NCBI GenBank assembly: GCA_965644315.1
Contig: CBFFRQ010000030.1
Coordinates: forward strand, 1 to 64,000
Reading direction: 5' to 3'
From: Caecitellus pseudoparvulus
Taxonomy: Eukaryota > Protista > Bigyra: Bicosoecida
Length of the DNA: 64,000 nt
The translations under genes and the position numbers were made by a program. Below are positions 1 through 64,000 of this stretch, piece after piece. The notes beneath the pieces were generated by a model. The model saw only the letters and a program-made list of their open reading frames with translations. It was not told where the DNA came from and ran no database searches. Each line of letters begins with the position of its first letter. The stretch's first letter is position 1.

Positions 1-3000
1 TAACCCTAACCCTAACCCTAACCCTAACCCTAACCCTAACCCTAACCCTAACCCTAACCCTAACCCTAACCCTAACCCTAACCCTAACCCTAACCCTAAC
101 CCTAACCCTAACCCTAACCCTAACCCTAACCCTAACCCTAACCCTAACCCTAACCCTAACCCTAACCCTAACCCTAACCCTAACCCTAACCCTAACCCTA
201 ACCCTAACCCTAACCCTAACCCTAACCCTAACCCTAACCCTAACCCTAACCCTAACCCTAACCCTAACCCTAACCCTAACCCTAACCCTAACCCTAACCC
301 TAACCCTAACCCTAACCCTAACCCTAACCCTAACCCTAACCCTAACCCTAACCCTAACCCTAACCCTAACCCTAACCCTAACCCTAACCCTAACCCTAAC
401 CCTAACCCTAACCCTAACCCTAACCCTAACCCTAACCCTAACCCTAACCCTAACCCTAACCCTAACCCTAACCCTAACCCTAACCCTAACCCTAACCCTA
501 ACCCTAACCCTAACCCTAACCCTAACCCTAACCCTAACCCTAACCCTAACCCTAACCCTAACCCTAACCCTAACCCTAACCCTAACCCTAACCCTAACCC
601 TAACCCTAACCCTAACCCTAACCCTAACCCTAACCCTAACCCTAACCCTAACCCTAACCCTAACCCTAACCCTAACCCTAACCCTAACCCTAACCCTAAC
701 CCTAACCCTAACCCTAACCCTAACCCTAACCCTAACCCTAACCCTAACCCTAACCCTAACCCTAACCCTAACCCTAACCCTAACCCTAACCCTAACCCTA
801 ACCCTAACCCTAACCCTAACCCTAACCCTAACCCTAACCCTAACCCTAACCCTAACCCTAACCCTAACCCTAACCCTAACCCTAACCCTAACCCTAACCC
901 TAACCCTAACCCTAACCCTAACCCTAACCCTAACCCTAACCCTAACCCTAACCCTAACCCTAACCCTAACCCTAACCCTAACCCTAACCCTAACCCTAAC
1001 CCTAACCCTAACCCTAACCCTAACCCTAACCCTAACCCTAACCCTAACCCTAACCCTAACCCTAACCCTAACCCTAACCCTAACCCTAACCCTAACCCTA
1101 ACCCTAACCCTAACCCTAACCCTAACCCTAACCCTAACCCTAACCCTAACCCTAACCCTAACCCTAACCCTAACCCTAACCCTAACCCTAACCCTAACCC
1201 TAACCCTAACCCTAACCCTAACCCTAACCCTAACCCTAACCCTAACCCTAACCCTAACCCTAACCCTAACCCTAACCCTAACCCTAACCCTAACCCTAAC
1301 CCTAACCCTAACCCTAACCCTAACCCTAACCCTAACCCTAACCCTAACCCTAACCCTAACCCTAACCCTAACCCTAACCCTAACCCTAACCCTAACCCTA
1401 ACCCTAACCCTAACCCTAACCCTAACCCTAACCCTAACCCTAACCCTAACCCTAACCCTAACCCTAACCCTAACCCTAACCCTAACCCTAACCCTAACCC
1501 TAACCCTAACCCTAACCCTAACCCTAACCCTAACCCTAACCCTAACCCTAACCCTAACCCTAACCCTAACCCTAACCCTAACCCTAACCCTAACCCTAAC
1601 CCTAACCCTAACCCTAACCCTAACCCTAACCCTAACCCTAACCCTAACCCTAACCCTAACCCTAACCCTAACCCTAACCCTAACCCTAACCCTAACCCTA
1701 ACCCTAACCCTAACCCTAACCCTAACCCTAACCCTAACCCTAACCCTAACCCTAACCCTAACCCTAACCCTAACCCTAACCCTAACCCTAACCCTAACCC
1801 TAACCCTAACCCTAACCCTAACCCTAACCCTAACCCTAACCCTAACCCTAACCCTAACCCTAACCCTAACCCTAACCCTAACCCTAACCCTAACCCTAAC
1901 CCTAACCCTAACCCTAACCCTAACCCTAACCCTAACCCTAACCCTAACCCTAACCCTAACCCTAACCCTAACCCTAACCCTAACCCTAACCCTAACCCTA
2001 ACCCTAACCCTAACCCTAACCCTAACCCTAACCCTAACCCTAACCCTAACCCTAACCCTAACCCTAACCCTAACCCTAACCCTAACCCTAACCCTAACCC
2101 TAACCCTAACCCTAACCCTAACCCTAACCCTAACCCTAACCCTAACCCTAACCCTAACCCTAACCCTAACCCTAACCCTAACCCTAACCCTAACCCTAAC
2201 CCTAACCCTAACCCTAACCCTAACCCTAACCCTAACCCTAACCCTAACCCTAACCCTAACCCTAACCCTAACCCTAACCCTAACCCTAACCCTAACCCTA
2301 ACCCTAACCCTAACCCTAACCCTAACCCTAACCCTAACCCTAACCCTAACCCTAACCCTAACCCTAACCCTAACCCTAACCCTAACCCTAACCCTAACCC
2401 TAACCCTAACCCTAACCCTAACCCTAACCCTAACCCTAACCCTAACCCTAACCCTAACCCTAACCCTAACCCTAACCCTAACCCTAACCCTAACCCTAAC
2501 CCTAACCCTAACCCTAACCCTAACCCTAACCCTAACCCTAACCCTAACCCTAACCCTAACCCTAACCCTAACCCTAACCCTAACCCTAACCCTAACCCTA
2601 ACCCTAACCCTAACCCTAACCCTAACCCTAACCCTAACCCTAACCCTAACCCTAACCCTAACCCTAACCCTAACCCTAACCCTAACCCTAACCCTAACCC
2701 TAACCCTAACCCTAACCCTAACCCTAACCCTAACCCTAACCCTAACCCTAACCCTAACCCTAACCCTAACCCTAACCCTAACCCTAACCCTAACCCTAAC
2801 CCTAACCCTAACCCTAACCCTAACCCTAACCCTAACCCTAACCCTAACCCTAACCCTAACCCTAACCCTAACCCTAACCCTAACCCTAACCCTAACCCTA
2901 ACCCTAACCCTAACCCTAACCCTAACCCTAACCCTAACCCTAACCCTAACCCTAACCCTAACCCTAACCCTAACCCTAACCCTAACCCTAACCCTAACCC

Positions 3001-5356
3001 TAACCCTAACCCTAACCCTAACCCTAACCCTAACCCTAACCCTAACCCTAACCCTAACCCTAACCCTAACCCTAACCCTAACCCTAACCCTAACCCTAAC
3101 CCTAACCCTAACCCTAACCCTAACCCTAACCCTAACCCTAACCCTAACCCTAACCCTAACCCTAACCCTAACCCTAACCCTAACCCTAACCCTAACCCTA
3201 ACCCTAACCCTAACCCTAACCCTAACCCTAACCCTAACCCTAACCCTAACCCTAACCCTAACCCTAACCCTAACCCTAACCCTAACCCTAACCCTAACCC
3301 TAACCCTAACCCTAACCCTAACCCTAACCCTAACCCTAACCCTAACCCTAACCCTAACCCTAACCCTAACCCTAACCCTAACCCTAACCCTAACCCTAAC
3401 CCTAACCCTAACCCTAACCCTAACCCTAACCCTAACCCTAACCCTAACCCTAACCCTAACCCTAACCCTAACCCTAACCCTAACCCTAACCCTAACCCTA
3501 ACCCTAACCCTAACCCTAACCCTAACCCTAACCCTAACCCTAACCCTAACCCTAACCCTAACCCTAACCCTAACCCTAACCCTAACCCTAACCCTAACCC
3601 TAACCCTAACCCTAACCCTAACCCTAACCCTAACCCTAACCCTAACCCTAACCCTAACCCTAACCCTAACCCTAACCCTAACCCTAACCCTAACCCTAAC
3701 CCTAACCCTAACCCTAACCCTAACCCTAACCCTAACCCTAACCCTAACCCTAACCCTAACCCTAACCCTAACCCTAACCCTAACCCTAACCCTAACCCTA
3801 ACCCTAACCCTAACCCTAACCCTAACCCTAACCCTAACCCTAACCCTAACCCTAACCCTAACCCTAACCCTAACCCTAACCCTAACCCTAACCCTAACCC
3901 TAACCCTAACCCTAACCCTAACCCTAACCCTAACCCTAACCCTAACCCTAACCCTAACCCTAACCCTAACCCTAACCCTAACCCTAACCCTAACCCTAAC
4001 CCTAACCCTAACCCTAACCCTAACCCTAACCCTAACCCTAACCCTAACCCTAACCCTAACCCTAACCCTAACCCTAACCCTAACCCTAACCCTAACCCTA
4101 ACCCTAACCCTAACCCTAACCCTAACCCTAACCCTAACCCTAACCCTAACCCTAACCCTAACCCTAACCCTAACCCTAACCCTAACCCTAACCCTAACCC
4201 TAACCCTAACCCTAACCCTAACCCTAACCCTAACCCTAACCCTAACCCTAACCCTAACCCTAACCCTAACCCTAACCCTAACCCTAACCCTAACCCTAAC
4301 CCTAACCCTAACCCTAACCCTAACCCTAACCCTAACCCTAACCCTAACCCTAACCCTAACCCTAACCCTAACCCTAACCCTAACCCTAACCCTAACCCTA
4401 ACCCTAACCCTAACCCTAACCCTAACCCTAACCCTAACCCTAACCCTAACCCTAACCCTAACCCTAACCCTAACCCTAACCCTAACCCTAACCCTAACCC
4501 TAACCCTAACCCTAACCCTAACCCTAACCCTAACCCTAACCCTAACCCTAACCCTAACCCTAACCCTAACCCTAACCCTAACCCTAACCCTAACCCTAAC
4601 CCTAACCCTAACCCTAACCCTAACCCTAACCCTAACCCTAACCCTAACCCTAACCCTAACCCTAACCCTAACCCTAACCCTAACCCTAACCCTAACCCTA
4701 ACCCTAACCCTAACCCTAACCCTAACCCTAACCCTAACCCTAACCCTAACCCTAACCCTAACCCTAACCCTAACCCTAACCCTAACCCTAACCCTAACCC
4801 TAACCCTAACCCTAACCCTAACCCTAACCCTAACCCTAACCCTAACCCTAACCCTAACCCTAACCCTAACCCTAACCCTAACCCTAACCCTAACCCTAAC
4901 CCTAACCCTAACCCTAACCCTAACCCTAACCCTAACCCTAACCCTAACCCTAACCCTAACCCTAACCCTAACCCTAACCCTAACCCTAACCCTAACCCTA
5001 ACCCTAACCCTAACCCTAACCCTAACCCTAACCCTAACCCTAACCCTAACCCTAACCCTAACCCTAACCCTAACCCTAACCCTAACCCTAACCCTAACCC
5101 TAACCCTAACCCTAACCCTAACCCTAACCCTAACCCTAACCCTAACCCTAACCCTAACCCTAACCCTAACCCTAACCCTAACCCTAACCCTAACCCTAAC
5201 CCTAACCCTAACCCTAACCCTAACCCTAACCCTAACCCTAACCCTAACCCTAACCCTAACCCTAACCCTAACCCTAACCCTAACCCTAACCCTAACCCTA
5301 ACCCTAACCCTAACCCTAACCCTAACCCTAACCCTAACCCTAACCCTAACCCTAAC
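1..5356 (+). repeat. Telomeric repeat array (CCCTAA)n / (TTAGGG)n; left chromosome end, at least 5.35 kb
   Basis: Uninterrupted TAACCC hexamer from position 1 to 5356, with the C-rich strand on +, as expected at a left chromosome end. Confidence 0.99.
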
Positions 5357-8278
5357 TTTCCAAATGTCAAGCTAATCACAAGTTGTGAAGTGCTAACATT
5401 GCCTAATCCAGGCGCTCGTGCACCCAAGTGTGGTGTTGCACAGTGCTTGCTGGTTGGGTGGTGCGCACCGGGGCGGGGTAGTGCGAATTCCGCACACCAT
5501 CGCACCGTGGCTCCCAGTTTGCGCCCTCGGTCGGGGCATGCACCTGGGATCGACATCAAAAGCATCATTGACAAGCATCATGAACGCCCAAGTGGATCAA
5601 GTCCTGGGGGTCCTCTTCGTGGAGGGGTGCCTGAAGCGCAAGCAAGTGCTCGGCCCCAGAACAGGTGTCTTCACTGACATGCCACGTCGGGGTGCCGCAC
5701 GCACCTTCGAGCTTGGAGGACCCCTGCCCAAGACTGATCATGATAGTTCATCTTCGGCACGGGACATGTGGCTCGAGGTCTATGGGGAAGCCGCCGAACG
5801 GCTGATCCCAGGGCTGAGTGCGGAATTCGGCAACGCCAATGCGGCCCTGCGCCAGGGACCCACCGGATCGCCAACCATCCTCGTCACGCTCGGAAGTGAG
5901 GGTGATTCACCAACAGTGGCACGTCAACTTCGCATTCTTGCTGCTCAAGAGGACGACTTCGCCATTCGAGTCGGCCAAGGTGGGTTCGTCGCCGTGGCCT
6001 ACACCAACACCAAGCAGTTCGCATCGGCGAAGGCGAAAGTGAAGGTGAAGGCCCACCCCACCGCCATCCAAGTGGCCCACCAAGTGACCAAGGAAGCAAC
6101 CGAAATCGCCTGCCAGTCAGGTGATGTTGCCAAGGTCATGTGCCTCGTTAGGTCCCACTTCGACCATGGCCCCGTGCCAGCCCAAGCCGTCCGTCCCAGT
6201 GTCAGACAATCCGTCCCCTCCGAGGGTGATGCACCTGTCGACACCAAGACACCATCGACCTGGACTGACACTCAGCTCGACAAGGCACCGAAGAAGAAGA
6301 AGACCCGTCGAGGCAAGCGAGGAAAGGGCAAGTCAGCCGGACGATCCCTCACCTTCGAGGACGTCTTCATCAAGAACGTCCGGCCACCTGCACCTCGACC
6401 AACCTCACCACCTGCCACCCAAGGCTCACCCAAAGATACCGTCACCACCCCTGTGGTGCATGCCATGTTGCCTTCATCAAGGGTGCAGCGGGGCGTCGAC
6501 CGCAAGTGGCCGTCCCCCACCCCGTCGGGCGAGGCAAGCCCCGAGGTGCACCGGTATCGGCCGTCTGCAGCAGCAGCATGGGAGGTGATCACAAGGGTGG
6601 TGCCTCTTCATGACAGTGTGCGGACACCCGAGCACCTGGCCGAGTACCCCATCAAGCCTGGCCCTCTGGCCGACCTGCTGTCATCGACCCACGTGTACTC
6701 TAACGTGGGGGGCGGGCCTGTGTCCAGGCCTGTCTCGAGACGGCAGCAGGGGAGAGGGTCTTCGAGGCTGGGGACCTCCTCCTACTCCAGCATGCAGCCA
6801 CCATCAACGCTGCCCAGCTTGCCTTCAAGCACATGGTCAGGCAGCTGGAGGGGGTGGTCAGTGACTCGTCCAGCTCGGACATCATGGACGTCGGCCAGAA
6901 GCCACCCTCCCCCTTCCGCTCAGACGGGCAACGGGTGGCCGTCTTCCGCAACATGCTGCACCAGCACTCGCCGGATGACACCTTCCTGGCCCCAGGTACA
7001 CCACCAGTCCTGCTTCCCGGCCTGCACCTGCTCATCGACCGCATCAACCAAGGGTACCGTGCCCCAGCCGGGCATGATGACCTTGGCCAGGCCGGCGTCG
7101 ACCCCAGCCAGGTTGATGAAGAGGGTGACCAAGAGGGGCACCTCGACGGAGTGCTGTATGCCTTCGCACTTCGAGAGGTGTGGACCGACAACACGGCCCA
7201 TCTGCAGCTCATCCTCGTCGACCATGATCGAGGCAAGCTGGTGCTGTGGAACCCCGACATCCCTGACCTCCATGACGAGCTGCCCCTGCACAAGTGCATG
7301 ACCCGGCTGGCAGCCGAAGGCATCAACGTCTTGTACCGGATCTGGACCACACCCGAGGCGGGCAGTCCAGCACCCTTCCGGGACAGGCTTCGAGGGGCAC
7401 TCCAGTCTCTCCGAGATGACTTCCCCCCCCTGCCTCACAAGGCCACCGACGGCACCGTGCACCCCCAGACCCTCATCGCTGGCAAGGGCACAAGGGTGGC
7501 CATGCCTCATGGGCGGATGACCCGACAGCAGGCCGCCACCCTGGAGGCTGAGGTCAAGGACCCCCTCAAGCGGCTGGTGCCTGAAGACGGCGAGGGTCGC
7601 CTGCCCAAGGTCAAGGATGTGCCCCACATCTCGATCGGGCAGATGGGTGGACGCCTGATGTAAGTCACCTGTGGGGGCATACTCCCTGTGCCACACATGA
7701 CTGAAGCTTTGTGTCGCGACCGACGCACATAGCTGACATCGGACATTGGAAAGTCCAACCCAACCTCACCATCACCAACCCAACATCGATACCAACACAT
7801 CAGGACTCGGCTCAGTGGAAGGGGAAGGCACTTGCAGCAAGATCTGTGAGGCCGCCCCCAAACCTGAGCCGAAGGGACAGCCGGGCTGGGTCGTGTGCTT
7901 GCATCTCAGCAACACCCAGTCCGTGTCGAGTCCATATCCTCCAGCCCACACCGCCACCCAAGCCAAGCAAGTCGGGTCTCCACCCCTGGACATCGGACCG
8001 AGACGGACGAGACTGGACTGGACGGACAAGACAAGAGTGGACCGAGACCTGGACCTACACCTCAAGACCATCCCACCGGGGCGGGCGCTGAAGCGCCAAG
8101 ACAGACGGCGACTTATACAACGGACACGAGTCTGTGCTAGTCGCAAAGCCGTGCAAGCGGTGCCGTCGTGGTGTCTGTGTCACTGCATTCTGTTGTGGCG
8201 CAGGTGGCACCACATGTCCAAGCCCAAGCTGTACCATGATGTAGCCTGCATGGAGGCAATCTGCAATGCATTGAGTAG
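5357..8278 (+). mobile_element. Telomeric retroelement A: short non-autonomous, ORF1-only relative of element B
   Basis: The 5' UTR (TGCTAACATTGCCTAATCCAGGCGCTCGTGCACCCAAGTGTGGTGTTGCACAGTG) is identical to that of B. The ORF is homologous to the B N-terminal region but stops where APE would begin. The last ~200 nt are homologous to the B 3' end and finish CAATGCATTG-AGTAG-CTAACCCTAACCCTAA. Confidence 0.85.
5580..7663 (+). CDS. Element A ORF1-like protein with putative papain/Josephin-like Cys protease domain; one frameshift at the G-run 6707-6712
   Basis: MNAQVDQVLGVLFV...FTDMPRRGAARTFELGG aligns with B MEAKTSQVLGALFV...FTDMPRRGAARTFELGG. After the G-run the other frame reads RACVQACLETAAG...AHLQLILVDHDRGKLVLWNPD...GGRLM*, collinear with B. 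The frameshift may be a homopolymer sequencing error. Confidence 0.8.
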
Positions 8279-8294
8279 CTAACCCTAACCCTAA
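8279..8294 (+). repeat. Interstitial telomeric spacer CTAACCCTAACCCTAA between elements A and B1
   Basis: Read directly at the junction ...TTGAGTAG|CTAACCCTAACCCTAA|TGTCAACC... Confidence 0.95.
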
Positions 8295-8505
8295 TGTCAA
8301 CCTAATCATAGGTTGTGCATTGCTAACATTGCCTAATCCAGGCGCTCGTGCACCCAAGTGTGGTGTTGCACAGTGTTTGGGTTGGCAGTGCAGCGCGCGG
8401 GTGGCAGCTGTGCGAATTCCGCACGCCATCACACCAGCGCAAGCAGTGTGCACTCCCCGCGGGAGTCTGCACCTGTGGATACCTGCATCACGTTCCATCA
8501 TCACC

Positions 8506-11500
8506 ATGGAAGCCAAGACAAGTCAAGTACTGGGTGCGCTCTTCGTGGATAAGTGCATTGCTGCGCGAGCAATGCGTGGACCAAGAACGGGCGGATTTAC
8601 TGACATGCCGCGCCGAGGCGCTGCACGAACGTTTGAGCTTGGCGGAGTGCCCATCGACGAAGACCCTTCAACATCTTCATCAACAATCCGAGATTCCTGG
8701 CTTCAAGTCTTTGGTGAGGCGGCGGAGGCCCAGTTCCCTGGCATCTGTGCGGAAGTTGGGCGTGGTGCAGCGGCGTTGCGCCGCCCACAAGGAACCCCAG
8801 CTGCCCTGCTAGTCTCGCTTGGCGGAGGAAGTGCCAGCGCAGAGCTGGCACGGAGCATACGCGAAGCAGCAGCACGTGAGGACGACTTCACTGTGCGCCT
8901 TGGACGAGGTGGCTTCATGGCTGTGGTGTTTCCAGACACACGCCAGTTCGCCAACGCCAAGGCCAAGGTGCAGGTGACTGCCTCGGCCCCAGTGCTCAAG
9001 GCGGCCCACCTCCTGATGCCCCAAGCCACGAAGATTGCTGTTGAGACAGGTGACGTAAGCTCAGTCGTGAAGCTCGTCAAGTCCCATCTTCATGGCCACT
9101 CGCCGCCTGCTCGTCAAGACCGCCACTTCGTCCGACATTCCGTCCCCGTCAAGGGCGACGCCGCTGTCGACAAAGTGAACCGGCCTGCTCCACCCAAGCC
9201 TGCCCACACTGCTCATCATGTGCCAGGCAAGCGCAAGAAGGTACGCCGAGGACAGCGCTCGAAGTCTTCGAAGCCATCCAATGTCGTGCCAGGACGAACG
9301 TTCGCTGACCTCTTCAAGACTCCCCCGTCCGAGCCCTCAGCAAGCCGACGCCCCTTCCGTACAGTGATGCCTGCCCCCACCACTTCACCGCGACCCACGA
9401 CGGAGGTTGTCCTTCCATCCTCTCGGGTGCGCACTGGGGCTAGCACGCGATGGGACCAACCGCCAACTGCTGAGCAAGACTCAAAGCAACAACACCATGC
9501 CCAGTCAGCAGCCCAACCCGCTCAGGCACCCAGCACTGAAACGGCCAGGACTTTGTTTGTTGGTGCAGACAAGCCAAGTGTCAAGTCTGAACCGCAGGCA
9601 TGCGACACGTTGGACATGCCAGACTCATCACCACCCTCCCCAGGAATCGTTGAAGTCGTTCGGATGGAAGACTGCAGCAGGCTCCCAGCGGATCTCCCAA
9701 GACACAGAATCCCAACTGGGTCCCCGCTGGAACGCCTCCTTGCATCAAGCACAGTAGCTGGCAACCTTTCCGAGCGCCACTGTGTGCAAGCATGTCTGGA
9801 AACTGCAGCGGGTGCTCAGGTGCTGGAGCCCGAGGATCTTCTCCTCCTCCAACACGCAGCCACAGTGGAAGCAGCGCAACGCGCATTCAAAACCCTGCGC
9901 AAGCGAGAGGCTGCAGCCCTGTCTGACTCGTCCAGCTCGGATGTCCAGTGCCTGGCGCCGACTAGAGGCGTGGCCTCTTCGGATCCCGAGGACCAGCTAG
10001 CAGCATTGGCCCGACTGCTGTACCGGTTCACTCCGGATGACTCGCTGCTGCAGCCCACGTCTCCCCCAGTGCTTCTGCCAGGTCTCCACATGCTGCTGAA
10101 CCGTATCAATGTTGGGCATGAAGACCTGCATGGCGGGAACAAGCACCATGGCGGTGTGAGTCCACAAGCGGTTGTGGACGAGGACGAGCAAGAGCGGTAC
10201 TTCCATGGCGTCCACTTCGCCTTTGCTCTCCACCGGCCCCAACAAGTCCACGCTGCCCACCTGACTCTCATACTGGCTGACCATGACCGTGGAGTCCTTG
10301 TCCTATGGAACCCAGACACACCTGATGCATGCACTGAGCTGCCCATGCACAAGTGTATGCAGAGACTCTACGATGACGCAGTGGACATGGTGTACAGAGT
10401 GTCGGCAACCCCCCACACCGGGAACCCAGTCCCTCTTTGTGACAGGATCCGAGACATATTCCACAGTCTGCGCCAGTCCTTCCCTCCCCTTCCCTTTGTG
10501 GACCACGAGGGGGCTGTCCACCTCAAGACGTTCATCGCGGGGAAGTCTACCAGGGTCACCATTCAAGCAGGCCGGCTCACTCGAGCACAGGCCTCTGCAG
10601 CAAGTGAGGCAAAGGAGCGCGACCCTCTGTTCCAACTCATTCCATCAGACGAGGATGCCATGCCCCCGAGGTGGGAGCAGAGTCCGTACACACCAGTGGG
10701 AAAGTCCAGCAGCATCCCAGTGTCGCTCGTGTCATGGAATGTTGCTGGGTCGTGTGGCCGCAACCTGCACAAGGTTCTCATCTGCGCCCAGTCTGTGTGC
10801 CTCCGTTCATCCAGACTGGTCCTCTGCCTCACGGAACCTGGTGGCCACGGCACACTTGACTCGGAAGTCATGGGGCTCCAATGTTTCAGGCCCTCCCCCC
10901 CAGATCGTCCACCCGGTCGCAGTGAAGTTGCGCTTCTGGTCGACCGTCGTCTACGCGCCACGCAGATAGTCAACCTTGGACTCGATGGGCGCTGTGTGGT
11001 CGCCTGCTCCATCCCCATGAAGCCAAGGCCCCTTGCTGTTATCGCGGCCTACGTGCCCAACTGGCACACGGCCCAGCGGAAGAAGCCACTTGCAGACCCA
11101 GACACTAAGCTGCCCCACCGCCAAGAGGTCTGGGAGCAGCTGGCCAACGCTGTAAAAAGTCTGCGAACCACGCATATGATCTCCCTCATGGGGGACCTCA
11201 ACTGCCATCCTGGTGATGGCGGACTTCCTGCTTGGGACGCAACATGCTGGCAGAACCGGACCGATGTCGCTGACCCCATCCCAGATGTCAAGGAGCTCGC
11301 AATCGTGTGCGAGCATGGTAACCTCGAGCCAGCCGGGCTCGCCGGGTGCTCCACCCATGCCACGAACGGCAGAGCCCTGGACCACATCCTTGTCTGCCCA
11401 CTGCTCAAGGCCCAGGTCAAGGTGCCACACACAGTGACGACAACCTTCTCCAGTGCAGGCAAGCAGAATCCGGAGAAGTCGATCCTGAGTGACCACTACC

Positions 11501-12276
11501 TCCTGTCAGCAACAGTCCAAGTTGTGATCCCTCCACGGCCAAAGGGTGCCCGGCATGCCCACTCTTCCTTCTCTGTGCCGCCATGGTGGGCATCATCTAC
11601 ACGTGAAGGGCGCAGGGCACAGACCTTGCACAGGCGGCTGCTTGACTCATCCATCACTGGTGCCGCATCCCCCCCACCCGGCCAAGCTGCAGACACCCTG
11701 CTGTCAGGCCTGGATGATTTGGTTGCCGACGCTGCCCGACAAGCCCATGCCAAGTGCAAAGTTGTGGCACCCCCGCTGCTTCAGGCCCTTGCCGACATTC
11801 GCACCCTCAGCTCTGTCAAGAAGCGGATGACAGTGAGGACAGGGCGGATCAAGAAGCAACTCCGCAAGCTTCATCGACGCCGGCACCTTCTTCAGCATAG
11901 CCAGTCACCCCATGCCCCAGCTGACCTACGTTGTGCGGATGAACGAAAGCACATGCTCATGGAGGACCTTGCTGCCACCCATGTTGAAAGGAAGAAGGCG
12001 ATGCGCAAGTGTACTCGGCTGGTTGCCAAGAAACACAAGGCCGCCATGTTCCAAGTCCAGCAGCGCATCCGGGACCTTGCCCGGCTTGACCCCTTCACTG
12101 CTCACCTGCATGTGCGGAAGCTGTCCGGCAGAAGGAGGAAGGGCACTTCGTCGTCCATCCAGTCAGTCATGGACGACAGCGGCACCCTCATCACAGACCC
12201 ATCACAAGTGCGGGCTGTGGTCAGGGACCAGATGGCCCAGATCATCAGCCCCCTCCACGGCAAGTCGTGTCCCTGA
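8506..12276 (+). CDS. Element B1 N-terminal ORF: ORF1-like region, putative cysteine protease, APE endonuclease and linker
   Basis: APE motifs SWNVAG, LCLTEP, AAYVP, MGDLN, LDHILV and SDHYLL are all intact. There is a basic KRKKVRRGQR patch and a LINE-type linker (IQSVMDDSGTLITDP). The first ATG conserved with element A is at 8506. Confidence 0.9.
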   Translation: MEAKTSQVLGALFVDKCIAARAMRGPRTGGFTDMPRRGAARTFELGGVPIDEDPSTSSSTIRDSWLQVFGEAAEAQFPGICAEVGRGAAALRRPQGTPAALLVSLGGGSASAELARSIREAAAREDDFTVRLGRGGFMAVVFPDTRQFANAKAKVQVTASAPVLKAAHLLMPQATKIAVETGDVSSVVKLVKSHLHGHSPPARQDRHFVRHSVPVKGDAAVDKVNRPAPPKPAHTAHHVPGKRKKVRRGQRSKSSKPSNVVPGRTFADLFKTPPSEPSASRRPFRTVMPAPTTSPRPTTEVVLPSSRVRTGASTRWDQPPTAEQDSKQQHHAQSAAQPAQAPSTETARTLFVGADKPSVKSEPQACDTLDMPDSSPPSPGIVEVVRMEDCSRLPADLPRHRIPTGSPLERLLASSTVAGNLSERHCVQACLETAAGAQVLEPEDLLLLQHAATVEAAQRAFKTLRKREAAALSDSSSSDVQCLAPTRGVASSDPEDQLAALARLLYRFTPDDSLLQPTSPPVLLPGLHMLLNRINVGHEDLHGGNKHHGGVSPQAVVDEDEQERYFHGVHFAFALHRPQQVHAAHLTLILADHDRGVLVLWNPDTPDACTELPMHKCMQRLYDDAVDMVYRVSATPHTGNPVPLCDRIRDIFHSLRQSFPPLPFVDHEGAVHLKTFIAGKSTRVTIQAGRLTRAQASAASEAKERDPLFQLIPSDEDAMPPRWEQSPYTPVGKSSSIPVSLVSWNVAGSCGRNLHKVLICAQSVCLRSSRLVLCLTEPGGHGTLDSEVMGLQCFRPSPPDRPPGRSEVALLVDRRLRATQIVNLGLDGRCVVACSIPMKPRPLAVIAAYVPNWHTAQRKKPLADPDTKLPHRQEVWEQLANAVKSLRTTHMISLMGDLNCHPGDGGLPAWDATCWQNRTDVADPIPDVKELAIVCEHGNLEPAGLAGCSTHATNGRALDHILVCPLLKAQVKVPHTVTTTFSSAGKQNPEKSILSDHYLLSATVQVVIPPRPKGARHAHSSFSVPPWWASSTREGRRAQTLHRRLLDSSITGAASPPPGQAADTLLSGLDDLVADAARQAHAKCKVVAPPLLQALADIRTLSSVKKRMTVRTGRIKKQLRKLHRRRHLLQHSQSPHAPADLRCADERKHMLMEDLAATHVERKKAMRKCTRLVAKKHKAAMFQVQQRIRDLARLDPFTAHLHVRKLSGRRRKGTSSSIQSVMDDSGTLITDPSQVRAVVRDQMAQIISPLHGKSCP

Positions 12277-15215
12277 AGTTCGGACTGGGCCGGCTGCTCC
12301 CATCGGCCCCGACCCACATGTCGACTGAAGCCGCCTGGACCCCGAGCGTGGACCATATCCTGAAGAAGATCCAGTCCCTGAGCCTCCACCGCAACCCTGG
12401 CACAGGGCACTACCAGGCTGAGCATGTCAAGTATGCCAGCGAGGACTTCCGGAAGAGGTACGCTGCCGCTCTTCAACAGGCCATCAGCACCGGTTCATGT
12501 CCAAGTCAGTACCACAGTGGGGTGGGGACACTCATCCCCAAGACCGCCAGCCAGGCCGGGAGGGTGCAGACATACAGGCTCATTGTCTGCCGTCCCCCCC
12601 AAGCCAAGCTCTTCTTCTCGGTCGTGGCCTCATGTGTCGAAGACTGGGTGCAGCACTGGATCTCACATGAGCAGGCAGGCTTCACCCATGCCCGCAACAC
12701 CCACGAGCAGATCCTGGCCTTGCAGGAGGTGTCCACTGCCCACCTGCGCGCCAAGCCCACTGCCAGTGTCCTTGTCCTTTTCGTGGACTTCAAGAGTGCC
12801 TTTGACACTGTCAGCCACGAAGCGATACCCGAGATCCTCGAGTCAGCAAGCCTCCCACAGCCCCTGCTCAGCTGCGTGAAGGACTACATGCAGCGCGCCA
12901 CAGTGGCCATTCACACTGGCCATGGTCTTTGCGACCCCCTCCCAGTCACCAACGGGGTCCCCCAGGGTGGCGCACTGTCGCCTCTGTTGTTCAAGGTGGC
13001 TATTGATGTGCTCTCTCAACGCCTGAGAGAGCTGCCAAGTCAGGGAGTGTCAGGGGCAGGAGTGCCGACACCCCGCGGCCACGTCACGCATACGCTCTAT
13101 GCGGACGATCTTGCTTGCCTCGCCACCACCCCTGCTGCCCTCCATCGGATGTTCCTTGAAGTCAAGGCCCTGGGCAGCCGGGTGGGCTTGGCCATCAACC
13201 CGCGCAAGTCCGGGGTCATGGTCCTCACCGGGGCGCAACAGGTCAATGGGGTGTCAGCCACGGAGCGGCGGAAGCTCATCTGGCGGTCCCGCTGGCTGAG
13301 GTCAGGGCAGTCCATGAAGGTCAAGGGGACACCCATCCAACGCACGAGCACCTACTCGTACTTGGGTGTCCCCCTGTCTGAAACTGTCAGCCGAACCCGA
13401 CTGCTTGCCACGAGGCAGGCCACTCTGTCCTGCACTCGGGCTGGGTTCGGCTGCGGTGCCCTCCTCAGTAGTGCGTGGCTGAGTCCGATCCTGAAGCAGC
13501 GGATCGGCACTGCCTCCATCAACAGTGCCGCCGACTACATCTTGGCGTCCCAGGTCAGCAACTCGGTGCTACCTTTGCGGGACGTCGATCGTGGACTTGC
13601 CATCGCCTTCAGCAAGGCCCAGCTGGGGATGCAAAGCTCGCTAGCACGTATGCACAACTATGCAAAGCTTGCTGTGTGCGGCGTCTTGCCAACACACATC
13701 CGGGCGACGAAACTCCGCAGCATTATCTTCATGAAGCTGCTGAAGAATGTCCAAGTGCCCACCCCCATGGCCAAGGCGCTGTCCATCAGCCTGCGCCAAG
13801 CCCTGGACCTGCTGCCCTCCCCCCTGGACATGGCCAGCATCTTCCTGGCCAATGTCCGCCTCGACAGGCCAGGCGCTGGAGGCATCCCAGATCCATGGGC
13901 CTTACACGGTCTACTCGACCTCTGGCTCCTTGGATGCCTCCCTGACCGCGCACGCCTGGAGGCTGTGTGCCTGGAGCCGCCGCCTGACTCTGCCCCAGAC
14001 ACACACGGGGTCGACATCACCGCTGGGATGGACCCCGCCCCCCCCAAGATCCAGCTGCTTGGACTCGCGGCAGCGGAGTCCTCAGATCTGTCGGCTGCCC
14101 CCCAGTTCCCGGACACCACCCCCTGGGCCACTCGGCAACGCGTCGTCGCCTCCTTCCTTCATGTGGCCCAGACGGTCAAGTGCGGTGCAGTTGGCTACAC
14201 TCCCACGGGGGAGATGAAGGCCACCAGGCGTCCGAAGGAGTACCACATCGGTGTGGGTGCTCGCTTCTTCGCCTGGCTGCACCCGATCCCTTCCTCTGTG
14301 AACCCAGTCTTCTGGGTCCACGAAGGCGATCAGGAGAGACGTGTGAAGGTGCACCTGTGGCAGACGCTTCAAGTGTTCAACGGGGATGACACCCCGACAC
14401 TGTTCAGCGCCTGCCCCCTGTGCCACAGCGTCTCCTGGTGCAGCCTGCAGGAGCACGTCCTTCTTGACTGCCCCCACCACGCCCTGGTCCCTGCGAGAAG
14501 GTCCGCCCTGTCAGAGGTGCGGAACCTCCTGTCCAGATCCAATGATGCAGTGAGGGGGGTCGCCAACTGCCAGTACCTCGAAGTACCCCCCCCACTGCTG
14601 GATGCTGTTGTCCACGCCGACGAAGGCCGCTTGTTGGGCCGCCCGTGTCGCCTGCTGCTGCTGCGACTGCTGCTGTGCGGCCAGTGGCCCCATCGGTGGG
14701 GCCAGCCTCCGGCACAACAGCCCTGGAGTCCCGAGGCAGCCGCGGTCCTGAGTAACCCCCATGTCACTCTCCGCGGCTCCTCGGGTCCACTCCGCCCCCC
14801 CAAGTACTGGCGCGAGGCCCTGGTAGCTGCCACGGGCCTCGCGGTATCTGCGTGGGACGCGGTGGTGACGTGCATGCTCAGCCTTACCTCTCGTGCCGAC
14901 CGTCACATCCAGAGGCACGCCCGGTACCTCTGGTGGGCGGCGCATGGACGAACGTGTCCTCTCCCAGGTTACTCGGCTCCTGATCCGAGTACTGTGAGGA
15001 AGCATGTGCGGGACGTGAAGACGCGGCGCTTCGAGCGCACTTACTTCCCTGTCAAGTCCCCTCGTCGGCCGCCTCGCTCCTTCACGAGGCAGGCCACCTT
15101 GCTCGACTTCGGGCTGGCACGGCCGGAAGTCCACGAGGAACCTCCGGCACCGTCGATTTCATCCTCGGCGTCGTCCTCTGGGTCGTCCTTGAAGTGTCCA
15201 TCTGACTCTGAGTAG
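12267..15215 (+). CDS. Element B1 reverse transcriptase plus C-terminal CCHC zinc knuckle (-1 frame relative to the APE ORF)
   Basis: LINE RT motifs YRLI, QAGF, FVDFKSAFDTVSH, GVPQGGALSPLLF, LYADD, INPRKS and YLGV are present. The CCHC is CPLC-x10-H-x4-C at ~14412-14470. Confidence 0.95.
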   Translation: MSLKFGLGRLLPSAPTHMSTEAAWTPSVDHILKKIQSLSLHRNPGTGHYQAEHVKYASEDFRKRYAAALQQAISTGSCPSQYHSGVGTLIPKTASQAGRVQTYRLIVCRPPQAKLFFSVVASCVEDWVQHWISHEQAGFTHARNTHEQILALQEVSTAHLRAKPTASVLVLFVDFKSAFDTVSHEAIPEILESASLPQPLLSCVKDYMQRATVAIHTGHGLCDPLPVTNGVPQGGALSPLLFKVAIDVLSQRLRELPSQGVSGAGVPTPRGHVTHTLYADDLACLATTPAALHRMFLEVKALGSRVGLAINPRKSGVMVLTGAQQVNGVSATERRKLIWRSRWLRSGQSMKVKGTPIQRTSTYSYLGVPLSETVSRTRLLATRQATLSCTRAGFGCGALLSSAWLSPILKQRIGTASINSAADYILASQVSNSVLPLRDVDRGLAIAFSKAQLGMQSSLARMHNYAKLAVCGVLPTHIRATKLRSIIFMKLLKNVQVPTPMAKALSISLRQALDLLPSPLDMASIFLANVRLDRPGAGGIPDPWALHGLLDLWLLGCLPDRARLEAVCLEPPPDSAPDTHGVDITAGMDPAPPKIQLLGLAAAESSDLSAAPQFPDTTPWATRQRVVASFLHVAQTVKCGAVGYTPTGEMKATRRPKEYHIGVGARFFAWLHPIPSSVNPVFWVHEGDQERRVKVHLWQTLQVFNGDDTPTLFSACPLCHSVSWCSLQEHVLLDCPHHALVPARRSALSEVRNLLSRSNDAVRGVANCQYLEVPPPLLDAVVHADEGRLLGRPCRLLLLRLLLCGQWPHRWGQPPAQQPWSPEAAAVLSNPHVTLRGSSGPLRPPKYWREALVAATGLAVSAWDAVVTCMLSLTSRADRHIQRHARYLWWAAHGRTCPLPGYSAPDPSTVRKHVRDVKTRRFERTYFPVKSPRRPPRSFTRQATLLDFGLARPEVHEEPPAPSISSSASSSGSSLKCPSDSE

Positions 15216-16050
15216 CGGGCGATGTGTGTAGAGCGCGGCGCGAGGCGGTGCAAGCTTACGGCGTGGCGTGGTGACAACCACGGTCGTGGCTGAGCGAAGT
15301 GCGAGAGCAGGGTGATGTGATGTCCTTGATGAATGACGGAACCTGCGGAAAGTTGGAAGATGATGAAGTGAATATGTCCAGTATACTTACATGATGGCTC
15401 GGGGTCCACGTGCAGCCCGAGATAGATTCCTGTGACGGGGCGCGCGGAATTTGGCAGGGTGAACACGCGGGCGCGCGGGGCAACGTCGCAGGCGGGGCGC
15501 ACAGGTCCTCAGGGCCTTGAGTGATGAGTCAGCTGGATTATCTGTGAAGAAAAGGAGGTGTTCTTGGTGTTCTTGGTGCGCGGGTGGCGTTGTTCCGGCG
15601 GTGCGCGCTGCTACCACCGGCGTGGTGCAGTGCAACACCGTCGTGAAACGCCACCCGAAGGCGGCCACTGCGGCTCAGGACAGCGCGCAGTGGCCCCAGG
15701 CACACGTGCAGTGCCTGGCAAGGGCCAGGAGAAGCGGGGGGTTTCTGAATTATGAAGCGAAGTGTGGACTGGAACGAAGCAAGAGTGGGCCCGGCCCCCT
15801 CTGGCTCAGCCGACTGAGCCGAGAGGGCGCGGGCGGGGCAGTTCGACACGTATGGGCGGGCGCGGGCGCGCCCTAGCAAGCGGCGGCTCATACAACGGAC
15901 GTATGTCCGTGATGGCTGCAGACCCACGAGAGTGGGAGCCGCTGTAGCGCTCCTGGTGTGCCTTGTGCACAGCAGCGAACGCTACATGTGATGCCCAAGC
16001 TGTATCGCGTGCAAGCGTGAAGGCGACATGCAATGCATTGAATGAACTAA

Positions 16051-19000
16051 TGTCAACCTAATCATAGGTTGTGCATTGCTAACATTGCCTAATCCAGGCG
16101 CTCGTGCACCCAAGTGTGGTGTTGCACAGTGTTTGGGTTGGCAGTGCAGCGCGCGGGTGGCAGCTGTGCGAATTCCGCACGCCATCACACCAGCGCAAGC
16201 AGTGTGCACTCCCCGCGGGAGTCTGCACCTGTGGATACCTGCATCACGTTCCATCATCACCATGGAAGCCAAGACAAGTCAAGTACTGGGTGCGCTCTTC
16301 GTGGATAAGTGCATTGCTGCGCGAGCAATGCGTGGACCAAGAACGGGCGGATTTACTGACATGCCGCGCCGAGGCGCTGCACGAACGTTTGAGCTTGGCG
16401 GAGTGCCCATCGACGAAGACCCTTCAACATCTTCATCAACAATCCGAGATTCCTGGCTTCAAGTCTTTGGTGAGGCGGCGGAGGCCCAGTTCCCTGGCAT
16501 CTGTGCGGAAGTTGGGCGTGGTGCAGCGGCGTTGCGCCGCCCACAAGGAACCCCAGCTGCCCTGCTAGTCTCGCTTGGCGGAGGAAGTGCCAGCGCAGAG
16601 CTGGCACGGAGCATACGCGAAGCAGCAGCACGTGAGGACGACTTCACTGTGCGCCTTGGACGAGGTGGCTTCATGGCTGTGGTGTTTCCAGACACACGCC
16701 AGTTCGCCAACGCCAAGGCCAAGGTGCAGGTGACTGCCTCGGCCCCAGTGCTCAAGGCGGCCCACCTCCTGATGCCCCAAGCCACGAAGATTGCTGTTGA
16801 GACAGGTGACGTAAGCTCAGTCGTGAAGCTCGTCAAGTCCCATCTTCATGGCCACTCGCCGCCTGCTCGTCAAGACCGCCACTTCGTCCGACATTCCGTC
16901 CCCGTCAAGGGCGACGCCGCTGTCGACAAAGTGAACCGGCCTGCTCCACCCAAGCCTGCCCACACTGCTCATCATGTGCCAGGCAAGCGCAAGAAGGTAC
17001 GCCGAGGACAGCGCTCGAAGTCTTCGAAGCCATCCAATGTCGTGCCAGGACGAACGTTCGCTGACCTCTTCAAGACTCCCCCGTCCGAGCCCTCAGCAAG
17101 CCGACGCCCCTTCCGTACAGTGATGCCTGCCCCCACCACTTCACCGCGACCCACGACGGAGGTTGTCCTTCCATCCTCTCGGGTGCGCACTGGGGCTAGC
17201 ACGCGATGGGACCAACCGCCAACTGCTGAGCAAGACTCAAAGCAACAACACCATGCCCAGTCAGCAGCCCAACCCGCTCAGGCACCCAGCACTGAAACGG
17301 CCAGGACTTTGTTTGTTGGTGCAGACAAGCCAAGTGTCAAGTCTGAACCGCAGGCATGCGACACGTTGGACATGCCAGACTCATCACCACCCTCCCCAGG
17401 AATCGTTGAAGTCGTTCGGATGGAAGACTGCAGCAGGCTCCCAGCGGATCTCCCAAGACACAGAATCCCAACTGGGTCCCCGCTGGAACGCCTCCTTGCA
17501 TCAAGCACAGTAGCTGGCAACCTTTCCGAGCGCCACTGTGTGCAAGCATGTCTGGAAACTGCAGCGGGTGCTCAGGTGCTGGAGCCCGAGGATCTTCTCC
17601 TCCTCCAACACGCAGCCACAGTGGAAGCAGCGCAACGCGCATTCAAAACCCTGCGCAAGCGAGAGGCTGCAGCCCTGTCTGACTCGTCCAGCTCGGATGT
17701 CCAGTGCCTGGCGCCGACTAGAGGCGTGGCCTCTTCGGATCCCGAGGACCAGCTAGCAGCATTGGCCCGACTGCTGTACCGGTTCACTCCGGATGACTCG
17801 CTGCTGCAGCCCACGTCTCCCCCAGTGCTTCTGCCAGGTCTCCACATGCTGCTGAACCGTATCAATGTTGGGCATGAAGACCTGCATGGCGGGAACAAGC
17901 ACCATGGCGGTGTGAGTCCACAAGCGGTTGTGGACGAGGACGAGCAAGAGCGGTACTTCCATGGCGTCCACTTCGCCTTTGCTCTCCACCGGCCCCAACA
18001 AGTCCACGCTGCCCACCTGACTCTCATACTGGCTGACCATGACCGTGGAGTCCTTGTCCTATGGAACCCAGACACACCTGATGCATGCACTGAGCTGCCC
18101 ATGCACAAGTGTATGCAGAGACTCTACGATGACGCAGTGGACATGGTGTACAGAGTGTCGGCAACCCCCACACCGGGAACCCAGTCCCTCTTTGTGACAG
18201 GATCCGAGACATATTCCACAGTCTGCGCCAGTCCTTCCCTCCCCTTCCCTTTGTGGACCACGAGGGGGCTGTCCACCTCAAGACGTTCATCGCGGGGAAG
18301 TCTACCAGGGTCACCATTCAAGCAGGCCGGCTCACTCGAGCACAGGCCTCTGCAGCAAGTGAGGCAAAGGAGCGCGACCCTCTGTTCCAACTCATTCCAT
18401 CAGACGAGGATGCCATGCCCCCGAGGTGGGAGCAGAGTCCGTACACACCAGTGGGAAAGTCCAGCAGCATCCCAGTGTCGCTCGTGTCATGGAATGTTGC
18501 TGGGTCGTGTGGCCGCAACCTGCACAAGGTTCTCATCTGCGCCCAGTCTGTGTGCCTCCGTTCATCCAGACTGGTCCTCTGCCTCACGGAACCTGGTGGC
18601 CACGGCACACTTGACTCGGAAGTCATGGGGCTCCAATGTTTCAGGCCCTCCCCCCCAGATCGTCCACCCGGTCGCAGTGAAGTTGCGCTTCTGGTCGACC
18701 GTCGTCTACGCGCCACGCAGATAGTCAACCTTGGACTCGATGGGCGCTGTGTGGTCGCCTGCTCCATCCCCATGAAGCCAAGGCCCCTTGCTGTTATCGC
18801 GGCCTACGTGCCCAACTGGCACACGGCCCAGCGGAAGAAGCCACTTGCAGACCCAGACACTAAGCTGCCCCACCGCCAAGAGGTCTGGGAGCAGCTGGCC
18901 AACGCTGTAAAAAGTCTGCGAACCACGCATATGATCTCCCTCATGGGGGACCTCAACTGCCATCCTGGTGATGGCGGACTTCCTGCTTGGGACGCAACAT

Positions 19001-22000
19001 GCTGGCAGAACCGGACCGATGTCGCTGACCCCATCCCAGATGTCAAGGAGCTCGCAATCGTGTGCGAGCATGGTAACCTCGAGCCAGCCGGGCTCGCCGG
19101 GTGCTCCACCCATGCCACGAACGGCAGAGCCCTGGACCACATCCTTGTCTGCCCACTGCTCAAGGCCCAGGTCAAGGTGCCACACACAGTGACGACAACC
19201 TTCTCCAGTGCAGGCAAGCAGAATCCGGAGAAGTCGATCCTGAGTGACCACTACCTCCTGTCAGCAACAGTCCAAGTTGTGATCCCTCCACGGCCAAAGG
19301 GTGCCCGGCATGCCCACTCTTCCTTCTCTGTGCCGCCATGGTGGGCATCATCTACACGTGAAGGGCGCAGGGCACAGACCTTGCACAGGCGGCTGCTTGA
19401 CTCATCCATCACTGGTGCCGCATCCCCCCACCCGGCCAAGCTGCAGACACCCTGCTGTCAGGCCTGGATGATTTGGTTGCCGACGCTGCCCGACAAGCCC
19501 ATGCCAAGTGCAAAGTTGTGGCACCCCCGCTGCTTCAGGCCCTTGCCGACATTCGCACCCTCAGCTCTGTCAAGAAGCGGATGACAGTGAGGACAGGGCG
19601 GATCAAGAAGCAACTCCGCAAGCTTCATCGACGCCGGCACCTTCTTCAGCATAGCCAGTCACCCCATGCCCCAGCTGACCTACGTTGTGCGGATGAACGA
19701 AAGCACATGCTCATGGAGGACCTTGCTGCCACCCATGTTGAAAGGAAGAAGGCGATGCGCAAGTGTACTCGGCTGGTTGCCAAGAAACACAAGGCCGCCA
19801 TGTTCCAAGTCCAGCAGCGCATCCGGGACCTTGCCCGGCTTGACCCCTTCACTGCTCACCTGCATGTGCGGAAGCTGTCCGGCAGAAGGAGGAAGGGCAC
19901 TTCGTCGTCCATCCAGTCAGTCATGGACGACAGCGGCACCCTCATCACAGACCCATCACAAGTGCGGGCTGTGGTCAGGGACCAGATGGCCCAGATCATC
20001 AGCCCCCTCCACGGCAAGTCGTGTCCCTGAAGTTCGGACTGGGCCGGCTGCTCCCATCGGCCCCGACCCACATGTCGACTGAAGCCGCCTGGACCCCGAG
20101 CGTGGACCATATCCTGAAGAAGATCCAGTCCCTGAGCCTCCACCGCAACCCTGGCACAGGGCACTACCAGGCTGAGCATGTCAAGTATGCCAGCGAGGAC
20201 TTCCGGAAGAGGTACGCTGCCGCTCTTCAACAGGCCATCAGCACCGGTTCATGTCCAAGTCAGTACCACAGTGGGGTGGGGACACTCATCCCCAAGACCG
20301 CCAGCCAGGCCGGGAGGGTGCAGACATACAGGCTCATTGTCTGCCGTCCCCCCAAGCCAAGCTCTTCTTCTCGGTCGTGGCCTCATGTGTCGAAGACTGG
20401 GTGCAGCACTGGATCTCACATGAGCAGGCAGGCTTCACCCATGCCCGCAACACCCACGAGCAGATCCTGGCCTTGCAGGAGGTGTCCACTGCCCACCTGC
20501 GCGCCAAGCCCACTGCCAGTGTCCTTGTCCTTTTCGTGGACTTCAAGAGTGCCTTTGACACTGTCAGCCACGAAGCGATACTCGAGATCCTCGAGTCAGC
20601 AAGCCTCCCACAGCCCCTGCTCAGCTGCGTGAAGGACTACATGCAGCGCGCCACAGTGGCCATTCACACTGGCCATGGTCTTTGCGACCCCCTCCCAGTC
20701 ACCAACGGGGTCCCCCAGGGTGGCGCACTGTCGCCTCTGTTGTTCAAGGTGGCTATTGATGTGCTCTCTCAACGCCTGAGAGAGCTGCCAAGTCAGGGAG
20801 TGTCAGGGGCAGGAGTGCCGACACCCCGCGGCCACGTCACGCATACGCTCTATGCGGACGATCTTGCTTGCCTCGCCACCACCCCTGCTGCCCTCCATCG
20901 GATGTTCCTTGAAGTCAAGGCCCTGGGCAGCCGGGTGGGCTTGGCCATCAACCCGCGCAAGTCCGGGGTCATGGTCCTCACCGGGGCGCAACAGGTCAAT
21001 GGGGTGTCAGCCACGGAGCGGCGGAAGCTCATCTGGCGGTCCCGCTGGCTGAGGTCAGGGCAGTCCATGAAGGTCAAGGGGACACCCATCCAACGCACGA
21101 GCACCTACTCGTACTTGGGTGTCCCCCTGTCTGAAACTGTCAGCCGAACCCGACTGCTTGCCACGAGGCAGGCCACTCTGTCCTGCACTCGGGCTGGGTT
21201 CGGCTGCGGTGCCCTCCTCAGTAGTGCGTGGCTGAGTCCGATCCTGAAGCAGCGGATCGGCACTGCCTCCATCAACAGTGCCGCCGACTACATCTTGGCG
21301 TCCCAGGTCAGCAACTCGGTGCTACCTTTGCGGGACGTCGATCGTGGACTTGCCATCGCCTTCAGCAAGGCCCAGCTGGGGATGCAAAGCTCGCTAGCAC
21401 GTATGCACAACTATGCAAAGCTTGCTGTGTGCGGCGTCTTGCCAACACACATCCGGGCGACGAAACTCCGCAGCATTATCTTCATGAAGCTGCTGAAGAA
21501 TGTCCAAGTGCCCACCCCCATGGCCAAGGCGCTGTCCATCAGCCTGCGCCAAGCCCTGGACCTGCTGCCCTCCCCCCTGGACATGGCCAGCATCTTCCTG
21601 GCCAATGTCCGCCTCGACAGGCCAGGCGCTGGAGGCATCCCAGATCCATGGGCCTTACACGGTCTACTCGACCTCTGGCTCCTTGGATGCCTCCCTGACC
21701 GCGCACGCCTGGAGGCTGTGTGCCTGGAGCCGCCGCCTGACTCTGCCCCAGACACACACGGGGTCGACATCACCGCTGGGATGGACCCCGCCCCCCCCAA
21801 GATCCAGCTGCTTGGACTCGCGGCAGCGGAGTCCTCAGATCTGTCGGCTGCCCCCCAGTTCCCGGACACCACCCCCTGGGCCACTCGGCAACGCGTCGTC
21901 GCCTCCTTCCTTCATGTGGCCCAGACGGTCAAGTGCGGTGCAGTTGGCTACACTCCCACGGGGGAGATGAAGGCCACCAGGCGTCCGAAGGAGTACCACA

Positions 22001-23796
22001 TCGGTGTGGGTGCTCGCTTCTTCGCCTGGCTGCACCCGATCCCTTCCTCTGTGAACCCAGTCTTCTGGGTCCACGAAGGCGATCAGGAGAGACGTGTGAA
22101 GGTGCACCTGTGGCAGACGCTTCAAGTGTTCAACGGGGATGACACCCCGACACTGTTCAGCGCCTGCCCCCTGTGCCACAGCGTCTCCTGGTGCAGCCTG
22201 CAGGAGCACGTCCTTCTTGACTGCCCCCACCACGCCCTGGTCCCTGCGAGAAGGTCCGCCCTGTCAGAGGTGCGGAACCTCCTGTCCAGATCCAATGATG
22301 CAGTGAGGGGGTCGCCAACTGCCAGTACCTCGAAGTACCCCCCACTGCTGGATGCTGTTGTCCACGCCGACGAAGGCCGCTTGTTGGGCCGCCCGTGTCG
22401 CCTGCTGCTGCTGCGACTGCTGCTGTGCGGCCAGTGGCCCCATCGGTGGGGCCAGCCTCCGGCACAACAGCCCTGGAGTCCCGAGGCAGCCGCGGTCCTG
22501 AGTAACCCCCATGTCACTCTCCGCGGCTCCTCGGGTCCACTCCGCCCCCCCAAGTACTGGCGCGGGGGCCGGGTAGCTGCCACGGGCCTCGCGGTATCTG
22601 CGTGGGACGCGGTGGTGACGTGCATGCTCAGCCTTACCTCTCGTGCCGACCGTCACATCCAGAGGCACGCCCGGTACCTCTGGTGGGCGGCGCATGGACG
22701 AACGTGTCCTCTCCCAGGTTACTCGGCTCCTGATCCGAGTACTGTGAGGAAGCATGTGCGGGACGTGAAGACGCGGCGCTTCGAGCGCACTTACTTCCCT
22801 GTCAAGTCCCCTCGTCGGCCGCCTCGCTCCTTCACGAGGCAGGCCACCTTGCTCGACTTCGGGCTGGCACGGCCGGAAGTCCACGAGGAACCTCCGGCAC
22901 CGTCGATTTCATCCTCGGCGTCGTCCTCTGGGTCGTCCTTGAAGTGTCCATCTGACTCTGAGTAGCGGGCGATGTGTGTAGAGCGCGGCGCGAGGCGGTG
23001 CAAGCTTACGGCGTGGCGTGGTGACAACCACGGTCGTGGCTGAGCGAAGTGCGAGAGCAGGGTGATGTGATGTCCTTGATGAATGACGGAACCTGCGGAA
23101 AGTTGGAAGATGATGAAGTGAATATGTCCAGTATACTTACATGATGGCTCGGGGTCCACGTGCAGCCCGAGATAGATTCCTGTGACGGGGCGCGCGGAAT
23201 TTGGCAGGGTGAACACGCGGGCGCGCGGGGCAACGTCGCAGGCGGGGCGCACAGGTCCTCAGGGCCTTGAGTGATGAGTCAGCTGGATTATCTGTGAAGA
23301 AAAGGAGGTGTTCTTGGTGTTCTTGGTGCGCGGGTGGCGTTGTTCCGGCGGTGCGCGCTGCTACCACCGGCGTGGTGCAGTGCAACACCGTCGTGAAACG
23401 CCACCCGAAGGCGGCCACTGCGGCTCAGGACAGCGCGCAGTGGCCCCAGGCACACGTGCAGTGCCTGGCAAGGGCCAGGAGAAGCGGGGGGTTTCTGAAT
23501 TATGAAGCGAAGTGTGGACTGGAACGAAGCAAGAGTGGGCCCGGCCCCCTCTGGCTCAGCCGACTGAGCCGAGAGGGCGCGGGCGGGGCAGTTCGACACG
23601 TATGGGCGGGCGCGGGCGCGCCCTAGCAAGCGGCGGCTCATACAACGGACGTATGTCCGTGATGGCTGCAGACCCACGAGAGTGGGAGCCGCTGTAGCGC
23701 TCCTGGTGTGCCTTGTGCACAGCAGCGAACGCTACATGTGATGCCCAAGCTGTATCGCGTGCAAGCGTGAAGGCGACATGCAATGCATTGAATGAA
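16051..23796 (+). mobile_element. Telomeric non-LTR retrotransposon B, copy 2 (near-identical tandem copy with homopolymer frameshifts)
   Basis: Same sequence as B1 except 1-2 nt deletions in C/G runs (~18165, ~19425, ~20348, ~22308, ~22338), C>T at 20582 and a short patch at ~22565-22571. Followed by CTAACCCTAACC (23797-23808). Confidence 0.95.
16262..22965 (+). pseudogene. Element B2 protease-APE-RT coding region, fragmented by frameshifts (possibly assembly artefacts)
   Basis: ORF pieces 16076-18724, 18253-19584, 19473-20030, 20021-20632 and 20251-22965 tile the B1 proteins. Confidence 0.8.
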
Positions 23797-23808
23797 CTAA
23801 CCCTAACC
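23797..23808 (+). repeat. Telomeric junction CTAACCCTAACC between the retroelement array and subtelomeric DNA
   Basis: Read directly: ...AATGAA|CTAACCCTAACC|TGCCCACTTCAG. Confidence 0.9.
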
Positions 23809-34316: not shown

Positions 34317-37300
34317 TCAGGTCTTCCTGCGTTTTCCTCTGGAAATAATGCTGTACTCGCTCTTGCGGGCCAAAAAGGTTGACTTTGATATGAGCAAGTC
34401 TGCTCGGTCTTCCTTGATGTCGCCTGTCAGATGTTGGGGATTCACTGGCTCGCACTTCGTGACCAGTTCAAGCAGCTCGCCGCCGTCCAGCTTCATGAAC
34501 TCCGCTTCAATGACCTTGGACACTTCCTGGAACCTCCCACATACAGTTTTGCCATCACGCGGATCATAGAAGTACGCCCGCGTTTGCGCACGGGTGTTGA
34601 CCATGAGGTACCACTGTGGCTGCTCCATCAGGCTGAGCACATCCCCATCCTGCACTTCACTGCCGTCATCCTCGTCGTCCTTTGCGCCACAAGCTGCCTC
34701 AGACCTTGCCAGATCTGCAGCTGATCTTTCACGCTGTCTCTTTGTCCCGCCCAGCCTTTTCCCCGACCTCTGTGGCACTTGCACAGACAGGGCAGGCACT
34801 CTGTCGTGGCTGTCGCCATTCTCAAAAGACATGGAGTATGTGCCGTCGGCATGCCCCTGTGACACACGCCCAGGGTACCAACCATCGGGCCCATTCGTCC
34901 ACCCCCAGTCCATGGACTCTCCGTCCTCCCCTTGGCCGGGTGGGATGAATGCCCGTGCGATGACGGAGTCCCCCTCGTGGAACTTGGGCTGGAACGGGAC
35001 AGGCGGGTGGACAACTGACCTCTCCCTCGTCGCATGGATGTATCGCATGGCCTTGGGAATGTCTTCCAGACCCCTCTCTCTCCAAAGCTTGCCAAAGTCC
35101 CCCACCATGCGCGTCACCGCCTCAGTCCATTCGGCCTTGGGCACGTGTGCAAGGTGGCCGTGGTCCACTTGGTCTCTGACTGGGCCAAGACGGCCATCAG
35201 GGAAGCACTGAGCAAGCAGTGGCTGCGACCTATTCCCCAGTACAACGTACACACAGTCCCAGCCCTGCGCATCAAACGCCCGAACGATGTCGCCTCGAAT
35301 GGTTGTGACGGAGGCCGCCGCTGAGGGCTGGCCGAGACCTGTAAGGACATCCGGGCGCCAAAAGGCACCTGCACGCCGCTCCGCATCCTCTGAGAAGGCG
35401 CTCCATAACACCAGGCTTATCATCTGCGCCAGACAGTCCCCGCTCTCAGCTTTTCGCAGTCTGCGCAAGAGCGCCCAGTGCTTCGTTGCTGCCTTCGCAA
35501 GGCGCTGGACTGCCAAAGGAAGGAAGTCATCCACAAGCAGGAACACTGGCTTGGGGGGCACTCTTACCACTCTACTGACAAGAAAACCCTTGGAGTCTAC
35601 TATGATGGTGTGTTCAGGGTTGTCCGCGAGCCAAACGCGGAAGACTTGCTTCGTGGACACGGCATCCGCTCCCTCTCGAGCCACGTACAGAGTGTCCAGT
35701 TCGATCGCATCAAGACTGCCTTCAGCCGGCCTGGATGCAACTGGTGCACGTGTTGAAAACTTCCTCACCATGTTCTTGCTTGTAACAGACGATGGTTTCG
35801 TTTGTTGCGTCCGGCGGTTGGGGTGCTTGCAAAGAGCTGGTTGTGCGCTCGAAGTGCGTGAGTGCTTCAGTCTGCGTGCGTGTGCTGGGTCCACTTGGGA
35901 ACCCTTACCAGGCGAAGTTCGCAATGACTTCTTTCGTCGAAGTTTTCTGGCCACGTGCCCTGAAAAGTTCCCAGAGTTTGCAACGTACTTCTCCCTGCTC
36001 CGTGCCCCCGTGGCGGCGGCATCCAGCTCTGGAGCCCAGCAGATCTCTGGGTCGCACTCCGTTGCAGCCCGCTTTACAAGCCTGACTGCTGAGCTTGGAA
36101 TGGCTGAACCGAGCCGTTCCATCCTAAGTGCCAGGGCTGCCAGCTCCTTTGCAATCGCCTTGGCCTCTGGTGCGCTCGCCTCACTGGCGCCTTCAGTCGT
36201 TGAGGGAGACTCTGTGACAGGCGAGGCAGCACCCTCCGGGTCCTGGGCGCAACCAGGGCTCATCTGAGACCCATCAATTGGGATTGAGTCCGTCTCAGCG
36301 ACGCTCAGCTCTTTTCCCCCAAATGTTTCCGATATCTTGCCTGCGACATCACAGCGCAGGATCTCCTGAGCGTAGTGGCGTGCTGCCCAGCCGTGCTTGC
36401 ACGAAGCTGTGGACCCGTGGGCAGAGCAGTCGCAGATTGGGCCACATGTTCGGGGGTTTGCCAACGAGACGATGTAGATGGGATTGGTCTGTGACTCGCT
36501 GTGGATCTTGAAGGTCAGCGTCTTGCAGTCTTGCAGGTTGATGCGTTCCTCCAAGACACCCTCCTTCTTCCACCTCAGGAACATCTCGAGCCCTTTCTTT
36601 TTTGACTCTCTCGCCATTCGCTGTACGGAACTCCGGGCACCTGTCCTGTACGCCCGGGCCACTTCACGCCACTGGATGTACGACACTAAACAGCCTCTCT
36701 TGTCTGGCTCTGGCCCTCCTACAAGCGCAACGAGCATCTCATAGGTTGAATGGTTGTAGCGCCGCTTCAAGACCCGGTACTTGAGCATGTTCCACATTGA
36801 GTCAACATAATTTGTTGTGTTGTCCATGGAGCGGTCATTGCGAAACCAGAGTGCCCAAGTTGGCAGCCACGCGTCACACAGCCAGTTCGCCGCCAAGTAC
36901 TCCAGCGCTTTGCGGTACTTAGGATCAGCGCACTCGTCTTGCCTCATGACTTGCCAGTGGCGGTGGAGCTCTTGAGGCGACGTTGCCGTGAATAGAGTGC
37001 GGGCTGCATCCGTGAAGGTGGTCTTGCTCTCTTGGTCTGGAAGGGTCATGGTGACGCTCTCGTTCACAGCCTTCAGAGCGTGGAAGTGACAGAGGAACAG
37101 CTTGCTATGCAGCATGCGTTCCAGCATCCGCACTTCTGGGATGTGTCTGAAGGCGCTGAGTTCATGGGCATGCTCGCAAAGCGCCTAGATGGTGTCATGA
37201 ACTGGTAGCCACTTCGCCTTGCTGGCATCCTCCACCGCGCCGAAGTCGCCCAGCTGCCGCTGGGCCGCCTGGGCAGAGACCTGCAGCGAACGGGACACGT

Positions 37301-39011
37301 TGGGATCACTCCCCACTTTGTCCAGCAGCCTTTTCATCTTGGTCCCCACGTGCCATGCGAAGGCGGAGTGGCCATGTGGGCACTTGTCCATCATCTTGGC
37401 AGTGAGGTGAAACGCACCACCCAGCTCGGCCTCCATCTTCTGGTACGACCACACGAGAGCTTGGGCTAGGGCCCCAGGCACTGTGTGTTCCCCTGCATGG
37501 AAGTACATGAACGCAACTGGGATGCCATGTGAGGTGTGCGGTGACCTGTACAGCCACGTGAAGAGCTTTGACTTGAACTTGTCGGTGCCTCCCGTGTCGT
37601 CTTCGTACACCAGGGAGTTCTTGGACTCATTGTACTCGCTTGTAGCTGCATACTTCATCATTTGCGGCGTGATTATGAGCAAGGCACAGAAGTCCTCCGC
37701 CTGGTTGAGCTTGTTGAGGTGGAAGTAGGTGTTGGTCGTGTCTGCCGCCGCCATGTCCACACACGCCTGAAAGACAGACATCCCCCCGCGCTGCTCTCGC
37801 TTCATTTTGTCCAAGTATCCCTGGATTGCAGCAGGTGAGGGGTGGATGTTGAACAGTCCATGCTGGCGTCTGAGACCAGCGTCCTGCATGAGCTGGCACG
37901 TGGCTGTGTGCTTGTCTTTGAGCATCTGCTCGTGCTCCATGTATACCTCAGGGGTTGAGCGCTGTGTCTTGGCTAGGAGATAGGTAAGGATGTCAAGCAT
38001 GGATGCGCCAGGCATGCTTGCTGCCCTTCGTTTGATGATTTCCTTCACCACGGGGCTCAGGGGCAGAGACATGTACTCCGCACGACCGACCTGCTTAGTC
38101 GGGTCAACGGGTTCATCGATTGCGAAGTACTTTGCAGGGGTGTGGTTATGGTGCATGCAAACCTCCAGAGTGTACCCCTTCTGACTTAGGGTCACCCGTA
38201 TCCTGAAAGGGCACTGCTGGCACAGTCTCTGTGGTGAAGCTAGAGCAGCGTCACGCTGTTGCGGATCGTGAACAGGGCTGCTTGATTCTGGACTGCAATC
38301 CGAACTTGCAGAGTCAGGGCTTGTATGAGCGCATGCAAAAGTCAACATGACTTGCCCCTGCTTCCCGCGCCATGGTTTGTTCTCCAGCTTGATGAGGCAT
38401 CCAAACTCCCTCGCCGCTTGTGAGAGCGCTGGGCCACATTCCTCGAGCGGGCCAAATCGAATGCGCTGCCCGAGTGACCGTCGGTGGACAAGCAAGGCTT
38501 GCAGAGGATTTCTTGCTTCCTTTGGTGTTTGCGGGGTGCTGGAGACTGTGTTGTCTGTCCGGGGAGTCCTGTCCACACGGGATAGTCGGACCTGGATGAC
38601 GGTGGCCTGAGCAGTCGCAGGCGCTAGAGTCAGTTGGCTATGGTGCCGGTGCTCCTTCAAGATGAGCGTCCCTTGATGAGACGCAGCTCGCACGGCGCGC
38701 ACGACATCCAAAGGCGCCACTTCAGCATGTCTGGTTGCTGCCAACACATCTCGCAAGCGGGTCAAGGCTTCTCTGTTCTCCAAAACGCAGTGCTTATCTA
38801 CCTCATCGGGTAGTTTGCCAATGCTCGCCATGTTGAACACATTGGCGAGAGTCAGCTCAAGGTCTGGGTTGAGCTGCAGGCACGAGCGGATGGCTTCAAT
38901 CACGCGTGCAAAGTCCAGCAGCACAGGCGCGGGAGTCTCGACGTGGGAGCAAGAGCTACTGGCAATGCCACTCTGAGCTGGTGCTTGTGGCGTCGCTGTC
39001 AAAGAGGGCAA
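34317..39011 (-). pseudogene. Mutator/MULE-type DDE transposase with WRKY/FAR1-like N-terminus, SWIM finger and C-terminal Tudor domain; in-frame TAG at 37185-37187
   Basis: Motifs CPFRIRV...HNH, YEDDTGGT...GIPVAF, MMDKC, LCHFH and TTNYVDSMWNMLKY are present, with SWIM CDC..CKH and Tudor-like FHEGDSVIAR...WYPGRV...DGTYSMSFENGD. ORFs 37185-39011 and 34317-37133 are in the same frame, separated by one stop. Confidence 0.85.
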
Positions 39012-41442
39012 CCGGACTCAGGCCGAAGTCCAGATAAGCAGCCAGCCCAGCCCACGCATCCCTGTCTGGCCTTCCCTTGTGAAGCTCCGCCCAGCTTTTG
39101 GCCAAGCTGAAGGCAAGGAGGTCACTTGCATGTGCACCATCTTCCTCCATGCCAGCCCTGACCCTTGAAGCTTCGAATTTGTCAAAGAAGACGTACATGT
39201 GCCCAGGTACGTCCACTGCACACTTGCCTGCAAGCTCGGCAAGGGTGGCCAGGTCTCCTGGGAAGTCATGGACAATGACGCGATCGTACGCGTGAAGCGG
39301 CAGGTCCAATGCCACAAACGTTGAGCTCACGCTCACGCAGAGGCCTTGTTGTGTTTGAGGCGACCCACCAGAGCATTGGGGCTCAAGGGCTTCCGTGTCA
39401 CTTCGCGCCAGAGCTTTGCGGACACGCCTGTCCAGCGCGTTTGCCGTGGCTTCGTCCCGGCACACAACAAGCACCCTTTCGAAGCTCTGGAACTGAGCTA
39501 AAAGCTTGAAAACTTCATCAAAAGAGTGGCGCTTCGTGTCTGCTGCAGCAGACCTTGGGCGAGCTCCGCTGCTGCCCCTCGCCAGGGGTTGTGTGTCACA
39601 TGCAGCTGCACTGCAGTCCGGACACTGCGCCTGGCAATGGCAGTGTGCTCCGGGGCAAGGTGCAGGTACGAAAGGATGCGAGGCACGGTGCCTGGCGCAG
39701 CTACAGTGCACGTGGCGAGGACAGGGATGCTTGCTGCTTGGGCAGCCTGGCTCAGCTGCCTCAGGGGGTCACTGTCGACTTGCATGAGTGGCAAAGGACC
39801 CGCAGGCAGGTTCATGACGAGTGCCGCAAACATTCTATGTTCACGAGTCGACGAAGTTGTCGACAAGAACTGCATCGCCTGTGGGATGGACGCAACAATC
39901 ACCGCCCCTTGCGTCAAGCTTGGATGGCGAGCGGCATCGCTGGGAACCATGTCACCAGCCGACGCACAGGTGGCGACGCAGTCCCCGAACGAAGGCACTT
40001 GTCCGACTGCAAGCTTGCGTGCCACCTCACAGTCGCAATCAACTTCATCGGAGGGCAAGATGCACGCTGCTATTCCACTCATAAGCAGGCGCGACACCTT
40101 TGCCCAATGCTTGGATGGACAAGAGCTCGCCAGGAGGACAACCCCCTGCAAAGTGCCAGCCAGCAAACCGAGAAGATCCGCTTGATCGTTATCCAGGGGC
40201 GAAATAACAAGCGAGTGCTTCCCTGCACGGGTGCTTTGAAGTACTTGGGCGTGGTGAGGCTGTGGGCTTGCTCGGCCCCCCAGCACCGCCTCGATCGCTG
40301 CCGGTTGCCCTCCACCAGCGCCTCCGAGTGCAGCCACAGAGCTTGAATCAGAAAGGCAGAGCTTCTGGAAGTCTAGAGCCTTGACGAGCACCGCTGCGTG
40401 TGCACCAGTCGCGGGCTCCACCACTTGTTGGGGAGTGGACTCTGCCTCTGTGCCTCCGCCTGCCCCCGTGGCTGGGCTGGGCGCTGCAGAGCTCCCAAAC
40501 CGCCGTGTCTCGATTACTGTTTCCTCTCTAGCCCCTGGAAGTTCAATATCCGCGTCGTCTGAATCCTCAGCTTTGGCTGCCTGCAGCCTGGACGACTTGC
40601 GAGAAGCACGTGCATGGCCCGCTTCCCCTCCGGCCAAGGATGCACAGTGTCTCGGTTCCACAGCCCTGATGCTGCTGTGGCCCTCAATCAAGAGTGTAAG
40701 CACTTCGACTCCAAGGAGTTTGACAACTTCCTGTGCGACTTGAGCCTTTGTCCAACCTATGGGACGATGTGAGGACTCCTGTGCTCTGCGATGGACTGCG
40801 CTTGCGCCTGCAGCGACGAAGCTCTGGATATACTCCTCCTTGATAGCCCATTGATGTTTTCCTGTCAGTCTCTGTTGTACCGCCTGCAAATAGAGCTTGC
40901 AAAGTGTGGGGGCGAGTGCTTAGGAGCCGAAGATAGCGACCCGCCCTTCTTGCGAGGTAGCTAGCGCCCCTGCCGTTCTTTTAGAAGCCGCCATCCTGTG
41001 CCAAGGCGAAGATTATTGAGTCCCAGGTATCTGCAGGAAGTAGGTATGTTCCCCCGCTTGAAATGAGGTGCACTGTGTCGCAGCTTGCGTCCTCAGGAGG
41101 GTCATCTGTGACCTGCAGCGCATCCTCTCCGGCTAGTGACAAGATGGACGACGCCAGAGCGGCAATCCGGGCCTTTGAGACACCCTCATCGAGCATGTGA
41201 GAGTCCCATAGAACCTTGCAGCCCCTGGTCATGCTCGATACGTGCGTCAAGTCGACTGTGGCAGGCACACTGCCTCTGGATGTGAGCCTCTGCGATTTCA
41301 AACCAGGCCTCTTCATGGAATTGAGCATGATCTGGGCAAGGCGACGAGAAGCCAAAGCGCCAAAGGACACTGAACATAATTTCATGCCTGTGGCATGCTT
41401 CACGTATGTGTGGGTGGTGCTTTTCTGGCCAACAGATGACAT
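38956..41442 (-). pseudogene. Degenerate RecQ/SF2-helicase-like region upstream of, and probably fused to, the MULE transposase
   Basis: The RecQ-like N-terminal pattern PQPHHAQVLQSTRAGKHSLVISP...GVVLLASS...LMSGIAACIL and the HelicaseC-like VCVSVSSTFVALDLP..DRVIVHDFPGDL...LAGK lack Walker A, DExH and motif VI residues. Broken by frameshifts (~40890, ~39550, ~39000) and a TAA (40981). Confidence 0.5.
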
Positions 41443-42572
41443 TTTAGGTGGAGGGTGTCTGAAACGCCTGTGTAACGCCAGGGGGGGGAAATGCACGTAA
41501 GCCCGTACCTCACGACACCTGGAAGTCCCGCAAACAAGAACACGTTCAGAGGGAGAAAAGGCACTTGGAGAATACGTTGCAGTGCAGTTTGAGAGTCAAT
41601 TTTCCAAATTCAGGCTAAAAATGCGTTGCTTCAGCACCACCCAACCTACAAGCACGTAGAGTGGCGTCCGGTGTGCGGAATATGACGGACGTGTTGTCGC
41701 TGAAGCAGGTTGAGCCTGGCAGCGCCGACTGCTAGCAAAGCTGCACAAGACAGTAACTTCACCAAAATGACTCTGGCAAGGTGCCCAAGTTCCGCGCTGT
41801 GTGCGAACTGCATGTCCATGGTGTTTTTAGAGGTTTCTACTCCTGCACACTCTGAAGTGAGAGAATGGTCTGGTGCGAATGTCTGGAAACGGACAACCAT
41901 CTCATTGAAAGGAGGTTGGTGGGTAGACAAGCACTTTTCGCTTTTTGATCATGTCAGAAGTGGTGAAAAGGGCAGCAATTACGTGTCTTTTAGTTCCACT
42001 TGCAGCAATCGTCTTCCGAGGCAGAGGATCAGATGTGGTCTGCACGATGCTGAACGGCGGTCGCGCGGAGTCGCCTCGGTCAGGCAACCCAAGAACATCC
42101 GGCTGTGTGGGCGACGATGCCACTGTGACTTGTGCCCGCGTTTCCCGCAGACTGCGTCAGCCTTCATCTGTGCCTGATTGCATGTGCAGCGCAAAGTGGT
42201 ACTGCGGTCGCTTCTGGAGACCTTGGCAGGTGGTCGCCCACCAGCCAACAACCTTACAGTTGCTGGTTCGCGCCAGTTGGGGAAACAGTGTCTGTTCATC
42301 TCATGCTTGAGGGAGCTGTGGCACACACCAAGACCAGGAAGTACAATGATCACATCAAAAAGCCCTATCCCAGTCAAAGTTGCTTGCCCTCAGTTTCCAC
42401 GTTAGCACAAGTGCTGTTCGTTCCTACTCTCGCCTCGTGTCCCAGACCCTCAAGACTCTTCGAAGTGTGCTCCATCCAACGCCGATCCAAGCAACGCACG
42501 CAGCCGCTTCAATCTCTCAATACTGCGTCTTTCAATTACATCCCACAAAAAATCTTAACCATCAAACACTCA

Positions 42573-45500
42573 TTACTGGCCTTTAGGTCTCTCCTGCTCA
42601 GCTTTGGTGCCTGCCCCGCTTCCGGATCCGGCATCCGCAGCAGCCTTTGTTACAGCTGCCGCCGCTTGGGCCTCCTCTTGTTCTTTCCTGTGGAAGTGGA
42701 AGAAGCCCCGTGGGTCAATGACCATGCGGTTGAGCAGGTCAGGTCCCAGTTCGCGGGCAAATTCAGCCAATCTTGGCAGCAGAATGTCTCGCCCGTGCTG
42801 CGTGATGGCTGCACAGGTAAAGTACTGCACAGGCGCGGGAAATGGAGGCAACGACTGAGCTGCTTCAAGCGCACGCGCACATTGACCCTTGACCTCCTCA
42901 GACACCATTGCATCACTTGAAGCTCCAGACGGCGCCGGCAGCCACGAGGAATCCCCGAGCATGTCGGCCAGCGACTGCAGCACTCCGTACAAGCCTCCAG
43001 GATGTCCTTGGTCCGCCATGGCTCGCACGTCCATGGGTGTGATGCCCATTTCAGCCAGCCGTGACCAAGGCACTCGCTCGAGCACATCAGCGCCTACCTG
43101 TGACGGCCTAGCCCTCGCACGCTCGGCAACAACAGCCGCACTCTCCAACGGCATCCTGGGGGGCGTGCGTGCTGAAACGCCATTCTCCAGCAACACGCCC
43201 GGAACGACCCTTGAAATGACTTCATCTTCGTCGACAACGCGTTGCGCGCCCAACAGCATGCCTAGGTCAGAGTCCCCCGGCTCGTGTGCGCCAGGCTCTG
43301 CTGCCACTTCCACCAAGGAGGGCAGCTTCTCAGCGTCCAGGCGGCGCAGCACCTCGGGTGAAATGCGGACCCAAGCTCCAGTGTGGGGACACTGCAGTTC
43401 GCTCGGGGCGTACTGCACCTTGTACGCCATTTGGCTGCAGCCGTGGACGTAGTAGTTGGCGTCCCAGTGTCGCAGAAGAGGCGAGTGCAGGGATAGGCGC
43501 TGCGTCATGTAGATCTCTAGCAGCGCCGAGACCTTGCCCCACTGCATGTGCCGCAGTTCAGGCCAGTAGAAGCAGTACACCGAGGCAATGCGGGAAGGCA
43601 GAATGTCCAGGACGGAGATGCAGGCCAAGTGGCCGTCCAGGTACAGCTCCAGGAAGAACGTTCCGTAGCCAGCAGAGCCATCCATAGGCAGGAGCTGGCC
43701 TGGCACGTCGCCTGCCGCAGACTGGTCGGCCCATGCACAGCCTTCGGGTGTGAGTAGGCTGTTGAAGCTGTCATGGAGCTGGGCAAACGAGCTGGACATG
43801 GTCCACCCTGCCCACGAGGATGACACGGCACTGGGCGCCGGGCCAGGAGACACCTTGTCCTGTTCAGCTTGCACCGCCGTCACATTCGCAGCCGCAGTGT
43901 TGGTCCAGGCACAGGGTGGCGCCACAGGTGCAGCATCCCCTTGAAACACAAACGGGAAGGGGGGTGATCCACGCATCCGAGCTCGTTCAGCCAGCCACTC
44001 CCATGCAGGGAAGGTCAAGTGCATGGTCTCCAAAAAGGCAGCACGGTTCGGTGCGACACCGCTGTCAGGGGCATAGAGGTAGTCCCAGCTGTCACGCGCA
44101 CACTTTGTGTGGGTTGAAGTTGTGTAGCCCGCTCGCACGTGCAGCAGACGAGCCACCGCTTCCTCGCTCGTCTCAGCGAGCGGGTCACCTTGGGGCGGGC
44201 TGGGAGACATGGGAGCAGTCAAATCTGACAATGCAGGTGCTGGGCTAGTCCAGTCCAGGTCTCTTCCACGCAGTCGCAGAGCTTGCTTGAACTCCCCGCT
44301 GAGCCCGCTGCCCCATGTGTCTGCGCTTGAGCCGCTCTGGGCTTCGTCGTGCTGGAGCAGACTCCTGGCTTCATCAACAAAAAAAGCTGAGTTGATGTCT
44401 TCAACATGTTCAGAAGCGTGCGATACTCCAAACCTGTGGGCTTGTAGAGCGTGTGAGCAGCCAGAGTCGGCCTCAGCCTCCTTTTCCGTGACGCGCTTGG
44501 CTGGTTTGCGGTGACGAGCGTAGGAACGGGCATCTGCCGCGTGCTGTCCGGGGGACACAACCACTCCGGGCGCTGGCAGGATAGGGGACTTGACCATGTG
44601 TCGGATGAACGCGGCCTTGCCTTGCGAGTGTGGCTTTGCCATGTGCTGCGACATCTGTGAAGCGGGCGGAGGCGCAACCAGGATGCGTGGCAAACCAAAG
44701 CACAGCAAACCTTGGCTCAACCAGTATACAAAAACACACACACCAAACCTCAGCAAAACCAACGAGCGTGGCAATCAAACCCAACCTTCTGGCACAAACA
44801 GTCCACGCATGGCAAAGCACAACTTTCAACAACGAAAGTGTATGGCAAGCGAAACAAGCCCCAGCACAACCAACATACGTGGCATGGCAAATCAAACCCC
44901 ACCGAATCCAAAACATGCGGCAAAACCAACCAAACCTCAACAATAACAACACGCATGGGAAATCAAACTGCACCTCACTTCACTCACATTGAATCGCGCG
45001 TACATCTCATGTGCTTGCGTGCTGTACCGTGGCCTCGCGAGCCTGGCAGTCAGCCGGTGGCAGGCGGGACCCAGGTCACCTTGCTGCGCCTGCCATGCCT
45101 GCTCCCGCTCCCTGAGGCTGCGCAGCAAGTCTCCTTGGTGTCCGTCCCCGTGCTCGCCTGCAGAGAGCAGTGCCCGAACTTCAGTTTGGTCTTGGAGCCG
45201 CTTCTCAAGCGTGCTCTCATCCACTTCTTCATCGTCCGACACCTCCAGCCCCTCTCCTCCTACCTGCACAGTTTTGGAGCCCCTGACCGCACGGGGCGCA
45301 CTTTGCTCTGCTGCTTCCCCTCCTGCACTGACTGTGCTGGCTGCTGCCCCTGCCACCTGCGCTTGATCGGCGGCCGTCTCTTTCTGAAAGGGCCACGTTG
45401 CAGGACTCGCGGCACACGCTGCCGCCTCCTCTGTCCCGCTGCCGGACACCGCTTGCCCCGCTGACGGGACCAGCATCAAGAAGTGTCGATCAGCCTCAAG

Positions 45501-46427
45501 TCGAAGCCCGCATGTGCCCTGCAGGGCCGCCACCAGGTTCGCTAGACGACTCCCAGGTGCCGCAGAGCTCCATGCTAAGACGATGCGTTCCCCCAGCCAC
45601 TGGGCCTGGCCCTGTCGCGTCTCGCTGGCAGCCACCACACCGCAGGCCACAGTCCCTGCCAGTCGTAGGGCCAGGCCGCAGCTCAGTTTCCGGCCTTTTC
45701 CCCGTGGCTTGCAGAGGCTGCTCGCTGAGAGGGCGTTTGGCCGGGTTGTGGGTGCTGCGAGGACTTGCAGCCACGGAGGCACTTCGAGCGACAGCTGCTC
45801 CAACGCAGACACTGCTGCACAGCTGATGGCAACCCCTGCAGCAAACTTCAAGGGGTCAATGTCTTGGCTGTGCTCACAGGTGGCGCCTGGCTGCTTTGGT
45901 GGTTGTAGAATTGGACGCGTTCCTGAGAGGTACCCGCCGAGCTTGCGCAGCGTACGGGCTTGCTGCTTGCTCAGCTCGAGGGATGGCGCATGGAGGCGAA
46001 TTCCGAGGTTGGGGCAGCAGCTGCCTTGGTTGTCCGGCTTGTACAAGTAGTTCCCGCTGCGAAAAAGCAGACGGTGCAGTGCCAACGAGCCAGTGCCACG
46101 CAGCCTCGCCCAGAACGCACCTGCGCATCCAGTTGCGCTCTAGAAGCAAGTCATAGTCCGCTGCTGTAAGCCTGAACACGTGCCCGCCAATGCACTTGCG
46201 ATCTTTGTTCCCTGGCGCCGGTTAGGAGACAGGCGTGGTGGGCTGTGCTGGAGCGTCGGCTGATTCCGCAACCACACCGTACCTGGCCTACGGCAGTAGC
46301 TGCACTTGGACGAATACGGCTTGTGCGGCTGGTACATGGAGTACTGCCCCAGTTCCTCCTGCAGGCGGGATTCCCGTGGCGGGAGGTCTAGGGGGCGCGC
46401 AGCCGGGTGTGGAGACGCCTGCGCCAT
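42573..46427 (-). CDS. ATE1: Arginyl-tRNA--protein transferase; 4 exons (46427-46283, 46211-46121, 46056-44988, 44654-42573)
   Basis: ATE_N motifs CSYC, DYDLLLERNWMRSGNYLYKP and CCPNLGIRL; ATE_C motifs YGTFFLELYLDGHLACISVLDILP..SVYCFY and NYYVHGCSQMAYKVQYAPSELQCP. GT-AG introns restore the frame. Confidence 0.9.
44690..44975. repeat. Low-complexity AC-rich tract with degenerate GGCAA/CAAACC units inside ATE1 intron 3
   Basis: Recurrent TGGCAA(A), CAAACC and CAAC units, with strong A/C strand bias. Confidence 0.6.
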
Positions 46428-46786
46428 GCTTCTTCGACGCTGTTTGGCCTGCCCAGGCTCCACGCCGGGCCGATTGCGGGTTCCTGCGCTCGACAGGGTT
46501 CCACGACAAATCCATACCGGTTGCATGCTCATTCTTCCAAGTGGGTCAAGGGGGTGGTTGTGAATTGCGTGGGCGGCGTGTATGAAAAACAAGCTTTTAG
46601 CCAATCCGAAGCGTACGACGCTGCCCGAGCACTGCCCATCTCTGCCAGCCACCCCAGCGCAACATCCAACTACATGCCCAAAATCTCGTGCTTCTCAGGA
46701 GCGCAGCGGGCCCACTGAGGCTCGCATCACAGCCACACTCGCTTGCCTAGCCGCCGGAACTCTGCATGCGCCCGCCACCCAGACAC

Positions 46787-47237
46787 TCACACGCCGCCTG
46801 TCAGCGATGCATCGTCCACAGCAATGGGCTCAAATGTGTCCCCGCTCTTGCGGAAGACCAGGTACAGGATGTCGTCCTCCTTCAGTGTGGACTCCCCGAC
46901 AGCCTCTGTGACCAGCTTCTCGTCTGGAAGCACGGTCTCCTGCGTTCAGTCAGAGGGAAGGCAAGGTTCACCTCGCCCTCATCCACACCATCCCTCCTTT
47001 TTCTACTCACCTTGTCGGGTCCAATGAGGCGAATGTCGTCTGTGGCCTTGCCGAGGAGCTTGGCAGTCTGGGATCGTAAGCGGCGAGTCAATTTCCGCGA
47101 GCAAATACTCATTCGCACCGCTCAGCGGCTCTCACCTGCGCGATGAGCTTCCCGAACGAGTCACTAGGTTCCACTAGCATGAAGATTGTCTCTGCCTGCC
47201 GCTTGATGCGAAGGTGCATGACTGCGCTGGACGCCAT
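46787..47237 (-). CDS. ELOB: Elongin B (ubiquitin-like); 3 exons (47237-47136, 47067-47011, 46939-46787)
   Basis: Spliced product MASSAVMHLRIKRQAETIFMLVEPSDSFGKLIAQ|TAKLLGKATDDIRLIGPDK|ETVLPDEKLV...LYLVFRKSGDTFEPI matches the Elongin B pattern. Introns are canonical GT-AG. Confidence 0.85.
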
Positions 47238-47617
47238 GGCTGGCGTTGCTGGACGAGTGGTGCTTGCTGTGAGTGCTCTCGCGCCTCGCAAGATGGCAGC
47301 AAAGCTTCTGAAAAGACGACAACTCCACAACTGCAAGCGAAACTTTGTGGCGGTGTGTTGATTTTGATTCCACCAGAATTGCACCCATCATTCCACGCGC
47401 TCTCCCGGCACCACCTCACAGCTGTGCAGTTCACGCTCTTCCCCATATCCAGCTTGGCGCCCACACCTCCCCTGCGCCCATTGCGGACTAACTGCCACCC
47501 CCAAGTAGTACCTGCGCCCCAACACGTCTCATCCTTCCCTTTGCTGCTCCTGCCTCACTTCAAAAACCCACCGCCACCTGGCGGACCACGACTCTCTCCT
47601 CTGCTCCCAACTCCACC

Positions 47618-50600
47618 ATGCGGCGGGTTGGGCGCCCTGCGCCGCCGTATCTGTCACAAGTCCCCCTCGACTCTGCCAGTGACTCGGACTCTGACAGTAT
47701 GGACAGGCTTCCCCCTTCTCCTCTTCCCCCACCATCGCTGAGCCAGCTTCTTGACAGGTCTGATGGCCTGCCCTCCGTGCCTGGGCCTGCGACGCACTGC
47801 ATCTGCCCTTGCTGTTCTGAACGGTTCGAGGTGGACGCCTTCGAGGCCCACGTGAAGACGTGCTTGGACGGGGACCAGAATCCAGGGCACGGCGAGGCAG
47901 CGCCAGCCCCAGCAACACCGCTGCCTCTGCCCCCGCTTGGCACGTACGTTGTGCGAGGCCCAGACTACAGCGGGGACGGGGACGGCTTTGATTTGCGAGA
48001 GTGGATGTTGCAGGTGGGCTCTGGGAACGCTGCACAGCTGCCTGTCGGGCGCGTCGTGGCTCATGGGAGTTGGCGTGGTGCGTGCTGGGAAACGGCGCGA
48101 CCCTGCGACGCCCGCCGCCGTTGCGCACCGTCACAGGCACCCTGCTCAAGAAACACACCACTGGGCAATACTCTTCCTCCCCCATTTGCAGATCATGGGC
48201 CAGGCTCTGCGCTGGACGCCGTCGTGGTGCAGTGGCTCGCGACGCCCGCTGTCTCTCGCATCCCCTTCAAGCAGGTGCAGGAGATGTGGGCAGAGCACGG
48301 CTCAGCCTGCGAGGGCGTCCCCCCTGCTCCCCGTGTGGAGCTGCTGCGCTTCGGCACTCCTCGCCCCAGCATTGTGACGGCAGCAGATCCCGTCGGCTGG
48401 CTGCAGCCGCTGCGGCTGTCCATGTCCGGCTTGCGGCACGAGGGCACGCGAGCTGGCATGCTGGAGCTGCCTTCCACCTGGTTTCGCGGACTCAGCGTGC
48501 ATGCGCTGGCGAGCGAGGCCATCAACCGCCCTGACGTCTTTGTGGACGTCCTGCCCCTGCGCCACACGGCTGGCAACCGTTTGAAGGAGCTGCCGGCGCC
48601 CAGCCAGCCCCTCTCGCACTTTCTCGGCGCCATCGCTGCCCAGCTGCGGTACTGGTACGCTGGGAACGGCATCGTCACAGACATGTCCATCTGGGACGGA
48701 CAGGCTCTGGGGCTGGGGGACGCGCGCCAGGTCGTCTTTGCCAGGGTGCATGGGGTGGCGGGTTTGCCCGGCGCCAACCTCGTCACCAGCGCCCTGCACG
48801 GGTACGAGCAAGCCACGCCGCTGGTGCCGCCTCCCCGCATGCCCCTGCCTCCGCCCCATGGCTCCGTTGGCCGTCTGCAGCAAGCCCTGCTCCGCAACCT
48901 GTGCCTGGGGCCCGGTGCCGGCGCGGCCACTCGCTGGGCAACTCCCGGCTCAGGCCAGGCTTGGTTGCCTGACGCCGTCTCTGCCTCCTCCACCTTGCAG
49001 TTCAACGTGCGGCAAAGCAGCTCTGGCGCGAGTCAAGGTCACGTCGCCCTTCCTCTCCTGGCGCTGCAGGCTGCCACCACGGTGTTGCTGGAAGGCGTCA
49101 GCAGAGCTGTGCACCGGGACGCAGGGCACGCCGCCTGCCCCAGTGCGGCGCTGCAGTGGGCGCTCATGTGCGTGTCTGCTGCAGCAGAAGGGCATGCCCG
49201 TATGTGGTGCGAGGCCGGTGCGCAGTACCGCCGCGAACTGCGCAAGGCAGCGTCGGCGTGGCCGACGGGCACCCAGCTCAGCGTGGACAGGGCAGTGAAG
49301 CAGGCACAGGCTGATCGTGCCCGCCTGCTGCACCGAGTGTGGATGCAGCAGCTGGAAGAGGACCCCATGGTGGTGCCTGACCCCCTCCCTGACTTGGACT
49401 GCGGTGGCAAGCCCATTGCCAGCAAGACGGTGCAGGATCCGCCCTCGCCAGGTGCGGTCCTGCGCGGCCTGCTGAGCCAGACCACCATCAGCACCATTCC
49501 TACCATCCAGTGGAAATCTGTGGCGGCCATCCCCATCTCCTTCGATACTGCTGCAGACCCCCGGCGAACCAGCTCTGTCTGGGGATCTGTCACCGTAGTG
49601 GACTCTCCCCGACAGCGCCTGAGCGCAAACGCTGATTCGCAGAAAGCAGCACCCCTGCCAGCGGTGGGCAGACTGTGGGACGTCACGCACTACTTGCCGA
49701 GGAAGGGGCTGCCTGGCTACGGCGATCTGGATGGCACCCCCTGGAACGTTGGCAAGTACGCGACGGCGGCAACCCTTGCCTCCCACAAGTACCGCTCCCT
49801 GCTGCAGTGGCGCCCCGAGCACGTTATGGAGGCGCACAGGTGGATGACGTGGCAGCCGCTGGACCCCTTGGAAGCTGCGACGAACTCCAGGTCGCACGCT
49901 CGGACGGATGGCGACCTGCCCAGTCGCAACTTGCCCCGGCACCTGGACGACCTGCGGCACCTGGCCCACCAAGACGAGTGGCAGCTGAGCGCCCTGCTGC
50001 AGCAGTACAAAGCTGCTGCCCAGCCATACGAGCTGCATCAAAGGTCGTACTCTGACCGAGGCGTGCGTCTGCCATGGACGTACCTGTCCCCCTCCTACGA
50101 CACACAGAGGCGGTTTAAAGAGGTGGTGACGAATGCTCGCAGCGTGCTGCAAGCCATGAAGGACGCCCAAGCCAACCCGCCAACACTGGAAGATGACGTG
50201 GGCCAAGACGTGCGAGAAGAGCACGCAGCCCGCCAGTCTCCACAGCTGCGAGACGCCATCCAGGCCTCCCTTCGGCGCCTGCACCGCTCCCACAGCCACG
50301 GCTGGATGGACTGCTCTGACGGTGACTCCATCGCACGAATGTGGGCTTACAGCCTGCACGACGAGTTGGAAGTGCGGGGCCGAGAGCTGCCCCGCCGGGC
50401 CACACTGCACGTGCCGCCGCCGCCACCCCGGAACAGCCACCCAGTGTACGCGGCGCCACCCGCCCTGCAGCTGCGCGCCGGCTCTTTGCTGAACCCCCTG
50501 CCCCCACCAGCTGCCAGCACCATCCACGAGGCCTTGAACTGTGCCGCCTTGCAAACTGTCTCGATCCCAGACTCCCTCTCCTCTGACAACCTGGGCGCCC

Positions 50601-53600
50601 TTGCCACGCAGCTGGGGGTGTTGTTGCCGGCGGTGGCAGGCTCCGGAGTCAACCGAAGTCGCGCGGTGCAGACCATGTCCCTGCTGGACCACGCACTGCG
50701 GGGCAATGGTTGCATCTCGCACTTGTCAGTCGCCGAGCTGTCCCTCATCGTGCAAGCCTGCTGCGGCTCCGTGGATGCTGGGGAAGAAACTTCCTTGGAT
50801 CGCATGCGAGCCCACCTGAAAGACAGCCTCCCCGTGCCCACCACCGAGTTCGGCCCAGCAGAGGGACCTGACCAGACTGCCCTGCACAGGTTGGCCGGCG
50901 CGAAGGGTGTGCTGTCCACGCTGCCGCGGCCTGTGGCAGGCGCCGTGTGGAGCACCTTCCGTGCTGCGGCCGCCCAGACCAAGGTGGAGGATGCCGCCCG
51001 CCGAGCCGCCCGGCAGCAGGCACAGAAAGCCAGCATGCTCGCAGCCATGCACCTTGCCACGAAGCAGCGGTCCGGCGCGCTGCTTGCCGCGTGTGATTGG
51101 TGGGACCCCGCCACCATCCCAGTCACGCTGCCGCTGTTCGCGCCGGGTTGCCCGGGGCTCCTAGCGCCCTCCTGCTCCACGGCACTGGTGATGGACATCC
51201 TGCTGGGGGCGCGCTGGACCAGCGCCGGGGGCTGGAGCAACCGCCCCGACCCTAGCCGCCCGCCCCGAGGCACCAACGCCTCTGCTGCCTCCCCGCTCCC
51301 TGAGCGCCTGGAGGGTTTGCAGAGCGCCTCGCGGGTTTCACAGGCGCCTGGGCCAGATGGACATGCCTCCACACGCGGCGCAGACGCACACGTGCCCCCC
51401 GTGCCAGACCCAGGCTGTGCGCCGCCCTCCCCCATCTGGCTGCCAGCCTGGCACAAGACAGTGGCCATTCCTGACTCGGCAGGGCAAGTGGTGGGGACTG
51501 TCACCGTGGAACTGCGACACGTGATGGGGCATGTGGCCGCCGCCCCGTACGGCCCCATGGCGCGCCCACACAGCGTGTATGCGGCCCTCATGGGGCAAGG
51601 CGAGCTGCTCAAGGCACTCGTGTCCGGCATGTCGGTGCCACTGGACGGACGTGGCGGAGACGGCATGTCCGTCGCTGACGCCCTCGCAGCCGGCGGCACG
51701 GTGGGCCACAGGGACGGCTTCCCAGAGGTCATCCCCACACACTGGGCCACGCTGACAGCCTCCATGTCTGGCGTCGCGTCGGACATCGCCCTGTGGGCGT
51801 ACAAGGAAGGCGCTCCCGCCTCTTTGGAGCAGAAGGAGGCGGCGCTCATCGCCGCGGCGGCGACGCTGCCCAGCGCAGTGACCAAATCAGAGCCTGAAGC
51901 ACATGGCGCCGTCCCGCCCCCCCCTGGCCACGCCATGGACGCGACGTTGTTCTCGCCCGGCGCGGCACTGCAGCTGCAGGCGCAGGTGAGCATGGCGGAG
52001 CAGGTGGAGGATGAGGCACCGGCCATAAGCGCCCCTGCCCAGCCCCGCACGCTGCTGGAGTCCCTGCTGCCCGTGCTTGGCGCCACGACGAAGCACAGCA
52101 GGCAGTCCCTTGATCGCCTCGTGGAGGAATCCTTCAAGCAGCCCGCCATCCTGCGCAGCAAGCTGCCGCCTCTGCAGCGTGTCGTGGGCTCCCGCACCAC
52201 CCTCCACTGCGCCGTGCTGGGCGGTGACGCGTACGTCTTTGCTTTTGTGCTGGAACGGGCGCCACACATGCTGCAGCACACTGACGCGCACGGCTTCACG
52301 CCAGTCGCCCTGGCCGCAGCTCTCGGGCGCACCCGCATGCTGCACCGCGTGTTCGGCGAGGTGCACCAGGGCGCCCACCACGTCGCACCTGACGGCCGAG
52401 GCTCGCACACGGAGCATGGCGTGGGCACCGCCACAGATGTAGGGGGTGGCGCCCGCCTGGAGGAAGGGATCACAGGCGGCTCCGTTGCGGGGCGGTGGGT
52501 GCTGGGGCGCAGCCTCATGCTGTCCTTCCTCACCGCCACCACCTCCAACCGCCAGGCTGACACGCTGCTCACCCTGGCCTGCAAGGGCGCTCACCCTGCC
52601 ACCGTCGCATACCTGCTCTCCCGCAGCGGCAACGTACACGCCAGCAACAGCGCCGGCGATACGCCCCTGCACTGCGCCATGCTCGCATGCGCCACTGCCC
52701 AGCACGGCAACGAGGCGCCATCCACTCACCCCTCGCGGTTCTCCGCTTCCCCCGCCGCCTCGGATGCGTGCACGGCAGATGCACGGGAGTGTGTGCGGCA
52801 CTTAATGGCGTGCGGGGCGCGCCTGCTGCCCAACCAGGCCGGCGTGACGCCCCTGCACATCGCCGCAGCGGCAGGGGACGTCGCCTGTGTCAAGCTGCTG
52901 CTGTCAGGCTGCAACCACAACCACGGACCCATGGCCGTGGCGGCAGCGCTGCGTGCCTCTGTGCAGCTGGCCAGCCGCCGCCCAGGTGTCATGCTGCACT
53001 ACACAGCGCTTGACCTGGCCGCTGCCGTGCAGCCCTCCGCGCCTGCCTACAAGGAAGCCGTGCAGATCCTCAACACGGCTGCAGGCAGCTGCAAGCCGCT
53101 GCTGCCCATCGAGCCCTCGCCGCCTGCCATGCGGAGCGTGCTGTCCTGGGCCCGCGCACGACTGCGCCGTCTGGGGGCTGCCGTCATGGCCCCCGCCCAC
53201 ATGCCCGACTGGGCACCGACGAAGGACCCAGAGCTGGCGCCCAAGCGCGGGGACCTGGCGGTGGCGCGACCACCCGCCATGCGCAACACGCCAGGGGCCG
53301 TCACGGAGCGCCCCCTCACAGTGGAAGCCAACCGGTGGGCGGCACAAGTGTACGAGAGCAAAGAGGGTGCAGAGCTGACGCTGGTGGGCGGGGAAGTGAA
53401 GCACTTGGGCAAGTTTCCACTCCCAGTGGTGCGGGGTGGCGGGTCGGACGCTGCCCCCAGCGCGCCCGCCGCCGCCCACACCGACCAACGGTACTACACA
53501 GCCTCCACCGCCCACACATACTTCGCGAGCGTGCCTTTCTTCCGGTCCTGCCTGCAGAGCAACGTCGTGCCCAGCTCCATGGACAGCCTGTCTGTGCCAT

Positions 53601-56600
53601 TTCTATCCGAAGCGGGCGGCGGCGCCACACCAGTGGCCACCACGCCCATCGCTCTGGATCTGCCCTTCACTGCCCCTGGCCCAGCGACCACCCGCGCCGA
53701 CGATGCCTCCTCTGTCGGCAGCGACTCGGCGTACACGTACTGCAGCGAGGGAGAGGAGTCGGATGCCGGGGTGTGGGCTGGGATGGGCGACGCGGAGCGG
53801 AAGGAGGAGGATGTGGGCCCAGCGGGCGGTGCGTTGGAGAGCAAGGAGGGGGATGAGCTGCCCCCGCCCCCACCCCGCCTGGCGTCGCGTTCCTCGGCAG
53901 ACCTGCTGGGCCTGCATGCGCCCCCCACCCTGGGCCGTGAGACATCTGCCACCAGCACTGACGGGCTGAGCATTCCACAGCCCCCCTCTACGCTGGACTT
54001 GGCCCGGGCCGTGTCGGCGTCAGACTCGTTCGCTGCCGCCGCGGGCGCCTCGGTGGCTTCGCGCCTGGCGGCCAAGCTGCGTGAAGTGCACACGGTGCAG
54101 GCGCGCGGGTGCTGTGCCTTCACTCCCCGCGCCATTCGCCAGCGCATCCACACAGAGGCCACACAGCTGGCAGAGTCCACGGGTATCACCCCTGTGGAAG
54201 CATCCCTGCTGTTGCGGCACTTCCAGTGGCGTGCTGACAGTGCCATTGAGGCGTTGGAGCTGCTGGGCATGGAGGCGCTGGTGCAAGCCCGTGTGCTACC
54301 GCCGCCAGAGGGGGTCGAAAAAGACGACGAGGCGGTGGACATCAAGGCCTTGCGCAGAGCACCCGAGGCTGAGACCGCCCGCGCCCGCCCAGGCAAGCTG
54401 CTGCCGGGCCTGTCGCCTGACCGCCCTCAGCCTGGCCTGGCCTCAGCCGAGCCCGAGTACGCAGCTGCCTACGCGGCAGGCATGCCCGACGCAGATGAAC
54501 TGGAGGACATGGAGATGGAGTGCCCCGTGTGCCTGGATGACTTGCCGCCCCATGAGATGTACAGCCTGACCTGCGGCCACTTCGTCTGCCTTGCCTGCTG
54601 GCGGGGTCACCTGAACGCCACCATTCTACGAGGGCAAGTGTGTGTGGCTGAGGGTGAGTGCCCGTGCTCGGGGTGCCACGTCTTGCTGCCTGATGCCACC
54701 TGGGAGCGCTTTGGTAAGGAGGAGGTGGTGGAGCTGGTCAAGGACACAGAGTCTTCCTCCAACAACAGGAACAGGAACAAGACCAATCGACTGGAGCCAC
54801 TGACTCGCACAACGGCCTGGGACATGTTCCTGCGCTACCTTGTGCGCGCATACGTGCAGTCACAGCCGGAGCTGGTGCGCTGTGCAGCCCCGGCAAGCTG
54901 TGACAACATCGTGCAGCTGGACGCCTCAGGGCGGCAGGATGCCACATGCGCCTGTGGTGCAATTTTTTGCTCCCTTTGCGGGCTGGAGGCGCACGATCCG
55001 GCGCCCTGCTGGGCGTACCGTGGCTGGAAGGTGCTGGCCAATGAGAACTTGGACACGGCCAGCGTGGACTACATGAACAGCACCTTCCGGCGGTGTCCGA
55101 ATTGTGGCGTGTCCATCAGCAAGGACGGCGGCTGCAAGCACATGACCTGCTCCAACTGCAACCACGAGTACTGCCACCTTTGCGGCAAGGAGTGGCAGTC
55201 GGTTGGCGGCTACTCCCACGTGTGCGCTGGCGGCATTTGGTCCTCGTCCGTCTTTGGCGTGTGGCTGTGGAACACGTTCATCGTCAACGCCACGGCGGGT
55301 GGGGAGGGCGACGTGCCGGGGCAAAGTGACGCCACTGCGCCCCCTGCTGCCGGCCTGCTGTCCCTGGAACACGCCATGCGGAAGGTGGGTGCCATGGACA
55401 TGGCGCAGGAAACGGTCAGAGGGCGGGTTCGGTACATGTGCGAGCGAGTGGAAATGGTGCAGCAGATCGTGCACCCGCTGCCACTGCCCCTGCCCTGCCC
55501 ACGCCCCAAGTTCGAGTGCACCACCACCAACTGCCACACCATGGTCGAGGAGCATTTGACGGAGGAAGGCGATCCTGCGCCCAGCCCTGTGTCCCCTGCG
55601 CCACTACTTCGTGCGGGTGACACTGACACTGACACTGACACTGACACTGACAGAAGCAGCTCTCCGAACATCGTCAGATCACTGTCGGAGCTGAGTGACC
55701 TGAGCAGCGAAGGCGGGGGGGGCTCCGTCATGCTGGAGCCACGAGACCCCCGGGCGCTGTGGCGGAATGTGCTGGAAACGGACGAACCCGCCCCTGGGCA
55801 TATGCACCCGTGGGAGTCGCCTGCATTGGGTCCGTACGAGACTGCCCCGGTCCAGCTGCCGTACACGGCGTCCAGCCACCTCGGATCCGTCAGTCCTCGC
55901 AGCCTCGTTTCTGGCGAAGCAAGTCCCCTTGCACACCCCCCTACAGCCCTTGTCGACGGGCCAACCGCGACTGTCGTAGGTGGTGCTGCAGCCGCTGCTC
56001 AGCCTGAGATGGTTTCGACGCGTGTGTTGCAGCTCACACCACCAGACGGCGCAATGCCGCTGGACGGCACAGCAACACCCCCCCTTCCACCCCTTCTTAC
56101 CCTCGCTGCTCCAGAGTCCAGCGCAGACATGCCGGCCCCGGAAGACGACGGCACGCTGAGCCCTCTCTCCACTGATTCAGGGGGCGCCTTCCTCGCCGGG
56201 CTCGTGCCTGCCGCTGCCGATGCTGCCGCGGACTGGCCCCCGAGGCAAGGCGGCCGCCGTCGACGCCGCCGCCGCCGCCGCCGCCGCGTGGAGCAAGTGC
56301 GCATCAGGTGCAAGTGGGAGTCTGTCTTCCGCCTGTCGGACAAAGCAGTGGCGCAGTACCTGTCCGCCCTCGCCACCATGCACGTGGAGTTCACGCCGCT
56401 GCACCAGCCAGTGGACCTCCTTCGCAGCGCGGCAGCTGGCGCACCGCTGCACTCTTGGCGTGCCAAGCGCAGGGTGCTGTTGGCGGCCCTGCGCGTGTTG
56501 TTCTGGGGTCTGAACTTCATGAAGCACACCTTCGTCTGCCTCTTCTTCCTGTCAGCAGGAGATGCCATCACAGCCCGGCGCAGAGGGGACGCAGATAAGG

Positions 56601-56878
56601 ATGCACAGGCCCTCGTGCGGGGATTGGCAGGCAGCCTCAGCTCCCGGGACATGCTGGCGCACCAGGCTCCCCTGCTGAGCAGCATGCTGGAGCGTCTGCT
56701 GGGCGCCACTGACGTCGCCGCCGTGTCCCTGGACAGCATGAACCTGGCCGCCGTGGCCGGGCTGTCCCTGGCGGTGGAGGGCTGCATCGCAGCCATGTGT
56801 GAGGACGTCGTGTGGCGGCAGGCGTGGAACCCCCCTGGCTTTGTCGCCAACCGCAAGAGCCCCGGTTGCATGGGCTGA
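47618..56878 (+). CDS. Ankyrin-repeat RBR (RING1-IBR-RING2) E3 ubiquitin ligase, Ariadne/ANKIB1-like, with N-terminal UBZ-type finger
   Basis: UBZ-like CPCC...HVKTC; ankyrin repeats TPLHCA and TPLHIAAAAGDVACVKLLL; RING1 CPVC..CGHFVCLAC; IBR; RING2 RCPNC...GGCKHMTC..CNHEYCHLC. A likely in-frame intron lies at 48078-48191 (GTGCGT...TTGCAG). Confidence 0.88.
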   Translation: MRRVGRPAPPYLSQVPLDSASDSDSDSMDRLPPSPLPPPSLSQLLDRSDGLPSVPGPATHCICPCCSERFEVDAFEAHVKTCLDGDQNPGHGEAAPAPATPLPLPPLGTYVVRGPDYSGDGDGFDLREWMLQVGSGNAAQLPVGRVVAHGSWRGACWETARPCDARRRCAPSQAPCSRNTPLGNTLPPPFADHGPGSALDAVVVQWLATPAVSRIPFKQVQEMWAEHGSACEGVPPAPRVELLRFGTPRPSIVTAADPVGWLQPLRLSMSGLRHEGTRAGMLELPSTWFRGLSVHALASEAINRPDVFVDVLPLRHTAGNRLKELPAPSQPLSHFLGAIAAQLRYWYAGNGIVTDMSIWDGQALGLGDARQVVFARVHGVAGLPGANLVTSALHGYEQATPLVPPPRMPLPPPHGSVGRLQQALLRNLCLGPGAGAATRWATPGSGQAWLPDAVSASSTLQFNVRQSSSGASQGHVALPLLALQAATTVLLEGVSRAVHRDAGHAACPSAALQWALMCVSAAAEGHARMWCEAGAQYRRELRKAASAWPTGTQLSVDRAVKQAQADRARLLHRVWMQQLEEDPMVVPDPLPDLDCGGKPIASKTVQDPPSPGAVLRGLLSQTTISTIPTIQWKSVAAIPISFDTAADPRRTSSVWGSVTVVDSPRQRLSANADSQKAAPLPAVGRLWDVTHYLPRKGLPGYGDLDGTPWNVGKYATAATLASHKYRSLLQWRPEHVMEAHRWMTWQPLDPLEAATNSRSHARTDGDLPSRNLPRHLDDLRHLAHQDEWQLSALLQQYKAAAQPYELHQRSYSDRGVRLPWTYLSPSYDTQRRFKEVVTNARSVLQAMKDAQANPPTLEDDVGQDVREEHAARQSPQLRDAIQASLRRLHRSHSHGWMDCSDGDSIARMWAYSLHDELEVRGRELPRRATLHVPPPPPRNSHPVYAAPPALQLRAGSLLNPLPPPAASTIHEALNCAALQTVSIPDSLSSDNLGALATQLGVLLPAVAGSGVNRSRAVQTMSLLDHALRGNGCISHLSVAELSLIVQACCGSVDAGEETSLDRMRAHLKDSLPVPTTEFGPAEGPDQTALHRLAGAKGVLSTLPRPVAGAVWSTFRAAAAQTKVEDAARRAARQQAQKASMLAAMHLATKQRSGALLAACDWWDPATIPVTLPLFAPGCPGLLAPSCSTALVMDILLGARWTSAGGWSNRPDPSRPPRGTNASAASPLPERLEGLQSASRVSQAPGPDGHASTRGADAHVPPVPDPGCAPPSPIWLPAWHKTVAIPDSAGQVVGTVTVELRHVMGHVAAAPYGPMARPHSVYAALMGQGELLKALVSGMSVPLDGRGGDGMSVADALAAGGTVGHRDGFPEVIPTHWATLTASMSGVASDIALWAYKEGAPASLEQKEAALIAAAATLPSAVTKSEPEAHGAVPPPPGHAMDATLFSPGAALQLQAQVSMAEQVEDEAPAISAPAQPRTLLESLLPVLGATTKHSRQSLDRLVEESFKQPAILRSKLPPLQRVVGSRTTLHCAVLGGDAYVFAFVLERAPHMLQHTDAHGFTPVALAAALGRTRMLHRVFGEVHQGAHHVAPDGRGSHTEHGVGTATDVGGGARLEEGITGGSVAGRWVLGRSLMLSFLTATTSNRQADTLLTLACKGAHPATVAYLLSRSGNVHASNSAGDTPLHCAMLACATAQHGNEAPSTHPSRFSASPAASDACTADARECVRHLMACGARLLPNQAGVTPLHIAAAAGDVACVKLLLSGCNHNHGPMAVAAALRASVQLASRRPGVMLHYTALDLAAAVQPSAPAYKEAVQILNTAAGSCKPLLPIEPSPPAMRSVLSWARARLRRLGAAVMAPAHMPDWAPTKDPELAPKRGDLAVARPPAMRNTPGAVTERPLTVEANRWAAQVYESKEGAELTLVGGEVKHLGKFPLPVVRGGGSDAAPSAPAAAHTDQRYYTASTAHTYFASVPFFRSCLQSNVVPSSMDSLSVPFLSEAGGGATPVATTPIALDLPFTAPGPATTRADDASSVGSDSAYTYCSEGEESDAGVWAGMGDAERKEEDVGPAGGALESKEGDELPPPPPRLASRSSADLLGLHAPPTLGRETSATSTDGLSIPQPPSTLDLARAVSASDSFAAAAGASVASRLAAKLREVHTVQARGCCAFTPRAIRQRIHTEATQLAESTGITPVEASLLLRHFQWRADSAIEALELLGMEALVQARVLPPPEGVEKDDEAVDIKALRRAPEAETARARPGKLLPGLSPDRPQPGLASAEPEYAAAYAAGMPDADELEDMEMECPVCLDDLPPHEMYSLTCGHFVCLACWRGHLNATILRGQVCVAEGECPCSGCHVLLPDATWERFGKEEVVELVKDTESSSNNRNRNKTNRLEPLTRTTAWDMFLRYLVRAYVQSQPELVRCAAPASCDNIVQLDASGRQDATCACGAIFCSLCGLEAHDPAPCWAYRGWKVLANENLDTASVDYMNSTFRRCPNCGVSISKDGGCKHMTCSNCNHEYCHLCGKEWQSVGGYSHVCAGGIWSSSVFGVWLWNTFIVNATAGGEGDVPGQSDATAPPAAGLLSLEHAMRKVGAMDMAQETVRGRVRYMCERVEMVQQIVHPLPLPLPCPRPKFECTTTNCHTMVEEHLTEEGDPAPSPVSPAPLLRAGDTDTDTDTDTDRSSSPNIVRSLSELSDLSSEGGGGSVMLEPRDPRALWRNVLETDEPAPGHMHPWESPALGPYETAPVQLPYTASSHLGSVSPRSLVSGEASPLAHPPTALVDGPTATVVGGAAAAAQPEMVSTRVLQLTPPDGAMPLDGTATPPLPPLLTLAAPESSADMPAPEDDGTLSPLSTDSGGAFLAGLVPAAADAAADWPPRQGGRRRRRRRRRRRVEQVRIRCKWESVFRLSDKAVAQYLSALATMHVEFTPLHQPVDLLRSAAAGAPLHSWRAKRRVLLAALRVLFWGLNFMKHTFVCLFFLSAGDAITARRRGDADKDAQALVRGLAGSLSSRDMLAHQAPLLSSMLERLLGATDVAAVSLDSMNLAAVAGLSLAVEGCIAAMCEDVVWRQAWNPPGFVANRKSPGCMG
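55618..55652 (+). repeat. (TGACAC)n coding microsatellite (Asp-Thr repeat)
   Basis: Direct tandem hexamer within the RBR ORF. Confidence 0.9.
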
Positions 56879-57195
56879 GCAGGAAGCCTGGCACGTCCCA
56901 CACCAGCACACAGTGCACTGCAGCTCAGCCAGACAGCTCGCTCACGATGCCACAATGCAGCCTTCAGCGCTAACGGGGCCAAGCTTTGCCTGTGCGCCCT
57001 TGTGTCGCTGCCTAAGCCCACCCCCCATCGTGCCTCGCCATGGTGCGTGTGTCGGGCGGCGCCCAGCGCCAGCCGACAGGCAGACCAAGGCATGTGCTGT
57101 GGCGACCCGCTCAGCCGCCGCCTGCCGCTGTGGAGCTGCACACGCTGCTGTCCACCCGCCCCATGGTGGGCATTCCCTTGGAGCCGCCTGCGAGA

Positions 57196-60100
57196 ATGAC
57201 ACAAGTGGAAGGCACTGAGGACCCGACGGGAAAAGGCGCCGCTGCGGTGCGGGGTGTGTCAGGTGACAAGCAACTCCCCGACCCGGTGTTGTGGGTGTCC
57301 CAGGCAGTGGATGCAAGCGCCCATGCAGCGCTTGCGCCGCCCACCTTGCCTTCGTTGCCGTCTTCGTCCCAAGGGCAGCTTCCAAGTTTCCACAGCTCCA
57401 CCCATCACGAGCACGGCGCTTTGCAAGGATCGCGCGCAATCGACGAAACGCAGGCGCAACGCCAAGCCCAGACCCACCAGCATTCCCTTGGCTCCTTGCA
57501 GCCGCACGACGCCTCCCATGCGCCCTCCCACTCGCTACACACTACGTTAGATGCACACCCGGACCAGGCTTCGTTTTCCACCCCAATGGCCGTGAGCAGC
57601 GAAAAGCCGACCATGCAGGGCGCAGCGGCGCCAGCTTTCACCGGGATCGGGACAGAGTTCATGGCAGAGGCCAGGCACATGCCACACATTGTCCCGTCAC
57701 TGGTCCAGACGTCTGCCCAGGCCGCCAAGTCCTCCCGCAAGCGGCAAAAGGCCGACAGGCCCAAGCAGACCACCACAGCCAAGCGCAAGGCAAGCGCGCA
57801 GGCAGGCACCCTCCTCCCCTTCATGCACAGCGCAGCCCCCGAGGCAGCCGAGGCGGCCCCTGATGATCTCTTTGCCGCTGACTGGGAACAGAGCTCGCCT
57901 GTGCCCGCTGTGCACTTCACTGACTTCGCGGCTGCCAAGTGGGCCCAGCTGCTCAGCGGACACGGCGTGTTGGCGAATGGCCAGGGGGTCCTGCAGCCCA
58001 ACTCTGAGCCACTGCGGGAGGGCTGGACCATTGTGCTGCCGCCTAGCACTGTCTCCTCTGGCGCTTCCCCCTACGATGCGCGTGTGCCGCTCATGCCCCA
58101 CGTGGACTTTGTGCAGTGCCTGCAGGCGGCCACGCAGGTGGGCGTGCGCGTCACGGGTGCAGTGTGCACGCCCCAGGGAGTGCCGGGGATAGCACTACGC
58201 GTCGTGCAGCGCCACCCCGCGCCGCCCCTCCTGTGCTGGCTCGACACTGGCGTCTGGCAGCTGGATCACGCAGCAGCCGCATCCACCTGTGGCGGCAGCG
58301 TGCCTGGCGACCTCACTGCTTGGCACGAGAGCTGGGCACTGGTGGCGTGGGTGCTACGGCACTTGCAGGATGTGCCTGTCGTGGTGGAGGGCCTCAAGCC
58401 GCTGTTGTACCCCCTCATGCAGGCCACACATGGCCTGGGGTGGCCTGCCCTAAAGCAAAGCGCTGACGGCCAGTCCTGGCACTGGTCTGCCCCCCTCCTC
58501 CCGAACTTCGCACCCCCCCACCCGGCCCTGGGCCCAGGCGTCATGGACATCAGCACAGCTGCCTGGATGCTACATGGCGACGCAGCAGTGGACACAGCAG
58601 CCTTTGCCCTGCCCACAGTCCTCGCCACAATGTGCCCCGCTAGTCCCCTGCTGCAAGGCCGCCCTGCCACTGCCCCCGGCACGCCGCCTGCTGGCTCCAT
58701 GCACGAGCACCTGCTGGCGTTGTGCACGGTGCAGCCTGTGGTTCGCGGCAGGCTGCAGGCGCGTGGGCTGCTGGCCCCCTACTGCGCCATGGTGCAGCCG
58801 CTCACGCCTGTGCTGGCCAGCATGGAGCTGCGAGGACTGCCTTTCGACCCCTCCGTCTGTGCTGAAGCCAAGCGAGTGCTGACAGAGCGCCTGGCAGACA
58901 TCGAGGTCCGGGCGCACGCCGCTGCGGGGCAGGAGTTCCTCGTCACCTCCTCGAAGGAGTGTGCTCGGGTGCTGTATGAGGACCTGCGCCTGACTGCGAC
59001 AGAGGGCAAGCGGTGGAACCCCGCCCAGCCCAAGAAACAACACAAGAGCACCGCTGAGAACATGCTGACGCAGCTGGCCCAGCAGCACCCGCTGCCAGTG
59101 TACCTCCTGGCCCACCGCAAGCTGTCCAAACTCCTCACAGGCTTCGTCACGCCCCTGCTGGGGCACGGCGTTGTGGTGGATGCAGAGCGCCACGCTCGAG
59201 CCCTGCAGGCAGCTCGAGCGATGTGGGCAGCGGCGTACCCCTCCAGTAGCGAGGCACCTGTCTGGGCTCCAGCACTGTACCCAGACGGGCAGCGTGTGTT
59301 CTCACAGCTGCACCAGACTTCCACCGCCACAGGCCGCCTCAGCAGCAGCGACCCCAACCTTCAGAACCTGCCCAAGCGGCCCCTCGTGAACGCTGCCAGT
59401 GCGTCGCCTGCAGCACCTGCGCCGGCAGCTCAGGCTGGGGAGGAGGAGGGAGGGCACTTGGCACTGCTGGAGCCTCTGCTGGCCGGTGCGACGGTGCGCA
59501 TCCGCAGCGCCTTCCGTGCCCCAGGCCCCGACTCCGTGCTGCTCGCAGTGGACTACAGTCAGATCGAGATGCGGGTGGTGGCACACTGTTCCGGGGACCC
59601 GGCGCTCATTGCCGTGTTCCAGTCCGCTGCTGCGGGTGCCGGGGTGGGGGGTGCCGCTGCAGACGTGTACAAGTGCCTCGCCAGCCGGGTGTTCAAGGTG
59701 GACGTGCACAGTGTCACCGCCGCTCAGCGGAGTCAGGCCAAGACCATCGCGCTTGGGATGGTGTACGGCCTGGGACGGGAGGAACTCGCACGCAAGCTGG
59801 GCGTGTCCAAGGAACGCGGCGCCACCATCCAGTCAGCCTTCATGGCGACATACCCAAAGGTGCGATCTTTCATCGCAGCTGCCCGTGCCTTCGCCAAGAA
59901 ACACGGCTACGTCCTCACCATCACCGGCAGGCGCCGCTACCTGCCTGACATCGCCAGCCCCGTGCCCGGGCGACGCACCTACGCTGAGCGGCAAGCTGTG
60001 AACTCCATCATCCAGGGCAGTGCTGCAGACCTCATCAGCCTCGCCATGGTGCGCCTGCACCGGGCCATGGCGGATGCCACGGCGCGTGTCGCGGCGGCTG

Positions 60101-60483
60101 CAGCTGGGTCCGCGCCGCCTGCTAGTTTGGAGGACCTGGCTGTCAGCCGGGCCTCCGTGCTGCTGCAGATCCACGACGAGCTGCTGTGCGCCTGTCCCAA
60201 GAACATCCAGCAGTGCCGCGCCTTCGTCGCCTTCCTCCGGCGCGTCATGACACAGGACGTGCTGGCGGACCTGACGCCGCTCATGGCCGGGGCCCTGGCC
60301 CACCACAAGGACGCCAGCTCAGCACCTGGGCACGACGCTGCGGGTATGTGGGGAGTGGCCACCATTCTTGGCACGTCCCCGCACTTTGCAGTGCCGCTGC
60401 GGACGTCCGCGCAGGTGGGCAAGAACTGGGGCTCCATGTTGGAGCTGGCTCCGGCTGAATCTGCGCCACAGTCCACCCCATGA
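57196..60483 (+). CDS. Family A DNA polymerase, Pol nu/Pol theta polymerase-domain-like, no helicase; start codon uncertain
   Basis: Motifs TATGRLSSSDPNLQNLP, A (DYSQIEMRV), B (RSQAKTIALGMVYG), AERQAVNSIIQGSAAD and C (QIHDEL). No clear 3'-5' exonuclease catalytic motifs. Confidence 0.9.
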   Translation: MTQVEGTEDPTGKGAAAVRGVSGDKQLPDPVLWVSQAVDASAHAALAPPTLPSLPSSSQGQLPSFHSSTHHEHGALQGSRAIDETQAQRQAQTHQHSLGSLQPHDASHAPSHSLHTTLDAHPDQASFSTPMAVSSEKPTMQGAAAPAFTGIGTEFMAEARHMPHIVPSLVQTSAQAAKSSRKRQKADRPKQTTTAKRKASAQAGTLLPFMHSAAPEAAEAAPDDLFAADWEQSSPVPAVHFTDFAAAKWAQLLSGHGVLANGQGVLQPNSEPLREGWTIVLPPSTVSSGASPYDARVPLMPHVDFVQCLQAATQVGVRVTGAVCTPQGVPGIALRVVQRHPAPPLLCWLDTGVWQLDHAAAASTCGGSVPGDLTAWHESWALVAWVLRHLQDVPVVVEGLKPLLYPLMQATHGLGWPALKQSADGQSWHWSAPLLPNFAPPHPALGPGVMDISTAAWMLHGDAAVDTAAFALPTVLATMCPASPLLQGRPATAPGTPPAGSMHEHLLALCTVQPVVRGRLQARGLLAPYCAMVQPLTPVLASMELRGLPFDPSVCAEAKRVLTERLADIEVRAHAAAGQEFLVTSSKECARVLYEDLRLTATEGKRWNPAQPKKQHKSTAENMLTQLAQQHPLPVYLLAHRKLSKLLTGFVTPLLGHGVVVDAERHARALQAARAMWAAAYPSSSEAPVWAPALYPDGQRVFSQLHQTSTATGRLSSSDPNLQNLPKRPLVNAASASPAAPAPAAQAGEEEGGHLALLEPLLAGATVRIRSAFRAPGPDSVLLAVDYSQIEMRVVAHCSGDPALIAVFQSAAAGAGVGGAAADVYKCLASRVFKVDVHSVTAAQRSQAKTIALGMVYGLGREELARKLGVSKERGATIQSAFMATYPKVRSFIAAARAFAKKHGYVLTITGRRRYLPDIASPVPGRRTYAERQAVNSIIQGSAADLISLAMVRLHRAMADATARVAAAAAGSAPPASLEDLAVSRASVLLQIHDELLCACPKNIQQCRAFVAFLRRVMTQDVLADLTPLMAGALAHHKDASSAPGHDAAGMWGVATILGTSPHFAVPLRTSAQVGKNWGSMLELAPAESAPQSTP

Positions 60484-60653
60484 AGCCAAACAGAGGCCAA
60501 CAGGAGCTACTGCAAGCCACAAAAACCATTGACAAAGCGGCTGGTCAACTATTCGTTCCATCTTCTGCACCCAAGGTGCCCAGCCCCAGAGTTTGGATCT
60601 CGCAGAGTATGGGCAGCGCGTGGAGTTTCAGCAACGAAACGCCACGCGACAAT

Positions 60654-61187
60654 ATGGCCGGCAGTGCGCCTGGCGCCGATGATGCCAGCGTGAGTGATCA
60701 CTGCACATTGTATGCTAGGGCTGCCGAGCCATTGCAGTGACTTACTCCGCAGGCCTCCCAGTCTGCACCGGCACCCCAGGCGAGCCAGGAGTCCTCGCAG
60801 CTCAACCCACCACGCCAAAGTGCCGCTGGAAGGGCCTTGAGCGCCCAGCCGTCAGAGGAAGTGAATGAGGAGGAGCTGTATGAGTTGTTCGTGACGATGG
60901 CAGCCGAGGGAAACCCCCACCTTCCCCCTGCAACGTCCGAGGCCATGAAGAAGGCCAGGCAAGCCCTGTCTGCTGAGAGTCGCGGGCTGCCGATGGGGTT
61001 CTCGGGAGGATTCCCCATTTACGGCTCGCCCTCTCCCGGGTTCATGGCCAAGCGGGAGGCTGCGGGGATTCCACGGGAGGGCGAGTGGGTTGCGTTCTGC
61101 CGTTGGGCCGCGGCGAACCGCGACACCGCTGCTGCCGCCTCCTCGCCTGAAGGCGCGCCCACACAGCCAGCGAGCACTGGATCATGA
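60654..61187 (+). CDS. Small hypothetical protein, 2 exons (60654-60689, 60753-61187); alternative start 60609
   Basis: The intron GTGAGT...CCGCAG joins the short upstream ORF in frame to ORF 60837-61187. Confidence 0.55.
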
Positions 61188-61346
61188 AGCACCCACGACC
61201 GTAACTTTTCATCCTGAAGGCCATCGATGCTGCCTCTAGCTCAGCAGAGTCGCCCCTTTGCGCCTTTGCGGTGCATTGGCACGTGGCCTGCCCCTCATTC
61301 AGCCGACCGCAGCTGCACTTTGCACAGTGCACTGCCCCTCACACAG

Positions 61347-63468
61347 CAGGGGTTGTCAGGGTGTCCGGGAAGCTATTTCCGCACCTTTTTTGCTAAGATG
61401 CCGGACACCCCAACCGTAGGGGGGTTGCCCCCCCTGTGGACCCCCCCCCCTTCCCCTCATCGCCCGTGTGCAGGGCGCTGAGAGACGCTCATCCTCCTCC
61501 TCCTCCATCTGCCTGCCAGCCCTGGTTCCCAAGCAGGTTCAAGTGCCACTTTGCCATCAATGCACCAAATCACATCAATGATTTGGTTTTAGGGGCTTGA
61601 TATATACGCCTCTAGGTTCCTGTGCAAGACCAGATTCGTGTGCAACGGAGGTGCAGTGATTGGGAGTTTCGGTCACGTTTCACTGCTGTCCCTGCATCAT
61701 CATGGCAGAGGGCGTGCAGCAGAGCAGTGCGCCTCACTGACATTGGTGAGAGACTTCAGTGTGCCCCGAATCCTGGGAGAGGAGACATGCCTTCTCTACA
61801 GCGCGCTCAAGCCACCGTCGCTGCGCTGTGCCTCCAGGCTGCGGATCAGGGCTGGATGAGGCTCAAGGAGTGGAGCGTAGTCATCGCCGCCAGGTGGAAC
61901 CTCATGGGCCTGCTACGTCCTCTGCCAGACGCTGGTCATCGGTTGGCACACTTCAACAAGTCAATCCCCAAGTACTGCACGCACGCAGAGCCTGGAGAGC
62001 TCCCCGAGTCTGCTGTAGTCCGTGGTTTGGTCATGATCCTTTGCAGAGGGCAGATTAACGGTGAAACAGAGCTGCTGCACCTGTTGGACAGCAACGCAGG
62101 GACTGCTTTCCAATTCGAGGATGAGTGGCGTGACTTTATTGCGTTCTGTGGGAGTCAACGACAGCTTGCTCGCATTGAGTTCGGCAGCGACGGCAAACAG
62201 CAAGCCGCACCCTGCAAGGATCTGGAGGCATGGTGGAGAGGGAGACAGCTGTTTGGCCCCTCCATTCTCGTGTAGCTCAGGCAGTGTTCTCAACACCGGT
62301 CACAAGTGCAGGCGCTGCGCCCTTCTTCTCCGTGTTGACCGACTGGTGTGCCAGTGGTAAGAGGACCAGGGCACACACAACTGCTTGGCAGCCAACTCCT
62401 GCTGCTTTCCAATCAGCAGTTTGTTGCTCGGCGCATCAAGGACTGGCTGAACCCACGCTTCAAAGTGTGCAACTCTTCAGTCGACCCTGGGCGTCAGGAG
62501 CAGGGCCAGACACTCGTCAAGAGGCAGGATGGGCTAACTGTGAAGCTTGTTTTCTCTCGAGTTGCTCCTGCTGCACGTGCATGATCACTTGTTGGGGCTT
62601 CAGCTGCTCCTTTGCGCCGGGCTGTTGGTGTCAAGAAAAGGGTACGAGCGGGAAGAGCGCCTCCCAGCGGTCCGAAGTAGGCGCCGAGGTTCGCTGGAGG
62701 GAAGCAGGGGCCGCTTCTTGACGTGTGGGGAAGCTGATCGGGTCTTGAAGTGAGCTTTCCAATGCAGAGGCAACTTTGAGGCACTGTTCTTGACGGGCTT
62801 TCTTTCGGGCCCAAGTCACTGCCTGCGGAGACAAGCTTCAAGGATGGACCGGGCGGGCGGATGCCTGGCGTCCATGAAGGCGCCCCTCCTGCGTGATACT
62901 ACTTCCCTTTTGCGCGATTTGGGCAGTAATTCACCGCAAAGGGTGTCTGCATCCTATTTTCACCCCTCGTCGCTTTCGCTCCTTGTACAGGATTGTCTAC
63001 GCAAAGATCTGGGCATCCAGGCAAGCGACACCACACAGACCACAGATCACCACGCCAACCGAAACAGTGCCGTACAAGCAGTATCGCACACATTTTGCAC
63101 TATTTGGGGCTTGGTACCGTGTTGAGTAGGACAAGATTGCCTGCCCAGATGCAAAGCGGCAGGAATATCTGTACAAATAATCAAATGTGACCACAAAGTT
63201 GGTTGCGTGCTCTGCTAAGGATCCGAGATCTTACTTGAAGTGCATTACGAGGCGCAAAGATTCACAGAGGAGACACAAAAAGATACATTCTACCCATGAA
63301 GCGATGCTATGGAGTACAGGGTATCGTTTATTGAGGTCTTTGAGGGGGGGGTACAAGAACTGGCCTTCGGCCAGTTCCCGGACACCCGGGTGTCCGGCTG
63401 GAAGGGCCGAAGGCCCCCTTCAGCCGGACGCTCGGGGGGTGCGGAGCCGGACACCCTGACGATCCCTG
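61347..63468 (+). mobile_element. Internally deleted hAT-superfamily DNA transposon (2122 bp)
   Basis: 22-bp TIRs CAGGGGTTGTCAGGGTGTCCGG (61347-61368) and CCGGACACCCTGACGATCCCTG (63447-63468) match 20/22. The 8-bp TSD TCACACAG is at 61339-61346 and 63469-63476. CCGGACACC repeats occur subterminally. Confidence 0.92.
61622..62450 (+). pseudogene. hAT transposase C-terminal remnant including the dimerisation domain
   Basis: DLEAWWR.. / WPLHSRVAQAVFSTPVTSAGAAPFFS..KRTR / LLLLSN across frames resembles the hATC pattern WW..P.L..A..L..P.TSA..ER.FS..R..L..N. Confidence 0.7.
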
Positions 63469-63626
63469 TCACACAGCAAATGTCCCCTCCTTCAATCCAA
63501 TGTTGCAGCCCTGCCGAGCCCTGGCCCTCGCTTCTACTCAGCGCAGCAGCATCCACACACAGCGCCGCAAGCTACGCCAGCGTTTCACTGAAGACGCTTG
63601 CTGTGCCCACTGCGCCTCCCTCCAGC

Positions 63627-64000
63627 ATGGCCAGCACTGTCGACCACCCCCTGGCAGACAAATGGACCCTGTGGTACAAGCGCAAGCAAGGACACGGTGG
63701 AGCTCAGCCTGTGCGTGCCGCTCTGGCTGGCTTTCGCGCGTGAAACACCCGCGCAACTCCGAACCCCCCCTCGCCCCGCAGGCGCCTGGACGCTGGGCGG
63801 ACTCCCTGAAGCAGCTGCAGGACTTTGACACGGTGAGTGTTTTCAAAGCCCCTGACGCACCTCCGCTCCTCCCACGCCGAGCCCTGTTCACCCTGCAGGT
63901 TGGAGGCTTCTGGGACGCCTACTGCCACATCGTGCGCGCTGACAAGCTGCCGGCCCGCACGAGCGTGCACCTGTTTAAGGCAGGCGTGCAGCCCCTGTGG
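63627..64000 (+). CDS. eIF4E: eIF4E-family cap-binding protein, 5' part (exons 63627-63710, 63782-63832, 63899->64000)
   Basis: Spliced product HPLADKWTLWY...RWADSLKQLQDFDTVGGFWDAYCHI...HLFKAGVQPLW is the eIF4E core pattern. Introns are GT-AG. Confidence 0.9.

What the first reader, a model, noticed from the sequence alone, without database searches (positions are those of the whole stretch)
5357..23808. Telomere-specific retrotransposon system: head-to-tail autonomous and non-autonomous LINE-like elements capped by telomere
Seen: three full-length elements (A, B1, B2) lie directly inside a 5.3-kb telomere, all with 5' ends toward the chromosome end. They have no poly(A) tails and every junction consists of telomeric bases: CTAACCCTAACCCTAA at 8279, CTAA at 16047 and CTAACCCTAACC at 23797. 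All three 5' ends start at the same point (AA|TGTCAA), so none is 5'-truncated. Known: this orientation and arrangement parallels Drosophila HeT-A/TART/TAHRE, Magnaporthe MoTeR1/2, Bombyx TRAS and Athena/Terminon elements. Inference: this is a telomere-targeted family that primes on the G-rich strand using a 3' CUAACCCUAA tail, with or without an APE nick, and coexists with telomerase. I do not recognise this combination of protease, APE and RT, with an ORF1-only partner and a structured 3' end, from any described telomeric family.
Basis: partly seen in the sequence, partly recalled or inferred. Interest (0 to 1): 0.93.

Follow-up and report, generated by a model that had tools for sequence, protein, structure and literature searches.

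The report
Telomere-specific LINE family in a protist
The chromosome end in this window, like about 70 other contig ends of this marine protist genome, carries head-to-tail stacks of a previously undescribed jumping-gene family that copies itself only onto telomeres, a close parallel to the telomere elements of fruit flies and the rice blast fungus.

Summary
A perfect 5.36-kb (TAACCC)n telomere is followed by a 2.9-kb element A and two near-identical 7.75-kb elements B1 and B2. All are sense on the C-strand with 5' ends outward. None has poly(A). They are joined by 16, 4 and 12 telomeric bases.

B is a non-LTR retrotransposon. Other copies show one ORF of about 2,240 aa: an unknown N-domain, a papain-fold protease-like domain, APE, RT and a CCHC motif. 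A encodes only a homologue of the N-terminal ~795 aa. The frame breaks in the window copies are differences in homopolymer length.

In the 30.6-Mb assembly I found over 45 A copies at ~100% identity and at least five autonomous lineages. All 135 3' ends are followed by CTAA. Every A or B copy with a known contig length lies within ~15 kb of a contig end, in one orientation. 5' truncations and 9-26-nt abortive stubs inside telomere repeats indicate target-primed reverse transcription. The 3' UTR structure covaries, and the first ~86 nt are 90-98% identical across lineages. A TERT gene is present.

Corrections: B1 and B2 lack the usual CTTTCCAAA 5' start, and the design is one ORF, not ORF1 plus ORF2. 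No named relative was found. I rate it a new variant of a known kind. First readers noted the same stacks on other pieces of this genome.

The parts
1..5356 (.). Terminal telomere array (TAACCC)n; the C-rich strand reads inward from the chromosome end
   Evidence: period 6, 892.7 copies, 100% matches.
5356..8278 (+). Element A, a non-autonomous 2.9-kb element. The full-length 5' start is CTTTCCAAA-TGTCAAGCTAATCA and the 3' end is ...GCAATGCATTGAGTAG
   Evidence: More than 45 copies at about 100% identity sit at other contig ends, plus 5'-truncated copies.
5580..7663 (+). A coding region, homologous to the N-terminal ~795 aa of the B polyprotein. In this copy the frame shifts at a G6 run near 6706-6712; other copies and independent contigs have one more G and a continuous ORF of 694 aa from the ATG
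   Evidence: 38-47% aa identity to B; 755-codon open frames in L003, L004, L012; extra G at 6706 in runs X1, X5, X9; P0166, 694 aa.
8279..8294 (+). A-to-B1 junction CTAACCCTAACCCTAA. The first CTAA(CC) is probably the templated 3' tail of A
   Evidence: The same 16-nt junction between an A-like and a B-like element occurs in metagenome contig L063.
8295..16046 (+). Element B1, an autonomous 7.75-kb non-LTR retrotransposon. It starts at TGTCAACCTAATCA, without the CTTTCCAAA extension, and ends ...GCAATGCATTGAATGAA
8506..15215 (+). B1 coding region, one polyprotein of about 2,240 aa. In this copy it is split into 8320-12276 and 12267-15215 at a C5 run at 12249-12253. The C34 copy has one more C there, and the C105 copy has an uninterrupted frame of at least 2,201 codons
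9631..10680 (+). Papain-fold, Josephin-like cysteine-protease-like domain, also present in A. Cys (CVQAC), His (AHLxL) and WNPD are invariant in the six sequences aligned
   Evidence: alignment A2; pLDDT 70, pTM 0.71; VIA Z 7.1, 6.8, 6.6 to Josephin-type DUBs and staphopain; nearly all top rows are papain-fold.
10732..11496 (+). Apurinic/apyrimidinic-type endonuclease domain with motifs SWNV, CLTE, GDLN, LDHI and SDH
   Evidence: PF03372, E 1.4e-6, above cut-off; motifs kept in almost every lineage checked; a few patterns did not match in L013, P0017 and P0019.
12534..13373 (+). Reverse transcriptase domain (GVPQG, YADD)
   Evidence: PF00078, E 8e-31; human L1 ORF2p and R2 at E about 1e-16.
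14412..14477 (+). C-terminal CPxC...H...C zinc-knuckle-like motif
   Evidence: present in 6 of the 8 frames that include this region, among them P0017 and P0019.
15880..16046 (+). Structured 3' UTR module shared by all lineages, ending in the palindrome-containing motif CAATGCATTGA
   Evidence: 38 pairs, 96.9% paired, 11 pairs with compensatory change, 0 of 500 shuffles reach it, slid controls 23-50% paired.
16047..16050 (+). B1-to-B2 junction, CTAA only
16051..23796 (+). Element B2, a tandem copy of B1 with 4 substitutions and 6 homopolymer indels that break the frame in this assembly
23797..23808 (+). Proximal junction CTAACCCTAACC, then non-element DNA
   Evidence: 23809-24931 is a 76% copy of window 43043-44159.
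28553..29270 (+). Older relic of a related family (about 715 bp, about 90% identity among more than 20 contig ends), ending CAATGCATTGAACTTC + CTAACC
29274..29428 (+). 5'-truncated old A-like 3' fragment (96% to 8130-8284) with a CTAACC tail, at the inner edge of the subtelomere

Best explanation
This is an active, telomere-restricted family of non-LTR (LINE-like) retrotransposons in a telomerase-positive marine protist.

The autonomous elements (B and at least four other lineages) encode one polyprotein. It runs from an N-terminal domain of unknown fold, through a basic linker and a papain-fold protease-like domain, to an APE endonuclease, reverse transcriptase and a CCHC motif. Element A encodes only the N-terminal half. 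It shares the conserved 5' ~86 nt and the structured 3' module, so it is probably mobilised in trans by a B-type RT, as HeT-A is by TART/TAHRE or MoTeR2 by MoTeR1.

Inferred mechanism:
1. The RNA ends in the structured 3' UTR plus a short telomeric tail, ...CAAUGCAUUGA-N4-6-CUAA(CC...).
2. This tail pairs with a G-strand 3' end that terminates in ...TTAG.
3. RT extends that DNA end along the RNA. This places the element sense strand on the C-strand with its 5' end outward.
4. Telomerase, or the next element, then extends from the cDNA end ...TTTGGAAAG, giving the fixed CCCTAA|CTTTCCAAA junction.

The telomeric tracts proximal to the elements are very short (median about 14 nt, against terminal arrays of 0.45-5.3 kb). 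Some joins are direct to non-telomeric DNA or to a naked element 5' end. I therefore think most additions happen on short or uncapped chromosome ends, or by template jumping, rather than at random nicks in long arrays. This last step is inference.
For: Shown:
- APE and RT domains with intact catalytic motifs in every lineage.
- One long ORF in other copies.
- A is homologous to B residues 27-795.
- 135 3' ends are all followed by CTAA, against 0 for the control.
- In 45 sampled 3' junctions the telomeric tract is 5-66 nt in 42 cases and 222-547 nt in 3.
- There are 40 telomere-to-5'-end junctions, nearly all in one phase.
- All plus-strand copies lie within about 22 kb of contig starts. All 13 minus-strand contigs checked have their copies within about 15 kb of the contig end.
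- Four further contig ends are capped by 450-1650 bp of telomere directly on an element 5' end.
- 5'-truncated A copies share the constant 3' end.
- Abortive 3' stubs of 9-26 nt are embedded in telomere repeats.
- A-to-A joins occur with only CTAA between the copies (L004).
- The 3' structure shows compensatory changes.
- The 5' terminal ~86 nt are 90-98% identical among lineages whose proteins are 40-55% identical.
- Independent assemblies show the same joints, and other organisms carry 93-97% relatives.
- A related 3,724-aa element lies on a contig that begins with CCCTAA repeats, in the same orientation.
- A TERT RNA-binding domain lies in a 1,389-codon frame on C77.
Against: - No RNA data: no listed run is RNA. 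Transcription, the true RNA 3' tail and the 5' start are therefore inferred from DNA junctions.
- The own-genome searches score only the best 40 candidates, so weak internal copies could be missed.
- An older related family has at least one copy far from a contig start (C18:155164).
- Subtelomeric recombination or break-induced replication can also spread identical copies between ends, as shown for MoTeRs (PMC7367193).
- APE conservation would fit nicking inside arrays. The short proximal tracts could then be survivorship, because long interstitial telomeres break.
- The protease assignment rests on a middling structural Z of about 7.
Confidence: 0.85

Rival explanations
1. Same family, different entry route. 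The APE domain makes a sequence-specific nick (TTAG^GG) in double-stranded telomere repeats anywhere in the array, as TRAS1/SART1 do. Target-primed reverse transcription then inserts the element inside the telomere. Short proximal tracts are what survives, because insertions that leave long interstitial telomeres break and are lost.
For: - APE catalytic motifs are conserved in all lineages and in distant relatives.
- The 3' junction phase is constant.
- Three junctions have 222-547 nt of proximal repeats.
- MoTeR work shows that interstitial tracts of three or more repeats are fragile (PMC7367193).
Against: - At least 15 of 45 sampled junctions have 8 or fewer telomeric bases before non-telomeric DNA or another element. 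That is too short to be a repeat-array target.
- A-to-A and B1-to-B2 joins have only CTAA between the copies.
- Drosophila TART and TAHRE also keep an APE although they attach to ends (background knowledge). APE conservation is therefore not decisive.
Confidence: 0.35
2. The elements did arise by retrotransposition. However, the present distribution (dozens of 100%-identical copies, tandem pairs such as B1-B2) is produced mainly by recombination among chromosome ends. Routes would be break-induced replication, unequal exchange or D-loop or rolling-circle extension, with little or no ongoing transposition.
For: - Copies are about 100% identical across ends.
- Same-family tandem pairs are common, e.g. 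C44, C211, C133, C128, C12 and C18.
- The identical 16-nt A-to-B junction recurs in this window and in metagenome contig L063.
- BIR-driven array growth is documented for MoTeRs (PMC7367193).
Against: - Junction tract lengths and the neighbouring sequences differ from end to end.
- There are many independent 5' truncation points with a constant 3' end.
- Abortive stubs of 9-26 nt occur.
- Open reading frames and catalytic motifs are intact in several lineages.
Confidence: 0.12
3. The stack is an assembly artefact: long-read mis-joins or collapsed or expanded repeats at contig ends.
For: - The assembly has homopolymer-length errors.
- Many element-bearing contigs are short, and some end inside elements (L007, L010).
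Against: - The same architecture recurs at about 70 contigs.
- k-mer contigs of four other runs, including other organisms, reproduce the element sequences, the telomere flanks and the A-to-A joints.
- An unrelated metagenome assembly holds telomere-A-junction-B.
Confidence: 0.03

Closest known systems
MoTeR1/MoTeR2 of Magnaporthe oryzae and FoTeRs of Fusarium oxysporum
   Same: These elements are inserted in (TTAGGG)n telomeres of a telomerase-positive host, with 5' ends always toward the chromosome end. They form head-to-tail homo- or heterogeneous arrays separated by half a repeat to about 20 repeats. They have no poly(A). An autonomous element is paired with a shorter partner that shares its 5' and 3' termini. 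5'-truncated copies occur (PMC7367193, PMC12857005).
   Different: MoTeR and FoTeR RTs carry a C-terminal restriction-like endonuclease and group with the SLACS/CRE elements. Here the endonuclease is an APE placed N-terminal to RT. MoTeR 5' ends carry long TTCGGG(TTTGGG)n variant repeats. Here the 5' end is a unique, ultra-conserved ~86-nt module. MoTeR2's internal sequence is unrelated and has no obvious function. Here A encodes a conserved homologue of the polyprotein N-terminus.
HeT-A / TART / TAHRE of Drosophila (background knowledge; PMC5537684 seen only in the result list, not opened)
   Same: Head-to-tail terminal arrays have the 3' ends toward the centromere. An abundant partner without RT (HeT-A, Gag only) accompanies RT-encoding elements. 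Several lineages share the telomere niche. Additions are made to chromosome ends, including broken ones.
   Different: Drosophila lacks telomerase and telomeric repeats, and its elements have poly(A) tails and zinc-knuckle Gag ORFs separate from pol. Here telomerase repeats cap and separate the elements, a TERT gene is present, there is no poly(A), there is one polyprotein, and the N-terminal part looks like a protease rather than Gag.
TRAS1 / SART1 of Bombyx mori (R1 clade; background knowledge)
   Same: These are APE-encoding LINEs specific for telomeric repeats, with fixed orientation and insertion phase. Recognition depends on the 3' UTR, and downstream telomeric bases help annealing.
   Different: TRAS and SART have two ORFs and poly(A) tails, and they insert inside long arrays. 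Here there is a single ORF, no poly(A), and mostly very short proximal repeat tracts. The RT shows no specific affinity to any named clade in my searches.
Endonuclease-deficient Penelope-like elements (Athena, Coprina) and Terminons
   Same: These are restricted to chromosome termini. Short reverse-complement telomeric repeats at the 3' end are thought to pair with the G-overhang. They coexist with telomerase (PMC8557442 abstract; background knowledge).
   Different: Those elements lack an endonuclease and have PLE-type RTs. This family has a conserved APE and a LINE-type RT (Pfam RVT_1; best solved matches are L1 ORF2p and R2).
[quoted passage not shown]
   Same: They set a precedent for a cysteine protease domain at the N-terminus of a site-specific non-LTR polyprotein (PMC4640811).
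   Different: Those are restriction-like-endonuclease elements that target spliced-leader or U2 genes, and their protease is Ulp1-like. Here the fold matches Josephin, staphopain and C39-type papain folds, and no Pfam protease family is detected.

Membership tests
Non-LTR (LINE-type) retrotransposon with APE endonuclease | Reverse transcriptase domain with the YxDD catalytic motif | tested here: met
   PF00078 at E 8e-31. YADD and GVPQG are present in all lineages. L1 ORF2p and R2 match at E about 1e-16.
Non-LTR (LINE-type) retrotransposon with APE endonuclease | APE-type endonuclease N-terminal to RT with catalytic residues | tested here: met
   PF03372 at 28.6 bits against a cut-off of 24.5. 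The motifs WN, TE, GDLN, LDHI and SDH are conserved.
Non-LTR (LINE-type) retrotransposon with APE endonuclease | No terminal repeats; variable 5' truncation with a constant 3' end | tested here: met
   The only long direct repeats are the tandem copies themselves. A copies are truncated at 233, 515, 1015, 1172, 2412, 2745, 2812 and 2889, and all reach the 3' end.
Non-LTR (LINE-type) retrotransposon with APE endonuclease | Assignment to a named RT clade (L1, Tx1, R1, RTE, I, Jockey, CR1, ingi, Dualen...) | tested here: inconclusive
   No reference clade sequences were available. Beyond its own family the best hits are 23-31% identical in the RT core. They are a mix of Exo_endo_phos and Exo_endo_phos_2 elements from animals and algae.
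Telomere-specific retrotransposon (functional class) | Copies confined to chromosome ends | tested here: met
   All A and B hits are near contig starts on the plus strand, or within about 15 kb of the end in all 13 minus-strand contigs measured. Limits: only 40 candidates are scored per search, and an older related family has an inner copy at C18:155164.
Telomere-specific retrotransposon (functional class) | Single orientation relative to the telomere and a fixed repeat phase at the junctions | tested here: met
   Plus-strand hits lie at contig starts and minus-strand hits at contig ends. The 3' end is always ...|CTAA(CCC...), with 135 hits against 0 for the control. The 5' junction is CCCTAA|CTTTCCAAA in about 30 of 36 distinct junctions.
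Telomere-specific retrotransposon (functional class) | Demonstrated transposition to telomeres (new insertions, RNA intermediate) | not testable with these tools
   No RNA run is listed. There are no time-series data.
TRAS/SART (R1 clade) | Two ORFs (Gag-like ORF1 plus pol) and a poly(A) tail | tested here: not met
   There is a single polyprotein and no poly(A) at any junction.
MoTeR/FoTeR (CRE-like) | Restriction-enzyme-like endonuclease C-terminal to RT; telomere-like variant repeats at the 5' end | tested here: not met
   Pfam finds only APE upstream of RT. The 5' end is unique sequence. The family features are taken from PMC7367193 and PMC12857005.
HeT-A/TART/TAHRE (Jockey clade) | Poly(A) tails, separate Gag ORF, host without telomerase repeats | tested here: not met
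   There is no poly(A). Perfect TTAGGG arrays cap the stacks. A TERT RBD hit is present.
Penelope-like EN-minus telomeric elements (Athena/Terminon) | No endonuclease, or a GIY-YIG one; PLE-type RT | tested here: not met
   A conserved APE is present.
Dualen/RandI | Both APE and a restriction-like endonuclease, plus RNase H | tested here: inconclusive
   Pfam at E up to 0.01 finds no RNase H or second nuclease. However, about 600 aa C-terminal to RT were not folded or searched by structure.
Papain-fold cysteine protease / deubiquitinase | Papain-like fold with Cys at a helix N-terminus, then His on a strand, then Asn or Asp | tested here: inconclusive
   The model has pLDDT 70 and pTM 0.71. 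The top structural matches are almost all papain-fold, at Z 5-7.1, below the tool's Z 8 caution line. Foldseek E is 0.03 or higher. Invariant C51/C55 lie on helix 51-60, H210 lies just before strand 211-217, and N227/D229 follow strand 222-226. No activity data exist.

The most novel reading that the evidence does not exclude
The elements are not just tolerated passengers but work as a second, telomerase-cooperating end-repair system. On this reading they are added preferentially to critically short or broken chromosome ends, which would explain proximal tracts of 4-16 nt and direct joins to unique DNA. Their ultra-conserved 5' ~86 nt, with three CTAA-type telomere-like motifs, would then serve as the seed on which telomerase rebuilds a cap. 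The abundant A element's protease-like N-terminal protein would be the telomere-targeting or capping factor, a non-Gag analogue of HeT-A Gag. That would be a HeT-A/TART-like mutualism caught in a telomerase-positive protist.
Probability: 0.25. Interest if true: 0.85.

Novelty: new variant of a known kind. Interest (0 to 1): 0.66.

Why it matters
Telomere-specialised retrotransposons are the textbook case of a selfish element turning into, or competing with, a chromosome-maintenance system. The well-studied cases are few: Drosophila, Bombyx and Magnaporthe.

Here a marine protist carries a very young family on about 70 contig ends. Copies are about 100% identical and reading frames are open. 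The family has at least five deep lineages that all share the telomere niche, an RT-less partner about nine times more abundant than the autonomous element examined, and telomerase still present.

It is an independent replicate of the HeT-A/TART and MoTeR1/2 design built from different parts: APE rather than a restriction-like nuclease, a papain-fold domain rather than Gag, and a telomeric tail rather than poly(A). This makes several questions testable in a small genome:
- how such elements recognise chromosome ends;
- whether they prime on free ends or on nicks;
- how they share the end with telomerase.

The relatives in coral and seawater metagenomes suggest the family is widespread in marine protists.

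Tried and rejected
- **Rfam.** A permissive scan of 5300-30000 found no known ribozyme or RNA family. A self-cleaving HDV-like or hammerhead ribozyme that would explain the precise 5' ends is therefore not supported, though a novel one is not excluded.
- **N-terminal domain.** AlphaFold failed for B residues 63-287 (pLDDT 35). The Atlas feature search gave only low-overlap bacterial hypothetical proteins. Its fold remains unknown.
- **RT clade.** No named references were available. PDB matches to L1 ORF2p and R2 are equally weak. The cluster names of the best outside hits are uninformative, and their Pfam nuclease types are mixed.
- **Host identity.** The host PolA-family gene only matched a 98% copy labelled 'Symbiodinium sp. 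KB8', probably a contaminant of that culture assembly, and bacterial PolI at about 30%. Run names are coded. I can only say it is a marine, intron-poor protist.
- **Programmed frameshifting.** I considered this between the two window ORFs of B and within A, and rejected it. The shifts sit in C5 and G6 runs, and other copies and independent contigs have one more base there.
- **Fetching all contig ends.** I used search-derived loci instead.
- **Papers.** Four searches found no description of this family.

Full report
**1. What is in the window**

The window starts with 5,356 bases of perfect (TAACCC)n: 892.7 copies at 100% match. It is the start of contig C30 of a 30.6-Mb, 215-contig assembly, so it is a chromosome end read on its C-rich strand.

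Three elements follow directly.
- Element A spans 5356-8278.
- The bases CTAACCCTAACCCTAA (8279-8294) join A to B1.
- B1 spans 8295-16046 and is followed by CTAA (16047-16050).
- B2 spans 16051-23796 and is followed by CTAACCCTAACC (23797-23808).
- Non-element DNA comes next.

No element has a poly(A) tail. B1 and B2 differ by four substitutions and six single-base indels, and every indel lies in a C or G run.

One point needs correction. A has CTTTCCAAA before the shared TGTCAA, and B1 and B2 do not. That 9-nt extension is the normal full-length start in the genome, so B1 and B2 are 9 nt short at their 5' ends.

**2. What the elements encode**

Pfam finds an Exo_endo_phos (APE) domain and an RVT_1 reverse transcriptase in B. 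In the window, B1 reads as two overlapping frames. Other copies show this is not real:
- the C34 copy has one more C in the C5 run at 12249-12253, and its frame runs across the joint;
- the 97%-identical C105 copy has an uninterrupted frame of at least 2,201 codons;
- the more distant lineages and the outside relatives P0017 (2,150 aa) and P0019 (3,724 aa) are single ORFs as well.

The autonomous element is therefore one polyprotein of about 2,240 aa.

The APE motifs (SWNV, CLTE, GDLN, LDHI, SDH) and the RT motifs (GVPQG, YADD) are kept in almost all lineages and relatives, and a C-terminal CPxC...H...C motif in most of those that reach it.

Element A encodes a homologue of B residues 27-795, at 38-47% identity, and nothing else. 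Its frame break in the window sits at a G6 run. Copies on other contigs have an open 755-codon frame. k-mer contigs of three other runs all carry one more G there. An independent metagenome assembly predicts an intact 694-aa protein that is 97% identical.

I made these comparisons between natural copies only. No sequence was edited or repaired.

**3. The 'protease'**

No Pfam protease family matches. An AlphaFold model of B residues 438-787, built on an alignment of six natural sequences, reached pLDDT 70 and pTM 0.71.

The exhaustive structural search put papain-fold enzymes in almost every top row. These include Josephin-type deubiquitinases (Z 7.1 and 6.8), staphopain (Z 6.6), C39 peptidases, calpain and streptopain. 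Foldseek's weak hits are of the same fold.

The invariant residues sit where a papain-type triad would: Cys in CVQAC on a helix, His just before a strand, and Asn/Asp in WNPD after the next strand. The Z values are below the tool's own caution line of 8. I call this a protease-like domain, supported by fold but unproven.

The first 225 residues could not be modelled and gave no useful Atlas lead.

**4. Genome-wide test of telomere specificity**

Element A has more than 45 copies at about 100% identity. The B-type RT has copies at 100%, 97%, 75% and 69-70% nucleotide identity. At protein level there are at least five autonomous lineages, 42-98% identical to B in RT.

Every plus-strand hit lies within about 22 kb of a contig start. 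I obtained contig lengths for all 13 contigs with minus-strand hits, and in each the copies lie within about 15 kb of the contig end.

The shared 3' motif CAATGCATTGA-N4-5-CTAA occurs 135 times against 0 for the reversed control, with at least nine tail subtypes. The pattern 'three telomere repeats, up to 12 bases, TGTCAASCTAATCA' occurs 40 times against 0. All hits are near contig ends, and about 30 of 36 distinct junctions read CCCTAA|CTTTCCAAATGTCAA.

Four further contig ends that I could read are capped by 450-1650 bp of telomere sitting directly on an element 5' end. About 70 contigs carry family members.

One older relative is a ~715-bp family of about 90% identity that ends in ...ACTTC-CTAA. 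It tends to sit at the inner edge of stacks, as at 28553-29270 here. It has at least one copy far from a contig start, at C18:155164. That copy is itself followed by CCCTAA and a truncated A-like fragment, so it looks like a buried former end.

**5. Evidence for reverse transcription primed at the 3' end**

A copies are 5'-truncated at many different points but always reach the same 3' end.

Tiny 3' stubs are embedded in telomere repeats:
- 25-26 nt just outside full-length copies on C187 and C140;
- CATTGAGTAG in L012;
- TTGAATGAA in L016.

They look like aborted reverse-transcription events that were then re-extended.

After the 3' end, the telomeric tract is 5-66 nt in 42 of 45 sampled junctions (median about 14 nt) and 222-547 nt in three. 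It is followed by another element's 5' end, by a truncated element, or by unique DNA. The shortest tails are CTAA and CTAACC, so at least CUAA(CC) is probably part of the RNA.

Orientation fits extension of the G-strand 3' end. Copying the RNA from a ...TTAG-3' primer puts the sense strand on the C-strand with its 5' end outward, as observed.

**6. Conserved RNA ends**

The last ~170 nt of seven lineage representatives fold into a common 38-pair structure. In it, 96.9% of cells are paired, against 23-50% when partners are slid. Eleven pairs show compensatory change, and 0 of 500 shuffles reach that value. The caveats are that there are only seven sequences and that the structure was derived from them.

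The first ~86 nt are 90-98% identical among A, B, B' and a lineage whose protein is only about 43% identical to B. The rest of the 5' UTR is 53-63% identical. This module contains three CTAA-type motifs. No Rfam family, including self-cleaving ribozymes, matches anywhere in the stack.

**7. Independent data**

Contigs of four public runs were laid on 5366-11300.
- They reproduce A and B exactly in the same organism, with A at about nine times the k-mer depth of B.
- They show A-to-A head-to-tail joints in two runs.
- They show telomeric loose ends at the A 3' end.
- Two other organisms carry relatives at 90-99% identity, one of them with AACTTTCCA in front of the B-like 5' end.

A metagenome contig (L063) reads telomere repeats, an A-like element (97%), CTAACCCTAACCCTAA, then a B'-like 5' end. 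A 3,724-aa relative lies on a contig that begins with CCCTAA repeats, in the same orientation. All listed holders are DNA, and many are marine, seawater, coral or aquaculture metagenomes. This rules out an assembly artefact.

**8. Host and telomerase**

The rest of the window holds long intron-free ORFs: an arginyl-tRNA-protein transferase, a 3,086-aa ankyrin-RBR protein and a family-A DNA polymerase. The polymerase is 98% identical to an entry labelled Symbiodinium sp. KB8, probably a culture contaminant there. I could not name the organism.

A Telomerase_RBD hit (79 bits) in a 1,389-codon frame on C77 and the perfect terminal arrays show that telomerase is present.

**9. Mechanism and rivals**

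The best-supported reading is a telomere-restricted LINE family that uses target-primed reverse transcription from a TTAG-ended G-strand paired with a CUAA(CC) RNA tail. A is mobilised in trans through the shared ends.

What remains open is the source of the primer.
- The very short proximal tracts, the direct joins to unique DNA and the element-to-element joins with only CTAA favour addition to short or uncapped ends, or template jumping.
- The conserved APE and three long proximal tracts favour nicking inside arrays. Survivorship would then explain the short tracts, because long interstitial telomeres are fragile, as shown for MoTeRs (PMC7367193).
- Recombination between ends surely contributes to spread, but it cannot explain the diversity of truncation points, stubs and junctions.

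**10. Comparison and novelty**

In design the system is nearest to MoTeR1/MoTeR2 and FoTeRs. These share the orientation, the head-to-tail arrays with half to about 20 repeats between copies, the lack of poly(A), and an autonomous element plus a partner with shared ends (PMC7367193, PMC12857005). It is also close to HeT-A/TART.

It fails the defining features of each of those families:
- its nuclease is an APE, not a restriction-like endonuclease;
- it has a single polyprotein, not Gag plus pol;
- it has a telomeric tail, not poly(A);
- telomerase is present.

N-terminal cysteine proteases are known in NeSL and Utopia elements, but those are Ulp1-like and belong to a different element type (PMC4640811).

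Protein searches of 5.8 and 1.8 billion sequences found only unnamed metagenomic relatives. Beyond those, RT cores are 23-31% identical. Four paper searches found no description.

I therefore class it as a new variant of a known kind: a real, active and unusually clean telomeric retrotransposon system, new as a family and in its parts but not in principle. First readers of this scan noted the same stacks, and a 29-bp 3' stub, on other pieces of this genome. My results agree with both notes.

Noticed in passing
window 23809-24931 and 43043-44159: The DNA just inside the element stack is a 76%-identical copy of part of the arginyl-tRNA-protein transferase gene (42573-44774, minus strand) 19 kb further in. 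This is a subtelomeric segmental duplication of a host gene fragment.
   Followed up: partly
window 28553-29428: Two older family relics lie at the inner edge of the subtelomere. One is a ~715-bp element ending CAATGCATTGAACTTC-CTAACC, about 90% identical to copies on more than 20 contig ends. The other is a 155-bp A-like 3' fragment. A 279-aa minus-strand ORF (28417-29256) overlaps the first relic.
   Followed up: partly
G000:C18:155164-155183 (locus L048): A copy of the ACTTC-tail family lies 155 kb from a contig start on the plus strand. It is followed by CCCTAA and a truncated A-like fragment. It may be a buried former chromosome end, a fusion or a mis-join.
   Followed up: partly
L006, L041, L045 (start): The string CTAACC-GGCAAGGAG recurs after telomeric bases in this genome and at the start of the foreign contig L045. 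It may be the 5' end of yet another telomere-attached element family.
   Followed up: no
window 57040-60483: A family-A DNA polymerase ORF (1,147 aa) is 98% identical to an NCBI protein labelled 'polA, partial [Symbiodinium sp. KB8]'. The next best hits are bacterial PolI at about 30%. That dinoflagellate assembly probably contains contaminant DNA of this protist or a close relative.
   Followed up: partly
window 46100-47600: Long intron-free ORFs run on the minus strand from 29.5 to 46 kb and on the plus strand from 47.6 to 60.5 kb. This is a divergent strand-switch that resembles polycistronic gene clusters. The host taxon is not determined.
   Followed up: no
window 10409, 11669, 12249, 12594, 14554, 14586, 6706: The assembly carries systematic single-base length errors in C and G homopolymer runs of 5-8. 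These create false frameshifts in repeated elements. The same is likely elsewhere in this genome.
   Followed up: yes
G000:C77:25738-26142 (minus): A candidate telomerase reverse transcriptase gene: a Telomerase_RBD hit of 79 bits inside a 1,389-codon open frame.
   Followed up: partly
window 8002-8042: A short 19-nt tandem repeat (2.2 copies) lies in the A 3' UTR. Its significance is unknown.
   Followed up: no
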